IMG/VR virus record: IMGVR_UViG_2551306637_000004
Location: 14,592 to 78,591 of that record
DNA length: 64,000 nucleotides
Source: a virus
Lineage: Duplodnaviria; Caudoviricetes
Direction: 5' to 3' (one strand)
The notes below the pieces were generated by a model, which saw nothing but the letters and a program-made list of their open reading frames with translations, did not search any database and was not told the origin of the DNA. Shown here piece after piece: positions 1 through 64,000 of this stretch; positions within the stretch are counted from its first letter, which is position 1; each line of letters starts with the position of its first letter. The position numbers were made by a program, and so were the translations under genes.

Positions 1-1319
1 TCTTCGTACGGAACACGCCGATGGTCGACATTCCAGTCGATGTCAGGATTGACGAACTGAACCTCGTAGTCGTTGTAGCGCGTCGACATGTCCGTGAACG
101 TGTAGCTGAAGCCTTCGGGAGTCACGTTCTCGGGCGTGAACATCAAGGTAGGTTCTTCCCATTTGTCGACACGCAGGTGAACCATGCCTGTAGCGTCGTC
201 GAAGATAACCGCACCAAAGCTGCCGGCGACATATCTCAACATGTCGAGGCCGGTCTGTTGGTCGGTCAGGGCGAGGTTGAACGTGTAGCGCGGTTGCCAA
301 CCACCTCGGCCGTCAGGGACCATCTCGTCACACCACCGCCCCGCATCGTAGAAGTCGAAGCGGTTGCAGCTGATCCACGGGTAATATTTCGCGAGGCCCC
401 ATGTGGGGTTCATGATGAGGTTGTACAGAATCCACGCCGGGTTGTTCGTCCATGCGAGCTTGAACGTCCCGTTCCACGGGCCGCTCGCGTCGTACGAGTG
501 CATGTCGCCGTTGTAGTTCGTCGGAACAAGGATCTCCAGCCCGTCGTAGATGCCAGCGAAGTCCGGGATCGAGCTGAACTGGCTCGTAGCCTTGGCGACC
601 AGATGGAGGAGCGCGACTTGGTTGTACGAGCGGTTTCCCTTCGTGACCATCTGGAAGCTTTCCCAGGTGAGGTCACAAAATTCCGTCGTACTGGAGTCCG
701 GGTTCTCCTTCAGTACCCGGATCACCCAGTTGTCATTGATGCGAGGCACGTCCCACGAATAGTCGACCATGTAGCCGCTACTGGTCTTACCAGTCACCTT
801 GATCAATCCGCCTTGAACCTCTGACCACGCGGCGTAGCTGGATGCTGGACGATACTGGATTCGGAAGCGCGCCGTGTTGTTGAAGGAGCCGTCGTTGTTC
901 TGGACGTAGAGGACATTGAACTGCATCCGTACTTGCAGTTGGTCGATCACTCCCTTCAATGACTGGTCGGTCTGGCGGTTGACCCACGTCCCTTGAAATA
1001 GACGTGTGCCTACCTGGGTGTTCGAGCTTTCGCCTCCCAGGACGTAGTTGACCGGAGAGTCGTGCGCGGTGCCGAGCTTTACGCCGAGGTTGAACGAACT
1101 GAAGTTCAGCGATCCGTCTTGCGACATGAGCGGCGTCCCGCCCACAAAGAAGGTCTTCATGCCGTCGACCAGTCCTCGAATCGGGCCTTGAGAAAGACCA
1201 AGGACGATCTCGACGACGTCTCGGGAAAACAGGTTGTCGTCCGTTCGCGTGGGCGAGCTGGAGCCACCGCCGCTCGCGCCACGGATGCTCTGGATAGGGC
1301 GTTCTTCTTCGACAATCAT
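1..1319 (-). CDS. Central tail-tip/host-specificity protein (lambda gpJ-like), 3'-truncated by the window edge
   Basis: Translated by hand from ATG 1319: MIVEEERPIQSIRGASGGGSSSPTRTDDNLFSRDVVEIVLGLSQGPIRGLVDG, a typical gpJ N-terminus; absent from the ORF track because it runs off the edge. Confidence 0.85.
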   Translation of the reverse strand, partial: MIVEEERPIQSIRGASGGGSSSPTRTDDNLFSRDVVEIVLGLSQGPIRGLVDGMKTFFVGGTPLMSQDGSLNFSSFNLGVKLGTAHDSPVNYVLGGESSNTQVGTRLFQGTWVNRQTDQSLKGVIDQLQVRMQFNVLYVQNNDGSFNNTARFRIQYRPASSYAAWSEVQGGLIKVTGKTSSGYMVDYSWDVPRINDNWVIRVLKENPDSSTTEFCDLTWESFQMVTKGNRSYNQVALLHLVAKATSQFSSIPDFAGIYDGLEILVPTNYNGDMHSYDASGPWNGTFKLAWTNNPAWILYNLIMNPTWGLAKYYPWISCNRFDFYDAGRWCDEMVPDGRGGWQPRYTFNLALTDQQTGLDMLRYVAGSFGAVIFDDATGMVHLRVDKWEEPTLMFTPENVTPEGFSYTFTDMSTRYNDYEVQFVNPDIDWNVDHRRVPYE

Positions 1320-1331
1320 CGTTTGGTTTTG

Positions 1332-1961
1332 TTATGCGAGCACGCAGTGGAGTGCTTGGCCGTCCCCGTTCTGGTTGCAGTAGCCACCAAGGACCATGTT
1401 GGAATCGTCGTACCGCTTGGCGTCGACGTTGAATGACAGGTAGTGCCCGAAATGTTTCACTCGGCCGAACAGGAGCGGTAGTCGAGTGCCGATCTTCACG
1501 GTGTTCTGGCTGGCGGGGATGATTAAGCTAGAGTTCGTCGCTGAACCCGTGCCGAGCTTAGGTTGTGGGGCGAGCATGGAAATGATCCCGCCGAGCATCA
1601 TCATCGCGCCCCCCATCATCATGCCGATGCCGATCTGAGCCATCGTGCCACCAGCCGGGCCGGTCCACCAGAGGACCGCGCCGACCACGACCATGACGGC
1701 CCCAATCAGGATCTGTAGGAAGCCGCCGTTGCCACCCGCGCCACGCAGGGCGGGGTAGACGTGCAGCTCGGTCTTGTCGGTCTGCACGAACAGCGAGTCA
1801 CGGCAATCGAAGCCATCGACGCGCACATCGACAGGGTTCTCGGCGTCAAAGCCGGGGAGCTGCTTCAGCACCGTCAGCGCTTCAGCAGCCGTGGTGGCAT
1901 GGACTTTAATCGGCTCCGGGTTCAGCTCCTTCAGGGAGCCATGCAGAAAGATCGTCTTCAT
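1332..1961 (-). CDS. Tail assembly protein (lambda gpI-like)
   Basis: LHVYPALRGAGG motif, Gly-rich hydrophobic middle, QNTVKIGTRLPLLFG; lies just before J. Confidence 0.8.
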   Translation of the reverse strand: MKTIFLHGSLKELNPEPIKVHATTAAEALTVLKQLPGFDAENPVDVRVDGFDCRDSLFVQTDKTELHVYPALRGAGGNGGFLQILIGAVMVVVGAVLWWTGPAGGTMAQIGIGMMMGGAMMMLGGIISMLAPQPKLGTGSATNSSLIIPASQNTVKIGTRLPLLFGRVKHFGHYLSFNVDAKRYDDSNMVLGGYCNQNGDGQALHCVLA

Positions 1962-2274
1962 CGAGCAAAATCACCGCGTTGTTTCTGACGTAGTAGCACC
2001 AGACATCGTGCTCGCCAATGATGTAGTGGAACCACTTTGGCCACGCCTGAAATGCACGGTAGTCCTCAGCAGATAGGTTCGGCCCCGTGCGCGGATGCGT
2101 GTGCCATGTGGCAGCAATCTGATCCTCGTATTGTCGGATAGACGCGGGGGTAATTTCAAAGCCTATTTCGGGTTGCTCATGGACGTTTTGGCACTCGACG
2201 ATCGACCCGTCATTTAGGAGGAAGCCGCACCGTTCGGTCAGGGGAGTCCATAGTTTCAACAAGTCGTCTTTCAT
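1906..2274 (-). CDS. JAB/MPN-domain tail protein (N-terminal half of lambda gpK)
   Basis: ERCGFLL...WHTHP...LSAED JAB metal-binding motif. Confidence 0.85.
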   Translation of the reverse strand: MKDDLLKLWTPLTERCGFLLNDGSIVECQNVHEQPEIGFEITPASIRQYEDQIAATWHTHPRTGPNLSAEDYRAFQAWPKWFHYIIGEHDVWCYYVRNNAVILLDEDDLSAWLPEGAEPGAD

Positions 2275-2752
2275 ACTTCTCTCTCAAGTGTGGTGGCAGG
2301 AGGGTCATGAAGTCGACCGACTGCGTTTGTTCCTGATTCTTGGCTGCGATTTCGGGATGCCGGATAACGTCGAGGACGCGGTTCTTCCAACGGTCGTTCA
2401 GAGGGTCTGCTTTCGAGGCCTGGCCATACAGGTGGTGCAACACATACTGGTTGCCGACGTAGACGCCGATGTGGTTCGAGATGCCGGTCCTGCTGGCGAC
2501 GTGCATCATCAACAGATCTCCGATCTGCAAGCGATTCAACTGCGTATTGACGAGTACAAACCCCTCGCGGTTGAAGTAGTCGCCAAGCAGATTGAAGCCG
2601 TCGTTTTCCCACGCGCAGGGTCGAGCGTAGTTCGTCAACTTCATCCCGTAGGTCTTGTCCATCCATTTGCGCACGAGACCGTAGCAATCATCGCGGCCTT
2701 CGACGTACGGGATTCCCTCGAACCCTTCGATGTATTTTTCATAGAGAGACAT
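2210..2752 (-). CDS. NlpC/P60 tail peptidase (C-terminal half of lambda gpK)
   Basis: PYVEGRDDCYGLV catalytic Cys and NHIGVYVG...VLHH; start moved to MSLYEK at 2752. Confidence 0.85.
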   Translation of the reverse strand: MSLYEKYIEGFEGIPYVEGRDDCYGLVRKWMDKTYGMKLTNYARPCAWENDGFNLLGDYFNREGFVLVNTQLNRLQIGDLLMMHVASRTGISNHIGVYVGNQYVLHHLYGQASKADPLNDRWKNRVLDVIRHPEIAAKNQEQTQSVDFMTLLPPHLREKYERRLVETMDSPDRTVRLPPK

Positions 2753-3233
2753 GGGGGAACTCCGGAGGGTAGAAGGCACGTGCCGGCAGATAGAACATCT
2801 GTCCGTCAAGTGGGGTACGCAGCTCGAAAGTAGCCATCGAATTGCTCATGCTCAGGGTCTTTGACACGCGCCAGATGTTGATCTGGTAGCGGCCGACGTT
2901 GTTTTTCACATCCTCAAGATGGCAGCGGTAGCGTGTGACTGTTGCGCTGTCGGTCTTACCCTGTGCAATGAATGCCGAGAAGATGCCGTCAGGGTTGGCA
3001 ACCGTTAGCTTCGGTCGATTCCACTGACCGTCCGTGCGAACACCTTCGCCGGCGAGGGTGATGGGAATGGACTCGAATACCATGCCTTGCCAGATGACTT
3101 GATTCTTAGCCGTCATGCAAAGAACCGTGCCACCAGAGATGCTATTGAGTTCCAGCTTGAACAGGTCGACCAGTCCGTCGGGTGACAGCTCGAAGGACTG
3201 GGAAACGTGAGTGTCGGGAAGATCGGACCTCAC
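2739..3233 (-). CDS. Minor tail protein (lambda gpL-like)
   Basis: LSPDGLVDLFKLEL...WQGMVFESIPI...RPKLTVAN pattern and synteny. Confidence 0.75.
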   Translation of the reverse strand: MRSDLPDTHVSQSFELSPDGLVDLFKLELNSISGGTVLCMTAKNQVIWQGMVFESIPITLAGEGVRTDGQWNRPKLTVANPDGIFSAFIAQGKTDSATVTRYRCHLEDVKNNVGRYQINIWRVSKTLSMSNSMATFELRTPLDGQMFYLPARAFYPPEFPHVSL

Positions 3234-3622
3234 GGCATCTCCACGAATTCGACGCTGAAGGACTCAGACCATCCGTCAGCTCCCTTTTTGCCCTTCGGCA
3301 TTTCGAGAGGCTTACTGAAACGGACGTTCAAGGTCCCCAGCCACGGGTGCTTATATTGGAATGTCTTGTAGAGTCGATACGTTTCGTAGAAGTCTTTCAG
3401 TAGCCCAAGGTTGTTGGGCGGATTTGTGGTGATGTCCACTGTGCCGTCCGTGTTAATCCCACGCCACATCGTCTCAAATGAGAGAATGAAGGTGCGTTGC
3501 TCCGGAGCGGTCGGTGGCGTCGCGAAGACATAGGAGTTTCCGAGCTGGATACGTGTTCCAGACTCGGGGTACTTCTCTTCGACCAGATGATTCGGGAAAT
3601 CGAAAGTGAGTGACGTTGCCAT
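3230..3622 (-). CDS. Distal tail protein (lambda gpM-like)
   Basis: Directly after the tape measure gene; 130 aa; FYETYRLYKTFQYKHP. Confidence 0.6.
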   Translation of the reverse strand: MATSLTFDFPNHLVEEKYPESGTRIQLGNSYVFATPPTAPEQRTFILSFETMWRGINTDGTVDITTNPPNNLGLLKDFYETYRLYKTFQYKHPWLGTLNVRFSKPLEMPKGKKGADGWSESFSVEFVEMP

Positions 3623-6600
3623 TTACATTTGACCCAGTGCGACTTGCTTGATCAGTTTCTTCGTAGAGCCACCCGTGACGATGTCGTTGCTGATCGCGGC
3701 GACGACGTCATTCGGACCCATCTGCGGCTTTTGATCCGGAGCAACGACCCACACGTTGACGTGTTGTGGCTGCTTCTCGCGTTCGGGCTTCGGTGCCGGT
3801 GTGCTCTTCGAGATGACACGGTTGCCGTGTGCGTTGAGGTTGTCGAGGAAGTCGGTGCCGACCGTCGACACGGCTCCATCGTTTAGCACATACTCTCCCT
3901 CTTTCAAAAGAGCATGTACGGAGTCACGACCGGGCATCCCGCCCGTCACGCTCCCGCCCGACACGAAGCGCTTCACCCCCGCCGAGCGGGAGACGAGACC
4001 GTTGCTGACGGAGCCACCCTGGACCGCGAGCGCGGTGCCGGTGGATGGCATATCAAAGCCGCCCGTGGCCGCGGGTGCAGCGGAAGCAGACGCAGCCGTC
4101 CCGAACATGCTGAGGACGCCCTTGATAAGCATGAGCGCGGCCTGCTGTTCGAGGATCTGCAAGACCATCTTCAGGAACGACACGCCGAAATCCCTTACTG
4201 CCTGACCAGCGGTCTTCGAATGGGTGGTCAGGTCATCGAAGAACTGGATCAACGCGTTGTCGGTCCCGTTCAGCATGTTGGCATACCCGTCGATCGCCAT
4301 CGAGGTCGCGTTGTGCGTGTCGAGGAAGTTCTTGTTTGCCTCGTTGATCCCCTGCATCAGCGAGAACGAACCAGTGGTAGTCTTCGCGGCCAGCTTCTCT
4401 TGCAGACGCTCCTGACTCTCAACCAATGCGTTTGACTTATCTTGCAGCGCGTTTAGTTCACCCTGCTGCGCAGTGCGTTCCGTGGTGAGGCGTACGATCG
4501 TGGCTTCGAGGCGTGCCTGTTCTTCCCGTTTCGCAGGATCAGCCTTCGCCGCCGCGAGTTGCGCGTACAGCCCAGTCGCGGGTGATCCAGCGCCATCACC
4601 TTCCTCGCCAAGCATCGCCGTACGGGCGTTGACTTGTTTCCGCAGTTGCTCGATTTCGCCGCGAAGCTGGGTGATGTTCGCCTGATACGTGACGAGGTTG
4701 CGCGTGTCGACGACGTCCTGATCAGCAGCTGCCTTGAGGCTTAGCGACTGACGTTGGACTTGGCTGAACTGGGCTGAGTAGCGCGGATCGCTCATGTACG
4801 CCGACGCTGCCTGATCGGCGACCACGGGGTACGAGTTACGTTTCAGCTCGATCGCCTGATTGCTCGACCGCGTCTTCTCGTCGCCCTTGAGCGTGGTCAT
4901 GAAGGCGTTGAACGCCATTCGTGCCCGGTCCTCGTCCTCCTTGAACTGCGCTGCCTTGATCTGCTCGTTGAGCTTGCGAACGCGCTCGGTGTTCTTGTCG
5001 ATCTGAGAGCGGACCTTTGCGTCCATCTCGGCCTGCAACGACTGAAGCTGCTGCTTCACGTCGTCTGCGTAGTCGCGATGATCGCCGACCTGAAGTGTCG
5101 GGCTCGTCCCCTTCAGCGTGTCGATCGCACGGTTGTACTGGTTCTTGATCAGTTCGACGGCGACGTCGCCGAGCTGCCGTGCCTTCTCCGGGTCACGGGT
5201 GATACCAGCCTGGGTGTCGACTTCGGCCAGCTGCGCTTGAAGAGCGCGTTGCGCGGCCGAGTTTGTCGCCTTCAGCGACGGCGCAGCCTCGACGCGCGCG
5301 TTTTCGATCTTGCGTTGAATGTCGTTCTGCGCAACCTTCAGCCGGTCGATCTGAGCGCGCAGGAACGTCTTCTGGATTTCGTCGTCGGACGCATCCAGCT
5401 GGGTCTGAAGCTGACGCATGAGCTGGCTGTTGGCCGCGCCTTGGTTTGCCAGATCCGGATTGTTCAGGAGGCTCTGGTAGCGACCGAATGCGCCAGCGCC
5501 GCTGCCGATGCGCTGCACGTAGTTGCGCGTCTCGGGCTTGAGCGCGTTGACGAACTCGGTCTCGGTCACGCCGGTCGGATTGCGGAAGTCCATCGAGCGA
5601 CCATCCGCGCTCGTAGTGGCCAGCAGCTTGTCGACGTAGCCGGGACCGCCGTTGTAGGCCGCGAGCGCGAGCGTCGAGTTGTTGCCGTACTTCTTCAGCT
5701 GCGCGTTGAGGTACGCGCGGCCGATCGCCTCGTTGTACGCGGCGTCGTCCCGGTAGCGCTTGTCGTCCCACGGCAGGCCGGCCAACCGCGCAGCTTCTGG
5801 CGCGGTGTCGGGCATCACCTGCGCGATGCCGATTGCACCCTTGCTCGATGTGATCGGACGCCCGTTGGCGTCGAACTGCCGGTTGCCGCTCTCCTGCGTC
5901 TTCAGGGCAGTCCAGAGCGCGTCCAGGCGCGATTCCGGGGAGCCGAGGGCGCCCCTCGTACGCGTTACCGCTACGGTGACCGCGTTGACGATCTCCTGCG
6001 CGGCCGGGTTGGAGTTGGCGTAACGCTGGTTCGCGAGCGATGTGTTCGCGCGGTCCAGATCGTGCTGATAACCCTGTGCCGTTTGCAGCCCGTTCGTAAC
6101 CTTCTGGAGATTCGTCAGGAGATTGGACAGTGCCTGTTCTTCGGCGTATGAGTTTGCCTTTTCGGCGTCCGAGATCCCCGGCGTGGTCCGCGCCTGAATT
6201 GCCTTCGCGATTGCTGCGTTCACGGCCGTTGCGAAGGCCGATTGGGCGTCCAGGTCGCGCGGCTGGCCGTTGATACCGGCAGCGTCCACCAGGCCCGCCT
6301 GGACCTTGCCAGACACGTCCGCGCCGGCATCCTTCAGGTACTGGATGATTGCCGGGATTGTGTCCTTGTTCACCCCCTCGTCGATCGGCAGATATCCGGC
6401 CGACCGCCTTCCTCCCGGCAGGGCATTGAAGCGGCTCGGCTCATACCCGGACAATGCGGACTCGTCCATGACGCCGACGCCGGGGGTGCTCATTCCCGGC
6501 GCGCGCTCAAGCTTGTCGCGCGGCCCGGAGAATGCCCCTTTTTGGAAATCACCGGCAGCTTGGCCAGCGGCTTCTTTCGCGCGCTCAACCATGACGTCGA

Positions 6601-9481
6601 GCTGTGCGCCGAGCACGCTCGTGTTCATCTCGTAGCGCTTACCCAGCTCGACTTGCAGGCGTTGCAGCCTATCAATCAGGTCTTCGGTCTTGCTGATCGC
6701 GCTCTTGTCGAGCGTTACGCCGTACTTCTCGAACTGCACGCTAACGTCGTCGATCTCGCGCTTGAGCTGTTCCGGATGCTCGTTGAGCGCGGCCATTTTG
6801 TAGCGCAGGGTGTCGATCTGCCGGCCGATGCTGTCGTACGACTGCTTCGACGAGGTCACTGCATCCTTCGCGGCGTTGACAGCCGTGCGCTGGTCCTCGA
6901 AGGCCTGCTTCGAGTCGTTCAGCTTGTTGACGAGATAGACGACGCCAGCCGTCAGCCCTGCGATGGCCCCGAGGACAAGGCCGACTTGTCCCCCCATAGC
7001 AGCGAGACCAGCTGCGGCTTCGAAGCCACCAAACGTCATGCCTGCGATGCCGCCGAGCAGTCCGCCGACGTACTTCAGGCCGACCGCGAGTGCTCCGGTG
7101 CCGATCAACGTGCCAACGGTCTCCGTGACACCTGCGTAGTTCTTCAGCGCGGTCTCGGCACTCGACGTAAGGTCGAGCAGGTGCTTCAGCCCGTCGAGCA
7201 GCGGCGTGAAGGCTTCACCGACCAGCAGCGACGTCTGGTTTTTGAAGCGATCATACTGCGCGCCGAGCGTTTCCATCTGCTCGGCGTTGGCGCGCACTGC
7301 GGCATCCGTATGGTTGAGCGTCGACGAAAAGTCGTTCATCTCGGACAAGTTGCCCGAGAGCGCCGTGAATGCCGACGCGCTGCGCGCCTCGAACGCCTGC
7401 ATGGCGTCGGCGGCAGTAAAGCCTGCATCCTTCAGGTTCTTCAGCGCACCGTACAGGCCCTGGGACTTGACGTTGATATCTTCCTGCGTGAGACCTAGTT
7501 GATCCAGCGTCGCCTTGAACTTCTGACTCGGCTTTTCGAGGTCGATCAGAAGTTGACGCAGTCCACCGCCGAGCGTCGCACCGGAAGCCGTACCGGTGTT
7601 CGTGATGGCCACTGTCGCCGACAGCATTTCCTTGAACGAGACACCAGCCTCACTCGCGGTCTCGCCAGCGGTTTCGATCGACGTCTTCAGCTTATCCATC
7701 GTCAGGCGCGACGAGTTGACCGCCTGGGCGATCATGTTCGTTATCTGAACCGTGTCGCTCGCGGACATCTTGAACGCGCCGAGCGAGCCGGTGACGGTGT
7801 CAACCGTCTTGTTGAAATCTTCGCCCGTGGCGGTGGCAAGGTCAGCCACGCCGCGCAGAGCTACACCGAGCTGGTTGGTAGTTACGCCCGTCTCCGACAG
7901 GGCGGCTGCTGCCTTGGTCAGATCCGTGGCGCTGTAGCGTGTCGCATTCGAGACAGTCTCGATGGTTGAAGCGAGCGAGGCGAGCTGAAGATCGGTCGCG
8001 GACGTGATCGTCTTGAGGTGAGCCAGTGCTTCTTCGTACTGGATCGTGTTCTGCAACGCCGACGTGAATGCAGTCTGCACTCCACGGGTCACGCTGTAAT
8101 TGGCGAGGAGGGCGGTCTGCGTCAGGGCGATTGACGCCCCACCGTCGCCAAATGTCTGCCGATAGCGACGAGCGCGCGTAGCGGCGTCCTGTTGATCCTG
8201 AAAATCGGGACTATTGCGACGGTTACTCTCGGCTTGCGCATCACGCAGCCGCATTAGCGTCGCCCGATCGGGACCGAACTGAGCAGCGGCGCGAGCTGCT
8301 GCCTCGTCTGCCTGCTGCTGTCGGCGACGATTCTCTCGAATGGCACTGTCCCAATCATCTTCGAGCTTCTTCTGCGCAGCCTTTGAGCGTCGGTGGTCCT
8401 CAAGGATTGCGGCATCCCAGTCGGCCAGGAATTTCCGCTCGGTGGCCTTGTCGCGCTTGAGGTTTTCGAGATGAGCTGAATTCCACGTCTTGTCGAACGA
8501 TGCCTCAGCGTCGCGCGCTCGCTTGTGGTCTTCAACCTGCGCCGCGCGCAGTTGTCGTTCGAAAGTGGCGTCGGCACGTTGTGTGCGCTGACGGTCTTCG
8601 ACAATGGCTTGATTCCATGCCTTCTCGAGCGCGGCTTGCCGGCTACGCTCCTCAGTGAGCGCTGCGGTCCAGTCCTTTTCGAGTTGCTTGCGCTCGTTGC
8701 TCAGGGCTTTCGCCGCCTCGCGTTCGGCGCGTTGCTGAGCACCGACCGTAGTGCGCAGCGACGTCGAGAGATCCGCCTTGTCAGCGTTCACGATCGCGAG
8801 TTGGGCTTGCGCGACATCAACGTTCTGGCCGCTATCGAGGGCGCGGCCGAGGCGCACGCGCGCCCCGCGCTCACGCAGATCGATTTCCTGCTTCAGTTGG
8901 TCGAGACGCTGTTGGCCGTCGCGCATGTCGCGCTTGGCCGCGGCCTGCGTCGCGGTGTCGCTGTCGATGATTGCTTGCTTGTAGCGCTGCTGAGCGTCGG
9001 TGATCCGCGCCGTGATCTCGTAGATCCGCGTCGCGGCGCTCATCTGCGACGTCGAGTATTCCCGGTTCGCCTCCTGGGCGACCTGAAGTTGTCGCTCAAG
9101 GAGCACACGGCGCTCGGCGGCGGCGTTGAGCGCGGTCAATTGTTCAAGCTGCGCGCGATTGTCGGAGCCGAAGAGCGCCTGCGAGCGCGTCCCTTGCACC
9201 AGTGCTTGATTGATCTGCGCCTGCGGACCGCCCGAGCGCACGGTCGCGAGCATGGTTCGCATGTCGCGCTGAAGTCCACCGATCGCGGCCAGGATGTTGG
9301 ACTGACTCAGATCGGTGGAAGAGACACCGGGGATTGAGATCTGCTTCGCGATCCCACTGATGTCGTTGAGGCGCTTGAAGATCTCGGTGAGGAGGGTCGA
9401 GAGGGACTGCGCGTCCTGAAAGATCTTCGGACCAAGGGATAGGTCCAGTTGCCCCTGTTGTACTTGATTCTCGCCCGCCAT
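3623..9481 (-). CDS. Tail tape measure protein with internal SLT lytic transglycosylase domain
   Basis: 1952 aa, Ala-rich and helical; SLT motifs QESG, GAIGIAQVMP, ALAAYNGGPG. Confidence 0.93.
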   Translation of the reverse strand: MAGENQVQQGQLDLSLGPKIFQDAQSLSTLLTEIFKRLNDISGIAKQISIPGVSSTDLSQSNILAAIGGLQRDMRTMLATVRSGGPQAQINQALVQGTRSQALFGSDNRAQLEQLTALNAAAERRVLLERQLQVAQEANREYSTSQMSAATRIYEITARITDAQQRYKQAIIDSDTATQAAAKRDMRDGQQRLDQLKQEIDLRERGARVRLGRALDSGQNVDVAQAQLAIVNADKADLSTSLRTTVGAQQRAEREAAKALSNERKQLEKDWTAALTEERSRQAALEKAWNQAIVEDRQRTQRADATFERQLRAAQVEDHKRARDAEASFDKTWNSAHLENLKRDKATERKFLADWDAAILEDHRRSKAAQKKLEDDWDSAIRENRRRQQQADEAAARAAAQFGPDRATLMRLRDAQAESNRRNSPDFQDQQDAATRARRYRQTFGDGGASIALTQTALLANYSVTRGVQTAFTSALQNTIQYEEALAHLKTITSATDLQLASLASTIETVSNATRYSATDLTKAAAALSETGVTTNQLGVALRGVADLATATGEDFNKTVDTVTGSLGAFKMSASDTVQITNMIAQAVNSSRLTMDKLKTSIETAGETASEAGVSFKEMLSATVAITNTGTASGATLGGGLRQLLIDLEKPSQKFKATLDQLGLTQEDINVKSQGLYGALKNLKDAGFTAADAMQAFEARSASAFTALSGNLSEMNDFSSTLNHTDAAVRANAEQMETLGAQYDRFKNQTSLLVGEAFTPLLDGLKHLLDLTSSAETALKNYAGVTETVGTLIGTGALAVGLKYVGGLLGGIAGMTFGGFEAAAGLAAMGGQVGLVLGAIAGLTAGVVYLVNKLNDSKQAFEDQRTAVNAAKDAVTSSKQSYDSIGRQIDTLRYKMAALNEHPEQLKREIDDVSVQFEKYGVTLDKSAISKTEDLIDRLQRLQVELGKRYEMNTSVLGAQLDVMVERAKEAAGQAAGDFQKGAFSGPRDKLERAPGMSTPGVGVMDESALSGYEPSRFNALPGGRRSAGYLPIDEGVNKDTIPAIIQYLKDAGADVSGKVQAGLVDAAGINGQPRDLDAQSAFATAVNAAIAKAIQARTTPGISDAEKANSYAEEQALSNLLTNLQKVTNGLQTAQGYQHDLDRANTSLANQRYANSNPAAQEIVNAVTVAVTRTRGALGSPESRLDALWTALKTQESGNRQFDANGRPITSSKGAIGIAQVMPDTAPEAARLAGLPWDDKRYRDDAAYNEAIGRAYLNAQLKKYGNNSTLALAAYNGGPGYVDKLLATTSADGRSMDFRNPTGVTETEFVNALKPETRNYVQRIGSGAGAFGRYQSLLNNPDLANQGAANSQLMRQLQTQLDASDDEIQKTFLRAQIDRLKVAQNDIQRKIENARVEAAPSLKATNSAAQRALQAQLAEVDTQAGITRDPEKARQLGDVAVELIKNQYNRAIDTLKGTSPTLQVGDHRDYADDVKQQLQSLQAEMDAKVRSQIDKNTERVRKLNEQIKAAQFKEDEDRARMAFNAFMTTLKGDEKTRSSNQAIELKRNSYPVVADQAASAYMSDPRYSAQFSQVQRQSLSLKAAADQDVVDTRNLVTYQANITQLRGEIEQLRKQVNARTAMLGEEGDGAGSPATGLYAQLAAAKADPAKREEQARLEATIVRLTTERTAQQGELNALQDKSNALVESQERLQEKLAAKTTTGSFSLMQGINEANKNFLDTHNATSMAIDGYANMLNGTDNALIQFFDDLTTHSKTAGQAVRDFGVSFLKMVLQILEQQAALMLIKGVLSMFGTAASASAAPAATGGFDMPSTGTALAVQGGSVSNGLVSRSAGVKRFVSGGSVTGGMPGRDSVHALLKEGEYVLNDGAVSTVGTDFLDNLNAHGNRVISKSTPAPKPEREKQPQHVNVWVVAPDQKPQMGPNDVVAAISNDIVTGGSTKKLIKQVALGQM

Positions 9482-9844
9482 TTATCGTTTCCCGAAGACT
9501 GCTGCCAACCGGCGTTGGGCGTCCGCGAAGTCTTTGGGCACGTTTTCTTGGGAGGATTCGGATGTGCTCGAAGCAGTCCCTGTGCCGAGGACTTCGGAGA
9601 GAAGGATCGCCAACGTCTGGAACTGTTGCACGTGGTTTGCTTGGCGTTCGCCGAGCCTCAACCGTGTGCGGATTTTAATGTCCTCGCGACTGTACTTCCA
9701 GAAAATAATAGGCAGTGCAGAAGGAACTGCTTCGAATGCCCAGCACACTGCCTCGCTGAAAGTGAGATCGCGGAACCAGTCCGTGTATGCGGTTAGCTTG
9801 CCGGGTTTTCGGCCAGCTCTTTCAGAGCTTTCAGCCGGTTTTCC
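9482..9844 (-). CDS. Tail assembly chaperone T segment (-1 frameshift extension of G)
   Basis: Open -1 frame overlapping the end of G (…GKLTAYTDWFRDLTFSEAVCWAFE…) with no good start of its own; ends at the tape measure start. Confidence 0.7.
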   Translation of the reverse strand, partial: GKPAESSERAGRKPGKLTAYTDWFRDLTFSEAVCWAFEAVPSALPIIFWKYSREDIKIRTRLRLGERQANHVQQFQTLAILLSEVLGTGTASSTSESSQENVPKDFADAQRRLAAVFGKR

Positions 9845-10194
9845 TTGTCCTTGTGCCCCGTGACGATTCTCTCCATCGTCCGGACGAAAAAATCAGTTGC
9901 GTGCTGCGCTACCCAGTCGAGCAGACGTTCACCGTCTTCGATGGACATTTCGATTCGATTGACGTTGATCGGCTTGACGACGTTGCCTTCTTCGTCTCGA
10001 TCGGAAAGCACAACCATCAAGGCGAAGTCACGAAGTTGAGAGTTCGCGGTGACTTGCAACGCGCCTTGGGCATCGCCAATGCCCCGGCACAGTTCGTTGA
10101 GCAAGCCAAAGGACATGAACAGGCTCTTCTTCTCGCCGGCCAGGGTGACTTCGAGTTTTGCAGGCGGGGCTTGTCGCGTGGTGGTGGTCGACAT
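9793..10194 (-). CDS. Tail assembly chaperone G
   Basis: Between tail tube and tape measure genes; start MSTTTT at 10194. Confidence 0.7.
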   Translation of the reverse strand: MSTTTTRQAPPAKLEVTLAGEKKSLFMSFGLLNELCRGIGDAQGALQVTANSQLRDFALMVVLSDRDEEGNVVKPINVNRIEMSIEDGERLLDWVAQHATDFFVRTMERIVTGHKDKENRLKALKELAENPAS

Positions 10195-10279
10195 GTTTTG
10201 GTTTCCTAATGAAAAATCCCCACGATTATGTGTCGTGGGGATTGGTGCTTCAAGGTTTTTCTCCGTACCGGCGTGAACC

Positions 10280-11071
10280 TTAGTTTGCCGACGCCAGCAT
10301 CGCTTGCCCGAACGGCAGGAAGTCGTCGTAGAACGGGTCCGTCGAGACCAGGTCGTACGGCTGGAACTTGTACGGCAGGTTGCCGAACGCGTCGGTCTTG
10401 AACGCCAGCGTGAAGCCACCAGTGATGCGGATCTTCGGGATCAGCAGCGCAACCGGCGTGTTGTCGGCGAGGTTGCCGACCACCTTCGCGGCGAGGAACG
10501 GCTGGTTGGCCTTCGAGCCGATACCCACCACGTTGACCTTCTGGACCACCGTACCGTTCGGCAGCTGGTAGTCGAACTTCTGCGAGCTGACGACTTGCAG
10601 CGTCTTCGCCGTCGAATCGATCGTCTTGACCTTGGCGACGAGCATACGGTCGCTGTAACCCGGCACGACCGCTTGAATCCAGTCGCCGACCGCGAAGCCC
10701 GCGGCCGATGCAACCGGCAGCGTGTCTGCGCCAGCAGCGTTCGCCGGCACGTCGGCGTTCAGCGTGGTCTTGACCGTCGACGGGGTCAGCGCCGAGCCGT
10801 CGAGGCCCAGGCCGTACGCGAGGTTCTTCGACGTGTGCTCGAACACTTCCATCGTGGCGGTCACGGGGTTGCCGGTCATCACCGAGTACACGACGCTGTT
10901 TTTCACACCCTGCGTCAGCTCGGTGTATGCAGGCTGGCCGCTGATCGTGAAGTTCTTCACGAGACCGATCGAGTGCTCGTCGGGATTGAGGTTGAACAGG
11001 TCAGCTTGGGGGCCGATCATCACGGTGGCCGACCCCAGCATGAACTTTTCGGACTTTGCTTCACCAGCCAT
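10280..11071 (-). CDS. Major tail tube protein
   Basis: Position and beta-rich sequence; GGAGA Shine-Dalgarno before ATG 11071. Confidence 0.75.
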   Translation of the reverse strand: MAGEAKSEKFMLGSATVMIGPQADLFNLNPDEHSIGLVKNFTISGQPAYTELTQGVKNSVVYSVMTGNPVTATMEVFEHTSKNLAYGLGLDGSALTPSTVKTTLNADVPANAAGADTLPVASAAGFAVGDWIQAVVPGYSDRMLVAKVKTIDSTAKTLQVVSSQKFDYQLPNGTVVQKVNVVGIGSKANQPFLAAKVVGNLADNTPVALLIPKIRITGGFTLAFKTDAFGNLPYKFQPYDLVSTDPFYDDFLPFGQAMLASAN

Positions 11072-11166
11072 CGTTAGTTCTCCGTTTGAAAATTCTGGTG
11101 GGGCGATCGTACGTGTGATACCTTCGCGAATCAAAGGTTTTTATTGGTATATGGAGGAACCACGCA

Positions 11167-11361
11167 ATGGAATTGGAAGAGCGCGAAGCCTTTACGGTAC
11201 GCATCCCCGTCACGCTCGATGTTCAGATCAAGCAGCGCGCGAGAGTTAATCGTCGTACGCGGAATGCAGAGATCATCCACCTGCTTGAAACCGCGATCGA
11301 CAGTGCCACGAGCGCCGATCAGAAGCTCATCACCAGCATTACGAAGAAAGATCCGCAGTAA
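11167..11361 (+). CDS. Arc-like ribbon-helix-helix DNA-binding protein
   Basis: FTVRIPVTLDVQIKQRARVNRRTRNAEIIHLLE matches the Arc family pattern; GGAGGA RBS upstream. Confidence 0.8.
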   Translation: MELEEREAFTVRIPVTLDVQIKQRARVNRRTRNAEIIHLLETAIDSATSADQKLITSITKKDPQ

Positions 11362-11800
11362 CCGTGGACGATGCCATGAACGCCACCCACTTCATGGATC
11401 GTCCCAACCCTCCACCTACGGGCAAGACGCGCACACCGTTTTGCACCACCATCGTCCCCAGCTTGTCTCCCTTCAACGCATCGAGCACGTCAATCGACTT
11501 CGTCGGCAGAAGCCGTTGAACCAGTGCGCTCATCACTCGCGTCAGATTGAAGTCGTTCGTATCGTTCTCGGTCGCGACTCCGACGACGGCTGATACCGTC
11601 GTCAGATGTTCGTCAAAGTCGAGTGAATACTGGGCGACTCCGATCAGGTTGCCTGGGGGTAGCTTGTCGTAGTCGTGGTACGAGTCGAAGAAGACGGGGT
11701 GAAGCGATATACCCGTCGAGGCCTGAAGGCTGGTCGCCTGGTCTGCGCAGAATCGCAGGAGACTCGACAGGTGATCGCCATAGAGGTTTTCGCTTTTCAT
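11339..11800 (-). CDS. Putative tail terminator protein
   Basis: Synteny (gene before tail tube) and size 153 aa. Confidence 0.5.
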   Translation of the reverse strand: MKSENLYGDHLSSLLRFCADQATSLQASTGISLHPVFFDSYHDYDKLPPGNLIGVAQYSLDFDEHLTTVSAVVGVATENDTNDFNLTRVMSALVQRLLPTKSIDVLDALKGDKLGTMVVQNGVRVLPVGGGLGRSMKWVAFMASSTVTADLSS

Positions 11801-12558
11801 AGGTACGGTTCAACTGCTCGGTTGATGATCGGAAAGATCATGTTTTGCTGATACCAGAGAATGTAGGCGCTCACCAGAGGGCGGTATGCACCTCGCCGAT
11901 TGTTTGTCAACTTCGCGGCGAGGTTGTTTGTCTCAGGCAGGTACTGCTCGACCATGTTGGCGATCAACACGTTCATGTTGTTGAGCCTCGGGAGCCAGTC
12001 GACTACGATGCGAACGGTGTCGGACGGGCGGCTGTAGTATCGTCCACCCACCTTGACCCCGTTGCGCATCGTCCCGGCAGGGTAGCGACCGAGGCCCTGC
12101 ATGCGCGTCGCGTCGATCGTCACCTTAACTTCGCCGAAATATTGAGATGGGTTGCCGAGACGCATCAGCTCGTTACGCAGGGAGTTCTTCATCTGCTTGG
12201 CGTCACCGATGTGCTTGCGGCGCATACGACGCGACTCGGGACTGTTCTTCACTCGGCGCGGGAGGACGCTATACTGGAAATAGTCGACATGATCATTCTT
12301 CTCGTAATGGAGATAGAAGTAAGTCAGCTCGTTCCAGTGTGCCCCGACTTGATCGAGCCACATAGGTGGCTCGGACGAGCCGATCGAACCTGTCCCGACG
12401 AGATCGGTGAAGAAGGAGTCCAGCTTCTTCGTGATCTCGTCCTTTATCTTCAGCGAGACCTTATCGGCGTAGTCGGCAAGTCTGTTCGTGACGTTTTGGA
12501 AGATGAAGTTCTGGACGAACTGCATCACGCTGTCTTGAACAGCCTTGACGTCTGCCAT
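11797..12558 (-). CDS. Putative tail completion/neck protein
   Basis: Synteny in the neck module; translationally coupled to neighbours. Confidence 0.45.
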   Translation of the reverse strand: MADVKAVQDSVMQFVQNFIFQNVTNRLADYADKVSLKIKDEITKKLDSFFTDLVGTGSIGSSEPPMWLDQVGAHWNELTYFYLHYEKNDHVDYFQYSVLPRRVKNSPESRRMRRKHIGDAKQMKNSLRNELMRLGNPSQYFGEVKVTIDATRMQGLGRYPAGTMRNGVKVGGRYYSRPSDTVRIVVDWLPRLNNMNVLIANMVEQYLPETNNLAAKLTNNRRGAYRPLVSAYILWYQQNMIFPIINRAVEPYL

Positions 12559-13076
12559 TACTCTGCCTCGGCGACGGTGACTCCCAGCTCGAACTTCACA
12601 TTCGAGATGCGATAGTTGCTCGGCCCGATCAGGTCGCCGTCTTGCAACGGGAACCCGGTGATGATGCGATAGCGCTGACGCTTGGAGTTGTTGACGTCAG
12701 TGGTCTGACCGAGGGGGCGAACGTCGTACCACGTCTTTCCGATCGTCGACATCGCCTCATTGCGCGCGAAGCCGGACACGGGGTCGGTCTGGTGTGAAAT
12801 TCGTTGAACATCCCCGTTGAACGGGAGATGAAACATGCGGAAGATCGCATCGTTCGCCGTTCGGCTGAAATCCCCGAGGACGTAGTAGAAGCCGAGGTCG
12901 TTGACCGTGTCGCCTGGGTTGGCGACAGAGCCACGCCGCACATGAAGCATGCGCTGCGGCGTCGTGAACTGTTCCGATGAGGACTTCGCGGACGGTGAAG
13001 AGACGATGCCGTACACCTTGGCGTTGCCTCGCGACACGTTCACGAGGATTCGAGTGAGCTGAGGTAGAGTGGTCAT
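12558..13076 (-). CDS. Putative head closure protein
   Basis: Synteny; 172 aa. Confidence 0.45.
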   Translation of the reverse strand: MTTLPQLTRILVNVSRGNAKVYGIVSSPSAKSSSEQFTTPQRMLHVRRGSVANPGDTVNDLGFYYVLGDFSRTANDAIFRMFHLPFNGDVQRISHQTDPVSGFARNEAMSTIGKTWYDVRPLGQTTDVNNSKRQRYRIITGFPLQDGDLIGPSNYRISNVKFELGVTVAEAE

Positions 13077-13078
13077 GA

Positions 13079-13807
13079 CTAGCCTGTCACCGGGTCGGTG
13101 GGGGAGGAGACCACGAAGATCGTCGGCGTCACGGCGACGGTTCGGGCCAGTGTGTCGCTCAGCTGCGCGAGGCTCGCACCGAGCTGAGTTGTGAGGTCTT
13201 CCTTCAGCTTGTCGAGGTCGACCCAGTCCCAGCGGGAGAAGTTAGAGTTCTCAACCTGCTTTGACTGCACGAGCCGCAGCTGGAAGGAGGGCAGCGCATC
13301 GATCGCGGCGCGCGCGGCGAGGGCGCGGTTCGCGGCCGATCGCGTACGGCTGTCGCCGACCACGAGGGCGTTCGTGAAGTCCGTACCGTAGTCGGCGCGC
13401 AGCGAGTAGTACGCCGGGATCAGTTCGATCGCCTCGTCGGGCAGCTCGTCGACGGAAACCCCCATCAGGCCGCGTACAGCGTCCGCGTCGGCGCTCATAG
13501 GGATGAACGGGTGTAGGCCGTAGGCCACCTTCTGCTGACGGCTCTGCCCCGACGTCTTGAACGCGAGGGAGACGAACCGGGTCTCGGTGTCGTTTCCCGC
13601 TGCGATGCCGTTCGCGCTCGCCGGCAGCAGGATGTGGGCGGTCGTGCCCGGTACATCGAGCGCAGCGTGGTCCAGGCCGGCCAGGACAGCGCCGCTCTGG
13701 TCACGCACGGTGTACGTCACGGACCCGGCGTCGGGCTGGGCCTGAACGCCACCGGTCATCAGCTCGACTTCGAATGTCAGGTCTTCACCAGCCTGGAACC
13801 ACTGCAT
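13079..13807 (-). CDS. Putative head-tail adaptor
   Basis: Synteny after the capsid gene; helical C-terminal half. Confidence 0.5.
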   Translation of the reverse strand: MQWFQAGEDLTFEVELMTGGVQAQPDAGSVTYTVRDQSGAVLAGLDHAALDVPGTTAHILLPASANGIAAGNDTETRFVSLAFKTSGQSRQQKVAYGLHPFIPMSADADAVRGLMGVSVDELPDEAIELIPAYYSLRADYGTDFTNALVVGDSRTRSAANRALAARAAIDALPSFQLRLVQSKQVENSNFSRWDWVDLDKLKEDLTTQLGASLAQLSDTLARTVAVTPTIFVVSSPTDPVTG

Positions 13808-13818
13808 GGCGCGTCTCC

Positions 13819-14154
13819 TTACGAGCGGCGACGGCGGGAGGTTGCCGGCGCGGTGTCGGCGTCTTCTCCTGCCTCGGTCGGCTCGGCGTCGATGCCGTAC
13901 ACGGCCAGGAACGATTCGTTGGCCACGTCGAAGTCGCCATCCGCTTCTTTCAGGAAGCGGACGTATTCAGCGTCGGTGGCCTCGGGCTTCAGCTCCGCGA
14001 CGATCTCAACCTGATTCAGACCGACACGAGTGTTGATGAACGGGGTTTGACGAACGACCGATGGGCGGAACGCGTCCAGCTCGTCGCCGCTCATGCCGTC
14101 GAGCAACATGAACTTGCCGGTGGTGTGTGCGAGGATCTTCTTCATCTTCATCAT
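13819..14154 (-). CDS. Hypothetical virion-module protein
   Basis: Clean ORF between capsid terminator and adaptor gene. Confidence 0.6.
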   Translation of the reverse strand: MMKMKKILAHTTGKFMLLDGMSGDELDAFRPSVVRQTPFINTRVGLNQVEIVAELKPEATDAEYVRFLKEADGDFDVANESFLAVYGIDAEPTEAGEDADTAPATSRRRRS

Positions 14155-14172
14155 CTATCCATGAAAGGGCAT

Positions 14173-14202
14173 AAAAAAGCCCGCCCGAGAGGGGCGGGCT
14201 TT
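14173..14202 (-). terminator. Rho-independent terminator after the major capsid gene
   Basis: Stem AAAGCCCGCCC/GGGCGGGCTTT with a T-run on the minus strand. Confidence 0.8.
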
Positions 14203-14222
14203 CAGGCTCTCGACCGGGGGCC

Positions 14223-15416
14223 TTACGCGGTCACGTCGAGGACTTGGCGCGTGTCCGGGAACGCCAGCTTGTAGCCGGTGTTTTCCGTACGCACGTAGGT
14301 GATCGACTGATTCAGGATCGAACGCTCGTTCTCCGAGATGTTCGAGCCGGCTTCGATCAGCTCTTCCAGCGTTTCTGCCTTCGTGAAGCCAACCAGCTTG
14401 CCTTCCGGCACGGCCGACGACAGGTGGAAGTTCACCGACTGATTGAGGATCGGCACCTGCGTGTTGATCTTCGGCGTACCCTGCGCGACCAGCGCTTCGA
14501 TGTCGGTCGCGTGCGCGCCCGAGATGCCCGTCACCGGCTGGAACATGAACAGCAGCTCCACGAACATGTCGTAGTTGCCGATGATCGTGTCGATCGGGTA
14601 GCCGGCCTTCGCGCGGGCCATAAGCCACTTCGCGAGCGCCTTGTAGTTCGACGAGAACGCCTTGCTCGCGTCGCCGCCGAAATCCGACACCTTGACCACG
14701 CCGGCAGCGCCGTTGACGCCGTCGCCGTTGATCAGGATGGCCGTCGCGGCACGCACCTTCGAGATCTCCAGCTCGCGGCCGACGCGCGCTGCAAACGGCG
14801 TCATGATGTCGAGCGAAGCGCGGCGGTTGAACTCGTACGAGGTACGGTAGCCCGAGCCGTGCTTGAAGATGCCGACCGTCTGTTGCGACGTACGGATCGT
14901 TCGAACCGGGATGCGGCCCAGTTCCGGGATCGTGTGCGTCGTGCGCTCGTTCGAGTCGTCCTCGACGAACGTCGAGATCATCTCGGTGCCGTTGATCGTG
15001 CGCGACTGCGCGACGAGCGGAGCGACCTGTTCGATCTGGTCCTGGCGGTTCTTCCAGCGCAAGATGTCGTCCATGACTTCCGGGAACATCGCGCGGGTGC
15101 CCGGATACGTCTGGAACGTTTCTGAAGCGGCTTGCAGCAGGACGCCTTGCGACAGATCCTGGCGAACCGGCAGGTTGAGGTAGGCCAGGGCGGCTTCGTA
15201 GCCGTTCAGGCCATCGTAGCGGCCGGCGTCGTCAGCACGGCGCGGGTCGATCGCGAGCGTGAGGTAGTCACGCAGGTTGAGGCCCGAGTCCGCGGCGAGG
15301 CGCACGAGGCGCTGGCCAGCGTTGATCGAGCGCTGGACGTCGGTGGTGTCGTCCGGTTTGAGGCCGGCGAGAACTTCCGCTGGTGCGCGGCGTTCGATGT
15401 CGATCAGATCTGCCAT
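14223..15416 (-). CDS. Major capsid protein (HK97 fold)
   Basis: 397 aa after protease and decoration genes; GGATCAAAAC leader; terminator follows. Confidence 0.88.
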   Translation of the reverse strand: MADLIDIERRAPAEVLAGLKPDDTTDVQRSINAGQRLVRLAADSGLNLRDYLTLAIDPRRADDAGRYDGLNGYEAALAYLNLPVRQDLSQGVLLQAASETFQTYPGTRAMFPEVMDDILRWKNRQDQIEQVAPLVAQSRTINGTEMISTFVEDDSNERTTHTIPELGRIPVRTIRTSQQTVGIFKHGSGYRTSYEFNRRASLDIMTPFAARVGRELEISKVRAATAILINGDGVNGAAGVVKVSDFGGDASKAFSSNYKALAKWLMARAKAGYPIDTIIGNYDMFVELLFMFQPVTGISGAHATDIEALVAQGTPKINTQVPILNQSVNFHLSSAVPEGKLVGFTKAETLEELIEAGSNISENERSILNQSITYVRTENTGYKLAFPDTRQVLDVTA

Positions 15417-15445
15417 GTTTTGATCCGTTGTCAGTTGTTTTTGAA

Positions 15446-15532
15446 CCCCCGTCAGCCCGGTGGTGGGCGGAACTGACGGGGGCTTTGCAGCTCTTCCAGC
15501 AGATGACCCCGGTGGTGGGCGAGGTCATCTGC
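15446..15532 (-). promoter_or_regulatory. Two tandem hairpins with identical CCCACCAC loops in the capsid gene leader
   Basis: Stems 15446-15482 and 15499-15532; loops are the reverse complement of 15460-15467 and 15512-15519. Confidence 0.75.
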
Positions 15533-15541
15533 CGCCGTTCT

Positions 15542-15964
15542 TTACAGCTCGATGGCGACCACGTTGCCGCTGGCCAGCACTTCGACGACGCACCACGGCG
15601 AGTAGCCGCCGAAGGCGTCCTTCGCGGGGTCGGCCTTGCGAACCGTGCCGCCGCCACCGCCGACGATGCGATCACCCGGCGTCGCGGCGTAGCCCGCTTT
15701 GACCAGGAAGTCGAGACCGCCTTCCAGCGAGACCGTTCCGACGTTCAGGCCTTCGGTCACGCGGTTTTCGATCGTTTCGAGTCGGCCGACCAGCAGGTCG
15801 CCGTCGCCTGCCAGCTTCACCGTGTTCGGCGCGGTCGGGTCGATCGACACGGCCTTGCCTTCGTCCTGGCCTTTCTTGATGCCTGCGGCCAGGTTGAACG
15901 CGTACTGCGAATCCTCGTCGTAGATACCACGAAGGGAGACGCCGTTACCGATAGCGTTGCTCAT
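15542..15964 (-). CDS. Head decoration/cement protein
   Basis: 140 aa, Gly/Ala-rich, between protease and capsid genes (GKAVSI...VKLAGDGD). Confidence 0.7.
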   Translation of the reverse strand: MSNAIGNGVSLRGIYDEDSQYAFNLAAGIKKGQDEGKAVSIDPTAPNTVKLAGDGDLLVGRLETIENRVTEGLNVGTVSLEGGLDFLVKAGYAATPGDRIVGGGGGTVRKADPAKDAFGGYSPWCVVEVLASGNVVAIEL

Positions 15965-15992
15965 GAATTACTCTCTCGTGTTGCGGGTTCGC

Positions 15993-16397
15993 TTAACGCG
16001 GCGCGGACTTGAACGCGCTCGACGCGTGAAGCGTCGTCCCCTTCGTTGCACCAGTGCCGGTTTCGGACCCTTGCGAGCGGCCGCCGTTACCAGCGCCCGC
16101 CTTCAGGACTTCAACCTGCGCTTCTGCGGTCGCGAGCTTCGCCTTCAGATCGGCGACCTCGGTTTCAGCAGTCTTTGCCGAAGCTTCCAGCTCCGTCACC
16201 TTCGCTTGCGCCTCGGCCAGCGAAGTTTGCGCGGCCTTCAGCTCCGTGCCTTCCTTCAGCGTCTTGTTCTCGGTGCTCAACGCGTCGTTGGTCGTCTTGA
16301 GCGCCGCGATTTCCGCGTCTTTCAGCGAAATCGTGTGTTCGTGGATCTTCTGGCCCGCCTTCAGGTTGGCCAGCTCTTCGATCAGTTCCTTATCCAT
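15993..16397 (-). CDS. Probable nested scaffold protein (internal in-frame start MDKELIEEL)
   Basis: In-frame ATG 16397 preceded by GGAG and a CCACCACCAC run; start of the coiled-coil region. Confidence 0.55.
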   Translation of the reverse strand: MDKELIEELANLKAGQKIHEHTISLKDAEIAALKTTNDALSTENKTLKEGTELKAAQTSLAEAQAKVTELEASAKTAETEVADLKAKLATAEAQVEVLKAGAGNGGRSQGSETGTGATKGTTLHASSAFKSAPR

Positions 16398-17120
16398 CGT
16401 CTTCGGACTCCGAGGGGATGTGGTGGTGGTGGCAATCAGCATCAAATGCTCGGGTGCGACGCCCGAAGCTGCCAAGCGGTCGTACTGCTCTTGGCCGAGC
16501 CGCTGCTTTGTGCGGCCCAAAATCTTCGCGTTGTTCGCCGCGCCTTTCGACACGAGCGACGTTTCAGTCCATCGATCCAGCCCGTTGATCTTCAGATACG
16601 CGCCGTCTTCGCCGAGCACGTGATCATTCCCGCACACGCGGTCGTAGAAGTTCGAGAAGCTGGCCTCGGGACCACGCCAGTCCCAGCTGCACTTCGAACA
16701 GAGCAGCTGTTGACCGACAAACCCGACGCTGACCTCGTCGATGATCCCGTTTTCGAGCTTCGGGACATTCGAGTCGTCTTTCGGCAGGTAGAAGAGGCAG
16801 ACCAGTTCGCTCGATCCGTCGCCGAGCGTCGACGGGAGGACTTCGCCGTAGAAGAAACGACCGAGGGGGAGTTCGTCTCCGTTCGGGTGAAGGGTCTGGA
16901 GGGGGACGAAGCCGCCACTGTTGAGGTAGCTGGCCATCTGGTTGAGCGTATCAACCTGGATCTGGCCTTTGTCAAAAATCGAACCGGGCTTCGTCAACGG
17001 GCGCGTGTTAGTGACCGAGGCCTCGAACACGACGATCGCGTTGAAGTCGACCTGATCACCCCCGGTGTTGCGGGTGATCAGATTCTGAATTCTCGGTGTG
17101 ATCGGAACGCTCTTAGCCAT
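15993..17120 (-). CDS. Prohead maturation protease with C-terminal scaffold coiled coil
   Basis: HPNGDELPLGRF and EVSVGF protease-type motifs, then an Ala/Glu/Lys coiled coil. Confidence 0.8.
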   Translation of the reverse strand: MAKSVPITPRIQNLITRNTGGDQVDFNAIVVFEASVTNTRPLTKPGSIFDKGQIQVDTLNQMASYLNSGGFVPLQTLHPNGDELPLGRFFYGEVLPSTLGDGSSELVCLFYLPKDDSNVPKLENGIIDEVSVGFVGQQLLCSKCSWDWRGPEASFSNFYDRVCGNDHVLGEDGAYLKINGLDRWTETSLVSKGAANNAKILGRTKQRLGQEQYDRLAASGVAPEHLMLIATTTTSPRSPKTMDKELIEELANLKAGQKIHEHTISLKDAEIAALKTTNDALSTENKTLKEGTELKAAQTSLAEAQAKVTELEASAKTAETEVADLKAKLATAEAQVEVLKAGAGNGGRSQGSETGTGATKGTTLHASSAFKSAPR

Positions 17121-17199
17121 GCCAGTGTGGTGCTTTTCATGCTGCCCGGTGAATGTAGCCCGTATTATTTCGACCAGCTAAATGAGAGTCAAAGAGTTT

Positions 17200-18783
17200 T
17201 TAGGGATTCACCGCGTTACTCGCGGCGGACTTCGAACCTTTTGAAGAAAGCGACCGGCCGAGTGGATCGGAGTTGGGGCTGACCTTGCTGACGTCGGGGC
17301 CGTGTGGGCCGCTCGTCTTTCCAGAGCCTCCTTCGGAGCCACCTGCGTTCGGTTGGTCAAGGTTATCTTGAGCGGTCAAGACCTGGACGTTCGTTCCCGG
17401 CATGAAGTTCGTACCACTGAGGATCGGGGCCGAGTCGGGGCGGATGCGCCCATACATCTCCAGGTGGTACTCGTCGTCGTCGATGATGCCCAGCGACAGG
17501 TCAGCTTTCAGGCGCGACGCGCGCATCGTGAGCTGAGGTTCCAGCTCGGTAAGCGGGCGCATCTCGGCGGGGCGGAACTTGCACACCACGCGGGACTGCG
17601 AGCCTTGCAGGCGAATCGCGAGCGTCAGCATGTCCGAGAACAGGTCGGCGATCGGCTGGTTGATCTCTTCGGCCGTCATGCTGAAGAGTCGCGCTTCGAC
17701 CGAGGCTGTGTTCACGCCAGCGTTGCCTCGGCCGAGAATCGTCCCCATCGTGCGCAGGCCGGCTTGGTTCTGCGCGTTCAGCGTCTCGATGATCGACGAG
17801 ATGTCGATGCCCATCCCCGGTGCCTTGTCGTTGATCATACTGACCTCCGACGAGTCCGTATGGACGAATGCCTGATCCGGTCGGATGTTCGCAATCTGGC
17901 CGCTGATCCCGTTGAGCACGCTCGCGACGTACTGCTGCAACTTGACCGGGTTGGCTTTCGTGTCGAGCGGCGCATTACGCGTGATGACGTCTTCCAGCAC
18001 CTTCACTTCGAGACGAGGGTAGCCGGTCAACTGCATGATCCGGTACAGGTCGTTGATCACCTGCTGCCGGCCGGCGATCGTGTTGATCGCGGACACAAAC
18101 GGCGAGTAGGTGTAGATCGTCGTCGGGTCACGCCGGAAGAACTTGCAGAAGAACGTCGGGATCGTCAGATCGATGGTGTCACCTGCCGACGTGCGTTGCT
18201 CAGGCGTGAAGACGCCCGGTTGAGGTTCGATCCACCAGAGTGTCTTCGGGTCGAGCATGCGGAATTCGGTCGGCACGAAGGTCTTGTCGAGCACCATTTC
18301 GCACGGGAGCGATCCGCCGGCGAGGATCATGTACCGGAAGTTCTCGGCCAGCTCCTTGAACGACGGCCTGAAGTCGAAGCCCTTGGAGTAGTCGTTGCGA
18401 ACCTCGTAGCCTTGCATAACTGCGTTGAGGATCTTCTGGCCGTCACGGTCGATCATCCCGTTCACGTCGTAGACGACTGCCATCAGGTCGGTGTTGGCCA
18501 CGGTCAGGTAGGCGTTGGCTGCGGCCGACACGTCCGGGTCCTGGACGAGCAGGGTCTTGATCAGGGCGCGCGAGTCGTTCGCCGTACGCGAGCTGAAGAT
18601 GTCGGTCAGGTGCTCCCGATACGTCGGCATCGTGAGCAGCTGAGTCGGCGCGCTCGGGTTATAAGTACCCGGCATCGACATGCCGCCCTTCGCAGAGCGA
18701 CGCGGCAGGATAATGGAGAGCGCCGCGCCGAGCGCCCCGCCGATTCCCTTAGAAGAAGACTTGGGGGTGGTGGTCGTTGCCAT
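17200..18783 (-). CDS. Portal protein
   Basis: 527 aa directly downstream of the large terminase. Confidence 0.85.
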   Translation of the reverse strand: MATTTTPKSSSKGIGGALGAALSIILPRRSAKGGMSMPGTYNPSAPTQLLTMPTYREHLTDIFSSRTANDSRALIKTLLVQDPDVSAAANAYLTVANTDLMAVVYDVNGMIDRDGQKILNAVMQGYEVRNDYSKGFDFRPSFKELAENFRYMILAGGSLPCEMVLDKTFVPTEFRMLDPKTLWWIEPQPGVFTPEQRTSAGDTIDLTIPTFFCKFFRRDPTTIYTYSPFVSAINTIAGRQQVINDLYRIMQLTGYPRLEVKVLEDVITRNAPLDTKANPVKLQQYVASVLNGISGQIANIRPDQAFVHTDSSEVSMINDKAPGMGIDISSIIETLNAQNQAGLRTMGTILGRGNAGVNTASVEARLFSMTAEEINQPIADLFSDMLTLAIRLQGSQSRVVCKFRPAEMRPLTELEPQLTMRASRLKADLSLGIIDDDEYHLEMYGRIRPDSAPILSGTNFMPGTNVQVLTAQDNLDQPNAGGSEGGSGKTSGPHGPDVSKVSPNSDPLGRSLSSKGSKSAASNAVNP

Positions 18784-20533
18784 AGATCAAGTTGCCAGTG
18801 GTGTGTTTGGTATTGGCCAGCGTGAGTTGACTGGTCTCGTTCATGCCCACGGTCGCGCCGACGATCTGGATGACACTGCGCGTTTCCGTGTTGAAGAGTG
18901 CGGATGCGTTGGTGGTGTGCAGCTTCACGGCAGACAACATGAAGCCCAGCGCGTGGAAGAAGTGATCGTTGCCGTTCAGCTTCTTCCATTCCGCTTCTTT
19001 CTCGGGTTCTTCATTGCGAACCATGTCTTTCAGGTGCTCAACGATCGCCGAGCGGTGCGTCCCGTAGCCGGAGAACTTGATCTTGCGCAGCCGGATGGCT
19101 CGGGCCACTTCGTCGAGCAGGAGCGTCCGGTTGGACTGCATGTGCGTGATCTCGCCGGCAGGGTCCTTGACGAGATTGATTTCCTTCGAGCCACGGTACT
19201 CGTTCGGCAGGACGCGGCGATGCGACACGTCGCGCACCGCCTCGGCGGTCGGCGTGTACGGGTGACGGTCACAACCACCGGCAACGACCCGGTAAGTGGT
19301 CAGGATGCGCGCGATCTCTTCCAGCAAGCGGCCGACCGGCACGGTCAGGAACTCGACCACATGGATCGATGACACGTCGTAGCCCTCGCCGACGACGATG
19401 TGGCAGGTCTGGCCGATGTCGATGCCGATCCACGCCGGCATCGTGTTGCTCGACGGACGGACCAGCTGGAATTCGGTGAAAGCCGCGTTGATGTCCGCGT
19501 CGTTCAGGCGCTGGTCGCCCCCGGTGTGGGAGCGCCCGAGCACGGTGTTGTACCAGCCGCGGATGAAGTCCTTGCGCTTGTAGATGAAGAGCTGCCGCAG
19601 GATGTACTTCGGCGGCAGGCGCTCGGTCGAGAAGGCACGTACGCGGTAGCCGCGCGCGTGCTTGCGCTGCGGGTACTTCGGCACCCATGCGCGGCGCTCG
19701 TGGTCGCCGAGGTTCAGCGGCGCACCGCAGTGCTCGCAGTGGATCGAGACGGCGTCGAGGTCGATCGTGCCGGCGTCGATCATGGCCTCTTCGATCTCCT
19801 CGAAGTCCAGGCTGTCGGGAAGACCAGGGATTCGGACGAACGGGCGCTCGAAATCGGGCACCTGCCAGTGGTTGCAGCAGGCGCACTTCAACATGTACTC
19901 GTGCTGGTCGCTGACCTTGAACGTCTGGTCGATGCCGTAATCCTGGAAGGTCGGCGTCGAAAACCGGTGGTTCAGCTTCCAGTCGGAGCCTTGAAGTCGC
20001 GAGTTGAAGAGGGCAAGCATCGACTGATCGGTCAAGTCCACTTCGTCGTTCACGACCATGTCTGCGGAGATGGACGTCGCGGCCCCTTCACCAGCAGCCG
20101 TGAGGTAGAGGAAGCTCTTGCCGACCTGAATGATCTCTTTCGTGCGCGTTGGCTTCTTGCCACCGAGCGATTCGAGGTTGAATGCGTGCTCCTCGTCGAC
20201 GAGCGGGCGAACGCGGCCGACCGAGATCCGCTCCATCATGGCCTCGTCGGGCAGCGTATAGATGACATTCACGCCACGGTTTCGAGCGATGAACGCGAGC
20301 ACCTTGCGGATCTGCACTTCGGTCAGTCCGACCTGCGACGGCTTGATGCAGTCGAGGTTGTCGTGCATGTCGTCCGCGATCTGCTTCTGGAACGGATAGC
20401 GCTTGAAAGAGAAGGCCCTGTCGTTGTGCGTGGTGTTTTCGCAGATCCAGTCGCCATAGGTCATCGACGCGCGGTCCTTCGACCAGCGGTTCGCGGCGCG
20501 TTCGTAGAGCTGTTGGAGATACTGGTTTGACAT
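18749..20533 (-). CDS. terL: Terminase large subunit (GpA-like)
   Basis: Walker A KPSQVGLTE, Walker B VNDEVD, Cys cluster CACC...CEHC, nuclease IGIDIGQ; start moved to MSNQY at 20533. Confidence 0.92.
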   Translation of the reverse strand: MSNQYLQQLYERAANRWSKDRASMTYGDWICENTTHNDRAFSFKRYPFQKQIADDMHDNLDCIKPSQVGLTEVQIRKVLAFIARNRGVNVIYTLPDEAMMERISVGRVRPLVDEEHAFNLESLGGKKPTRTKEIIQVGKSFLYLTAAGEGAATSISADMVVNDEVDLTDQSMLALFNSRLQGSDWKLNHRFSTPTFQDYGIDQTFKVSDQHEYMLKCACCNHWQVPDFERPFVRIPGLPDSLDFEEIEEAMIDAGTIDLDAVSIHCEHCGAPLNLGDHERRAWVPKYPQRKHARGYRVRAFSTERLPPKYILRQLFIYKRKDFIRGWYNTVLGRSHTGGDQRLNDADINAAFTEFQLVRPSSNTMPAWIGIDIGQTCHIVVGEGYDVSSIHVVEFLTVPVGRLLEEIARILTTYRVVAGGCDRHPYTPTAEAVRDVSHRRVLPNEYRGSKEINLVKDPAGEITHMQSNRTLLLDEVARAIRLRKIKFSGYGTHRSAIVEHLKDMVRNEEPEKEAEWKKLNGNDHFFHALGFMLSAVKLHTTNASALFNTETRSVIQIVGATVGMNETSQLTLANTKHTTGNLIYGNDHHPQVFF

Positions 20534-20738
20534 AGGGATGATTCGGCCATCTAAGCAGGCGCTATTCTCACGCGGCCGGTCATCGCAGCACAAAGAAAAT
20601 CTGACGGGTATGTCGGTTGTTGTCCCTTTCGCGGGCTTCAGACGATAGAGGCGAGCGTTTAGCAGATAAACGTCGTGATTTCCATTCTTCGCGGAGAGGC
20701 TGGCCGGTATCCTTGCACTCCTCTTCAGCGAGAACCCC

Positions 20739-21290
20739 ATGAGCAACGACTTTCACTACCCGGTCATTACCGATCATGTCGAGTGGTCGATCAAGATGAT
20801 CATCACGTTGGCCACGGAGAACGCGGCCTATCTCGACGATGAAGCATGCCCCTACGGTGTCGATTTCAAGAAAGTGATCTCGAACCTGATTCATCGTCAG
20901 GTTGAACCTGAACAAAAGAAGGTTGACATAGCGGATTTCGAGATCACCGAGGACCAGATCGATTCGAGTCTCGACATCGACCTGTATCGAGTCTTCACCG
21001 ACCTGAAGAACTACGGCAAGACCATCCCTCAATCCGATCAGACGGAGCGCATGGCGTACTTCCGCACGGCGACCAGCCTCCTCGAACGTCTGGTGACAGC
21101 TCGTGAGCGCGCGTTGGGGATCAAGCAGATCCGCGACTTCCAAGACACTGTCCTGAGCATCATGGAAGAGTGCATGTCGCCGGATCAGCGCACCGAGGTC
21201 ATGGAACGCCTGCGCAGCGCAATCACCACTCGTCGCTCCGACGATGACGCTGCGTCCACCACCACACAAGAGTCTTCGAATGAGAACTGA
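20739..21290 (+). CDS. Hypothetical protein divergent from terL (possible small terminase)
   Basis: 183-aa helical ORF; function inferred from position only. Confidence 0.6.
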   Translation: MSNDFHYPVITDHVEWSIKMIITLATENAAYLDDEACPYGVDFKKVISNLIHRQVEPEQKKVDIADFEITEDQIDSSLDIDLYRVFTDLKNYGKTIPQSDQTERMAYFRTATSLLERLVTARERALGIKQIRDFQDTVLSIMEECMSPDQRTEVMERLRSAITTRRSDDDAASTTTQESSNEN

Positions 21291-23799
21291 ACGACAACCG
21301 ATCTTTGCGCAGACCGCACCGAGGTACTACGCGAAGGGTCTGCCCGTCATCCCTCTTTATCCCGAAGAGAAGAAGCCGATCCCGAACGACTGGTCGCGTT
21401 ACTTCGACCATCCGGTCGAGCCTGAGCAACAGCAGGCGTGGATCGAGCAGTGCCCGACGTCGAACATCGGTATCGTGCTCGGCCCGCAGTCGGGCATCGT
21501 CATGATGGACATCGACACGGTCGATCAGCGGTTGACGTCGATCATCCAAAGCCTGCTGCCGGTGTCACCGTGGTGCCGTATCGGCAAGAAGGGGATGATG
21601 CTCGCGTTCAAGTACACGGGCCTGAAGACCTTCCGTATCAAGAACACGTCGGGCGAGACGATCTGCGAAATGCTGTCGGCTCGCACGCAGTCCGTACTGC
21701 CTCCGTCGATCCATCCGGATACGAAGCGGCCGTACGAGGCGAACTGCGAACTGGTCGATGTCGTCCACATGCTGCCGGCGCTCGACCCGCAGATCGAATC
21801 GATGCTGCGCGCCGCGTTGCAGGAAGCCGGCGTCGAGTTGTCGCACTCGGGTTGGACGCGCGTGGTCGACTTTGCGTCGGCCGGCTCGCGAGACACGTCG
21901 TTGACGGAACGCGCGGGCCTCTTCGCGTACGCGGTCATGCGGGGCGATCGCTCGTTGAAGGAGGCCATCGGTATGCTCCAGGCGTACGCGGCCGATTTTG
22001 TCGAGAACGTTGCAGGTGATCCGATCGACGTCGACAAGCACGTCAAGAACATGATCAAGTTCCTGCACCGTGACGTCTACGACAAGCAGAAGGTGCTTCC
22101 GAGCGGTTGGGATGACGGTCTGACCGACGAAGAGAAGCAGGCGTACAGCCTCGACTTCACGAAAGAGCAGGAAGAGTGGGGATTCGACGACCTCAAGCAG
22201 TTCCTCCTGGACGAATTCGAGCGTTTTCCGAAGGATTCGCCGCAGCGCAGCCAGTCGATCGACAAGGCGCTGCACAAGGTGGCCACGACTTCGAGCCTCA
22301 ACAAGCTCGAAGAGGACCGCATCCTTGACTTCATTTCGACGTCGGGAGGCATGGGTCTGAAGCTTTCCTCGCTCAAGGCGCGCATCAAAGAGCTGCGTAT
22401 GGGGGAGATCAAAGGGCAAGACCAGTCGGAAGTGGCGCGCGCCGTCATCAAGGACCTTGAACAGATGTTCCCCGTGCGCGCGCACAACGGTTTCCTCTGG
22501 AAGTGGGCCGGTTCGCACTGGGAAAAGCTCGACGACAACTACGTGCTGTCGAAGATCTCTGCCGACTATGGCCATCTGACTGCTTGCAAGAAGTTCAACG
22601 ACATCCGCGGCATTCACAACCTGATGAAAACCATCTTGCCGCAGGGTATCCGCACGCTCGACGTGCGCGGCGTGAACTTCGCGAACGGCTTCCTCACGGA
22701 AGACCTGAAACTGCTGAATCACGACCCCGGCTACGGCATGATCTACACGTTGCCGTTCCGCTATCTGCCGGAAATCTCGGGAAACTGTCCGATGTTCTTC
22801 GAATTCCTGAAGAAGAGCTGGGGTGAGGACGAGGACTACCAGCAGAAGCTCGACGCTATTCAAGAGGCGCTGGCCGTCACGTTGTTCGGTCTCGGCCCGC
22901 GTTTCCAGCGTGCCGTGCTGCTACAGGGTGCGCCGAAGTCCGGGAAGAGCCAGTTGCTGAAGATCGCGCAGTCTCTCGTGCCCGACAACGCGCGCGCTGC
23001 GGTGCCGCCGAACGAGTGGGCCGACAAGTTTCTGCCGACGCAGATGTTCGAGAAGATCATCAATGTCGCGGGCGAGCTGAGCGAGAAGAAACTGGTCGAT
23101 GGCCAGCGCTTCAAGGACATTATCGATGGCGCGGAGATGTCAGGGCAGATGAAGGGTGGCCAGATCTTCCGCTTCCGGCCGATCTGCACGCACTGGTTCG
23201 CGTCGAACCACTATCCGCGCACTGAAGATACGTCCGAGGGCTTCAACCGTCGCTGGCTCGTGCTTCAGTTCAACCGGCCCGTGAAGGCCTCGGAGCGCCG
23301 CCTGGACCTCGGGGATGTGATCGTCGTCGAGGAGCGCGAAGCGATCGTCGCGTGGGCCGTGCAATCGATGAGCCGGTTGAAGGCGCACAACGAGTTCACG
23401 TTGCCCGATTCGCATAAGCAGACCATGCGTGAAGTCGCCAACCTCAACAACAGCGTCCGGTTTTTTCTCACGGAGAGTGGCAAGGTGCGGATGGGCGCTC
23501 TCCAACCGGAGGCATCCGCTGGGTCGAAGAGTTCAGCCCCCATCTCGGTGGTGGAAACGAAGCTCTATCAGACATACTGGTCCTTCTGCGTAGGGCCGGG
23601 AAGTGCCAAGCCTGTTGGATCGACGCAGTTCAGAGCCAAGATGCGGGAATTGGCTACCGAGTTCGGATTCAAGCTTACGATCAGAAACACGGAGCTGGGG
23701 GGGCAGGAGATTCAGTACGAAAACCTCACACTTGTGGGATCGTCGGGTTCGCAGAGTACATCGACGGCCCCTTCTGGCGCGAAGCCCATCGCCGCTTGA
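21280..23799 (+). CDS. Primase-polymerase fused to a D5-like SF3 helicase
   Basis: N-terminal Prim-Pol motifs (VIPL...KKP, NIGIV, DID, SVLPPSIHP); Walker A GAPKSGKS; FASNHYP; start MRTERQ at 21280. Confidence 0.9.
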   Translation: MRTERQPIFAQTAPRYYAKGLPVIPLYPEEKKPIPNDWSRYFDHPVEPEQQQAWIEQCPTSNIGIVLGPQSGIVMMDIDTVDQRLTSIIQSLLPVSPWCRIGKKGMMLAFKYTGLKTFRIKNTSGETICEMLSARTQSVLPPSIHPDTKRPYEANCELVDVVHMLPALDPQIESMLRAALQEAGVELSHSGWTRVVDFASAGSRDTSLTERAGLFAYAVMRGDRSLKEAIGMLQAYAADFVENVAGDPIDVDKHVKNMIKFLHRDVYDKQKVLPSGWDDGLTDEEKQAYSLDFTKEQEEWGFDDLKQFLLDEFERFPKDSPQRSQSIDKALHKVATTSSLNKLEEDRILDFISTSGGMGLKLSSLKARIKELRMGEIKGQDQSEVARAVIKDLEQMFPVRAHNGFLWKWAGSHWEKLDDNYVLSKISADYGHLTACKKFNDIRGIHNLMKTILPQGIRTLDVRGVNFANGFLTEDLKLLNHDPGYGMIYTLPFRYLPEISGNCPMFFEFLKKSWGEDEDYQQKLDAIQEALAVTLFGLGPRFQRAVLLQGAPKSGKSQLLKIAQSLVPDNARAAVPPNEWADKFLPTQMFEKIINVAGELSEKKLVDGQRFKDIIDGAEMSGQMKGGQIFRFRPICTHWFASNHYPRTEDTSEGFNRRWLVLQFNRPVKASERRLDLGDVIVVEEREAIVAWAVQSMSRLKAHNEFTLPDSHKQTMREVANLNNSVRFFLTESGKVRMGALQPEASAGSKSSAPISVVETKLYQTYWSFCVGPGSAKPVGSTQFRAKMRELATEFGFKLTIRNTELGGQEIQYENLTLVGSSGSQSTSTAPSGAKPIAA

Positions 23800-23847
23800 T
23801 GTTGAGTATGTATAACCGCGAAGAGAACTACTAGAAACGCGAGTACG

Positions 23848-23885
23848 AAAAAAATCGCCCCGAGGGTAGCTAATCCTCGGGGCGA
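23848..23885 (-). terminator. Rho-independent terminator downstream of the HNH gene
   Basis: 11-bp stem TCGCCCCGAGG/CCTCGGGGCGA plus a 7-nt T-run on the minus strand. Confidence 0.75.
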
Positions 23886-24031
23886 CCTAACAGCTAACAT
23901 TGATCAAAACATGCCCCTGAAGAGGGCTGACAGTGAGGCTGGCCACCTCGACTGCCGAAGACAAGTCTCTCAACTCGTCATGCTTGACTCACCACCACAG
24001 ATCATCAAGCACTTTGTTAACTTTACCTGTC

Positions 24032-24607
24032 TCAACCTACCTTTGCAAGTCCCTTTCGGCTTATCAAAAGAGGTTTTAGCAATTCATCGGTACTTACTCC
24101 TCTGTTAAGAGGACTATGGAGAACGACCTTAGCTGCAAGGTACATCTCATGCGCTTCTACAGGACTTGAGAACGTGCCCAGGTGGATTGCTTTATCGCGA
24201 TAAATGGTCGCCCTGTAGTTCCCGGAGTTTGTGACGATGACCCCTGGGAAAGCGTCTTTCGTGTCCGCAAGGTTACTTACGGTTACAACTTGAGCGGGGT
24301 CAAAAAGGTTCTCAACCCGGTTATTTTGCTTGTCATCGTCTCGATGGCGAATCGAGCCTGTAGGCCAGTATCCATAGGCGAGTGCCCATACGAGATGATG
24401 TTCATAGATGACTAACCCTTTGAAAACTACCTGCCGAAAACCTGACGGTTTGTGTAAGGAGCTGGCGATTTTTCCGGCCGATCTAGGTCCTCTTGGGCTG
24501 TTTGTCAGACGAATAACGCGACCTGCTACTGGGTCGTAGCCAAAGTGCTCACGAGCCATCTCAACCGTAAAGTCCTGGCGCTTTAGTTTTTCTTTCTCCA
24601 TTGTCAT
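24032..24607 (-). CDS. HNH homing endonuclease with C-terminal AP2-like DNA-binding domain
   Basis: YEHHLVW...HRDDDKQNNRVENL and PGV...YRATI...HLGTF..PVEAHEMY; AT-richer than flanks. Confidence 0.85.
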   Translation of the reverse strand: MTMEKEKLKRQDFTVEMAREHFGYDPVAGRVIRLTNSPRGPRSAGKIASSLHKPSGFRQVVFKGLVIYEHHLVWALAYGYWPTGSIRHRDDDKQNNRVENLFDPAQVVTVSNLADTKDAFPGVIVTNSGNYRATIYRDKAIHLGTFSSPVEAHEMYLAAKVVLHSPLNRGVSTDELLKPLLISRKGLAKVG

Positions 24608-25070
24608 CTCTGTTTCATAGAGTCGTGCCCGTAGCGGGGCCAGAACGTTCGGACTCCAACCGGCCCAGCCTCAATATCTGGCCCCGAAATATTGTTACCG
24701 AATGTTTCGGTCGCGGCGGCGCTTGCCGGCAGCACGGGCAGGGGCCGGGGCGGTAGCGTGGGAAGTATAAAGCATACTATGGTTGGAAAATCGAAAAATT
24801 CAAACGCAGTGTACCTACCATAGTCGAAACCACAGCGCAACCCCTTCGCTTTAAATCATAGTATCCTTATAACCGTGGTAGATGCAGTAACGCAGCGACC
24901 GCGGGGCATGCGCCCCGTGCGCGCTGGGGGAGACGTGCGCCTTGCGCACGGGACAGTCCCAAAGGTGCAACGTTGAACCTTTCGCAGCGCAGTAGATGAA
25001 AGGTGCAAGTTGAACCAAAGCAAACGGCGCAATCCCGCGCCATTCGCAACCTACGCTTAGGGGTACTAAC

Positions 25071-25829
25071 ATGGCTGAGTTTCAAATTGCATCGGGCGCG
25101 GCAACCTATGCCGCGAAGGAAATTATCGGCACGGAGCGCAGCGCAATCACGCGCGCTTACTCGGCAATCGTCGCCTTGTGCCTTCGCGACGACAATCACG
25201 GCGCGCGCGGCTATGCGGCTCGCTTGATTGACGTGTTGAGCGAGCAAATCGCCGAGCAACGCGCCGGTAAAAAGTGGGCGGACATGGGCGCGGCCGATCG
25301 TGTTAGCGCCACGCGTGCCGCGTTTCCGACCGCGAAGCGTTACGCGGAAAAATCGGTTGGCATCGCGAAGCAAGCAGCCGACAAGGGCGCGCCCGTGACT
25401 GAAATTGCGAACGCAGAGAAAGACGAAGACGCGGCCGGCATCGTGCGCGCGTGGCTTCTCGGCATGGGCTGCACGTCGCAAGACGCGTTGTTTGCCGCGT
25501 TCGGGTTCGCGAAAGCGGCGGGCAAGCGCGAGCCGAAAGGCGCAACCGCGAAAACTCCGTCTGAAGTGACGAGCAGCACGCCTGAAGTGCCCGCGAGCGA
25601 TGCACAGCCCGCACAAGCGCCAGCCGCAGAGGTGAAAGAAGCGGATAACCGCAGCGTTGCGGACGTATCGCGCGAAAACGCAGCGCGTTTCGCTGAGTCC
25701 GTGCGCGCGGTCATGGCTGGCATGTCCGATGCGGATCGGCAGTTCTTCGCACAAACGATTCTCGCCGATGTTCAGGCAGCAGCAGCCCTGAATATCGCGG
25801 TCGCCGAAACCGAAACGGTAGCGGCGTAA
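25071..25829 (+). CDS. Ala-rich hypothetical early protein
   Basis: 252-aa ORF with GGGG RBS, downstream of two palindrome copies. Confidence 0.75.
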   Translation: MAEFQIASGAATYAAKEIIGTERSAITRAYSAIVALCLRDDNHGARGYAARLIDVLSEQIAEQRAGKKWADMGAADRVSATRAAFPTAKRYAEKSVGIAKQAADKGAPVTEIANAEKDEDAAGIVRAWLLGMGCTSQDALFAAFGFAKAAGKREPKGATAKTPSEVTSSTPEVPASDAQPAQAPAAEVKEADNRSVADVSRENAARFAESVRAVMAGMSDADRQFFAQTILADVQAAAALNIAVAETETVAA

Positions 25830-26067
25830 GTCAACCTCGCCCAGTTGCCAGACTGGGCGGGTTTGAACGGCTCGCGCGTGGTGGCGTGAGTCGTTCCTTT
25901 TTCTTCTCCCTATAGGGGCCGGCGCTACCGTTCATGCGCCTGTCGCTGGGGCATCCACGTATCCACGAATCCGGTCATGCCTCTGCGGCAGGCGTAGTAG
26001 CGCCCAGTAGGCGGCTTGATCCAGAAACTGGATGAAAAGTGCAAGTTGAACCATCCGGAGAATTCCG

Positions 26068-26448
26068 ATGCGCTACCTTGATCCGACGATCAGCAACTAT
26101 TCGAAAGCGATTTCCAGCGGCCTTGATGCGCAGCGCCAGTATCAGCGCGCGTTCCGGTTTGATCAGCAGCACGGCGAGCGTGCAGAGCGGCTGGCGTGCA
26201 TCGCGATGATCCGCGCCAACCTGCCGGAAGACGAATGGCCCGAGTTCGCCCGTGAGGCCGCTACCGCTCCCGCAGCAGAAGCGGTAGCGCTGCCCGTTAC
26301 GCGGAAGCGGCAGCGGGCAGCAGAGGCGCGATACCGGCGCGAAGTGCAGGTCCAGGAGGTCCGGTGTGATCTCGGCCGGCTGGTCGAGGCGTGGGGCGCG
26401 ACCGTCCGCGACGGAGCAACGTTGCGCGCGCTGCGCGGAGGGCGCTGA
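26068..26448 (+). CDS. Hypothetical protein
   Basis: GGAG RBS; palindrome copy 16 bp upstream. Confidence 0.6.
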   Translation: MRYLDPTISNYSKAISSGLDAQRQYQRAFRFDQQHGERAERLACIAMIRANLPEDEWPEFAREAATAPAAEAVALPVTRKRQRAAEARYRREVQVQEVRCDLGRLVEAWGATVRDGATLRALRGGR

Positions 26449-26449
26449 C

Positions 26450-26563
26450 ATGGTCGCTGGAGCGGTAGCGGCATTGGCGATCGTGTCGTTATTGGCATGG
26501 GGCGCATTCGATAAGTGGGAAATAAAGCGAGTGCAAACGTTCAACTTGAACCGAAATGGTTAA
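26450..26563 (+). CDS. Small putative membrane peptide (37 aa)
   Basis: MVAGAVAALAIVSLLAWGAF; GGAGGG upstream, adjacent to the previous stop. Confidence 0.4.
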   Translation: MVAGAVAALAIVSLLAWGAFDKWEIKRVQTFNLNRNG

Positions 26564-26597
26564 TTGCGCGGCATTCCGCGTCACGCGAAACGCACGC

Positions 26598-26986
26598 ATA
26601 TATCTGATAGTTGGAGCGGGCGATTTTGTGGGGGCGGTAGCGAATGTGCGGAGCGTAACCCGGTGCCCGAAACTATGTTGTTTCTATACAACATAGTTTT
26701 CCTTGTCCCCGGTTCGCTACCACGCCCCCTCCAGCTCCAGCTCCCGTAGATGGCCAGGAGGGGTGCAAAGCGCAGCGGCAACTATCTGATAGTTGTCTTG
26801 GATTGTCTTCGTAAATCAACAACTTACATATTTAACTTCTCTTCTTTTTCTCTTTCCCTTTCCGTTCCAAAGAAGAAAAGAGAGGGGACAAGGATGGGCG
26901 TCAAAGTCGACTTCATTGCGAAATCGCATCTATCTGATAGTTCTAGTTTTATATAAGAAACGAATCAGACCTCCATCCTTGTCCCC
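26598..26986. repeat. Non-coding repeat cluster: 3x TATCTGATAGTT and 3x CCTTGTCCCC
   Basis: TATCTGATAGTT at 26601, 26783, 26931; 14-bp inverted repeat 26884-26897/26973-26986 plus a copy at 26701. Confidence 0.85.
26814..26826 (+). promoter_or_regulatory. IHF-binding consensus site
   Basis: AATCAACAACTTA is an exact WATCAANNNNTTR match in AT-rich non-coding DNA. Confidence 0.55.
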
Positions 26987-27045
26987 CCTGAATTCGCGAC
27001 GCGCTTCCGAATCGCGTTTCTGTCGCATTTATACGATAAATACCA

Positions 27046-27441
27046 ATGACAATGAAAACTACGCCCGTAAACCGGATATGCTTGTCCCCCTCGCAGCAAG
27101 TAATCGAGACCGCGCATAGCAACGCGCTGCTCGCTACCGCTCCAGCTCGTGCTCTAGCTCCAGCTCGTGCTCCCGTAGCAGGCCGCGCGCTCGTCGTCTT
27201 CGCTCCAGCTCGTGCTCCACGAAACGTGCAACTTGCACCTTCGCTGTACGACGCCCGAGCCTATGTGCGGACGACCACGGTCTCGACGACTCGAACCATC
27301 CGCGGCTGGAACGTACGGGTGGAACTCACCGCTCGCGAGCTGGCTACCGCCGATTCCGCCGATCGCACCATCGGCAGACTGTGCGCCCTCGCGACCGTGA
27401 TCCTGGCCGTGATCGGAATGTGGGCGCACATCTTCGGCTGA
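27046..27441 (+). CDS. Hypothetical protein with APARA repeats and C-terminal hydrophobic helix
   Basis: ORF track; start uncertain. Confidence 0.45.
   Translation: MTMKTTPVNRICLSPSQQVIETAHSNALLATAPARALAPARAPVAGRALVVFAPARAPRNVQLAPSLYDARAYVRTTTVSTTRTIRGWNVRVELTARELATADSADRTIGRLCALATVILAVIGMWAHIFG
27139..27216 (+). repeat. 3x 15-bp direct repeat GCTCCAGCTCGTGCT
   Basis: Copies at 27139, 27157, 27202. Confidence 0.85.
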
Positions 27442-27565
27442 ATCAGCGGGCCAGACCGTTTTTCCAGGCGCAGGCGGGCCTTGCGGGACCTCCCGTATAC
27501 CCACCTAGCCAAAAACAACGCCAGCGGCATATAGAGCCTCTGACAAAACCATTCCGATAGGAATC

Positions 27566-27973
27566 GTGATCACCACCACCATGCCGCTTTATGCCGCGAT
27601 TGCGTCCACGCTCGCGACTATCGAGCGCTGCAAGTCCATGCGCAGCCCCTACCTTCCCAACCACGAAGTGCGCCTCGGAAAGCTGCTCGACATGCTTCCT
27701 TCAGGCTCGGGCCTTGACTCAGGCACGCAACTGCTCGAAGACGAGTGCAAGAGCAACAAGCTGGTATTTCAAGCCGATTTTCATCACATGAACGGACACG
27801 GGATGTACGACGGATGGTCGGAACACCACGTGATCGTCACGCCATCGCTGGACACGGGGGCTGTCATCCGGATCACTGGCCGTAACCGGAACAGCATCAA
27901 GGACTACCTGCACGATGTGTTTCACCACGCGCTGTTTCAGGAAGTCGACCCATACCCGATAGGTTCAACTTGA
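27566..27973 (+). CDS. Phage hypothetical protein (LPSGSG motif)
   Basis: ORF track; alternative ATG at 27581. Confidence 0.75.
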   Translation: MITTTMPLYAAIASTLATIERCKSMRSPYLPNHEVRLGKLLDMLPSGSGLDSGTQLLEDECKSNKLVFQADFHHMNGHGMYDGWSEHHVIVTPSLDTGAVIRITGRNRNSIKDYLHDVFHHALFQEVDPYPIGST

Positions 27974-28013
27974 ACCATCGCCTGAGAACCAACAAGAAGA
28001 AACGACGAAGACC

Positions 28014-28130
28014 ATGAACGCTATCTATTCCGAAGCCCCCCAGCTGTTTGACGCAATCGACGAACTGTTCAAGTCGCGTGAAGACAGCGAGCAGGATATT
28101 CGACCGATCTTGACCGTGTTCGCGAGCTGA
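28014..28130 (+). CDS. Small acidic hypothetical protein (38 aa)
   Basis: Hand-translated MNAIYSEAPQLFDAIDELFKSREDSEQDIRPILTVFAS; fills an intergenic gap. Confidence 0.45.
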   Translation: MNAIYSEAPQLFDAIDELFKSREDSEQDIRPILTVFAS

Positions 28131-28169
28131 CATAGATCGGCCTGCATTCCCTGAAGAGAACCCACCACC

Positions 28170-28484
28170 ATGAAGACTATCGAGACATATGTGACGGCCG
28201 ATGGCCGGCAGTTCACCAACTACGTCGAGGCACTGCGCCACGAAGTGACCGTGGTATTGCCCGACAACCTGGCGCAGATCATCAACGACGAGTATGCGAA
28301 GGCGTCGTGCGGCGTTGCGTTGCAGGACGAGCCGCTGATGAAGATCGTCGACGGGGTCATCAACAACCTCCAGCACGTCGAGACGATCCTTGAGCAGATC
28401 AAGAGTGGCAGGGCCGAACTCAATGGGTTGGAATTCGTACAGCAGGCCACCCAGCGTTCCCAGTCGCATTCGATCCAGGGGTGA
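28170..28484 (+). CDS. Hypothetical protein (Y-x-x-x-DG-x-x-F...HE family)
   Basis: ORF track, operon context. Confidence 0.7.
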   Translation: MKTIETYVTADGRQFTNYVEALRHEVTVVLPDNLAQIINDEYAKASCGVALQDEPLMKIVDGVINNLQHVETILEQIKSGRAELNGLEFVQQATQRSQSHSIQG

Positions 28485-28487
28485 GCC

Positions 28488-28778
28488 ATGCGTGAGATCC
28501 GCAAGTACACCAGCTCGGACGGCAAGGAGTTCGCCACGCAGCGCGAATGTGCCGAACACGAATGCTCGACCACGGTCCCGGCGAAATTGAGGCAGCGCCT
28601 GCTCAAGTTCTATCAGGAAGAGCATGGCGCGATCACGAGCAAGATCGAGCAGGCAACGTTCGACCGCATGTGCGCAACGTTGATTCTCAATCGACGCAAC
28701 GCCCGAGTCATCCGCGACGTGTTGCAGGAATTCAGCAACGCGGCTACGCATCTGCCGCTGGAGCCGGTCTACAACTGA
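28488..28778 (+). CDS. Hypothetical protein, N-terminus paralogous to the previous gene
   Basis: YTSSDGKEFATQRECAEHE versus YVTADGRQFTNYVEALRHE. Confidence 0.7.
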   Translation: MREIRKYTSSDGKEFATQRECAEHECSTTVPAKLRQRLLKFYQEEHGAITSKIEQATFDRMCATLILNRRNARVIRDVLQEFSNAATHLPLEPVYN

Positions 28779-28799
28779 TCGGATTTTGTAGGAGGGGCC

Positions 28800-29078
28800 A
28801 TGTGGTTCTCACGTCGGCCCAATCCCGTTGAGTGGCGAAAAGGTCGGTGCCCGAGTATCGAGGGCAAGCCGATCGTTGACTGCGCGCTGGTGAGGGGCCT
28901 TCCGGTTTTCATCGTGCCGCGTGAAGACGGGCATTGGGACTACTTTGTCTACGGTTGCCAGCGCAATACAGCTGAGACCTGGGATGACGCGGCACGCTTC
29001 GTGACAGAGGACGCGCAATCCCAACGCAACTACCACCTTGACCAAGAAGAGTTCGACGCTCTGATTGGTTCAACCTGA
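28800..29078 (+). CDS. Hypothetical protein
   Basis: GGAGG RBS. Confidence 0.65.
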   Translation: MWFSRRPNPVEWRKGRCPSIEGKPIVDCALVRGLPVFIVPREDGHWDYFVYGCQRNTAETWDDAARFVTEDAQSQRNYHLDQEEFDALIGST

Positions 29079-29095
29079 ACCAAGGATCAAACATC

Positions 29096-29740
29096 ATGGG
29101 CAACACCACCACCTACGGCCCGTTTGAAAGTTTCGAAGAGATGATGAGCGATGCTGGCCAGCGCGCACCATACGTCGAACGAGCGATGCAGATCGTGCTT
29201 ACAGCAAGCGTGTTCGAGCAACTGAACGATGAGCAACGCGACGTGAATCTGCCGCTCGACGTGCTCGTCGACAACATGGCCAAGCAGTGCGGTATGGTCA
29301 TCAAGAACCACGAGGACGGCCCGCGACTGCGCAAGGCTTGGTACTACGAGCTGGAGGATCAACGCACGGTATCGGATCGTGCTGAATCTCTCAACGAACG
29401 TGACGTGATTCTCCACCTGACGGCGATGCTCGAGCATTTCGCAGGCATGCAGGAGACCCACGAACAGCGGCTTGCTGCCATGTACGCGCAGCACGGTCGC
29501 ATGTGCCTGAAGCAGCGTCCGCATCCGATCTCATCGCGACCATACGCGGATCGGCAACGGATGGCATTCAACATGCGTGACTTCGCTGGCGAGTTTGCAC
29601 GGAAGCTGGCCCACGCGTGGATCAACGCTGACATGTCGAACTGCCGGCGAATCGAAGAAGCGTTTCCGCATCTCTTCGCGAAGTACAGCGACCCGAGCTA
29701 CGACCGGGTGCGCGAGGAGCGCGAGGGAGTGCCGGCATGA
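29096..29740 (+). CDS. Hypothetical protein
   Basis: AAGGATCAAAC leader; 214 aa. Confidence 0.75.
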   Translation: MGNTTTYGPFESFEEMMSDAGQRAPYVERAMQIVLTASVFEQLNDEQRDVNLPLDVLVDNMAKQCGMVIKNHEDGPRLRKAWYYELEDQRTVSDRAESLNERDVILHLTAMLEHFAGMQETHEQRLAAMYAQHGRMCLKQRPHPISSRPYADRQRMAFNMRDFAGEFARKLAHAWINADMSNCRRIEEAFPHLFAKYSDPSYDRVREEREGVPA

Positions 29741-29955
29741 CCAAGGGGTTCGTCGTGTTCTACCACATCAAGTCAAACGGCGGATTTTTATACGGTGAAG
29801 GCGATGACCCCCGAGGTTACGGCGGTACTTACAACTTCGCTGAGGCGGCACGTTTCCCGACCTCCAAGAAAGCGCGCGAGATGGGGGCGGCGTATCTGCG
29901 ATTGTGTCGTGCAGACCCGGACGACAGCAGCGCTACGGTACTGAAGCAAATCTAA
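29737..29955 (+). CDS. Hypothetical protein
   Basis: ATGA overlap with the previous gene. Confidence 0.65.
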   Translation: MTKGFVVFYHIKSNGGFLYGEGDDPRGYGGTYNFAEAARFPTSKKAREMGAAYLRLCRADPDDSSATVLKQI

Positions 29956-29981
29956 AACGATTCACCACCACGGATCAAAAC

Positions 29982-30296
29982 ATGAGCACCCAAGAACTGG
30001 CCAAGAACACGACTGAAGTCGATGTCAACGCAGCGGCCGCGGCCGCGGCCGACGTCGACAAACTCATCACGAACGCAACGGTTCAACTTGAACCTCCTGC
30101 GCCGTACACGAAGCGCGAAGTGAAGTTCGCTCGCGATCTGCTTCAGTTTCAACTGAGCGAGCACATCAAGCGGGTGATTGCCCGATTCGAGAGTGAGACT
30201 GGTGCAAAGGTTACGGGTATCGCCTACAACCCGTACACGACGGCCGATACCCCGGTGGCGCTGACCGTCTACCACAACGACGAATACGTCTTCTGA
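29982..30296 (+). CDS. Hypothetical protein
   Basis: GGATCAAAACATG leader fixes the start at 29982. Confidence 0.7.
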   Translation: MSTQELAKNTTEVDVNAAAAAAADVDKLITNATVQLEPPAPYTKREVKFARDLLQFQLSEHIKRVIARFESETGAKVTGIAYNPYTTADTPVALTVYHNDEYVF

Positions 30297-30303
30297 GGCG
30301 ACG

Positions 30304-30588
30304 ATGAACATCCGCCACGTCTTCGACTTCAACAAGGCGCTGGACCACGGGCCATACGCATGGCCCGGTGGATACCCGTGCTACTTCATCACCTCGGACT
30401 GCGAGGCGCTTTCATTCAAAGCTGCGCAGGAGAACGCCGGCCTGATTCGTGACGCGATCATCACGAACGACAAGCATAGCGGCTGGAAGCTGATCGCGAT
30501 GGACATCAACTGGGAAGACACGAGCATGGTTTGTGTCCACTCGGGGAAGCCGATCGAATCGGCATATGGGGAGCGCACCAATGCCTAA
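30304..30588 (+). CDS. Phage hypothetical protein (YAWPGGYP motif)
   Basis: GAGG RBS; distinctive aromatic/Gly motif. Confidence 0.75.
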   Translation: MNIRHVFDFNKALDHGPYAWPGGYPCYFITSDCEALSFKAAQENAGLIRDAIITNDKHSGWKLIAMDINWEDTSMVCVHSGKPIESAYGERTNA

Positions 30589-30763
30589 GTACGTCGTCAC
30601 GGTCCAGGATACCGTGCGTCTCACTACCACGGTTGAAGCTGCCAACGAAGAAGACGCCAAGAAGGATGCGTTGCGCACGCTCGAAACCCTTGGCGATGAA
30701 GACTTCAGCTACGACGTCATCGACCGCAATGTCTTCATGTGCATGGAGAGGGCCGATGGCTAG
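30581..30763 (+). CDS. Small DpnD/PcfM-like protein
   Basis: MPKYVVTV...VEAANEEDAKK pattern. Confidence 0.6.
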   Translation: MPKYVVTVQDTVRLTTTVEAANEEDAKKDALRTLETLGDEDFSYDVIDRNVFMCMERADG

Positions 30764-30935
30764 ATTCACCATCACGGTTGTGCGGCCAACGTACTACACG
30801 CACGAATTCGAGGCGTCCAGCGTGGAAGAAGCGAAACAGGCAGCGCTGGACGCCTACGAACAGCACGGCTCCGAAGCTTTTGACTACGAGAGCAGTGGAC
30901 ACGCCACCACTCACGAGGGAGATGCGCCGGCATGA
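30756..30935 (+). CDS. Small DpnD/PcfM-like protein (paralog of previous)
   Basis: MARFTITV...FEASSVEEAKQ. Confidence 0.6.
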   Translation: MARFTITVVRPTYYTHEFEASSVEEAKQAALDAYEQHGSEAFDYESSGHATTHEGDAPA

Positions 30936-31216
30936 GTCTGAATCACCCCAAAATCCCGCGCCTGCCCTCGCTCGACTTCACAAGTGATGAGACGCGAACC
31001 TTCTATGCGGTCGAGTGGATCAACGAGAAGGACGAGTGGTCGATCGACACGCACTACCAGGAAACCAGTCGCGATACGAAAGCGTTGCAGCTGTTTGCGA
31101 ACGGTGCGAAATCAGTGCTGATCTATGACGTGATCGGCCCCTTCAACGCAGGGCTGGACGAAGCTGAGAACTTTGCTTTCGATAACCGGCGGCTGCACGT
31201 CTCAAGTTCAAGTTGA
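30932..31216 (+). CDS. Hypothetical protein
   Basis: ATGA coupling. Confidence 0.65.
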   Translation: MSLNHPKIPRLPSLDFTSDETRTFYAVEWINEKDEWSIDTHYQETSRDTKALQLFANGAKSVLIYDVIGPFNAGLDEAENFAFDNRRLHVSSSS

Positions 31217-31231
31217 ACCGAGGATCAATAC

Positions 31232-31561
31232 ATGAACGTGGAACAACGAATCGAGATTGAGAAGCAGATCGTCGAAAAGATTGTCGTCGACGCCTTGGCC
31301 GCGGGGTTCAAGCTGAGTGTATTCGACGGAGAAGGCACTGCGATTTCGAAGAGCACCGACAAGGACAAGATCCTCGCCGCGCTGTTCGCTTGTGAAGAAG
31401 AGTATCTGCGCCTCTGGAAAGACGGTACGCACGTCGGGTCGGTTCACCTGGTCTACGGCAATGACGGGTGGGACGTGATCTCCGATCATCACGTGTGCCT
31501 GGAGGACGTCCTCCAGGGGGCGACTGAACTGGCCAACCAGTTGGAAGAGCGGCACGCATGA
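31232..31561 (+). CDS. Acidic hypothetical protein
   Basis: GAGGATCAATACATG leader. Confidence 0.7.
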   Translation: MNVEQRIEIEKQIVEKIVVDALAAGFKLSVFDGEGTAISKSTDKDKILAALFACEEEYLRLWKDGTHVGSVHLVYGNDGWDVISDHHVCLEDVLQGATELANQLEERHA

Positions 31562-31764
31562 ACCCCGAGCAACTGCTGGAGTACATCCAGCGCCTGGAAG
31601 CGCGTATCGCTGAACTGGAGCTGGATCTGTACGCGAATCCGGACATGGCCGACAGGCGTGCGCGCCGGCAGCTGACAGAACAGTTCAAGAGGCAGGGGAT
31701 GTCGGGCCGCAAGGCTCGGGACGCCGCATGGCGCACCCTGCACGACCCAAATTTCACATCGTGA
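31558..31764 (+). CDS. Hypothetical protein
   Basis: ATGA coupling. Confidence 0.6.
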   Translation: MNPEQLLEYIQRLEARIAELELDLYANPDMADRRARRQLTEQFKRQGMSGRKARDAAWRTLHDPNFTS

Positions 31765-31769
31765 AAAAT

Positions 31770-31976
31770 ATGAGCAAACCGATCTACCGTACCCGCTTCA
31801 CGACCACGGCCGGCAAGTACCGCGTCCGGGAATTCCGGTCGCAGAAGAACGCTGAGACCCATGCCAAGCAGCTCGCCAACGAGGGCGGGTATGGCTACGT
31901 CGAGCGCACGACGGCGACCAGCCACAAAGTAGTCAGCAATTGGGGCCGCTGCGCTCCCGAAACCGCTTCCGCATAG
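31770..31976 (+). CDS. Basic hypothetical protein
   Basis: Start MSKPIY at 31770. Confidence 0.55.
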   Translation: MSKPIYRTRFTTTAGKYRVREFRSQKNAETHAKQLANEGGYGYVERTTATSHKVVSNWGRCAPETASA

Positions 31977-32010
31977 CGTAGAATCACCTTACAAAGTACA
32001 AGGAGAAATC

Positions 32011-32373
32011 ATGATGTCTGTCGCTTTCGACACCTTGGCTTACGTCAAGCGCCTCGAACAAGGCGGGGTCCCGCGCGAGACTGCGGTGATGCAAGCCGAG
32101 GCGCTGGCTGACGCGATCGACCAGACCTTGGCGACAAAGCAAGACCTGCTCAACACGCAGACGGCGGTTGAGCAGAAGGTCGACGCGACGCGTACCGATC
32201 TGCGTCGTGAGATCGACAACGTCCGAGCAGACATGAAGCTCGGCCTGACGGAGACGCGTGGGGAGTTCCGTGTCGAAATCGAGAAAGCGAAAACCTCAAT
32301 GATCACGTGGCTCGTGACATTGACAGTTCTCGCTACCGCTGCGCAGATCGCTTCGAGGGCGTTCCTGCGCTGA
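32011..32373 (+). CDS. DUF1640/CCDC90-like coiled-coil protein with C-terminal membrane anchor
   Basis: FDTLAYVKRLEQGGVPRETA...LATKQDL; AAGGAG RBS; own terminator. Confidence 0.8.
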   Translation: MMSVAFDTLAYVKRLEQGGVPRETAVMQAEALADAIDQTLATKQDLLNTQTAVEQKVDATRTDLRREIDNVRADMKLGLTETRGEFRVEIEKAKTSMITWLVTLTVLATAAQIASRAFLR

Positions 32374-32392
32374 TTCAGCCGGTTGATTAAGG

Positions 32393-32425
32393 AAGAGTGC
32401 GCTCTGGCCAGTGCGCTCTTTTTTA
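32393..32425 (+). terminator. Rho-independent terminator
   Basis: AAGAGTGCGC/GTGCGCTCTT stem (G-U pairs) plus T-run. Confidence 0.7.
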
Positions 32426-32448
32426 TACCCTCATCACCACCACACACC

Positions 32449-32913
32449 ATGAAAACTATCGTATTGACCCCGACTTGGTCGGGCGTCATGGGCGTGCTCG
32501 TCGCTTCGTTGCGCGATGGCACCGAAGAAGGCAAGAAGCACGCTGAAGCGGAGCTGTTCGATCTCGCGAAGAAAGTCGACCAGATGAACGACCACTTCAG
32601 GCAGGAACGCGAATCGATCCTGGGCAAGAAGCTGGCCCAGCTGGCTGAGCAGGGGGCAACTGACGCAGGCAAGATCGTCATCAAGGAAGACAAGATGGCG
32701 ATCGTCACTAAGGCGGGCCGCGTCGAATGGTTCAAGCTGAACCAATTCGGGGGAATCGCGCCGGTAGACAATCTCGCGCTCACCAAGCAACTGGTCGACG
32801 CGCTTGAAAGCATGCTCTCGATCGACGACTGGCATGACGACGCGCTGGCGAATCCGCAGATGATCGCGAACGCTCAAGCTGTCCTGGCACTGGGGCGGGA
32901 GGCGCTGAAATGA
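32449..32913 (+). CDS. Hypothetical protein
   Basis: Start MKTIVL after a CACCACCAC leader. Confidence 0.7.
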   Translation: MKTIVLTPTWSGVMGVLVASLRDGTEEGKKHAEAELFDLAKKVDQMNDHFRQERESILGKKLAQLAEQGATDAGKIVIKEDKMAIVTKAGRVEWFKLNQFGGIAPVDNLALTKQLVDALESMLSIDDWHDDALANPQMIANAQAVLALGREALK

Positions 32914-33575
32914 GCACCCCGTTCAAATCCACTCTCATCCTGTCCGAGTCCGACCACGAAGGTACGGGCTTGCTGCTCAAGGAAGTCGGCAAGCAGGTGA
33001 TCTGCGAGTTCGACCGTACGCCGCACATGCAAGAGCACGCCGCGTACATCAAGCAGGCCGTCAATGAATACCCGGCGCTGCTGCGCAAGCAGGAGATCAT
33101 CTTCGATCTTTCGTTCACGCTGGGCAACCGCTGGCACACGTTCTCCGACCAGCTGACCGGCGACATCCTGGACCACCATGACGGCTCGCGTGGATTGAGC
33201 GACCTCGTGAATACCTGGGCCGACGAGTTCGATGCTGACTGGGAATCGCGCAACGAGGACGAGCAGCAGAATTACCTCGGTGATATCGACGAGTTCGCGA
33301 ATCGCAAGATCGCCGAGCTGATCGATTCCGTGAAGCGTCCCGAGCCGCCCCCGCCGAAACCGATCAAGGTTACGCACAGCTACAACCGCGCACTTGCCGA
33401 GAACACCTTCCACTACGTTGGCGTGAAGTGGCAGATCGTCTTCAAATGCGACGACGGCTCCGACTTCTGCCGCGAGGCCCTGCCGGCAATGAAGACCCTG
33501 AACGACGTCCTCTCGTTCATCCGGGAGAAGTGCAATGCGCTCGGTTTGAGCGGCGCAGACATTCAACGGTGGTGA
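32910..33575 (+). CDS. Hypothetical protein
   Basis: ATGA coupling; 221 aa. Confidence 0.7.
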   Translation: MSTPFKSTLILSESDHEGTGLLLKEVGKQVICEFDRTPHMQEHAAYIKQAVNEYPALLRKQEIIFDLSFTLGNRWHTFSDQLTGDILDHHDGSRGLSDLVNTWADEFDADWESRNEDEQQNYLGDIDEFANRKIAELIDSVKRPEPPPPKPIKVTHSYNRALAENTFHYVGVKWQIVFKCDDGSDFCREALPAMKTLNDVLSFIREKCNALGLSGADIQRW

Positions 33576-33577
33576 TC

Positions 33578-33916
33578 ATGAAAGAACCAGTCCGTTACTT
33601 CACCCCGTACCCGTTCACGATCGAGACCCTGCAACGTGTCGACGAGCCCCCGCGTTACGTCATCTCCCGCGTAAAGGTCGGTGGCCGCTACAGCGACGAG
33701 CTGCTGAAGAAGGAAGAGGCCGAGCTGCTGCTGCACACGCTGACGCGTGAAGAAGCCGACAAAGAGCAGCTGCGCTACCGCATCTGGCAGCTCGAACAGC
33801 AGTTCGCCTGGGCGATGTCCGAGATCAAGGAGCGTTACGAGGGGCCGTACGAGGAGTGGGCACCTGAGCGCGCCCGATACAACGAGGCGCTGGCCATGCT
33901 GCGGGGGATCAAATGA
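33578..33916 (+). CDS. Hypothetical protein
   Basis: Start MKEPVR at 33578. Confidence 0.65.
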   Translation: MKEPVRYFTPYPFTIETLQRVDEPPRYVISRVKVGGRYSDELLKKEEAELLLHTLTREEADKEQLRYRIWQLEQQFAWAMSEIKERYEGPYEEWAPERARYNEALAMLRGIK

Positions 33917-34161
33917 AGGCATATGTCCATACGAAGTGCCGCACTCGGGACGGAAGTTCCTTTGACAGTTTCTGCACTCGGTCTGTACCGGCGCGCCGAG
34001 TGCCGGCCGAGCACGATCAAGACGAAGGTTACATCGTCGTGTTGTGGAACAGCCGCTGGTGGCGCGTGAGGACGAGATGGATAAGATGCCGCCCCGTCTT
34101 GTACCTCGGCAAAAAGTTCGACGAGTGTTTGACCGTATCACTTGTATTGGGGACCGCTTGA
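33913..34161 (+). CDS. Hypothetical protein
   Basis: Coupled at both ends. Confidence 0.5.
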   Translation: MKAYVHTKCRTRDGSSFDSFCTRSVPARRVPAEHDQDEGYIVVLWNSRWWRVRTRWIRCRPVLYLGKKFDECLTVSLVLGTA

Positions 34162-34394
34162 TGAGCCTTCCGAATATCATCCGCCGCTTCGACGAAGCAG
34201 ATCTCACCTCCGAGTGGAAGAAGAACGCGAACTGGCAAGTCATCTTCAAGATCCGCAACGAAGATGGCGTCATTCGTGACTACTGTCGCGAGACCCGCTG
34301 GCGGTCGAACTATGACATTGAAGATGTCGAACGCTGGGCAATGGAGCAGTGCCTGCTTCACAAGCTGCACGGGGCGGAGATTCAACTGTTCTGA
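34161..34394 (+). CDS. Hypothetical protein
   Basis: Start MSLPNII overlaps the previous stop. Confidence 0.6.
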   Translation: MSLPNIIRRFDEADLTSEWKKNANWQVIFKIRNEDGVIRDYCRETRWRSNYDIEDVERWAMEQCLLHKLHGAEIQLF

Positions 34395-34407
34395 ACAAGG
34401 CGGAGCC

Positions 34408-35082
34408 ATGAAACTGAGCGACGTGAGCAGCAGCCGCGGCGCCCCGATGGGGCGCCGTGACACACACAGCGACTGCGATGCCCACATCAAGTTGATCGTC
34501 CATCACTGCCCATTCGTCGACGGCGACTACGACGAAGGTGGGGCGTACTGGGGTGCGGGGGAGCCGCTGTGGCGGGCTATCGAACCCGAGGGGGACGTGG
34601 AGTTCTTCCTGCGCGGTAAAGACCGCTGGGAGGTACTGGAAGACGTTCGTGAACTGTATCCGAACGCGGAAATCATCGACACGCCACGCGAGCGCTGGTT
34701 CGAGGAGTTTTTGACCGGCTACCAAGAAGCCGCGTTGTGGTCGAGCATCGACACAATCAAAAATGACGAGGGGGAGGAGGAAACGGTGCATCTCGATGAT
34801 GGTTACGAGATGCACGAAGAGACGAAAGCGAAGTTCCGCCAGGACTGCAAGGACTTCTGCGACTTTGCGGAGCCACAGTTGCGCCGTGCAATTGATTGCA
34901 CCGGCTATGGGGCGGTCCAGGCTGGGCACGATCTCTGGCTCACACGCGCCGGGCATGGGGCGGGGTATTGGGATCGCGGTCAGCTTCCGCGCGAGTTGCG
35001 TGAACAGCTATCCGACGCAGCCCGCGACGCTGGAAGCCGAGAGCTACACATCGGCGACGACGGGTTGATTCACCAAGGGTAA
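34408..35082 (+). CDS. Two-domain acidic phage hypothetical protein
   Basis: GAPMGR/YDEGGAYWG domain plus AGHDLWLTRAGHGAGYWDR domain; GGAG RBS. Confidence 0.75.
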   Translation: MKLSDVSSSRGAPMGRRDTHSDCDAHIKLIVHHCPFVDGDYDEGGAYWGAGEPLWRAIEPEGDVEFFLRGKDRWEVLEDVRELYPNAEIIDTPRERWFEEFLTGYQEAALWSSIDTIKNDEGEEETVHLDDGYEMHEETKAKFRQDCKDFCDFAEPQLRRAIDCTGYGAVQAGHDLWLTRAGHGAGYWDRGQLPRELREQLSDAARDAGSRELHIGDDGLIHQG

Positions 35083-35084
35083 AC

Positions 35085-35354
35085 ATGACCACCGAAGATA
35101 GACCCCGAAAGTCATACGGGGTAAGAGCCGGATCATGGAACGAAATGCTTTCCATGATGGAAGTGGGCGAGCGCCACTACATAGAAACGACTGTTGAGGG
35201 TTACCCGCAATTGATGAGAACCATCAATACCCCAGCCAGCCGTAGGCCGGCGGAAATGCGCGACTCGAAATTCAGCACAAACCTTTTCACCGCAGTTATG
35301 GCGACGCGCGTCGGGGAGATTCGCTACCTCCTCTGTATCGAGCGGAAAGCATAA
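35085..35354 (+). CDS. Hypothetical protein
   Basis: ORF track, operon spacing. Confidence 0.65.
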   Translation: MTTEDRPRKSYGVRAGSWNEMLSMMEVGERHYIETTVEGYPQLMRTINTPASRRPAEMRDSKFSTNLFTAVMATRVGEIRYLLCIERKA

Positions 35355-35376
35355 CCACCACACCGAGGTAACCACC

Positions 35377-35607
35377 ATGTTGAGTGCAATCATCACGATG
35401 TTCACGGGCAAGTCGCCCGCTAAAGAAGCGAAGAACCAGCTGCGCATGACGCGCCTCGCGCTGCTCGAAGCGCGTGGCGCACTCGAACATTTCCAGGCCG
35501 AAGTCGCGAAGCTTGAGGCACGCGAAGCCCGCTTGGCTGCGCACGTCTCCGACGACGAGCGCCAATACCAGCGCGAAGCTCAAGCATCGATGGCAGCTGC
35601 GATCTGA
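35377..35607 (+). CDS. Small coiled-coil hypothetical protein
   Basis: GAGGT RBS. Confidence 0.65.
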   Translation: MLSAIITMFTGKSPAKEAKNQLRMTRLALLEARGALEHFQAEVAKLEAREARLAAHVSDDERQYQREAQASMAAAI

Positions 35608-35618
35608 AAGTTCAAGTT

Positions 35619-35650
35619 GAACGAGGCGCGTCTGGCCACGCGCCTCGTTC
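35619..35650. promoter_or_regulatory. Perfect 13-bp hairpin overlapping a palindrome copy
   Basis: GAACGAGGCGCGT-ctggcc-ACGCGCCTCGTTC; no T-tail. Confidence 0.6.
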
Positions 35651-35685
35651 ACCGAATCAGCTAACAAACCACCACCACAACAACG

Positions 35686-36444
35686 ATGACCAATTTTGAT
35701 AAGTCCGCGCTCGACGAGCGCGCGCGTCAGCTCGTCCGCGAAGAAGTGCATGCGTGCGTCAGTATGTTGATCAGCGATCTCAGCAAGCTGGTAGCTAGTG
35801 CCGATCCGCACGTGCTGCGTGAGGTAAGTGTCGACCAGGATGAGCTGTTCGCGATCTGCGTTCAGGACGACCACAAGTCCGCAGCTGAACACGAAGGCTA
35901 CGTCTTGTTCGAGAACGAATATGGTGAGTACGTCGCGCTTCAGCCGGAAGACGACGTAAAAGGTAATCTCACTCTCGACAACCTCGAATACTTCCAACAC
36001 GCAGGGAAGTTCTATGTCCTCCCGGAAGAGTCGGTGGACGAGATCAATGAGCTGGATGTGCCCGATCAGGCGAAGATCAGCGAAATCATCGCAAGCGCGC
36101 AGGCGCGTGAAGACAGCGGCGATACCGATGGAATGTTCTTCGAAGCGGAAACTGAACACGCAGTGTTGACCGCGTACCTCAACAAGCACTACGCCGACGA
36201 TTGGTACAACGACGAACAAGAAGCATGGCGTGCTGCGTGCGAAACGAACAATATCGACCCGGACACCTGCGAAGCCTACGAGCATTGGATCGTCTCGGGC
36301 TGGCTCGCCGGAAAGCTCGAAGAGCGGGGTGAGATGGTAAATCGCGACATTTGCGGTCTCATCGTGTGGGGCCGCTGCACGACCGGGCAGGCCATCTGCA
36401 TGGATGGCGTGATTAAAGAGATCGCGCGCGACCTTCTCAACTGA
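35686..36444 (+). CDS. Highly acidic protein (DNA-mimic candidate)
   Basis: Hand count about 55 D+E versus 19 K+R in 252 aa; C-terminal YEHWIVS...WGRCTTGQAI domain. Confidence 0.75.
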   Translation: MTNFDKSALDERARQLVREEVHACVSMLISDLSKLVASADPHVLREVSVDQDELFAICVQDDHKSAAEHEGYVLFENEYGEYVALQPEDDVKGNLTLDNLEYFQHAGKFYVLPEESVDEINELDVPDQAKISEIIASAQAREDSGDTDGMFFEAETEHAVLTAYLNKHYADDWYNDEQEAWRAACETNNIDPDTCEAYEHWIVSGWLAGKLEERGEMVNRDICGLIVWGRCTTGQAICMDGVIKEIARDLLN

Positions 36445-36488
36445 GGTAGGGCATACTTCTAGTCCTTTTATAGACAGAGAGGGCGGAA

Positions 36489-36902
36489 GTGAACAAGGTG
36501 ATTCTCTGCATTGCTCTTACGGGGTGTTTGACAGCGTGTGCGTCAAGAACTCTTCCATTTGAGCAGGCAAAGGACGTTCCTGCGGACAGGGTCTATTCGA
36601 CGAAGTATGCGCAACCAGTGGAAGGTGCGCAGAAGATCACGGTTATACGCACTGGAGGCTCGTTTATCTCGGGTGGGGGTGCGCGCTACGAACTGTCGGC
36701 CGATGGTGTGAAGATCGCGTCAATGGCTACCGATGAGCGCGTCGAACTATACCTCCCCGCAGGCGAGCACATGCTTTCAGCACGCAATGGCGTGTGGACC
36801 AGCGTTGAGCCACAGTCCATCGTGATCAACGTTCCAAGTCGATACAGAACATACCGCCTCGATTCAGCGAGCGGGGTGTTGTTGCAACCTGCCCTTGAAT
36901 GA
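36489..36902 (+). CDS. Lipoprotein moron
   Basis: Signal peptide MNKVILCIALTGC with lipobox LTAC; AT-richer; own terminator. Confidence 0.8.
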   Translation: MNKVILCIALTGCLTACASRTLPFEQAKDVPADRVYSTKYAQPVEGAQKITVIRTGGSFISGGGARYELSADGVKIASMATDERVELYLPAGEHMLSARNGVWTSVEPQSIVINVPSRYRTYRLDSASGVLLQPALE

Positions 36903-36929
36903 GCGACATCTAGTCGCGAAACCATGTTC

Positions 36930-36960
36930 AAAGCCCACCGATCGGTGGGCTTTTTTATTT
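36930..36960 (+). terminator. Rho-independent terminator
   Basis: AAAGCCCACC-gatc-GGTGGGCTTT plus T-run. Confidence 0.85.
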
Positions 36961-36988
36961 TCTCAATTCAGCACAAAAGGATCTGCAC

Positions 36989-37153
36989 ATGTTCATGTCT
37001 GATACGCAAGTTTTGCGGACGTACCTCGTAGCGGCGACTGTTGAGCAAGCACGCAAGGTGGGTTTCGAGGAATCGTTTCGTTCCCTCGTCACGCAGCAGT
37101 TTCATGACATGTCGGATGCAGACGTCCGCGCAATGGCAAGGATCATCGTATGA
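36989..37153 (+). CDS. Small hypothetical protein (54 aa)
   Basis: Hand-translated MFMSDTQVLRTYLVAATVEQARK...; AAGGA RBS; ATGA overlap with the next gene. Confidence 0.55.
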   Translation: MFMSDTQVLRTYLVAATVEQARKVGFEESFRSLVTQQFHDMSDADVRAMARIIV

Positions 37154-37464
37154 CGCCAATGAAATTCCACCAGACCTATGAGGTCATCACGGACGAGAGT
37201 GCTGAACAGGGTGATGCCGAGGAGACGGGCTTCGACTGGCAGGACGTTTCATACACGTTCAAGGAGCTGGTTCGCCTGCTCAGTTTCGAATACGCCGGTG
37301 CTGAACCGAGCGACTACCCGTCATCGAACCCTGGCTGGATCACTTCTCATGGGGAGCGCGATCATTGTGACGGCTCCTTCCGCAACATCTCCCTGCACCC
37401 TGCCAATGACCGGGCACGCCGCTGGTGGCCGAAGGCGTTAAAGGCGACAGGGATCACAAAGTAG
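37150..37464 (+). CDS. Hypothetical protein
   Basis: ORF track. Confidence 0.7.
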   Translation: MTPMKFHQTYEVITDESAEQGDAEETGFDWQDVSYTFKELVRLLSFEYAGAEPSDYPSSNPGWITSHGERDHCDGSFRNISLHPANDRARRWWPKALKATGITK

Positions 37465-37471
37465 GTACACC

Positions 37472-38182
37472 ATGCGCCTGTACAACGGGGATACATTCGA
37501 GTTTGAAGGATATAGCTTCAAGGTTCAGTTTGAACGAGACGACGACACCAGCGAGCCGTGGAATAACCATGATGGCCACGGTGTCGTTTCGGACTGGACG
37601 CGTCGTGACAAGCGACCCGGCGAAGTCCTGCTGGTGTCTGACCGAGCCTCCCGACGCTATTACGACATCGCGGCGTCTAACCAGATCGCCAAGAATGACG
37701 GATGGGGTTTGAGCGAGGAAGATCAGGCGGCATTGATCAACCGACTATCCAGAAAGCGCGTGCGACGCGTAAAGCGTGCCCAATATCAGGTCGCCAACGG
37801 TTTGCGCGTGCCTCGTATCGATTGGGAAACCGTGGAAACACCCGGAAGAGATCCGAGCAAACGTTTAACGAGTGGAGAAATTCGCGCAGAAGCCGTTCGC
37901 CGCGATTTCGAATTCCTTCGCCAATGGTGTAATGACCAATGGGAATACACGTGGGTCAAGGTGACGCTCCTTCGTACAAACGATGAAGGCGAACTCGTTG
38001 AAGACGAGCGCTTCAGCGACAGCGTGGGGGGCGTCGAGTCGTACAAGGACTACCATGTAGACGTCGCGTTCGAATGCGCAAAGAGCCTGATTATTCAGGT
38101 GAAAACCGCACAAGAGGCCAATAAAAGGGAGGAGCTTGAACGTCGGCATTGGGCCGAACGGGATGTGCCGACTATCGTATAG
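37472..38182 (+). CDS. Hypothetical protein
   Basis: 236 aa; AGGT RBS. Confidence 0.75.
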   Translation: MRLYNGDTFEFEGYSFKVQFERDDDTSEPWNNHDGHGVVSDWTRRDKRPGEVLLVSDRASRRYYDIAASNQIAKNDGWGLSEEDQAALINRLSRKRVRRVKRAQYQVANGLRVPRIDWETVETPGRDPSKRLTSGEIRAEAVRRDFEFLRQWCNDQWEYTWVKVTLLRTNDEGELVEDERFSDSVGGVESYKDYHVDVAFECAKSLIIQVKTAQEANKREELERRHWAERDVPTIV

Positions 38183-38344
38183 TCAAGATGGAAGGAGGAG
38201 CGTTTCTTCAATAGAATGGCATCTCGATCAACCGATGCGGTAGGCAATGCCGGGATCAACGGTTATAGCAAACTGCACGGTTAATATTTCAACAAAATAA
38301 CGATCATCTAATGTATGATCTAGCGATCCAAAGGTGATAGCAAG

Positions 38345-38578
38345 ATGGCATTGCAGACGGCAGCACAGAAACGAAAGTTCGTGAAAGACCTCATCAAGAA
38401 TGTGCAGGATGACGTGATGAAGCGCATCGAGCACATGCCTGCCGATTGGGATGGCGTCGAGCTGCGCCAGTACATCGGCAAGAAGTTCGAGAATGAGAAG
38501 GATGCCTTCGCATTGCGGGGCAACACGGCGCGGGGCCGCGCCTTCAACAACGAGATCTCGGACAACCGTCACCTGTAA
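38345..38578 (+). CDS. Hypothetical protein
   Basis: AAGGTG RBS. Confidence 0.7.
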   Translation: MALQTAAQKRKFVKDLIKNVQDDVMKRIEHMPADWDGVELRQYIGKKFENEKDAFALRGNTARGRAFNNEISDNRHL

Positions 38579-38636
38579 AGCAAGAATACCGATGCACCGA
38601 TAAGCTGGCCCTTGTCGTTGTGTCGCGGATTGAGAC

Positions 38637-39017
38637 ATGACCACCACCACCACAACCTGGACGGACGACGACGAGCGTCTGCTGCGCGAACTGGCATCGC
38701 GCAAGGAAGAAGTAGAGGCCCATCAGCGGGCGTCTGTCGAAGCCGTCGTGAGCACGTTTGCTTATCGCGACATCAGCGAGACCGACATCACGGACGGGCT
38801 GATCGAGCGGGCCGAGCAGATTTGCCGCGCGCTCGTGCCTTACCTCCCGCGACCCACCGAAGCTGAAGCTGCGACTGTGCGTAAAAAGGCCATCGATGCC
38901 ATCGCACTGGGTCTCAGCGAATGTGTCAGGACGTTCCCGGTTTCCACACCGGTCGTTGTCCTGAACCATCTCATCGCCGCGGGATTGCTACCCGTGTCGA
39001 TGAGAGGCCGTACCTGA
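38637..39017 (+). CDS. Hypothetical protein with poly-Thr N-terminus
   Basis: ORF track. Confidence 0.65.
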   Translation: MTTTTTTWTDDDERLLRELASRKEEVEAHQRASVEAVVSTFAYRDISETDITDGLIERAEQICRALVPYLPRPTEAEAATVRKKAIDAIALGLSECVRTFPVSTPVVVLNHLIAAGLLPVSMRGRT

Positions 39018-39078
39018 TTGGCCGACCTGGCAGGCTGATCACCTCTCTCAACCAAAACAAACCCTGAAGGAATTGAAG

Positions 39079-39486
39079 ATGGAACCCACCACCACGACCA
39101 AGAACTCCGCTGCTCCGAAGAAGAACAAGGGCGGCAACGACGGCAAGTCCCCGCGCGCGCTGCGCGGCGCTCCGAAGGCTGCATCGAACTGGTCGGCCGC
39201 GGACGAAGCTCGCTTCCAGGAGCAGCAGAAGGCCCGTGAAGCGTTCGTCGCCGAGCGCACCACGTCGCTGAAGAAGATCGCTGACCTCATGATGCACGGC
39301 GTGAAGCCGGTTCACATCGAGGCGGTGAAGGGCACGGACGGCACCGTGATCACCGAAGGTTACGCTCTGCCGGTCGCGGCGACCGAAGAGCAGCTGCTGG
39401 CGAACCTCGCGGAGCACGGCGACGCGATCCTGACGTACCTCTCGAAGCACTACAAGCTCCAACCGACGCTGCTGAAGACGCAGTAA
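39079..39486 (+). CDS. Hypothetical protein with basic N-terminal tail
   Basis: GAAGGA RBS; terminator follows. Confidence 0.7.
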   Translation: MEPTTTTKNSAAPKKNKGGNDGKSPRALRGAPKAASNWSAADEARFQEQQKAREAFVAERTTSLKKIADLMMHGVKPVHIEAVKGTDGTVITEGYALPVAATEEQLLANLAEHGDAILTYLSKHYKLQPTLLKTQ

Positions 39487-39515
39487 TCGCTGAAGCGCAG
39501 TAGTTCATCGAACTG

Positions 39516-39549
39516 AAGCCGCATGGTTTGAGCCATGCGGCTTTTATTT
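39516..39549 (+). terminator. Rho-independent terminator
   Basis: 11-bp stem AAGCCGCATGG/CCATGCGGCTT plus T-rich tail. Confidence 0.8.
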
Positions 39550-39569
39550 CGACATTTTCGAGAGAAAAC

Positions 39570-40472
39570 ATGGCCACTCAAAAGTATGAGGAGAAGCGGT
39601 TCAAACCGTCTACCCTCGAACTGATCGGAATCATCAACGACATCGTTCGCGAATATCAGAACCAAGGGTACGTCTTGACCACGCGTCAGCTGTATTACCA
39701 GCTCGTCGCTCGCGACATCATTCCCAACAATTTGCAGGAGTACAAGCGCGCGGCGTCGATCATCAACGACGGAAAGCTTGCGGGCCTGATCGACTGGGAC
39801 ATGCTCGAAGATCGAACGCGTGCGTTCATCCGCCGTTCGCGCTGGACGTCCCCGACATCGATCATCGACGCGTGCGCGGACCAGTACCATCAGGACCTCT
39901 GGATCGGTCAATCTCGCCGTGTGTTCGTCATCGTCGAGAAAGAAGCGCTCGTCGGGGTGCTCGAACGTGTGTGCCATCGTTACGATACCCCGCTGCTCGC
40001 CGCGCGTGGCTACCCGTCGTCGACGGTGTTGCGCGAGTTCGCGCTGAGCGACATCATCCCCAGCATGCGTGAAGGCCAACGCGGTCTCATTCTGCATCTT
40101 GGCGATCACGACCCGAGCGGGATCGATATGACGCGCGATCTGGTCGAGCGGCTCCGGATGTTCGGAGGGCACTCATTCGAGCTGAAGCGCATCGCGCTCA
40201 ACATGGCTCAAGTCGAGGAACTGAACCCGCCCGAGAATCCGGCGAAGTCCACGGACGCCCGGTTCAAGACGTATCTTGACCAGTACGGAGAATCCAGTTG
40301 GGAGCTTGATGCTTTGCCGCCGCAGTATCTCGACCAGCTCGTGTCGTCGCATATCGACGCTGTTATCGATCAGGGTGCGTGGAGCGTGAACAAACAGATC
40401 ATCAGCGAGGCGAAGCAGATGATCGGCAAGGCGTCGACGTACATCGCTGACGGTTGCCCCGACTATGAGTGA
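39570..40472 (+). CDS. TOPRIM-domain protein related to Topo VI-A/Spo11 and Wadjet JetD
   Basis: RQLYY helix, VIVEK, ARGY, LGDHDPSG (DxD), ELDAL motifs. Confidence 0.75.
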   Translation: MATQKYEEKRFKPSTLELIGIINDIVREYQNQGYVLTTRQLYYQLVARDIIPNNLQEYKRAASIINDGKLAGLIDWDMLEDRTRAFIRRSRWTSPTSIIDACADQYHQDLWIGQSRRVFVIVEKEALVGVLERVCHRYDTPLLAARGYPSSTVLREFALSDIIPSMREGQRGLILHLGDHDPSGIDMTRDLVERLRMFGGHSFELKRIALNMAQVEELNPPENPAKSTDARFKTYLDQYGESSWELDALPPQYLDQLVSSHIDAVIDQGAWSVNKQIISEAKQMIGKASTYIADGCPDYE

Positions 40473-41067
40473 GGCCGTCGACAGTAAGGCCGATCTGGCG
40501 GCACTGGTCGCACGTATCAAGGACCGCATCGACAACTTCGGCCAACTCGATATCTGCTGGCCGTGGAAGGGAGCCAAAACGAAAGCTGGTCCGCGCTTGA
40601 AGATGGTACGAACAAGCGATATGGTTCCTTTCTACCAGCCCACGGTCGTGACGTCGTATGGGCTTGTGAAGGTCGGCAGGGGAAAGCGAAAGGTAGTGCA
40701 TAAGATCGTCTACGAGTGGGCGACCCCCGACGTTGCAAAATCCGACCGCTACAGGCTCGTGAACGAATGCGGTAACACGCTGTGTTGCAACTACACACAC
40801 TGGCGTTTCATCGACAACGGCCCACCGGCGCAAGTGTCCGGGGAAGGGGGCAATCCCGTGGACGCGATGGCCGTGCTGAAGGAAGCATGCGTCGAGTTGC
40901 TGGAGAACATGCTCGCGGTGACGCAGCCGCGTTCCTTTGTGGACGTTGTGAATCACCCGTACATGGTCGATTTCCAACCCGAGCTGATAAAGGAGGTACT
41001 ACGTGACATCGGAAAAGGGCACCTTGTTGAATCCGCCGCAGGTGATACAGGTCCACCACCTGGATAA
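40465..41067 (+). CDS. Degenerate HNH/Zn-loop endonuclease-like protein
   Basis: CWPWKGA...YG...VHKIVYE...LVNECGNTLCCNYTHW. Confidence 0.65.
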   Translation: MSEAVDSKADLAALVARIKDRIDNFGQLDICWPWKGAKTKAGPRLKMVRTSDMVPFYQPTVVTSYGLVKVGRGKRKVVHKIVYEWATPDVAKSDRYRLVNECGNTLCCNYTHWRFIDNGPPAQVSGEGGNPVDAMAVLKEACVELLENMLAVTQPRSFVDVVNHPYMVDFQPELIKEVLRDIGKGHLVESAAGDTGPPPG

Positions 41068-41071
41068 CCAC

Positions 41072-41218
41072 ATGGAGCCGAAGTATTTCACCCACGACCA
41101 TGTGCTCGCCGCGTGGGTGAGGACCATGCGGACGTTGGAAAAGCTCCAGGTCATCAAGACCTTCTTTGTCCTCCCGGTTGGCTACATCCCGGAAGGCGCG
41201 AAGGTCGAGATGCGGTAG
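41072..41218 (+). CDS. Small hypothetical protein
   Basis: Start MEPKYF. Confidence 0.5.
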   Translation: MEPKYFTHDHVLAAWVRTMRTLEKLQVIKTFFVLPVGYIPEGAKVEMR

Positions 41219-41518
41219 ATGGAAGTCCTCGTCTACCGCGCCGAGAGCGGCAAGATGCGAGACGTCGTTGACGTCGCGCTGGTTGTGCTCCTGAAGGTCG
41301 ACATTAATGCATTCGTCGACCTGAAGGAGAAGTACCTGCCTCACGGGTTGAAGCAAGCGATACGCATGCACGACCACCCGTTTTGGCAAGATGAAGGATT
41401 GAGGATGTGGGAGGAGATAAAAGCCCTTGTCAATGCCCGTCTCGATCCCGGATACTGGTTCGGGCAATCGATGGAGACGCCCGCTGTAGTTGGAATCTTC
41501 CGTACGGAATCAGAATGA
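41219..41518 (+). CDS. Hypothetical protein
   Basis: ORF track. Confidence 0.6.
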   Translation: MEVLVYRAESGKMRDVVDVALVVLLKVDINAFVDLKEKYLPHGLKQAIRMHDHPFWQDEGLRMWEEIKALVNARLDPGYWFGQSMETPAVVGIFRTESE

Positions 41519-41784
41519 ATATCACCACCACCACTGAGGCAAGACCTCACCCCCTGGCCGATGTACCCAAAGCTGTCGACGCACTGGTCAAGACCGGCGA
41601 AGCACTCCGCAAGTTCTCAAACGTGAAGGTCGCCGACGACCAAGGCACCGAGTCCCCGATTTCACGTGATACGTGGTACTCGGCCGTCGCGAACACGATC
41701 AACTCTGGCCAGCTGGACAAGAAGCAGGTCGCGCGCCTGAAGCGCCTGCGCGATGAACTCCGACGCACGAAGGTGAAGGCATGA
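41515..41784 (+). CDS. Hypothetical protein
   Basis: ATGA coupling; MNITTTT start. Confidence 0.6.
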   Translation: MNITTTTEARPHPLADVPKAVDALVKTGEALRKFSNVKVADDQGTESPISRDTWYSAVANTINSGQLDKKQVARLKRLRDELRRTKVKA

Positions 41785-41990
41785 GTCAATCACCACTGGC
41801 TCGCAACCTTGCGATCGTCGCCGCCGCACACGAAGCCGCGGAGAATGACCGGATGCGCCGGGAATTCGAGCAGCACGAATGGCTCGAAGGCCTGTCGCTG
41901 GAACGTGACCCGAAGGACGACGGGTACACCAACTCGGAAGTTCACCGTTACTGGACCTTCTGGCGTGACGGTTGGAGGGCAGCGGCGTGA
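41781..41990 (+). CDS. Hypothetical protein
   Basis: DGYTNSEVHRYWTFWRDGWRAA, a small-phage-protein-like motif. Confidence 0.65.
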   Translation: MSQSPLARNLAIVAAAHEAAENDRMRREFEQHEWLEGLSLERDPKDDGYTNSEVHRYWTFWRDGWRAAA

Positions 41991-42250
41991 TGATTCCCGT
42001 CAAGACCGCGCGTACGACCCACGACCTCGGCCGGCCAGTCGGCTGGAATGACGACCGCGACGGTAAGTGCAAGTCTCTACCCGTCGTGCGCGACAACGAG
42101 CAGAACGTCTGGATGTCGTACTGGCAACCGAGCCAGGAGGACATCGAGAAGCTGCGTAACGGTGCAACGATCAAGCTGACGGTTTTTGGCATCGGACAAC
42201 CACCTGTTGCGATCGAAGTGCCGGAAGAGATCGTGTTGTACGCAGGATAA
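41990..42250 (+). CDS. Hypothetical protein
   Basis: LGRPVGWND...CKSLPV...SYWQPS...QPPV. Confidence 0.65.
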   Translation: MIPVKTARTTHDLGRPVGWNDDRDGKCKSLPVVRDNEQNVWMSYWQPSQEDIEKLRNGATIKLTVFGIGQPPVAIEVPEEIVLYAG

Positions 42251-42364
42251 GCAGTAAAGCCTCACGGTAAGCGACCCACCACCACGCTTCCCGTAAAGGC
42301 TCACCGTAGTAGCGGGTGTCACCACCACCTGAACAGCAACCTTCAATCTATAAGAGATCGAAAC

Positions 42365-42592
42365 ATGAAATCTGGCTACACGTCTGTGACCTCGTCGCAG
42401 ATCTCCGCATTCGCATATAACGAACAAGATCAGCGGCTCAACATCGTCTTCGTCAAGAACGGCGACGAGTACCAGTACAGCAACGTGCCGAAGGAAGTCG
42501 TCGACCAGCTGGTCGTGGCCGAATCGTTTGGCGCGGCCTTCAGCAGCCTCATCAAGAAGCACCCGACTCGTTTCCCCTACATGAAAGTCTGA
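42365..42592 (+). CDS. KTSC-domain protein
   Basis: VTSSQISAFAYN...LNIVF...YQYSNVP...AESFGAAF..LIK. Confidence 0.85.
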   Translation: MKSGYTSVTSSQISAFAYNEQDQRLNIVFVKNGDEYQYSNVPKEVVDQLVVAESFGAAFSSLIKKHPTRFPYMKV

Positions 42593-42600
42593 GCCTTGCG

Positions 42601-43005
42601 ATGACGAAGGAGGAACGCGATCAACAGATCGCGGATCTCTACGTCGACGGCAAGTCAGCCTCGGCTCTCGCTCGTGATTTCGCTCTGTCGATTCCGTCGA
42701 TCAGGGCGATCATCGCAGCCAAGGGGGTCAAGGCGTCTCAGCGGAAGAAGGTAGAGAACGCTGAACAACAGGGACAACCTGTGAGGCGTACGCTTGGCCG
42801 CACTCATGAGCGGCTTGGCGAAACGCTTGCGTTCAGCAGAGCGATCGAACTCAAACACACCCGAAAGGAAGCTTCCGAACGGCTCGGTTGGACCGTTCAT
42901 AAGGTCGCGGCCGTCGAGACTGGACGTTACGAAGTGACGCTCACGGATCTCATGGACCTTTCGGGGTACACGAAGAAGCACGTCGGCGAATTGATACGGC
43001 TATGA
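42601..43005 (+). CDS. Double helix-turn-helix regulator (N-terminal HTH plus XRE-like HTH)
   Basis: RDQQIADLYVDGKSASALARDF and RKEASERLGWTVHKVAAVETGRYEVTLTDL. Confidence 0.75.
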   Translation: MTKEERDQQIADLYVDGKSASALARDFALSIPSIRAIIAAKGVKASQRKKVENAEQQGQPVRRTLGRTHERLGETLAFSRAIELKHTRKEASERLGWTVHKVAAVETGRYEVTLTDLMDLSGYTKKHVGELIRL

Positions 43006-43730
43006 AGGACCAATACAACGAGGAAGCAGACCACAAGATCGAAGTACGGACGTACGGAATCCACTGGAACGCTGAAGGCGTTGCGTACCTGCATCAAGGT
43101 CGCAACGCATCGAACTTCCTGTCGCTCAAGGCACCATCCCCGTATGCGGTGGTGCCGGCGCGCAGGCTTGCATGCAACCACCTTTTCCCAGTGAGCGCGG
43201 CGGTCCCGGACCCGACACACTGGAAGCAATTCCAGGCTCTGGCTCGGGACCCGCTGGTCAGAGTCATGCTGCCAATCCCGAAGGGGGACGGTGAGGCTGG
43301 GGTGTTCGTGATGGAGGACACGAACGACGAGATGACGCTCACGCTGCTCACGCTCTCGCGCATGAGTAGCCCCATCCAGCCGATTGTGCGGCCGATTTGG
43401 CACTTCTCGCCGAACGATATCAGTGCAGAGCTGGAGCGAACCAACGTCCAGCCGCTGGTGTTGACGCAGGCCAACCCGAAGTACCAGAAGGTCGTCGACG
43501 CGATCATCGATCAGTCGGTGTACATGCCGCGTCGCGTGATTATCACCGGCACGTATGACGTCGTCGCGCGCAAGCCGGCCCAGCGGCTCAAGACGGGCCT
43601 GCTGGCTGGCGAGGAGGGGCTGATTGTGTCTCTTCCCCTCGAAAGCCTTGGCGTGGCTGTATTGCGGCGCTATGCGCGTCGCGAGGACATGCTTTCCGAT
43701 CTGCCGACCGCCCGAGGGAGGGGAGCATGA
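43002..43730 (+). CDS. Hypothetical protein
   Basis: Coupled ORF, 242 aa. Confidence 0.7.
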   Translation: MKDQYNEEADHKIEVRTYGIHWNAEGVAYLHQGRNASNFLSLKAPSPYAVVPARRLACNHLFPVSAAVPDPTHWKQFQALARDPLVRVMLPIPKGDGEAGVFVMEDTNDEMTLTLLTLSRMSSPIQPIVRPIWHFSPNDISAELERTNVQPLVLTQANPKYQKVVDAIIDQSVYMPRRVIITGTYDVVARKPAQRLKTGLLAGEEGLIVSLPLESLGVAVLRRYARREDMLSDLPTARGRGA

Positions 43731-44077
43731 GCACCGCAGTCGAACTCCGCACGCATATCGAGCGCCGGACACATATCGACGTCACGTTCCGCTGGCGCGA
43801 CCGGCACGGCGATAGGCACGATCCGGCAAAGATGGAGACCCGTCACGTGTTCAACACGCTGAAGATGATCTGGAACAACACGGTGCCGTCGTATTACCGG
43901 GTTGGGCACAACGTTCGTCTCTACAGCTTCGGCCCGTCGTATACGCGGGAGTACATGATCAAGGCCGTTTATCACCTCGGCCACGAACTGTCCAAGCGCG
44001 TGTTGACGAGCGAGCAGTTGCGCCTTCTGCATCAGATGCACAGCTACTTCACGAACGTGTCGGGGTTGCTGACCTGA
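43727..44077 (+). CDS. Hypothetical protein
   Basis: GGAG RBS. Confidence 0.7.
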   Translation: MSTAVELRTHIERRTHIDVTFRWRDRHGDRHDPAKMETRHVFNTLKMIWNNTVPSYYRVGHNVRLYSFGPSYTREYMIKAVYHLGHELSKRVLTSEQLRLLHQMHSYFTNVSGLLT

Positions 44078-44108
44078 TCCGTTACGTGCCCGTCTGCTGA
44101 AGAACGAT

Positions 44109-44291
44109 ATGGCCGCGCTTCCCGATGTTGATGAGCTTGTTGCGCCGGCCGCAGTGTGGGCAGAACACGAAGATGCCGAACGAGTCGATTCCGACTTTTT
44201 CGGCATCGAACGGGAATTCAAGGTGGCACTTGATGCAGAGCCAATTCATGACGACCTCCTATTCGGAGCGAAGAATCGAAATGAACGATAG
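44109..44291 (+). CDS. Small acidic hypothetical protein
   Basis: ORF track. Confidence 0.45.
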   Translation: MAALPDVDELVAPAAVWAEHEDAERVDSDFFGIEREFKVALDAEPIHDDLLFGAKNRNER

Positions 44292-44580
44292 GACAACCCC
44301 CGAGGAAAGCAAGGTCGGGGAAACGAATCTCGCGAATGCCGGAAAGACATGGCATCGCGACGAATACGACGGTCTGCGGAAGCGATTTGATCAAGGCATG
44401 ACTATCGCGCAGCTCGCTAAAGCACACGGTCGGACAACCGGCGCAATCCTAGCGAAGCTTCTTGCGATGCGGTTGCTTGTCGAAACTCAACGAGGCTTCT
44501 ACCACAAAGTTGATCCTGACCCGTGGTGCAACCATCACGATGTACGTCAGACGGAGGTTTTGAATGCCGGCACGAATTGA
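44281..44580 (+). CDS. Small HTH protein
   Basis: W..DEYDGLRKRFDQGMTIAQLAKAHGRTTGAILAKL. Confidence 0.65.
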   Translation: MNDRTTPEESKVGETNLANAGKTWHRDEYDGLRKRFDQGMTIAQLAKAHGRTTGAILAKLLAMRLLVETQRGFYHKVDPDPWCNHHDVRQTEVLNAGTN

Positions 44581-46015
44581 GAAGAAAGTGCCGCGCGAGC
44601 ACCAGATCGCGGATCTCGCTTTCTACATCATGACGCCGCGCTGCATGAACCTATCGGACCCGGCGACGCAGAAGACTGGATCGGCCTGCATGTACACGCA
44701 GTACCTGTGGGACGAACTGGGATTCAAGTCGTATTTCGTCATGCCGATGTCGCTACTGCGGAAGAACAAGGACGAGCTGCTGGAATTCACGAACTTCCAT
44801 CCTCGTGAGATCCAGATCATCGATGGCGAGGCGAAACGGCGAGAGCGTCAGATGCGCAACGAAGACGCGAAAGTGTTCATCATGGGGTTCCAGCGCTTCT
44901 CCGACGACTGGCAACGGATGAAGCAATGGCACCCCCAGTTGAACGCCGCGATCTTCGACGAGTGGCACCTTGGCTACTCGGGCCACGACTCGGGACGAAC
45001 GCAAAACATGTACATCGCGATGCGCAGCATCGAGCGCTTCATGGCCATGACGGGCACGATCATCAAGGGCACGCTCGCGAGCGCGTACCCCGCGCTACAG
45101 GTGATCGAGCCGCGCTTCTACGGCACGTACGGTGCATTCCTGGCCCAACACCGACTTCAGGACGAGTATGGCACGACGATCGGATGGCACAACCATCAGA
45201 GACTTGGCCAGATCCTTCAGCACGTGGCCGTGCGCCACACCTTCGAAGAGGTTCACGGCCCCGAAGCGAAGGTCATCGTCACCGAGCTGTGCGACATGTC
45301 GCCGAAGCAGCGCAAGGCGTACGAGGAGATGGAGGAAATTGCGCTCGTTGAGCTGGAAGACGAGTTCCTTGAAGGCCAGTCGCCCGCCGTCAATGCGATG
45401 CGTTGCCGGCAGATCATGGCGCACCCCGAGACCTTTGGGCTGGCCAAGGGTGAGACGACCGGCAAGGACGAGCGCTTGAAGATCCACTTTGCGGACGCGG
45501 TTGTGTCCGGGGAACCGATCGCGGTGTTCGCCGCGCTCGTGCCCGAGCAAGAACGCATCGTCGCCATTGCGAAGTCGATGGGCCTGCGCACTGCGTTGAT
45601 CAACGGCCACGTGTCATCGACGCAGCGGGCACGCATCGACGAGGCGTTTCGCCGCGGCGATCTCGACTGCGTGGTTGCATCGCCGGATACGGCCGGTGTC
45701 GGCTTCAACTGGCACCACCTTGAAACGATGGTCTTCACTTCACTGAACTACATGGACGACTCATTCGTGCAGGCTTATCGCCGGGGCATCCGTGGCAAGC
45801 GCGCGCGACCGCTGCGGATCTACGTGCTGGAGTATCGCGACTCCATCGACCAGCGGATCATGCAGATCATCGAGAACAAGTCGCGTGATGCAAACCTCGT
45901 CGACCCGACGAAGGAGGTCTTCAGGTTGTCGGAACAGCGCCGGCAGCAGGAAGAGGAAATGTTCGATTCAACCAAGGCTACTGATCGGAAGATCTCGATG
46001 GCCGAATTCGCGTAA
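44564..46015 (+). CDS. Superfamily 2 (SNF2-like) helicase
   Basis: DEWH, MTGT, AGVGFN and C-terminal motifs; Walker A reads PATQKT. Confidence 0.88.
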   Translation: MPARIEKKVPREHQIADLAFYIMTPRCMNLSDPATQKTGSACMYTQYLWDELGFKSYFVMPMSLLRKNKDELLEFTNFHPREIQIIDGEAKRRERQMRNEDAKVFIMGFQRFSDDWQRMKQWHPQLNAAIFDEWHLGYSGHDSGRTQNMYIAMRSIERFMAMTGTIIKGTLASAYPALQVIEPRFYGTYGAFLAQHRLQDEYGTTIGWHNHQRLGQILQHVAVRHTFEEVHGPEAKVIVTELCDMSPKQRKAYEEMEEIALVELEDEFLEGQSPAVNAMRCRQIMAHPETFGLAKGETTGKDERLKIHFADAVVSGEPIAVFAALVPEQERIVAIAKSMGLRTALINGHVSSTQRARIDEAFRRGDLDCVVASPDTAGVGFNWHHLETMVFTSLNYMDDSFVQAYRRGIRGKRARPLRIYVLEYRDSIDQRIMQIIENKSRDANLVDPTKEVFRLSEQRRQQEEEMFDSTKATDRKISMAEFA

Positions 46016-46158
46016 GGAGGGCGCGATCTATCGTATAGAGCAGCATTGTGTAGTTAGTAGCACGAAGGTACGATCTTATTCCTCGACGTGTCCACCACCA
46101 CGGCGAGAGAGCAGAAGCAGAAACAGACGCATAAACAGCTAACATTTGAAGGAAATTT

Positions 46159-46872
46159 ATGGACCCGATCCAAGCAGCAATGCAGCGCGCGAAGGATGCA
46201 GCGGCAGGCGCCATCGCGAATGCAGCAGCAGGTGCAGCAGCAGCGCCGACGACCGGCACGGCGGTCGCCGCAGTCGGTGCGGCCGGCGGTGCTGTCGCAG
46301 TTCCCGGCCAGAAGCTCTCGATGGAGCAACTGATGTCGGCGGGCATGGCGGTCGACCTCTGGATCAAGCCGAAGGAATTCGGTCTCCAGGTCGGCGCAAG
46401 CGCAAAGCTCGTGCAGTCGTTCGAGGCGGTTATCGATATGACGGAAGGCACTGGCTTCATGGTCAAGATGTCGATCAAGGCCGGCAACCCGGCGCAATAC
46501 TGGTCGACGTACGACGGCGTCACGAGCGACAAGGGCATCCCCTGGTCTGAAGCACAGGCCAAGGCCATCGCTCTGGACGCGAAGGCCCGCGCATACCGCA
46601 GCGCCGACGTGCCGATGATCCTGACGTCCGACATCGTCTCCGCAGACGGTGAAGTTCTGGCCAAGGCTGGTCAGCGCGTCGGCTACGCGACGTCGACGAC
46701 CAACTGGCGCGCGTGGCAGGACTTCTACCAGAAGGTCATGGAAGCGAACGCTGGTGGCCAGCGCGTGGACGTGAAGGTTGGCTTCCTCCGGATGACCAAC
46801 AAGAACAACAACGCGTGGGGCATCATGACCTGGGAATACCAGGGCATCGAAGCGGAAGCCGAGCCGGCGTAA
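46159..46872 (+). CDS. Putative ssDNA-binding/replication protein
   Basis: Strong RBS, Ala-rich N-terminus, acidic C-tail, own terminator, between helicase and exonuclease. Confidence 0.5.
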   Translation: MDPIQAAMQRAKDAAAGAIANAAAGAAAAPTTGTAVAAVGAAGGAVAVPGQKLSMEQLMSAGMAVDLWIKPKEFGLQVGASAKLVQSFEAVIDMTEGTGFMVKMSIKAGNPAQYWSTYDGVTSDKGIPWSEAQAKAIALDAKARAYRSADVPMILTSDIVSADGEVLAKAGQRVGYATSTTNWRAWQDFYQKVMEANAGGQRVDVKVGFLRMTNKNNNAWGIMTWEYQGIEAEAEPA

Positions 46873-46888
46873 GCCACAAGCTGTACGG

Positions 46889-46920
46889 AAAGCCGCGAGT
46901 CAAAAGCTCGCGGCTTTTTT
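46889..46920 (+). terminator. Rho-independent terminator
   Basis: AAGCCGCGAG/CTCGCGGCTT stem plus T-run. Confidence 0.8.
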
Positions 46921-46939
46921 CATGTCCTGCGAGGTCATC

Positions 46940-47716
46940 ATGGGTTTGCATTTCATCGACGGAAACAACCGTTTCCGCACCATCTTCGAAACCAGCGGCT
47001 CGATTCGCAACGTGCTGGTCGACATGAAGATGCTGCCGATGTTCGACACCATCATTTGGGTTTGGGATGGACACGGCGCGAAGGACCGACGCCGCGCGCT
47101 CTACCCCGGATACAAGGTCGGCCGGCAAAGCGCCGTAGACGAGTTCTACAAGACGATGGACCTGTTCAAGCAGGTGCTGCGCTTCACGCGCTGCATGTCG
47201 CTTGAGATCCCCGCATGGGAAGCAGACGACGTTATCGCCACACTGCATCGTCTCTACAAGGACCAGACCGACTCGATCACCATCCACTCGACTGACGGCG
47301 ACTACCTCGCGCTGTGCGACGGCAAGCACACGAAGCTCGAAGGACGCGACAAGGTCGAGTACGACAACACCGACTTCACCGAAGTGCGCCTGTACAAGAC
47401 GCTCGTCGGTGACAAGTCCGACAAGATCACCGGCATCCCCGGTTTCGGCGACGCGGCGTGGGAGCACTGCGACCGCGAACGCTGGATGCAGTTCTTCACC
47501 GAGGGCTACGTGCCCTGCTGGGATAGTGAAGCCGGCTCCTTCAACCTCGGCAAGAAGCCCCTGGCGTGGGTGAAGGAAAACGAAGCAGCACTGAAAGGCA
47601 TGTGGGAAATCACGGGCTTCTACGAAGTTGACCCGGACCTGATCGCAAAGCATCTGGTTGTCGGCCAGCACGACGACAAAGCAATCAACCACATCCTCTC
47701 AGATTTCATGATGTGA
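46940..47716 (+). CDS. 5'-3' exonuclease/flap endonuclease (PolI N-terminal type)
   Basis: IDGNN, VWDG, YKVGR, WEADDVIA, STDGD, LVGDKSDKITGIPGFG. Confidence 0.92.
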   Translation: MGLHFIDGNNRFRTIFETSGSIRNVLVDMKMLPMFDTIIWVWDGHGAKDRRRALYPGYKVGRQSAVDEFYKTMDLFKQVLRFTRCMSLEIPAWEADDVIATLHRLYKDQTDSITIHSTDGDYLALCDGKHTKLEGRDKVEYDNTDFTEVRLYKTLVGDKSDKITGIPGFGDAAWEHCDRERWMQFFTEGYVPCWDSEAGSFNLGKKPLAWVKENEAALKGMWEITGFYEVDPDLIAKHLVVGQHDDKAINHILSDFMM

Positions 47717-47738
47717 CCACCACCACAAGGATCAAAAC

Positions 47739-47927
47739 ATGGCCTCTGCTGAACGTATTCAGCTACTCGTCATTCAGGACGAGATTTCGAAGCTCCCCGA
47801 AGACGATCGCACGAAGATCGACGGCATCGCCGCCCAGTTCCGGGCGATGCTCGATGCGGAACCGACTCACGCGATGATGGCGCTTGCGCTGGTCGGCGCT
47901 GAAGCCGCCGACAAAGTGGCGGGGTAA
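47739..47927 (+). CDS. Hypothetical protein
   Basis: AAGGATCAAAACATG leader. Confidence 0.7.
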   Translation: MASAERIQLLVIQDEISKLPEDDRTKIDGIAAQFRAMLDAEPTHAMMALALVGAEAADKVAG

Positions 47928-47930
47928 GCG

Positions 47931-50615
47931 ATGGACAAGGATCGCAAAGTCCTTGTCGATGCGCGCAACATCGACGCTCTCCTTCCGCAGATCATCGCGG
48001 AAGTAGCGTCGGCCGGATTTATCGGTTTCGACATCGAGACCGAGGACTCGCGCAGGCATGCAGGCCTCGCCGAGATCATGAAGGTCGACGACGAGGGCAG
48101 GGGGACGAACAAGAAGCTCATCTTCGACACGAACCGCACGACCGTGTGTGGCTTTTCGGTCTACCCGGATGGTAACCATCTCGGCTACTACGTCAACCTC
48201 GCGCACGCCGACGCCGAGAACCGTGTGCCCTGGGAGGTCGCGCGCCAGATTCTCGACGCCCGCCAACCGGACTCTTTCTTCATCATCCACAACGCTCAGT
48301 TTGAGTGGGTCATGATGATGAAGTCGCTCGGCTTCGACATTCCGGAAGATCGCGTCATCTGCTCGTTGCAGCTTTGCGTGTCGGCGTATTCGCCCGACAC
48401 GTACTTCCGCGACAAGTTCATGGAGTCGGGTCTCGGCGGCATCGAGAAGATCCTGCCTGTGGTTGCTCGTGTGTTTTCTGGCTACCAACCGGGTCAAGAT
48501 CTGAACTCCGAGCAAGAAGAACTGTTGCAGAAGGTCATCGGCAAGGAGTCGAAGGCCGCGCATAGCTGGAATGGCTACGTCGACTCGATGCGGATCGGCT
48601 ACGACCTGAAGCGTGCCGTGAAGAGCTGGTTCGGCTACGCGATGGCCACGTTCGAAGAGACGCTGGGCGAAGAAGTCCACATGGGCATGCTGACCGGCGA
48701 GGAAGTCTACGAGTACGGCGTGGACGATGCCTACTGGTGTGTTCAGCTGTTCCACCGTGTGCTTCAGCACATGATGGAGACCAACCCAGCGGTCTTCAGC
48801 ACGTTCATGGAACAGGAGATGCCGTTCGTTCGCATCGCGGCCGAGACGTGGGGTCACGGCATCAAGCTGAACGGGCCGGCTGTGCTGCGTCGGCGGGACG
48901 AAGAGCGTGCCAACGAGGCCGCGTGCCTGCGCAAGATGAAGGCTGCGGTGCGCGCGATGCTGCCGTTCCCGGACGAGCCGCACGACAAGCTGCTGAAGTA
49001 TGACAAGTGGTACGCGAAGTGGCAGACGTATCGCGCTCAGATCGAGAAGTGGGCGAACTCGTCGAACAGCGACGATGACTTCATTCAGTGCATGCAGACA
49101 CGCGGCCCGGTTTCGAACGCGTGGGCGCTGGAGCGCAAGGTGCGCGAATCGACGGGCGTCAACCTTGTCCACTACATGCCGATGCGGACGATCATCTACG
49201 ACCTGATGCGCGGCTCCTACATGCAGTCCAACGGCAAGACGCAAAGCGATGGCGACTGCCGCGAAGAGCTGAAGCGCCGCTGGATCAAACGTCACCGCGA
49301 CGCCGGTCTGGAGATCGACGATAACGGCGAAGTGGCACCGGCGCTGAAGCTGGGCGTGACGCTGAACAAGCGTATGCAGATCGACCACTTCGAAGCCGGC
49401 ATGATGATCTTTCAGTGCTACGACGAGCTGGCCTCGATCTCGCAGCGGATGAAGCTCTACCTGACGCCTTACCTACGCCTCGTGGACCCTGACACGGGCC
49501 GTGTGTACCCGCAGCTGCGCTCGCTGCTCGCGACGCGCCGCAGTTCGTGCCAGGACCCGAACGGGCAGCAGCTCAGCAAGTACGGCGAGTCGGTGTACGT
49601 GCGTGGCTTCTTCGAAGCCGACGATGACGACGCCGAAGGCGAGGAGCACGTGCTGGTGTCGGCCGACTGGTCCGCCGTCGAGCTGGTGATCGTGGGCGAT
49701 TACTCGAACGACTCAGGCTTCCGCGAGGCCTACGGCCAGCGCCCTCACGCGGATCTGCACAAGAAGGCCGTGACCGGTCTGATGAACCTTACCGACGAAG
49801 AGTACGCCGTCCACCCGGATCGGAAGATGCTGCGTCGCGACGTCGGCAAGGTGGCGAACTTCAACTACTGGTACTCGGGCGCACTGGGCACCGTGGGCGA
49901 GAAGCTTGGCTGGTCGAGCGACTTCATGTGGGAGATGGTCGATCGCTACCGGGGCACGTTCCCGGACGCGGAGCAGTGGCGTGTCGACACGATCCAGGAA
50001 GCCCGTGACAACGGCTACGTGCAGCTGCCTGACCACCATCGGCGTGACCGTTACGAGTCGACGTACGAGTGGGTGAACGTCATGCGGCAGAAGTTCGCGT
50101 CGTACGGTGACCCGGCCATTGCTGCGTTCGGCGAGCTGGTGATCAAGAAAATCAACCGCCGCGCCGGCAATCAGTCGGTCAACGCGAAGGTTCAAGGCTT
50201 GTGCGCGGCGCTCGCGAAGCGTGCGATGAAGCGCATGAAGGCCAAGATCAAGGAGATGGGATACCGCGCCCGCTTCTACCTGCTGGTCCACGATGAATTG
50301 ATCTACTCCGTCCCGCGCTCGCAGGTGCTCGACTTCTGCGAAACGCTGTACGAAGTGATGATCGAAGACGCCGGCCTGATCAAGAACCTGAAGCTCGACT
50401 CGTCGCTCGCGATCGGCCGCACGATGCAGCCGTGGGATCTCAAGAAGGCCCCGGATGGCCAGATCGAACTCATGGAGATGCAGAGGGGCCTGCCGTGCGT
50501 CAGCGAAGACCGCTGGGAACAACGAGCCACGCGCGAAGAGCGTCTGGCGATCCTCAACTACATACTCGACGGCATGCCCGTCGCAGCTAACGAAGCAGTG
50601 GAGTGCGCAGCATGA
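47931..50615 (+). CDS. polA: DNA polymerase family A with 3'-5' exonuclease
   Basis: Exo motifs DIETE, HNAQFE, YGVDDA; polymerase motifs DWSAVEL, KVANFNYWYSG, LLVHDE. Confidence 0.95.
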   Translation: MDKDRKVLVDARNIDALLPQIIAEVASAGFIGFDIETEDSRRHAGLAEIMKVDDEGRGTNKKLIFDTNRTTVCGFSVYPDGNHLGYYVNLAHADAENRVPWEVARQILDARQPDSFFIIHNAQFEWVMMMKSLGFDIPEDRVICSLQLCVSAYSPDTYFRDKFMESGLGGIEKILPVVARVFSGYQPGQDLNSEQEELLQKVIGKESKAAHSWNGYVDSMRIGYDLKRAVKSWFGYAMATFEETLGEEVHMGMLTGEEVYEYGVDDAYWCVQLFHRVLQHMMETNPAVFSTFMEQEMPFVRIAAETWGHGIKLNGPAVLRRRDEERANEAACLRKMKAAVRAMLPFPDEPHDKLLKYDKWYAKWQTYRAQIEKWANSSNSDDDFIQCMQTRGPVSNAWALERKVRESTGVNLVHYMPMRTIIYDLMRGSYMQSNGKTQSDGDCREELKRRWIKRHRDAGLEIDDNGEVAPALKLGVTLNKRMQIDHFEAGMMIFQCYDELASISQRMKLYLTPYLRLVDPDTGRVYPQLRSLLATRRSSCQDPNGQQLSKYGESVYVRGFFEADDDDAEGEEHVLVSADWSAVELVIVGDYSNDSGFREAYGQRPHADLHKKAVTGLMNLTDEEYAVHPDRKMLRRDVGKVANFNYWYSGALGTVGEKLGWSSDFMWEMVDRYRGTFPDAEQWRVDTIQEARDNGYVQLPDHHRRDRYESTYEWVNVMRQKFASYGDPAIAAFGELVIKKINRRAGNQSVNAKVQGLCAALAKRAMKRMKAKIKEMGYRARFYLLVHDELIYSVPRSQVLDFCETLYEVMIEDAGLIKNLKLDSSLAIGRTMQPWDLKKAPDGQIELMEMQRGLPCVSEDRWEQRATREERLAILNYILDGMPVAANEAVECAA

Positions 50616-50830
50616 GCAACAAAGTCACCAAGTCGACCACGATGGTCGCGTTCGAAACCATGAGCGGCTACGAGTCGCGCGCCGGATCGCAGAATCGACC
50701 CGGCACCGAAGCGCTCGAATGGGGCCTGCGCGAGATCGTCCGCGTCATGACCATCAACGGTGACAAGGCGAGGGTCGCCGAGATCGTCGCCGAAGCCACC
50801 GCTGCCGTCGAGAAGGATCTGACGTCGTGA
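50612..50830 (+). CDS. Hypothetical protein
   Basis: ATGA coupling. Confidence 0.6.
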   Translation: MSNKVTKSTTMVAFETMSGYESRAGSQNRPGTEALEWGLREIVRVMTINGDKARVAEIVAEATAAVEKDLTS

Positions 50831-51057
50831 AGTCGAAGCTCACGCTCCAGGATCTGACGCGTGAGCAGCGCAACGACCTGCGGAAGATGTGTATTCCGCG
50901 GGTCGTGCTGGACCTCTTGCAGCTGATCCAAGAAAAAGACCACGAACTGGCCACCCTGAAGAACACCACCACGAAGGACCAATCATGTACCGCTTTAACC
51001 GACTCATGGCCGAGTGCCGTGCAACCACATCTCGCATCGAGAAGACGGAAGCTCTGA
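50827..51057 (+). CDS. Hypothetical protein
   Basis: GTGA coupling; overlaps the ligase start. Confidence 0.5.
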   Translation: MKSKLTLQDLTREQRNDLRKMCIPRVVLDLLQLIQEKDHELATLKNTTTKDQSCTALTDSWPSAVQPHLASRRRKL

Positions 51058-52274
51058 CGAAGCTCGGCGCGAACGAAGATGAATTCGCGAAGACGATGCT
51101 GGTCGCTGCGCTGTCGCCATTTGTGACCTATGGCGTGAAGAACTTCGACATGCCGACTGGCTTCGCGGTGGAGAACGTTGACGCTGGCGTGATGTTCCTC
51201 CAACTGCTGGACGACCTTGCGGTGCGCAACTACACCGGGAAAGCCGCGCAGTCGGCAATCGCGAACGTGCTGTCGCACTACACGCACGAGACCGCCGAGA
51301 ATATGTCGTGCGTGCTCCGCAAGGAACTGCGCATCGGCATCGGTGCGACCGAGATCAACAAGGTCTTCCCGGACCTGATCCCGGTCTTCGACGTGATGCT
51401 GGCTGAGAAGTGGGAACCGGGCGTCACCGATATCATGTACCCGGCGCAGGCCGAGTTCAAGATGGACGGCCAGCGCGACACGGTCTTCGTCATCCCCGGC
51501 CAGCCGTGCGAGCACTACTCGCGCGAAGGCCTGCGCCAACCGTGGATCGAGGGCCTGTTCGACGACGAGATGCAGGCGATTCGCCAGCGCCTCTGCGGCG
51601 ACGAGGCGATGGTGCTCGACGGCGAGGCGATGGCCCACGTCGTCGATCCGACGAAGAAGCATCCCTCCTGGACGGCCACGATGAACTGCAAGAAGGAGGG
51701 GGCTGACCGCTCGAAACTTCGCTACTACGCCTACGACTGGATGCCTATGTCGGAGTGGGTGAAGCGTCAGTGTTCGCGTCAGCAGGATCTTCGAAGCTTG
51801 ATGCTCGACGCGGCAATCAGCGATCTGGCGCTCAGCAAGATCTACCCGTCATACAAGGAAACGGTCTCGGATCGTGCCCAGGTCAACGCTATGTTCGATC
51901 AGGCACTCTCGCTCGGTTATGAAGGCCTGATCGTCAAGGACCCGAGCGCATTGTACGAGTGGGACCGCTCGACGTCCTGGCTGAAGGCGAAGCCGCTGCA
52001 TACGGCCACGCTGCGAATCGTCGGCGTCTATGAGGGAAAGAAGAAGGGAAGGAACGAGGGTCGCCTCGGGGGCTTCCAGCTCGAAGGAACGATTGAGGAT
52101 GGCACCGAGATCAAGACCGATTGCGGCGGTGGGTTCACGGATGATCAGCGTGAACTCTTCTTCAAACATCCGGAGATGGTTGTGGGCCGGATGGCTGAAG
52201 TCGAGTACATGGAAGTAACGAAGAAGAACGCGTTGCGTAACCCGGTATTTCTGCGGTTTCCGGACGGTAACTAG
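50985..52274 (+). CDS. ATP-dependent DNA ligase
   Basis: EFKMDGQR (KxDG), LDGE, YAYD, EGLIVK, WLKAK, OB-fold; AAGGA RBS before ATG 50985. Confidence 0.95.
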   Translation: MYRFNRLMAECRATTSRIEKTEALTKLGANEDEFAKTMLVAALSPFVTYGVKNFDMPTGFAVENVDAGVMFLQLLDDLAVRNYTGKAAQSAIANVLSHYTHETAENMSCVLRKELRIGIGATEINKVFPDLIPVFDVMLAEKWEPGVTDIMYPAQAEFKMDGQRDTVFVIPGQPCEHYSREGLRQPWIEGLFDDEMQAIRQRLCGDEAMVLDGEAMAHVVDPTKKHPSWTATMNCKKEGADRSKLRYYAYDWMPMSEWVKRQCSRQQDLRSLMLDAAISDLALSKIYPSYKETVSDRAQVNAMFDQALSLGYEGLIVKDPSALYEWDRSTSWLKAKPLHTATLRIVGVYEGKKKGRNEGRLGGFQLEGTIEDGTEIKTDCGGGFTDDQRELFFKHPEMVVGRMAEVEYMEVTKKNALRNPVFLRFPDGN

Positions 52275-52351
52275 CATATAGTCGCCGAACTTCTTCGGTG
52301 GTTATCTCCATATAATGCTTAGCACACCACCACCACATCAGTAAAAGAAAA

Positions 52352-52759
52352 ATGAGCATTGCATGGAAAGACGCGGAGAGCGAGTTCGAGTCGTTCTTCG
52401 CGCCCTTCGGCAAGCGCGCGCATGTGCAGCGCTTGACCGACACCGCCTACGTTCGCGGTTCGACAGGGCGGGCCGCATCGTTCAAAGATGCGCAACCGTC
52501 TGACTACATCATCACTCTTGAAGGGACCACGTTCTACGCTGAGGTCAAGAGCACTCAGAGCGAGCCGTCGTTTCCCTTCAGCATGATCAAGAAGAGCCAG
52601 TGGGCAGCAGCCCGAATGGTCACCGCAGCTGGCGGACATTACCGCTTCTACATTCGCCGCGAGACGACGAAGCGCTGGTACGTCGTCCCGGCAGTTGTAT
52701 TCATCACCCATACAGCCAAATCGATCCGCTGGCACGAGATCGATGGCTACCTCATCTAA
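52352..52759 (+). CDS. PD-(D/E)xK Holliday junction resolvase-like nuclease
   Basis: PSDYII...FYAEVKST. Confidence 0.75.
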   Translation: MSIAWKDAESEFESFFAPFGKRAHVQRLTDTAYVRGSTGRAASFKDAQPSDYIITLEGTTFYAEVKSTQSEPSFPFSMIKKSQWAAARMVTAAGGHYRFYIRRETTKRWYVVPAVVFITHTAKSIRWHEIDGYLI

Positions 52760-52772
52760 CAAGGATCAAAAC

Positions 52773-53375
52773 ATGACCAAGTATCTCGACGTGATGGTCG
52801 ACCTGGAAACGACTGGCACTCAGCCTGAGCGCACGGCAATCATCGAAATCGCGGCGGTTCGCTTCGATTTCGCATCGGGCGAGATCATGCCCGAGATGTT
52901 CAACCGCTGCCTGATGATTCCGCATGGTCGCTTCTTCGACGAAGAGACCCGCAACTGGTGGCTCAAGGACAAGCGCGAGATCCTGCAAGGCATCTACGCG
53001 CGGATGGAGCGCCCGGAGGTTGTGATGCAGGCGTTCCGCGATTTCCTGCTGCGTGACGTCGACACGTACAACGAGAAGCTGCGTTTGTGGGCGAAGCCGT
53101 CGCACTTCGAATATCCCTTCCTCGAAAGCTATTTCAAGGAATTCGAGATTGGCAATCCGTTCCACTACCGCGACACGAACGACATGAACTCGTGGATTCG
53201 CGGGCGCTACTGGCCGCAGCAACCGCCCGAGTTCGAACGAAACATCCCGTTCGAAGGCGACGCCCACAGCGCGCTGTTCGACGTGCTCCACCAGCTCAAG
53301 GTCCTCTACGCAGTGCGTGACCACTCCACGAAGCACCCCAGCCTCGCAGCAGCCGGCGACGTCGTCGAAGCATAA
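52773..53375 (+). CDS. DEDDh 3'-5' exonuclease
   Basis: VMVDLETTG...HSALFD; AAGGATCAAAACATG leader. Confidence 0.88.
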   Translation: MTKYLDVMVDLETTGTQPERTAIIEIAAVRFDFASGEIMPEMFNRCLMIPHGRFFDEETRNWWLKDKREILQGIYARMERPEVVMQAFRDFLLRDVDTYNEKLRLWAKPSHFEYPFLESYFKEFEIGNPFHYRDTNDMNSWIRGRYWPQQPPEFERNIPFEGDAHSALFDVLHQLKVLYAVRDHSTKHPSLAAAGDVVEA

Positions 53376-53443
53376 GCGGTAGCGCAACCGAGAGAGCAGC
53401 GCGCTACGGCGCGCTGTACCACCACTTCACTAGGTTGTGAATC

Positions 53444-54448
53444 ATGAAAATCGAAACTATCGCCGGCCTCCGGGTCGGCTTTCTTGGCGACCCCCATCTC
53501 GGTCGTGCTTTCCTGACCGGTGTCCCTCTTGATCGTCGCGGCGAGCGCGAGCGAACGCAGATGCACGAATTCGTCGAGTCGTTGTTCGCGGACGTCGACG
53601 TGAACATCTGCCTCGGCGACATCTTCGACACGTTCGTTGTTCCTCCCGAGATCGTCCTGGCCGTCGCGTCGTCGTACCGCGAAGCAGCGCGCGCTCGACC
53701 CAACACGTGGTTCATCCTCACGCGTGGCAACCATGATGCTTCGCGCGACGCCGACAAGCGCAGCTCGTTCGACCTGTTGTACCAGCTGCTCGACGGCATC
53801 GAGAACATCGTCATCGCGAAGGACGACGTCCAGGTCGTCGAACACGGCATCTTCCGTCTCGGCGTCGTGCCCTGGCACCCCTTCATCAACTCGAAGGAAA
53901 TGGCGCGCAAGCTGGTCGAAGACGGCTACAAGGAGTTCGATCTGATCGTCGGCCACTGGGATCGCGTCACGTTTGAGGACAACCCGCACAATGCGATCCC
54001 GATGCTTGAGCTGCGCCCACTGACGAAGCTGGTCGCCAGCGGCCACGATCACCACCCGTACGACGAAGTGATCAACGGCGTGCGCGTCGTGTTCCCCGGC
54101 TCAATGCAACCGTACGCACACGGCGAAAACGACGAAGACGGGCGCTACGTCACGCTCACGCTGGAAGAGCTGCGCGCAGTCGTCGCTAGCACGCCGGCCC
54201 AGTTCCACGACGTGGCCGTGCGTGTGCTGCTCAAACCGGGCGAGCAGATCGATTTCCCGGTTGACGCGTGGGCACTGACGACAAAGCCGATTGCCGACAA
54301 CGGCGAGGAGTACGTCGACATCACCATGCAGACCGAGTCGTTTGACATGGTCGACATCCTGTCGCGCTGCCTGACAAAGCACAACGTCACCGCCGAGACT
54401 TCAAACGAAGTGCTCGCCATGTATCAAGAACGCCGTAACGCTGCTTGA
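53444..54448 (+). CDS. sbcD: Mre11/SbcD-like metallophosphoesterase nuclease
   Basis: GDPHLG, GDIFD, GNHD, GHW, SGHDH; adjacent to an SbcC gene. Confidence 0.88.
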   Translation: MKIETIAGLRVGFLGDPHLGRAFLTGVPLDRRGERERTQMHEFVESLFADVDVNICLGDIFDTFVVPPEIVLAVASSYREAARARPNTWFILTRGNHDASRDADKRSSFDLLYQLLDGIENIVIAKDDVQVVEHGIFRLGVVPWHPFINSKEMARKLVEDGYKEFDLIVGHWDRVTFEDNPHNAIPMLELRPLTKLVASGHDHHPYDEVINGVRVVFPGSMQPYAHGENDEDGRYVTLTLEELRAVVASTPAQFHDVAVRVLLKPGEQIDFPVDAWALTTKPIADNGEEYVDITMQTESFDMVDILSRCLTKHNVTAETSNEVLAMYQERRNAA

Positions 54449-54458
54449 GGAAAGCATC

Positions 54459-56471
54459 ATGCTGCTGAACCTGAATATCAAGAACGGCTACCGTCACCCG
54501 AACTCGACGTTCGTGTTTCCGATCGGCCAAACGGCGATCACGGGACCGAACGAGTCGGGCAAGAGCGTCACGCTGGAGATGATTTTGTTCGCGCTGTGGG
54601 GCAGCGTCGCGCTGCGCGGCGCAGCCGACGACTACAAGAAGCTCGAAGTGACGCTCGAATTCCTCGTGCGTGACCAGACCTATCGCATCGTCCGCACGAC
54701 GAAGAACGCGAAGCTGACGCGCGCTGGTGAAGACGTCGCGACGGGCACGAAGCCGGTCAACGCGAAGATTCGCGAGCTGTTCGGCTACGACTACGACGTG
54801 TTCACGATGGCGAACGCCGTGCTGCAAGGCCAGATCGAGAAGCTGTCGGACGCGAAGCCGACCGAGCGCCGCAAGATCGTCGACCAGACGATTGGCCTGA
54901 ACGTGCTTGACGACATCGTGACCGATCTCGGCAAGCAAGCGCTCGCGTTCCGCAATCAGGCTGACGGCATCGCCGCGGTGCTGCGCGAGCCGGTCAAGCC
55001 CGAGCAGCCGGTCGACTTCGAGTCGAGCACGACGCTCGGCCAGAAGCGCGACAACGTCGCGACCCTGGTCAACGAGCTGAACCAGCTGCGCGGTATGGTG
55101 GCCCACAAGCCGTCCGAGCCGGTCGCCCCCACGTGCGCCATCGGCGAGACCGTCGAGACGCTACAGAGCCTGATTGCGGCCCGTAACGAGCTGGTTGCGG
55201 CGAAGGGCACGCTGGAGAGCGCAGCGGCTGATCAGCGGGCTACCCTGAAGCGTCTGAGCGACGGACTCAAGGCAGTGACCAGGGACGGCACCGTGGCCCG
55301 TCTGGAGGCTGACATCGGCCGCATCGAGAAGCAGATCGCCGGCCTGGCAGAGCCGGTGCTGACGATCGACCAGATCGAAGCGCTGGAGCAGCAGCACATC
55401 GATCACGACATGTGGGTGCAGAAGCAGAAGCTGTTGGGGCAGGGCGAGCACATCTGCCCGAGCTGCGACCACCACTGGCCGATCGCGTCAGCCGCGCTGG
55501 CGCCGTACGCAGCGGTGGTCGATACTGCCGCGCCGTCGATGACGCGCGTCGAGCTGAACGCCCAGCGCGCGCTGCACGGCAACACCGAGCGCCGCGCCGC
55601 GCTCGCCCAGGAGATCGTCGAGTTGCGCGAGCGCATCGAGCGCACGAAGCAGGAAACGCAGGCTGCGATGGACGCCCAAAAGGCGAAGATCGTCAAGGCC
55701 GAACAGGAGGTCGCCGAGACTTCCGAAGCGGTCTTGACCCTTCAGAACGCGATTGACAATACGCCCGATCGCAGTGATGACCTGAAGGAGCGTCAGGCGT
55801 ACGAAGGTCAGCTCGTCGCGCACCATGCGCAGGTGCTCAGCTACAACGAGTTCTTCGCGAAGCTGGCCGAGCGCGAGGCGCGCGTCGAGGAGCTGGCCGG
55901 CGTCGAGGCCGAGCTGGGCAAGCTGGACGAGCAACTGGTCGCTGCGCGCGCCTACGAGCAGGCCGTGGGCGCGTACGAGGCGCAGATGGCCACGTACAGC
56001 GTCGACAAGGCGAAGCTCGACGCGTTGAATGCCGCTGCCGATGACAAGGCCGCGGCGAAGGCGGCGGTAGCGGAAGCGAAGCTCGTGATCAAGTCGCATC
56101 TCGTGCCGTCGCTCAACAAGGTAGCGTCCGTGCTGCTCAACCAGATGACCGGTGGCGCACGTACGTCGATCGTGGTGGATGAAGACTTCAACATCACGGT
56201 CGACGGCCAAGCAGTGCAAACGCTGTCCGGTTCCGGAAAGGCTGTCGCGAATCTCGCACTCCGGATTGGTCTCGGTCAGGTGCTGACCAATGGTGTGTTC
56301 TCCGTCTTCATGGCCGACGAGTTCGACGAGTCGATGGACGCACAACGTGCTCAGTACACCGCCGAGTGTCTGCAACGTCTGAAGGAGACCATCAAGCAGG
56401 TGATCATTGTTACGCACAAGCGCCCGATCGCAGACCACATCTTCACTCTCCCTTTGAAAGAGGCCGCATGA
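54459..56471 (+). CDS. sbcC: Rad50/SbcC SMC-like ATPase
   Basis: Walker A GPNESGKS, coiled coils, CPSC zinc hook, LSGSG signature, Walker B ADEFDESMD. Confidence 0.93.
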   Translation: MLLNLNIKNGYRHPNSTFVFPIGQTAITGPNESGKSVTLEMILFALWGSVALRGAADDYKKLEVTLEFLVRDQTYRIVRTTKNAKLTRAGEDVATGTKPVNAKIRELFGYDYDVFTMANAVLQGQIEKLSDAKPTERRKIVDQTIGLNVLDDIVTDLGKQALAFRNQADGIAAVLREPVKPEQPVDFESSTTLGQKRDNVATLVNELNQLRGMVAHKPSEPVAPTCAIGETVETLQSLIAARNELVAAKGTLESAAADQRATLKRLSDGLKAVTRDGTVARLEADIGRIEKQIAGLAEPVLTIDQIEALEQQHIDHDMWVQKQKLLGQGEHICPSCDHHWPIASAALAPYAAVVDTAAPSMTRVELNAQRALHGNTERRAALAQEIVELRERIERTKQETQAAMDAQKAKIVKAEQEVAETSEAVLTLQNAIDNTPDRSDDLKERQAYEGQLVAHHAQVLSYNEFFAKLAEREARVEELAGVEAELGKLDEQLVAARAYEQAVGAYEAQMATYSVDKAKLDALNAAADDKAAAKAAVAEAKLVIKSHLVPSLNKVASVLLNQMTGGARTSIVVDEDFNITVDGQAVQTLSGSGKAVANLALRIGLGQVLTNGVFSVFMADEFDESMDAQRAQYTAECLQRLKETIKQVIIVTHKRPIADHIFTLPLKEAA

Positions 56472-56478
56472 GGAATTA

Positions 56479-56826
56479 ATGGAGTCCATCAAAACGCTAC
56501 TTGATCAAAACTTCACCCCCGAGCTTATCGCCACGTTCCTTGACACCACCCTGGAACGTGTCGTCGAAGAGATGAACAAAATGGAACTCTTCGGCTGGGG
56601 AAACCCTGGAAATTACGCCTTCATCATTGCGCGCAAGTACCCTGCAGAACGCCGCTGGAATGAAAGGTTTGAACGGATTCTGGCAAGCGCACGTGAGAAG
56701 CACGACAAAGGGCTGATCACGATGGTTCAGGTTCGAGATGACGACATGATCATCCAATACGCGATGCCTGTCGAACGTCCTGTTCCGCGCCGACTCTGGT
56801 TTACCGCACCACCCGAGACTTACTAA
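56479..56826 (+). CDS. Hypothetical protein
   Basis: GAGGA RBS. Confidence 0.7.
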   Translation: MESIKTLLDQNFTPELIATFLDTTLERVVEEMNKMELFGWGNPGNYAFIIARKYPAERRWNERFERILASAREKHDKGLITMVQVRDDDMIIQYAMPVERPVPRRLWFTAPPETY

Positions 56827-56827
56827 A

Positions 56828-57406
56828 ATGAACTTCGAACAATACAAACCTCTGGCCCTTCGCACCGAGAAGCCCCTGGCAACTTCTCTGCTGCGCCTGC
56901 AACACGCATCGCTCGGTCTCACGACCGAACACGGTGAGTTCACGACCGAAGTCAAACGCCTTTGGGCGTACCAGAAGCCGCTCACGCAGGAGATGCGCGA
57001 ACACATCTTCGAAGAGCTGGGTGACATCCTCTGGTACGTGGCCATCGGTGCCGACGCCCTCGACTTCGAGATTCCCGAATACCAGCATCTCTTCGACTTC
57101 GACCTCAGCGCGCTACCGCTCGCGGAACAGCTCCAGATCGTCGCGAATCGCATCTCGGTCGAGATCGGCTTCTTCACGTACGAAGTGCCGCTGCATCAAG
57201 ACGCGCGCGCCCGCACGGGTGCGATGCGCAGCCTCGTGAACATCCTCAGCGGCGTGGCCCATGCTTGCGATGCGCTCGATATGCCTCTCGAAGAAGTCAT
57301 GTCCGCGAACATCGCGAAGCTGAAGCAGCGCTTCCCGGATGCCTACACGAATGCCGCCGCTGAAGCGCGCGCGGACAAGGGCGGTCTGGACGCTCGCAAC
57401 TCGTAA
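56828..57406 (+). CDS. mazG: MazG-like nucleotide pyrophosphohydrolase
   Basis: EHGEFTTEVKR...EELGDILWY...NIAKLKQRFP. Confidence 0.85.
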   Translation: MNFEQYKPLALRTEKPLATSLLRLQHASLGLTTEHGEFTTEVKRLWAYQKPLTQEMREHIFEELGDILWYVAIGADALDFEIPEYQHLFDFDLSALPLAEQLQIVANRISVEIGFFTYEVPLHQDARARTGAMRSLVNILSGVAHACDALDMPLEEVMSANIAKLKQRFPDAYTNAAAEARADKGGLDARNS

Positions 57407-57453
57407 ACCACCACACGTAGGAAGGGCCGACCACCACCGGCCCTGAAGACAAG

Positions 57454-58371
57454 ATGAAACCTATCATTCTGGCCAAGGTGATCGAAGACTCGATCGCCTC
57501 GAACGGCGTGCGCCTCACGACCGTTGAAGTGCGGTATCCGCGCATCATCCATAGCGAGCTGATGACGCACCGCAAGTTCTCCCGCAACGCGGGCAGCTCC
57601 CGCGCTATCCCTATCCATCGCATGTTGCGCCAAGTCTGGTCGCGGCCGGCGTGCCCCGCGGAGTGGGGCACCAACCAGCCGGGTATGCAGGCAGGAGCGG
57701 AGCTTCAAGGTTGGCGTCTGTGGGCCGCGAAGGCCATGTGGCGCAGCGCTGCGCGCTTCGCCGCGCTGCATAGCTGGCTGCTCATGAAGCTCGGCGCGCA
57801 CAAGCAAATCGCCAACCGCGTCACCGAGCCGTACCAGTACATCAACGTCCTGCTTTCCTCGACCGACTGGGGCAACTTCGACGAGCTGCGCTGCCATCCG
57901 GACGCCGACCCGACGATGCAGATCCTGGCCGTCGAGATCATGACCGCGATCGAGGTCAGCGTGCCCCGCCGGTTGCGCATCGCCGAATGGCACTTGCCGT
58001 ACGTCATCCAGTCCGAGCGCGAAGCGCTGCCGATCGAAGAGCAGATCAAGCTTTCCGTCGCGCGCTGCGCGCGGATCTCCTACGACCCGTTCGACGGCGA
58101 CGCGAGCCACGCGAAGGAGTTCGAGCGCTACGCGAAGCTGGTCGGCGCGCGCCCGATCCACGCATCTCCGACCGAGCACCAAGCGACGCCGGCTTTCTCG
58201 TCGACGCAGAAGGGCGGCAACTTCGACGGTTGGCTTCAGCACCGCCAGGACGTCGAGAAGGCCCGCGCGATGGATGGTGAAGTCCCGGTCATCCTGCGCC
58301 GGCAATGGACCAACGACGAGGTCCGATTGCATCGCGCTCTGGTCGCGCAGCGCGGGGAGGTCGAGGCATGA
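57454..58371 (+). CDS. thyX: Flavin-dependent thymidylate synthase
   Basis: ELMTHRKFSRNAGSSRAI, HKQIANR, HASPTEH. Confidence 0.88.
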   Translation: MKPIILAKVIEDSIASNGVRLTTVEVRYPRIIHSELMTHRKFSRNAGSSRAIPIHRMLRQVWSRPACPAEWGTNQPGMQAGAELQGWRLWAAKAMWRSAARFAALHSWLLMKLGAHKQIANRVTEPYQYINVLLSSTDWGNFDELRCHPDADPTMQILAVEIMTAIEVSVPRRLRIAEWHLPYVIQSEREALPIEEQIKLSVARCARISYDPFDGDASHAKEFERYAKLVGARPIHASPTEHQATPAFSSTQKGGNFDGWLQHRQDVEKARAMDGEVPVILRRQWTNDEVRLHRALVAQRGEVEA

Positions 58372-58658
58372 TGGCCGATTCCCCTGCGCAAGCTGCACAA
58401 GCCCCGCAAGTGCCGCGCAAGCACTCCCACTACCACAAGGCTTGCCCATACCCGAGCATCGACGTCTACCGCGTGCTGGAACTGTTCAGGGTGACCGACC
58501 CGTGTATCCAGCATGCAGTCAAGAAGCTGCTGGTTGCCGGTGGCCGTGGCCAGAAGGACGTCATCAAGGACATCCAGGAGTCGATCGACACCTTGACCCG
58601 CTGGCAGGAGATGCGGGCAGAGGAGAGCACCAGATCGGTCACCGTGGGGACGCCCTGA
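58368..58658 (+). CDS. DUF3310-like protein
   Basis: HY...IDVY...HAVKKLLVAGGRGQKD...DIQES. Confidence 0.65.
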   Translation: MMADSPAQAAQAPQVPRKHSHYHKACPYPSIDVYRVLELFRVTDPCIQHAVKKLLVAGGRGQKDVIKDIQESIDTLTRWQEMRAEESTRSVTVGTP

Positions 58659-58879
58659 TGACGCTCAATAAAGACTACGTAAGCGCCCCGGTCTCCGAGT
58701 GGGTCTACGCCAAGCCCGAACACGGTGGCAAGAAGTGCCTGCTGCTGACGATCGGTGGCATTGCTATCACAGGGGTGTGGCACGGCGAAGTTGGGCAGTA
58801 TTACCTCGCGTGGGCCGCACTGCCGAAGCGCGACAAGCAACTGGAGCGTCGCGTGCTCGCGCGAATTACGCACGGCTAG
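58658..58879 (+). CDS. Hypothetical protein
   Basis: Start MTLNKDY overlaps the previous stop. Confidence 0.65.
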   Translation: MTLNKDYVSAPVSEWVYAKPEHGGKKCLLLTIGGIAITGVWHGEVGQYYLAWAALPKRDKQLERRVLARITHG

Positions 58880-59274
58880 TTCGTACTCGATTCGGAGGCT
58901 ACCTTGATGCTCGCGTTGAGGAGCCTCCGCAGCGCAATCACTTCAAGCACCATCCGCCTCACATCTGCGCCGCTCACCTGGTCCGGCTTATCCCACCATT
59001 CCCGCAGAAGAGATACGTCCGGCGACGCAAACTCCGGGAGAGGCTGCTCCTTTGGCGGCGGTTTCGAATATCTTGCCGGCACGGACATCCGCGCGCGCTC
59101 GTGCGTGCGGGGCTGCAAATGGCGATCCCTCCGCGTCTCATCTAGACGCCGTGTCCCATCTTTCCCATATCCGTGCCAGTGTTCCGCCTCATAGTCGGTC
59201 ATCCAGAACTGGCAATCAATCACGCCGTAGTACGAGTCAACATACTCCCAGCGGTACTCCCATAGCGGTTCCAC
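58876..59274 (-). CDS. Hypothetical protein divergent from SRAP
   Basis: 132-aa ORF; SOS box 14 bp upstream of the start. Confidence 0.6.
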   Translation of the reverse strand: MEPLWEYRWEYVDSYYGVIDCQFWMTDYEAEHWHGYGKDGTRRLDETRRDRHLQPRTHERARMSVPARYSKPPPKEQPLPEFASPDVSLLREWWDKPDQVSGADVRRMVLEVIALRRLLNASIKVASESSTN

Positions 59275-59287
59275 GATTCACCCCAAA

Positions 59288-59307
59288 TACTGTATGGATA
59301 TACAGTA
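59288..59307. promoter_or_regulatory. LexA (SOS) box
   Basis: TACTGTATGGATATACAGTA = CTGT-N8-ACAG, near consensus. Confidence 0.88.
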
Positions 59308-59355
59308 TTATCCAAGATAAGATGCATTGGTCAAGTCTTGAAATTGGGGAGCGAC

Positions 59356-60012
59356 ATGTGCACGAACTACCGCGCGCCAGGCGAGGACCCAGGGATCAGT
59401 GAGCTGAAGATCGGGATCGGAGACCTGTACAGGCGCGATCCTTGGGACTTCGAGGTGTATCCAGACTACAGCGCCCCGATGGCCTACGCCGCTGAGGACG
59501 GTCTAGATGTCGTTAAAGCCGTGTTCGGCTTCTGGCCGAAGTTCATGCAGCCCGAGCGGCGAGACGAGAACGGCAGGAAGAAGCGGCCTCTGGACACCAT
59601 GAATGCGCGCACAGAGACGGTCGGCACGTCGCGCCTGTACAGCAAGGCATGGCGAGACGGGCAGCGGTGCCTAATTCCCGCACAATGGATCTATGAGCCT
59701 TGCTACGAGACCGGTAAGAACGTGTGGCATCGCATTGGCCTGACGGATTGGCAACCATACTGCGTCGCAGGTATCTGGCGGCGCTATGAGGACGCCGATG
59801 GTCGAACATTGATCGGCATGTCCATGCTCACCGTCAATGCTGACGACCATCCAGTCATGTCCCGTATGCACAAGCCGAACGACGAGAAGCGGTCGGTCGT
59901 GATCCTTCGACCTTCCGATTATGACGAGTGGTTGCACACGAAGAATGTCGAGTCCGCGCGCTCGATGTTGCAGTTGTACCCGGCTGACGAGCTGGCAGAC
60001 GGTCCGAAGTGA
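59356..60012 (+). CDS. SOS response-associated peptidase (SRAP/YedK-HMCES family)
   Basis: MC start (catalytic Cys2), NARTET, RCLIPA..IYEP, HPVMSRMHK..DEKRSVVIL. Confidence 0.92.
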   Translation: MCTNYRAPGEDPGISELKIGIGDLYRRDPWDFEVYPDYSAPMAYAAEDGLDVVKAVFGFWPKFMQPERRDENGRKKRPLDTMNARTETVGTSRLYSKAWRDGQRCLIPAQWIYEPCYETGKNVWHRIGLTDWQPYCVAGIWRRYEDADGRTLIGMSMLTVNADDHPVMSRMHKPNDEKRSVVILRPSDYDEWLHTKNVESARSMLQLYPADELADGPK

Positions 60013-60203
60013 ATCGACCTTACACCAGAACGATGAACAATTTTGTGTGAAGGCTTGCCGATAAGGTTGGAGTGGGGTTTACCACAAAATTCAGCGAGAC
60101 GAGGTGTCGCGCGTGGCGCACACTTGGCGAGACGAACGAAACCCCAGCGGATAGGCATGGTGTTTTGATAGACTAACAGGAAGATGTCGGGGGCGTAATA
60201 CGA

Positions 60204-61106
60204 ATGGAAAAGCAAGGCCGATTTGACTTCGAAATTGAGACGCTTCAAGCGAGTTCGGACGATCGAACGGCACGTATTCGTGCGAAGCCCAGTCCAAGGC
60301 GATACATCGAGGTAGAAATCGATGGTGCTCGGTACTACCGAGATAAATATCTCAACACGCTGATAAGCCTAGAGCAAATGGCTCAGGCAATGGAGGGGTT
60401 GCCGATATATAGCCTTACTCCTTCGATTGATTCAACTCCAACCTATGCCGATAGAAGGATGGCAATCGTTGAGAATCAGCTAAATGGCGGGGAGTACGTG
60501 CCGCCTGAAGAAGTCGCTACACCCCATTCGGACTTTCGGCGCGAGGCGGCGAGTAATATCGCGTTTCTGTCAGTTGATATATGTGGCTCAACTGCGTATC
60601 GCCGCAAAGATGCCCGTGGTTTCGATAGAGCTTATGAGGTATTCATCAGGGAGCTTGGTACTCTTGTGGGTCATTTTCATGGGGCCATCTTAAAAACAAC
60701 TGGAGATGGTTTTATTGCTTATATTGACCACCCATCGTTTACGAGTCAATGCGACAATGCTGTCGATCTCGGATTGTCTTTAATTTCGTTCTCAATACGT
60801 ACACTGAACCCGGCATTGAAGTCGGCCGGTTTGAAGCCGCTATCCATCAGAGTTGGTGCTGACTATGGGGTGGCATCCACTCGTACTATTGAAGTTCCAT
60901 CGACAAATTATCGCAATGTGGAGGTCTCTAGCGACGCGCTAAATAGAGCGGTGAAGATCGAGGAGTCATGCAAGCCAAATCAATTCCGGATTGGCCGCGA
61001 GCTTTACGAACTGGTACATGTACAGTGGCTTGAGCGTGCTGAAGAAGTCCCATTCGATGGAAGTAGTGTTGGGATAGAGGGCTACAAAGTCTATAAAGTT
61101 CGGTAG
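60204..61106 (+). CDS. Class III nucleotide cyclase 1 (PycC-like) with an unassigned N-terminal domain of about 100 aa
   Basis: SVDICGST, KTTGDG, IRVGADYG, LNRAVKIEE. Confidence 0.88.
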   Translation: MEKQGRFDFEIETLQASSDDRTARIRAKPSPRRYIEVEIDGARYYRDKYLNTLISLEQMAQAMEGLPIYSLTPSIDSTPTYADRRMAIVENQLNGGEYVPPEEVATPHSDFRREAASNIAFLSVDICGSTAYRRKDARGFDRAYEVFIRELGTLVGHFHGAILKTTGDGFIAYIDHPSFTSQCDNAVDLGLSLISFSIRTLNPALKSAGLKPLSIRVGADYGVASTRTIEVPSTNYRNVEVSSDALNRAVKIEESCKPNQFRIGRELYELVHVQWLERAEEVPFDGSSVGIEGYKVYKVR

Positions 61107-61191
61107 TGTTTTTCGAGAATGAGTGTATAACTGATGACGGGCTGAGGGGTCGCTCACCTATGTATTGCTGAAAACTTAAGGGGGAAAGAAA

Positions 61192-61950
61192 TTGAACTAC
61201 GATGGTTTGAAGCGGCGGTACTGGGAAGCGAAAGTGCAACGGGTTACTGAACTGCGAGATCGAATTCGCGAGCGCGAAGATGCGCTTGCTGCCGGACGTG
61301 TCGTACCCGATGGGGCTGATTTGGCTTTGGGAAAGGGAAGGCGACTCCCAATGGCGATAATGTTCATAGATATTTGTGGTTTTTCGAGTCGTCCGGCGGA
61401 AACTCACGATGAGCAGCATTTGATGTTGGCTGCGTTGAATTTGTTTTTTACGGAAATGATCCGGATTGCCGAGGACTATGGAGGGACGGTCGAAAAGAAC
61501 ACCGGAGATGGCCTGATGGCCTACTTCGAAGATAACGGCGGAGATCCGCCTGAATGTGGATGCAAGCGTGCCGTTTCATGTGCGCTTACCATGATGGCTG
61601 CACGCGAGCATTTGATTTCGCCGATACTCGATGCAAGCGGGTTTGCGCCTTTCGCATTCAGGGTGTCTATTGATTATGGAAGGGTGACTATTGCCAATCT
61701 GGGGGTTGCAAGGGGGTTTAACTCGTATGCTGCAATTGGCACAACGGCAAACTTTGCTTCCAAAATGCTGAGAAATGCAGGTGAGCAAGAAATCGTTATA
61801 GGGCAATTTGTTCGAGATAAGTTGCCGGTCGATTGGCAGACCCAATACACGCAAGTGCATCCCGAGCCAACAGGTTGGATATATAGGGCAACAGGCTTGC
61901 CTTACCTCCTCTACAAATATACGGGCCGCTGGTCCCGGCTGATGGAGTAG
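61192..61950 (+). CDS. pycC: Class III nucleotide cyclase 2 (PycC-like)
   Basis: GRVVPDGADL leader, FIDICGFS, KNTGDG, FRVSIDYG, ANFASKM; TTG start. Confidence 0.88.
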   Translation: MNYDGLKRRYWEAKVQRVTELRDRIREREDALAAGRVVPDGADLALGKGRRLPMAIMFIDICGFSSRPAETHDEQHLMLAALNLFFTEMIRIAEDYGGTVEKNTGDGLMAYFEDNGGDPPECGCKRAVSCALTMMAAREHLISPILDASGFAPFAFRVSIDYGRVTIANLGVARGFNSYAAIGTTANFASKMLRNAGEQEIVIGQFVRDKLPVDWQTQYTQVHPEPTGWIYRATGLPYLLYKYTGRWSRLME

Positions 61951-61954
61951 CTCT

Positions 61955-62650
61955 ATGAATGATCGGCAAACGCAATCGAAAAGCGCTGAGACGGAAATCT
62001 CGTCCCCACCAGGCATTTCATCGGTGACGATTCTTCCAACACCGCAGCCGGACGTGCCATCCTCAAGTGCAGAAGGAAAGACACAGCCTATAGGCGAAGT
62101 GGCGTCCCCTCCTACTTATAAGTTCGCCCATGAATCGCATGAGTACATGCGTGAATACATCCGAAATGCAGATCAAAAGGCTATCTTCTATTTCTCCATT
62201 TGTTCAACATTGCTCGGATTTGAGCACATCCAGTCTTGGGCTGCGCGATGGACAAAGTGGCCCGCAACATGGTCGATGGTAGATTTTATAAGCTTCGTTG
62301 CTATGGTCGGGCTTGCGCTGGCCGCAGTCTGCTTCCTATTTGCCGTCGTCCCCAGGCTGGGCGGCTCCCCGCGCGGTTTCATATTTTTCAAATCCGTAGC
62401 AAACTATTCAAACGCGGATCAGTACATCTCCGATATTGTGAAGCGCCAAGAATCTGACCTCGCAGCCGAAAAGCTCCGTCACTGCTATGAGCTAGCCAAA
62501 ATCGCTACTTCGAAATACGCAGCGATTGGCGTTGGTCTACGGATTGCGTCAGTCGCAATTTTGTGCTCGCTATTTCTTCTCGTGAGCATTAGTCCAACAC
62601 AGAGCGGCAGTCGGCAGTCGGCGACTGGACAAACGGCTGTTCAGCCTTGA
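61955..62650 (+). CDS. pycTM: Pycsar transmembrane effector (PycTM family)
   Basis: IRNADQKA motif, three hydrophobic segments, LAKIATSKY motif. Confidence 0.85.
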   Translation: MNDRQTQSKSAETEISSPPGISSVTILPTPQPDVPSSSAEGKTQPIGEVASPPTYKFAHESHEYMREYIRNADQKAIFYFSICSTLLGFEHIQSWAARWTKWPATWSMVDFISFVAMVGLALAAVCFLFAVVPRLGGSPRGFIFFKSVANYSNADQYISDIVKRQESDLAAEKLRHCYELAKIATSKYAAIGVGLRIASVAILCSLFLLVSISPTQSGSRQSATGQTAVQP

Positions 62651-62698
62651 CCAGCCCCTCATCTGGCCACCTATATGTTGTGAGGCCTTGGGGTTATG

Positions 62699-62723
62699 AA
62701 AACGCCGGCTGTCGGCCGGCGTT
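62699..62723 (-). terminator. Hairpin/terminator between the converging effector and integrase genes
   Basis: AACGCCGGC/GCCGGCGTT stem with a short T-run on the minus strand. Confidence 0.55.
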
Positions 62724-62728
62724 CGCAA

Positions 62729-64000
62729 TCAGGCTACCTTCCTTCTCAGCGGGATGACATTCGATTCATTCCCGCCCTGTGGCTCCGTCCCATCGCAGCA
62801 GTTACTCACGAAAGCTGCCCACAGCGCCATTGCCGCTCGTCTCTCCGGGATCTCCTCCCGCACGTCGTAAATCCCCTCGACACCCTTTACCTTGTGGTTC
62901 AGTGCGATCTCACTGATTTCGCGCGAGACCCCCATGTTTCGCATGTGACCTTTCGCCGTGCTGCGCGTATCGTGCGGCGTGAAGTACCTCATTTCAAGCT
63001 TGCTGCTTTCAAACGCTCGGGATATGGACGCCCAAAGAGTCTTGACGCCCATGTGAGTGTCGCCGAGCTTGCGCCGCTTGCCAGCCCGCGCTGGCAAGAG
63101 CCATTCAGATTCTCCCGACAGGGTCATCAAGTCCTCGATCCACTTCACGACGATTGGAACGAGAGGCACGAGCGCGCCGAATCCTGCTTTGAGGTTTTGA
63201 GGCGGAATCCACCACGTCCCACGCTTGAGATCGAAGTGTTCCTTCCGGGCCTTGACCAGTTCGCTGGTACGAACGCACGTGGCAAGCAGGACCCGGAACA
63301 TGAGCCCGTTGTCGCTACCGATCTTGTCATCGATGTCAGGCAACAAGATCCTCAGCTCATCCTCCGTAAGCATTAGTCGTTGACGAACTGGCGGCGGCTC
63401 GCCAAGCAATGCTCGCAACTTAATGCCGGCAGTGGGGTTGGTCTGGACGACCCGCTTACCAATCGCATGGTCGAACAGGACCGTAACCGTCCCCAGCACT
63501 CGATTACAGACGTTCCAAGATTTTCCGCTGGTCTCAAGCATGTAGATGATGTCGGCCGACGTGACCTTTCGAGCCTCCAGTGAACCGAGGTTCGGCTTCA
63601 CCATATTCTCGATATCCCAGTTCCGGTTGTAGGTCGAACCTTCGGCGAGACTGACCATCGCCTTTTCCTTGTAGTCGTCACATAGCTGGCGGACGGTCAG
63701 CGCGGAGGCAGTACGGGCTTTCTCTGTCTTCTTGTCAGCGGCAGGGTCCTCGCCCTTGTCGATCTCGACTCGGAACGCGCGAGCAGCTTTCCTGGCGGCT
63801 GCAAGCGACATGTCGGGGTAGTTACCGATCGTCAGCTCGCGGCGGCGGTTGCCGCGGCTATAGCGAAGGACCCAGGTTGCGGTTCCTGAGCCGGATAGGG
63901 TGAAGGTCAGGCCGTCGCCATCGGCCTTAGCAACTGGTTCCCCTTTGGCGATCCAATGGCGGATCTGAACATCGTCGAGGGCGTGGTGGAGGCGCGGCAT
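62729..64000 (-). CDS. int: Tyrosine integrase (P4-like, with Arm-DNA-binding domain)
   Basis: DGDGL...W..RY...GNYP..SLA arm domain; catalytic R (CVRTSE), HDTR, LNH, GIY; start lies at the window edge. Confidence 0.95.
   Translation of the reverse strand: MPRLHHALDDVQIRHWIAKGEPVAKADGDGLTFTLSGSGTATWVLRYSRGNRRRELTIGNYPDMSLAAARKAARAFRVEIDKGEDPAADKKTEKARTASALTVRQLCDDYKEKAMVSLAEGSTYNRNWDIENMVKPNLGSLEARKVTSADIIYMLETSGKSWNVCNRVLGTVTVLFDHAIGKRVVQTNPTAGIKLRALLGEPPPVRQRLMLTEDELRILLPDIDDKIGSDNGLMFRVLLATCVRTSELVKARKEHFDLKRGTWWIPPQNLKAGFGALVPLVPIVVKWIEDLMTLSGESEWLLPARAGKRRKLGDTHMGVKTLWASISRAFESSKLEMRYFTPHDTRSTAKGHMRNMGVSREISEIALNHKVKGVEGIYDVREEIPERRAAMALWAAFVSNCCDGTEPQGGNESNVIPLRRKVA

Follow-up and report, generated by a model that had tools for sequence, protein, structure and literature searches.

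Phage-encoded structured RNAs that act in trans to support lysogeny are represented by C4 of P1 and P7 (immI) and by CI of P4 (PMC8198154; PMC4825925). The targets of C4 and CI, reached through short segments, are two or so sites within the operon that encodes them; both RNAs are processed from the transcript that they control. The sar RNA of P22, OOP and aQ of lambda and STnc6030 of BTP1 are cis-antisense RNAs involved in lysis-lysogeny or superinfection control (PMC12197685; PMC7067206), each with one overlapping or nearby target. For the phage RNAs described in reviews, the controlled targets are one or two neighbours, or else genes of the host. GcvB is an Hfq-dependent host sRNA of amino-acid transport genes, the G/U-rich seed of which pairs with C/A-rich elements at varying distances from the start and silences translation enhancers (PMC3879156). 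Cluster K mycobacteriophages carry SAS, an oriented motif before some start codons with a 13-bp consensus, a strong Shine-Dalgarno (SD) sequence and no hairpins; no RNA or protein reader of SAS is known, and three of these genomes also have one opposite-strand copy (PMC3203893).

The DNA analysed here (the window, 64,000 nucleotides) belongs to a JWF-like Burkholderia prophage, in which a predicted small RNA mirrors sequence tags at the phage's own gene starts. As in C4 and CI, short segments would contact phage transcripts at more than one place; unlike them, the window RNA is predicted to have a promoter and a terminator of its own, and it carries three or more different seeds for about 30 proposed target cistrons. 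It is not located in the leader of a controlled operon with flanking targets, its targets being dispersed over the genome, and the Rfam models of C4 and P4 CI have no match in the window. Like GcvB, it would pair through a G/U-rich seed with C/A-rich elements around the starts of many mRNAs, and GcvB is a precedent for the silencing of C/A-rich enhancers, whereas the window RNA is phage-encoded, is directed at its own genome, involves loop-displayed seeds and targets and has no Rfam match to GcvB. In contrast to the cis-antisense RNAs, it overlaps no called gene; as with trans-encoded sRNAs, its conserved seeds are complementary to many near-start targets. The tags are unrelated to SAS in sequence, belong to SD-poor genes and, unlike SAS, have a candidate reader. 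An antisense reader may likewise exist for motifs such as SAS, which lie at gene starts in other phages and are so far unexplained.

An oriented tag at phage gene starts

About 30 phage genes carry CCACCAC at their start, as a form of address tag. Every site listed in the initial annotation was present, with offsets of 0–2 nt, and the coding-strand orientation reported there was confirmed, CCACCAC being the top over-represented coding-strand 7-mer (52 copies versus 8.4 expected from an order-3 Markov model, and 5 on the antisense strand); for ACCACCAC the figures are 39 versus 0. Relative to the starts given by our own simple gene caller, 31 of 44 merged sites lie within −130 to +30, and three further sites (2296, 41053 and 16426-16432) precede starts that the caller missed or misplaced. 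Near starts, 40 copies were found versus 1.4 expected from coding interiors, where the motif is at chance level, and its position peaks at −25 to −17 and at +4/+7. The upstream motif is present in 19 of 84 genes versus 0.8 in shuffles (maximum 4 in 1000), and it occurs in the first 12 codons of 8 genes versus 0.2 expected from codon shuffling. Tags mark about half of the independently initiated genes (20/41) versus 5/39 coupled genes.

The reverse complement of the tag, GTGGTGG, resembles the Chi sequences of some proteobacteria, and all in-gene copies except one lie in the threonine frame. Both facts would suit a DNA-level Chi-like site, or a by-product of Thr codons or of unstructured C/A-rich leaders. 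Such an origin is highly improbable and is already largely refuted: CCACCAC is not spread in coding DNA regardless of starts but clusters strongly at them, codon shuffles do not reproduce it, and A/C-only words other than CCACCAC are not enriched above the levels in JWF. Furthermore, the stems around the motif show covariation, and phages with the motif also have a predicted RNA complementary to it. Threonine (ACC) usage alone fails to explain the frequency, since ACC-ACC is found in 28/35 N-terminal Thr runs versus 24/54 interior ones (p=0.001). An origin of the tags as a host feature was rejected on 400 kb of B. paludis, where 4 of 285 called genes carry them (start calls there being rough) at 0.10 versus 0.75 sites per kb. 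Two copies are not tags: that at 23992 (+) is the RNA's own seed in reverse complement, and that at 25884 (−) sits in a terminator loop. A literature search for the motif, which reached few subscription journals, found nothing relevant.

The tag is accessible, with an unpaired probability of about 0.85 as judged from folding, and is often displayed in a loop. From the five 8-nt loops named initially, those at 15460-67, 15512-19, 46091-98 and 57430-37 fold as described, whereas the copy at 47716-23, with a 4-bp stem, folds differently. Across six phages this 8-nt register was found in 41 stems, any other register in at most 6, and the closing stems are unrelated in sequence. The earlier reading of an RNA-level, start-associated and loop-displayed element is thus borne out.

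A candidate small RNA and its seeds

The ~165-nt RNA gene, hitherto unannotated, is predicted on the minus strand (23848-24014), between the HNH endonuclease and primase genes, with its 5′ end placed from the promoter to within ±3 nt. The putative sigma70-like promoter (24020-24048, −) comprises TTGCAA (24048-24043), a 17-nt spacer and TAAAGT (24025-24020); it has 8/12 consensus matches, which is under the promoter-scan threshold, and its place and spacer are kept in relatives (for example TTGCAA/TATAGT and TTGCAC/TATATT). At the other end, an intrinsic terminator hairpin with a U tract (23848-23887) has 7/13 pairs changed on both sides. No small ORF is conserved on either strand, a frame of 6–11 codons having no start codon in G009 and L132 and no fixed length, and Rfam gave no gathering-score match in the window (best E-values 0.38–2.3, to unrelated families). 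With its own predicted promoter and terminator and no conserved ORF, the predicted RNA appears to be a stand-alone unit.

Five hairpins make up the predicted fold of the minus strand (−72.6 kcal/mol, z −4.87), and 17/34 consensus pairs are changed on both sides; 96% of the cells of the structure alignment pair, versus 39–54% in slid controls. Hairpin 1 (23980-24012) carries a 16-nt seed, S1 (24003-23988), that is antisense to ACCACCAC together with the adjoining bases. S1 is invariant in 12 sequences although its stem covaries, and it could form a duplex of up to 18 bp with the leader of gene 29982. Hairpin 2 (23960-23979), defined by fold and alignment, varies in sequence and length. The invariant loop UGGCCAG of hairpin 3 (23929-23956; seed S2, 23946-23938) is antisense to the leader motif CTGGCCA, self-complementary, and complementary to the 3′ end of the host 16S rRNA as well. 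Hairpin 4 (23913-23927) has a covarying stem and a variable loop that matches CCCTGAAG in four leaders of the window phage; its loops in other lineages have no matching tags. The single-stranded part (23888-23913) begins with seed S4 (23913-23902), antisense to GATCAAAAC-ATG, and continues into a lineage-specific linker, which matches the gene 46159 leader over 13 nt.

Unbiased motif discovery in start regions returned CCACCAC (z 14), CTGGCCA (z 10) and AGGATCA (z 6.6) as the top three, and CCACCAC, CTGGCCA and GGATCAAAAC-ATG each mirror one of the three conserved segments of the RNA. The companions occur on the same leaders, CTGGCCA in 9/25 tagged versus 1/59 untagged ones (p=4.5e-5) and GATC-RRR in 7/25 versus 2/59 (p=0.002). 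S1 and S2, being invariant, are uninformative about co-change of seed and target, which was observed for S4 and the linker. In G009 the S4 seed has a U-to-C change and leaders carry GGATCG at 8:1 versus 5:17 in other phages (p=0.0012), with an A-to-G switch in 5/5 orthologous leaders. Target positions opposite a seed U vary between A and G only, as G-U wobble predicts, and pairing of the 3′ single strand of each RNA with the leaders of its own phage ranked first of 120 permutations at three thresholds. In whole-window RNAduplex energies, which ignore accessibility, no seed separated start regions from coding windows (p 0.06–0.93). On these complementarities, the tags are very probably base-pairing sites for the trans-acting predicted RNA at 24014-23848 (−).

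Recognition by a phage or host protein in the manner of CsrA or RegA, the intergenic element then being a plus-strand decoy transcript, is quite improbable. The fixed 8-nt register would suit a protein, CCACCAC has no clear C-to-U tolerance, the plus strand folds too (z −4.22), and a small basic protein (31770-31976) is confined to tagged phages. Promoter, U tract and G-U pairs, the last being A-C mismatches on the plus strand, all indicate the minus strand, however, and the purine-only variation of S4 targets is that predicted by minus-strand wobble. The small basic protein itself (68 aa) tracks the tags, but it has only five homologues and no match to an RNA-binding or any other family. The initial annotation had left the reader as a phage protein or an sRNA; a specific phage-encoded sRNA is now favoured, and its protein candidates, KTSC (42365-42592) and an HTH gene product (42601-43005), are disfavoured because JWF, like G011, has both and yet lacks the motif. 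The terminator hairpin at 25865-25896 (GTGGTG loop), the first sRNA candidate, is kept in the four nearest relatives only and was rejected as main reader since it is absent from G005-G010, which carry tags. A structure model of 25071-25829 was of low confidence (pLDDT 48).

Proposed effect on translation and lysogeny

The RNA would be made by the host sigma70 polymerase, also from the prophage. Its 5′ loop would pair with CCACCAC, as computed complementarity and accessibility suggest, and since the tag is unpaired or in an 8-nt loop, pairing can begin loop to loop, presumably as a kissing complex. Two more seeds would engage the same leaders at CTGGCCA (about −55 to −28) and at GGATCAAAAC up to the AUG (−11 to +2), to judge from co-occurrence and, for the last seed, also from covariation. 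Most duplexes would lie within or beside the footprint of the 30S subunit and cover C/A-rich elements of weak-SD mRNAs, which is expected to block initiation and to silence coupled downstream genes along with the leader gene. If the RNA pairs as proposed, the geometry makes it likely to be a repressor; evidence thus favours translational repression over the activation, processing or antitermination suggested initially. If it represses, a role in lysogeny is in turn highly likely. With moderate confidence, and from sequence data, the RNA is taken as an antisense repressor that acts through several seeds on about 30 phage cistrons and helps to hold lysogeny.

By mirroring CCACCAC and two companion tags, one small RNA probably silences much of the phage's own gene programme. 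Across the whole genome it may act as a second lock in support of lysogeny, applied to genes for excisionase, replication, head, tail and lysis; superinfection immunity may follow, and the RNA would be titrated away once lytic transcription surges. The predicted target genes extend from excisionase through replication, head and tail to lysis (to the endolysin) and include integrase, the leaders of which carry the tag, as do two parA leaders. If correct, one phage RNA that has three or more seeds and about 30 targets in its own genome would be the RNA counterpart of a master repressor, and much of the life cycle would be controlled through translation; should it alone confer immunity, it would be relevant to the choice of Burkholderia phages for therapy. 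Repression does not explain how capsid and other late mRNAs evade the RNA.

In the two parA leaders the SD sequence is hidden in a hairpin whose loop is the tag, which suggests activation there. That the RNA activates translation generally, by opening leader hairpins through their loops or by bridging SD-poor mRNAs to the 16S 3′ end, in effect an SD in trans with one seed on the mRNA and another on 16S, is rather unlikely. Among uncoupled genes GGAG/GAGG is present in 11/67 tagged versus 69/172 others (p=4e-4), and pairing of hairpin 3 with the host 16S 3′ end (−24.9 kcal/mol) beats 60/60 shuffles in the window and, for eight of nine sequences, 55/60 or more. Nevertheless, S4 pairs up to or over the AUG and S1 often over codons 2–4, both of which would block initiation. 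The 16S pairing is post hoc, insignificant in G006 (16/60) and dependent on opening helix 45 and the RNA's own stem, while conservation of the S2 loop is accounted for by its mRNA targets. The controlled SD deficit is modest (−4.3 versus −5.8 kcal/mol in the window; −4.9 in JWF). The likeness to the 16S 3′ end noted initially is hence measurable, but unneeded to explain the data. A translation adaptor with a 16S arm and arms on SD-poor mRNAs, offering a private initiation route, or a two-way switch is improbable; the milder form of switch would repress lytic genes and activate plasmid-partition genes.

The predicted RNA was found in 12 related phage sequences. G000-G010 have the RNA as well as the tags, and JWF, G011, G012 and Lumi have neither. 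All complete carriers have an integrase or ParA-type gene, two of them alongside Rep3; no integrase match was obtained in G011 and none is listed in the JWF annotation, whereas G012 is a provirus without the system. The link between RNA and temperate lifestyle is confounded, because the carriers, judged without a tree, seem to form a single related group. Among 400 genomes sampled from the order, the two-seed pattern was seen only in the B. paludis prophage, and scans of metagenomes, GenBank phages and plasmids found no further RNA members. Sequencing runs likewise listed no holder of the RNA, a result that weighs neither for nor against it.

This confounding would also admit the same RNA and tags, with the same repression, as an infection timer or threshold (damping gene dosage, delaying late and lysis functions) rather than a hold on lysogeny, which is nonetheless unlikely. 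Its targets cover early, replication and late genes, integrase included, and a separate family of palindromic, operator-like DNA sites in the early region of the window phage points to a protein regulator too, which could carry immunity, so that the RNA need not be the main repressor. On the other hand, the RNA is absent from JWF and G011, relatives without integrase or ParA, gene content indicates a temperate lifestyle for every complete carrier, and a promoter of the sigma70 type would work in the lysogen.

Tagged genes across the window

On the plus strand, the primase gene is tagged at −24/−21 (21256-21265), a tag kept in G001-G005 and G007-G010 and missing from G006. Early-region tags (27573-42364) lie at 27573, 28162, 29085/29106, 29965/29973, 30904, 32404/32437, 35355, 35632/35669, 38641, 39086, 41053, 41525 and, in the KTSC leader, 42276/42322/42356. 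Those of the replication region (46092-57437) are at 46092, 47717/47730, 50947/50966, 52327 and 53419, with an S4-only tag at 52764 and two in the thymidylate synthase leader (57408/57431).

On the minus strand, the tail-region ORF 1906-2274 has a tag at −22 (2290-2296), the tail assembly chaperone gene (MSTTTT) at +7/+10 (10178-10194), and the portal gene an S2 tag at −37 and an S1 tag at +10 (18767-18820). The major capsid leader (15417-15541) folds into two hairpins with 8-nt N-CCACCAC loops (15518, 15466) and has an S4 tag at −9; its loops are kept, with unrelated stems, in the loci of seven more distant relatives. Tags also expose hidden starts: within gene 15993-17120 (−), a tag (16397-16432) precedes a conserved in-frame internal ATG with GGAG at 16397, which, from its position, is probably the start of the scaffold protein.

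The CCACCAC tag and its genomic setting

The oriented CCACCAC motif described in the initial annotation is real: it is the top 7-mer of the coding strand, with 52 copies against 8.4 expected and five antisense. Its proposed concentration near translation starts was likewise confirmed, with 40 copies found in start regions where coding interiors predicted 1.4, positions peaking at −25 to −17 and at +4/+7, and neither upstream-region nor codon shuffles giving the observed counts. In N-terminal threonine runs, ACC-ACC is favoured. Of the 41 genes that follow a gap, 20 bear the tag, as against 5 of 39 coupled genes. The 8-nt loop (one base plus CCACCAC) that had been noticed proved to be the sole preferred register, with 41 stems compared with at most 6 for any other register, and the constancy of the loop over unrelated stems is seen in the capsid-gene leader, where the loops are kept and the stems wholly replaced among relatives. 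Judging by the tags, the gene at window 41003-41218 more likely begins with the ATG near 41070 than with GTG 41003, and ORF 1906-2274 gains support as a genuine tail gene. Within 15993-17120, an internal ATG at 16397 (−), accompanied by GGAG, is conserved in frame, also in Achromobacter phage JWF, and probably starts a scaffold protein encoded inside the prohead protease gene.

The window comprises bases 14592-78591 of a provirus record of 78,591 bases that spans from a small excisionase-like gene to the integrase. Its genes match phage JWF (DNA polymerase 64% identical); the capsid gene is 95% identical to a copy in Burkholderia paludis MSh1, and near-identical copies of other window proteins carry the labels B. 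pseudomallei, B. cepacia and B. ubonensis, matches which indicate that the host is a Burkholderia. The phage (G000) was compared with 14 related virus records (G001-G014), JWF and the phage Lumi, genes being called throughout with a simple codon and Shine-Dalgarno (SD) model. The CCACCAC pattern also occurs in G001-G010 and G014, and is absent from JWF, G011, G012, Lumi and a 400-kb host sample.

A predicted small RNA gene beside the primase gene

A search for non-coding reverse-complement copies of CCACCAC across the phages revealed one such site, just 3′ of the primase gene, that is kept in every tagged phage covering the primase region. Here it belongs to a predicted RNA gene of about 165 nt (24014-23848, minus strand), preceded by a promoter-like site TTGCAA-17-TAAAGT (24048-24020, minus strand) with equally spaced equivalents in relatives, and folding into five hairpins, the last being a terminator with a U tract that ends at 23848. 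The minus strand of the unit folds at z −4.87, and G-U pairs in its stems become A-C mismatches on the opposite strand. Across 12 aligned RNA sequences, 17 of the 34 consensus pairs have changed on both sides and pairing is kept in 96% of cells, as against 39-54% in slid controls; the sequences fall into about six lineages, so that these counts make the changes look more independent than they are. The unit has no conserved reading frame, Rfam gave no match for the RNA or the window, and a covariance model of the RNA had no hits in JWF, G011-G013 or Lumi. In IMG/VR, a pattern scan returned only the 11 other RNA-bearing records, all already in the set. Because it contains the palindrome UGGCCA, the invariant loop at 23938-23946 (−) could also bring two copies of the RNA together by loop-loop pairing. 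In G004, G005 and G008 the integrase genes are preceded by TAGCTA repeats; the same palindrome is conserved in the terminator loop (23865-23873) and may represent an additional seed or else a site on the DNA.

Correspondence between RNA seeds and leader tags

Three parts of the RNA are both conserved and single-stranded: 16 nt centred on or near GUGGUGG (the first seed), the hairpin-3 loop UGGCCAG and GUUUUGAUC. Motif discovery blind to the RNA ranked CCACCAC, CTGGCCA and AGGATCA highest in the start regions of this phage, and these three mirror the three RNA parts. CTGGCCA and the third tag lie mainly on CCACCAC-bearing leaders (p = 4.5e-5 and 0.002, respectively), in a rough order of CTGGCCA at −56 to −28, CCACCAC at −25 to −14 or +4 to +13, and GATC-purines mostly at −11 to −9; the excisionase leader has all three. 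An 18-bp duplex is possible between the first seed and gene 29982, and the last seed has a 12-base match in five leaders.

The strongest evidence for direct pairing is joint change of seed and targets. Target positions opposite an RNA U vary between A and G only; in G009, where C replaces one such U, the leaders have GGATCG in 8/9 cases versus 5/22 elsewhere (p = 0.0012), a switch seen in 5/5 comparable orthologous leaders, the seed change being a single evolutionary event in the RNA that is matched at several independent leaders. When the complete single-stranded 3′ part is considered, matching each RNA to its own phage ranks first of 120 permutations. Since the first seed is invariant, the case for its presumed pairing with CCACCAC is made by complementarity, by co-occurrence and by the presence of both in the same phages. 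A crude duplex-energy test of the RNA against start regions was not significant.

A possible lock on lytic translation and further regulators

It is well established for small RNAs that duplexes over the SD spacer, AUG and initial codons block 30S binding. GcvB represses translation by masking C/A-rich elements close to the SD (PMC3879156). After controls, GGAG or GAGG was found in 11/67 tagged versus 69/172 other genes; the weaker SD sites of tagged genes would make silencing easier, and RNA duplexes on tagged leaders would block 30S binding and keep lytic translation off. All complete RNA carriers look temperate in gene content: G000-G005 are proviruses, G008 carries an integrase, and ParA-type genes occur in G006, G009 and G010, in the first two together with Rep3 genes. 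No integrase match was found in G011 and none is present in the JWF annotation. This temperate link is read from sequence, with lifestyle and ancestry of the carriers confounded. No CI-like repressor was seen, the sole HTH match being a gene common to JWF. Because of the initiation-region duplexes, the temperate gene content and this lack of a CI-like repressor, moderate confidence is given to the reading that the RNA locks lytic translation across the genome; its transcription, pairing, direction of action and role are inferences throughout. Close relatives exchange an integrase for a ParA (+ Rep3) plasmid module at one genome position (L073:2668-4596, L063:2901-5005, L079:8409-9098), so the group includes both prophages and phage-plasmids.

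Against the lock stand the CCACCAC tag on integrase leaders and two parA leaders in which the tag loops out of an SD-sequestering hairpin, a setting in which RNA binding could activate. An adaptor role, in which the RNA links tagged mRNAs to the 3′ end of host 16S rRNA, is kept alive by the complementarity of hairpin 3 to that end, exceeding shuffles in 8/9 sequences, but covering of the AUG by the RNA duplex speaks against it.

The RNA resembles GcvB in mechanism, and C4 of P1/P7 and CI of P4 in its proposed role, but belongs to none of these families. The tags are alike in kind to the unexplained SAS of cluster K mycobacteriophages. The phage-RNA reviews consulted list none with a genome-wide regulon of the phage's own genes; this case adds a proteobacterial host, several seeds and about 30 targets that are structured and come from every gene class.

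In the early region an operator-like palindrome of the type GTKCAA-N-TTGMAC recurs eleven times (plus strand; 24964, 25002, 26039, 26539, 27226, 27962, 29067, 30080, 31206, 32729 and 35610) and points to a protein regulator in addition; G005, G009, G006, JWF, G012 and Lumi each have a different palindrome. The candidate binder is a divergent 252-aa protein (25071-25829), encoded after two of the copies, with no Pfam match and a low-confidence structure model. A terminator hairpin 3′ of its gene (25865-25896, plus strand), found in the nearest relatives only, has a GTGGTG loop that could be a second, minor seed. The product of 31770-31976 (plus strand), a small basic protein whose core of 46 residues is conserved, is present in all complete tagged phages and was not found in JWF, G011 or G012. 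The accessory region adjoining the integrase (59356-63376) consists of an SRAP gene (59356-60012) and low-GC ORFs (60204-63376). A Pfam scan of the window gave two guanylate-cyclase matches and one PycTM match; assigned by position to these ORFs, they suggest what would be a Pycsar-like defence system.

Follow-up and report, generated by a model that had tools for sequence, protein, structure and literature searches.

A Pycsar-type core with a candidate accessory class III cyclase in a phage cargo slot

Pycsar defence with the membrane effector PycTM was reportedly described by Tal et al. in 2021. Pycsar cyclases are divided into clades A-E, for which structures 7R65, 8JSF, 8JSZ and 6YII are available, and how these enzymes sense phage is an open question (PMC11224242 and its discussion). 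For this clade, cAMP is so far only a predicted dedicated signal. More than one cyclase is encoded at some Pycsar-1 loci, for which relay or amplification has been raised (10.64898/2026.08.12.744502, section 5; August 2026 preprint). The locus analysed here encodes two cyclases and one PycTM, an arrangement that a first, sequence-only reading took to be possibly undescribed; its novelty is lower than claimed, since multi-cyclase loci are already mentioned in that preprint. Literature searches on Pycsar cyclases yielded no tested two-cyclase operon and no account of the family of the first cyclase, which Tal et al. 2021, Burroughs et al. 2015 and the Pucsar supplement may mention.

The window, that is, the whole stretch of 64,000 nucleotides that was analysed, belongs to a virus record 78.6 kb long. 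The genes of interest and their flanks are as follows.

59356-60012, + strand: SRAP gene (Pfam PF02586), left flank, outside the system
60204-61106, + strand: cyclase 1, putative accessory class III cyclase, 300 aa (Pfam, PADLOC, fold model)
60204-60413, + strand: cyclase 1 N-terminal domain, a possible sensor (family conservation, folds alone)
61192-61950, + strand: cyclase 2, PycC-type, 252 aa (Pfam, PADLOC, profile match)
61955-62650, + strand: PycTM membrane effector, 231 aa (PF18967, PADLOC PycTM)
62729-64000, - strand: tyrosine integrase (Pfam, PHROG 1), right flank, outside the system

Open reading frames, GC and GC3 all confirmed the initial description of three co-oriented, AT-richer genes lying between SRAP and the integrase. 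GC content is 48.5, 51.3 and 51.4% for cyclase 1, cyclase 2 and PycTM, compared with 59.0% for the window, and GC3 is 0.46-0.53 for the three genes versus 0.75 for SRAP. Cyclase 2 starts with TTG downstream of a G-rich ribosome-binding site; a search for a sigma-70 promoter consensus found none. Both cyclases passed the Pfam Guanylate_cyc model (E 9e-7 for cyclase 1, 3e-10 for cyclase 2), and PADLOC matched both to PycC (2e-8 and, more strongly, 2e-20) and the third gene to PycTM (2e-26), in keeping with the original gene assignments. Recent tandem duplication of the cyclases was ruled out, as the two share only 24% identity and belong to separate families.

Comparison with a sister phage (L123) showed what kind of site the genes occupy. 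Both flanks are 91-94% identical there (SRAP 93%; integrase 94% at the nucleotide level), the cargo differs, and an unrelated 387-aa gene fills the same slot, indicating that the SRAP-integrase slot holds swappable cargo. The slot gene of the sister phage (L123:6688-7851, - strand; 50% GC) matches nothing in Pfam or PADLOC and is a candidate unknown defence gene. The nearest named copy of the three-gene cassette, in Burkholderia ambifaria, has 85% DNA identity and also lies beside the same integrase; relative to that copy dN/dS is 0.09 for cyclase 1, 0.06 for cyclase 2 and 0.11 for PycTM. The phage host is probably Burkholderia. Cyclase 1 found no match among GenBank phages. Elsewhere in the window (positions 50889-58371) the phage encodes an ATP-dependent ligase of its own, thymidylate synthase and a nuclease pair resembling SbcCD; it is of a large type, about 78 kb, that bears an integrase. 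Family matches, conservation of the triplet (see below) and the swappable cargo slot together support the proposal of a Pycsar-like anti-phage cassette.

The class III motifs predicted for both cyclases were found in place, DICGST/GDG in cyclase 1 (D125, D168) and DICGFS/GDG in cyclase 2 (D60, D106). In each enzyme the catalytic set is intact, comprising the metal-binding aspartates (D125/D168 and D60/D106, respectively), a phosphate-binding arginine (R216 and R157) and the N-x-A-x-K motif (N247/K251 and N187/K191). The Lys that stands for the usual Arg in this motif of both cyclases is also present in the solved PycC enzymes 7R65 and 8JSF. Base-pocket positions were assigned by profile alignment and by counting residues from the catalytic Asp. 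The pocket of cyclase 2, whose profile matches BcPycC 7R65 (6e-14), consists of F58, K102, T104 and A180; most relatives have Val at the last site, in common with the cUMP synthase 7R65, and the set as a whole fits no characterised clade. The pocket of cyclase 1 consists of S123, K164, T166 and E240, with T/K at 166 and E/D at 240 across its family. Neither pocket is that of the characterised pyrimidine clades B (Y50/D94/R97), D (F60/K104/F109) or E (F100/R142/Q144; residues from PMC11224242), and the GTP-specifying Pucsar signature, a Glu four positions ahead of the second Asp with a Lys at the second specificity site, is missing from both (K164/E240 and K102/A180).

The combination of K164 with D/E240 recurs in 152 of 167 cyclase 1 sequences. 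These residues align with the adenine-selecting positions of CyaB, E240 with its adenine-selecting Thr, and we read this Lys plus acid as the classical ATP pair, the reverse of the Pucsar Glu/Lys arrangement. From these pocket residues the product of cyclase 1 is predicted to be a cyclic mononucleotide, cAMP being the most likely and cCMP the next. The earlier suggestion that the two cyclases make two different signals fits the differing pockets. In one cyclase 1 subgroup (L094-L096, L111) His, Ser or Gln replaces the acidic pocket residue, and nine other sequences are without Lys164; a shift of product is possible in each case.

The fold model of cyclase 1 (pLDDT 95) has a beta-rich N-terminal domain (about residues 1-70), a PycC-like helix (78-93) and a catalytic core (about 115-300). 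Its best fold matches are CyaB (Z 20.5) and the cytidylate cyclase 8JSF, a clade E PycC (Z 19.7); the match with 8JSF covers the longest stretch (213 aligned residues, rmsd 3.4). The N-terminal helix typical of PycC is present in the model, aligning with 8JSF from residue 76. The Panoptes synthase OptS (9MNR) matches much less well (Z 10.7, rmsd 2.2 over 108 aligned residues), the class III fold being far ahead (Z 20). Ahead of the helix, the N-terminal part is five-stranded in the model, gives pLDDT 91 when modelled alone, carries conserved R6-x-D8, P29, R33-Y34, G41 and D47, and is kept in close and distant family members, archaeal ones included. It evolves faster than the core (dN/dS 0.44 versus 0.03, in the one pair tested). 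Neither a fold search against PDB representatives (best Z 2.5) nor searches of viral models (best E 0.07) and the Atlas found a match to it, results that establish neither novelty nor absence. We infer a candidate sensor role for this domain. The idea of a sensor subunit paired with a catalytic one is thus retained in part: cyclase 1 does have a candidate sensor domain, and it looks catalytically intact as well. The invariant Asp residues and the core dN/dS of 0.03 rule out a pseudogene or dead sensor. With its extra conserved N-terminal beta domain and its adenine-type Lys plus Glu/Asp pocket, cyclase 1 is a family of its own. Distant members are common in archaea, and in the Atlas they group with proteins of Nitrososphaerota; three distant relatives (P0374, P0375, P0318) are lengthened by additional domains, which are Cys-rich and N-terminal in two of them and C-terminal in the third.

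The PycTM gene scored 47.8 bits against Pfam PF18967 (cut-off 27.2; 2e-12). Its product has a low-complexity N-terminal stretch of 50 aa and conserved residues Y64, D73, K75, P133, H176 and K187. Hydropathy identified strong membrane segments at about 108-133 and 188-212 and a weaker helix at about 75-90, so that of the three transmembrane segments first described two are strong and the third is weaker. Likewise, the ADQKA motif is as first described, the C-terminal motif being in fact K182-x4-K187-Y188. No diagnostic change in PycTM distinguishes loci with cyclase 1 from those without it.

Neighbourhoods of cyclase 1, like those of cyclase 2 below, were counted in word-seeded searches, which do not represent a random sample. 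The cyclase 1 - cyclase 2 - PycTM order occurs in 26 of 32 close-relative loci (window included), from Beta-, Gamma- and Alphaproteobacteria, an acidobacterium and viral contigs, so the conserved triplet sought in the neighbourhoods was indeed found. Far from rarely neighbouring Pycsar genes, cyclase 1 has one as its direct neighbour in nearly every case (31/32 close-relative loci, usually within 100 bases), and such Pycsar-neighboured copies span Proteobacteria, Acidobacteria and an archaeal plasmid. Partners and gene order vary. An Achromobacter MAG (L001) has both cyclases with an opposite-strand, convergent PycTM (3942-4535, - strand) in place of the co-oriented one; one close-relative locus reads cyclase - PycTM - cyclase 1, with cyclase 1 after the effector; and another reads PycTM - AGS-C PycC - cyclase 1, its PycC being near the cCMP synthase 8JSF (E 3e-35). 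In L012 a clade B-like PycC near the cUMP synthase 7R65 (E 3e-17) precedes cyclase 1; no effector was found in that assembly, whose contig breaks inside PycC. Cyclase 1 stands with PycTM alone in L010, whose genome has one PycTM and no cyclase 2 orthologue, and a lone copy lies on a short contig (L121). Among the four loci of distant relatives examined, a Haloterrigena plasmid has cyclase 1 pointing away from a pair formed by a cyclase 2-like gene and PycTM, L106 has two distant cyclase-1-type genes with PycTM, and L105 and L107 are lone copies. The link between cyclase 1 and Pycsar is therefore strong, with variable partner and gene order. The K/D pocket found beside a clade E-like PycC rules out that the cyclase 1 pocket is matched to its partner's nucleotide.

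Several of these loci have further neighbours. The PycTM - AGS-C PycC - cyclase 1 arrangement of L108 (2078-8156) adjoins a SIR2/short Argonaute system, and L109, where cyclase 1 is whole, has this AGS-C PycC called as two pieces. A Burkholderia glumae triplet (L122:6988-7707) lies in a P2/P4-like element beside a ThsB-type TIR gene and an integrase.

Cyclase 1 might simply be a gene with a function of its own, found in the same defence islands as Pycsar and acting via host cAMP receptors or another effector. The lone copies L105, L107 and L121 and the loose sequence coupling of cyclase 1 with PycTM would agree with such hitchhiking, which we nevertheless consider very improbable, given that a Pycsar gene is directly adjacent in 31 of the 32 close-relative loci.

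To view the association from the other side, we used metagenomic loci of cyclase 2 relatives with 54-86% identity and at least 1 kb on both sides (n=34). PycTM is present in 33 of the 34, cyclase 1 absent from 30. On the cyclase 2 tree the distribution of cyclase 1 requires at least 4 gains or losses, and a tree that groups all cyclase-1-linked cyclase 2s in one clade is rejected (p-AU 1e-6). The catalytic set of cyclase 2 is invariant whether cyclase 1 is present or absent, and its pocket residues do not differ between the two groups either. That cyclase 2 and PycTM stand alone elsewhere suggests, on genomic grounds, that the pair could suffice for defence, an outcome which the sequence-only reading had set against a joint system. 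Nevertheless, cyclase 1 is always present in the window's own 7-member cyclase 2 clade, and among 802 genomes of the Burkholderiaceae and Sphingomonadaceae groups all 5 that have cyclase 2 have an adjacent cyclase 1, 2 of these 5 not having been found previously through cyclase 1. Dependence on both cyclases is therefore possible in some lineages. In 24 triplets PycTM identity tracked that of cyclase 2 (rho 0.73, partial 0.66) and not that of cyclase 1 (rho 0.41, partial 0.07), while cyclase 1 and cyclase 2 retained some co-variation after removal of PycTM (partial 0.33); since the loci are related, these correlations are descriptive only. Other arrangements were also seen: a viral contig (L101:2288-4376) encodes a PycC-like cyclase outside the cyclase 1 family, followed by a cyclase 2 relative and PycTM, and in L073 (3714-4124) a non-PycTM gene of about 135 aa, possibly another effector, follows the cyclase 2 orthologue.

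These data bear on whether the two cyclases form a heterodimer. The proposal of an obligate pair like mammalian C1/C2 is not supported at family level, as both catalytic sets are full and each cyclase is found without the other. A narrower version, restricted to two-cyclase lineages, holds that cyclase 1 binds cyclase 2, that its N-terminal domain senses or restrains, and that mixed sites make the signal. Class III active sites form at dimer interfaces, and tight adjacency, the fixed order in 26 loci, the 5/5 co-occurrence in two sampled families and the residual co-variation of the cyclases are all consistent with such a partnership. However, neither enzyme shows complementary catalytic loss, cyclase 2 is the same whether or not cyclase 1 accompanies it, a sister clade with 63-65% identity (L018, L073) is without cyclase 1, and cyclase 1 also partners clade B-like and E-like PycC enzymes or PycTM alone. 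Long cyclase fusions sought at 1e-10 were not found, which is weak evidence, and three long matches from the profile search carry other extensions and no cyclase 2; as these long-form searches gave no cyclase 1-cyclase 2 fusion, fusions lend the heterodimer no support. On balance we regard it as unlikely.

Gene content, intact active sites, purifying selection and modular co-occurrence are direct observations, and the reading that we tentatively favour, without placing it above an even chance, is that cyclase 1 is an accessory second sensor and signal cyclase feeding the effector of cyclase 2. The prophage-borne cassette would act by abortive infection. Cyclase 2 and PycTM would constitute the core Pycsar pair: on infection a putative cyclase 2 homodimer would make a cyclic mononucleotide, which would open PycTM and so kill or arrest the cell. 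Cyclase 1 would be a separate, catalytically complete add-on, most likely its own homodimer, responding to a different phage cue, perhaps through its N-terminal domain; the second cyclic nucleotide that it would make may also gate PycTM. The predicted payoff is a wider phage range, or a backup when phage sponges remove the signal.

We favour this accessory role because both enzymes keep their metal, phosphate and transition-state residues; because cyclase 2 and PycTM occur without cyclase 1 in most metagenomic loci (30/34) and cyclase 1 was gained or lost at least 4 times, a single clade being rejected; because PycTM tracks cyclase 2 and not cyclase 1; because cyclase 1 joins other PycC cores in several orders; because L010 and L106 have only cyclase-1-type cyclases beside PycTM; and because the adenine-type pocket (K164 with D/E240) is so widely kept (152/167). 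Precedents of logic may be invoked as well, since several TIR sensors feed one Thoeris effector (PMC13069673) and cUMP-binding sponges exist (10.1101/2025.08.24.671296). The accessory account covers at once the loci with cyclase 1 and PycTM, the variety of partners and gene orders, and the retention of both active sites. Its weak point is that one PycTM would have to read two nucleotides, because the cyclase 1 pocket ignores that of its partner, and this counts against it because known effectors are selective. In many hosts cAMP is a housekeeping signal, and for that reason would be a poor death trigger. The 5/5 co-occurrence, the 7-member clade and the residual partial correlation of 0.33 further weaken the accessory reading, and the two sole-cyclase loci, L010 and L106, could be decay products.

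A different use for the cyclase 1 product is as a guard or decoy: cyclase 1 would constantly make a purine cNMP that either soaks up the broad phage nuclease Apyc1 or, following the logic of Panoptes, holds PycTM shut, so that loss of the cNMP fires the effector. An adenine-type pocket that is fixed whatever the partner, and attachment to three PycC types in any order, would suit such a device; Apyc1 cuts all cNMPs equally (PMC9117128), and a Pycsar guard of this kind has been predicted (PMC12657218). Against this, PycTM is not altered in any diagnostic way where cyclase 1 is present, cyclase 1 is absent beside most PycTMs of this family, the large conserved extra domain suggests regulation over constant output, and the synthase is not the mCpol of Panoptes. 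We consider the guard unlikely, a little more so than the heterodimer. On the most far-reaching reading, itself unlikely, cyclase 1 would be the predicted cAMP-making guard that can be fitted to any Pycsar type, turning anti-Pycsar nucleases and sponges into a trigger or neutralising them. Nearly as far-reaching, it would be the first cyclase dedicated to cAMP signalling against phage, and its N-terminal part a new domain for sensing phage that reveals how cyclases of the Pycsar type are turned on.

The product of cyclase 1 could instead act upstream of cyclase 2. In such a relay or amplifier, cyclase 1 would sense phage and its product would activate or boost cyclase 2, whose product alone would open PycTM. 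This would agree with the tracking of cyclase 2 only by PycTM and with the differing pockets, and the idea was floated in the Pucsar preprint (10.64898/2026.08.12.744502). On the other hand, Pfam finds no cNMP-binding domain in cyclase 2, and loci with cyclase 1 and PycTM (L010, L106) are left unexplained, which makes a relay quite improbable.

The triplet is real, conserved and cheap to test, although it had been glimpsed before, and the first reading is less likely in its most striking form. At 2.4 kb the compact operon permits a direct test of phage sensing and of cAMP signalling; it combines one effector and two cyclases of differing pocket with a defined extra domain to delete or swap, and loci that have just one of the cyclases occur naturally. 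If the accessory reading is true, Pycsar is upgradable by a plug-in module, and detection tools that count the triplet as a two-gene Pycsar miss a part.

The closest known system is Pycsar with PycTM, with which the locus shares a class III cyclase having two metal-binding Asp, N-x-A-x-K and an N-terminal helix, an adjacent PF18967 effector and a mobile defence context. Unlike it, the present locus has three genes and two cyclases, one with an extra N-terminal domain; the triplet thus departs from the two-gene Pycsar architecture, which its cyclase 2-PycTM part alone displays in 30 of 34 relatives. The multi-cyclase Pycsar-1 loci likewise have several cyclases per region and 3TM effectors, and overlap with the present loci is very likely; the preprint gives them one sentence, with neither a test nor a family definition, so the comparison is by description only. 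Pucsar, which uses cGMP, resembles the locus in its Pycsar-related cyclase, TM effector and roomy purine-sized pocket, but its Glu118/Lys195 is reversed in cyclase 1 (Lys164/Glu240) and is Lys102/Ala180 in cyclase 2. Multi-TIR Thoeris and CBASS-DAC (PMC13069673) also have two signal makers, thought to sense different phages, for one effector, though with other enzymes and signals, making this an analogy of logic only. Mammalian C1/C2 and soluble guanylate cyclase likewise pair two diverged class III domains, but their halves have each lost some of the catalytic residues, whereas both cyclases are complete here and each occurs without the other. Panoptes (PMC12657218) similarly sets a nucleotide synthase and TM effector by a signalling defence system; in contrast to its mCpol synthase, cyclic dinucleotide and own effector, the enzyme here is a class III cyclase. 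Taken together, the triplet is predicted to operate as Pycsar does and has a core of the Pycsar type, with pockets that match no characterised clade and a third gene.
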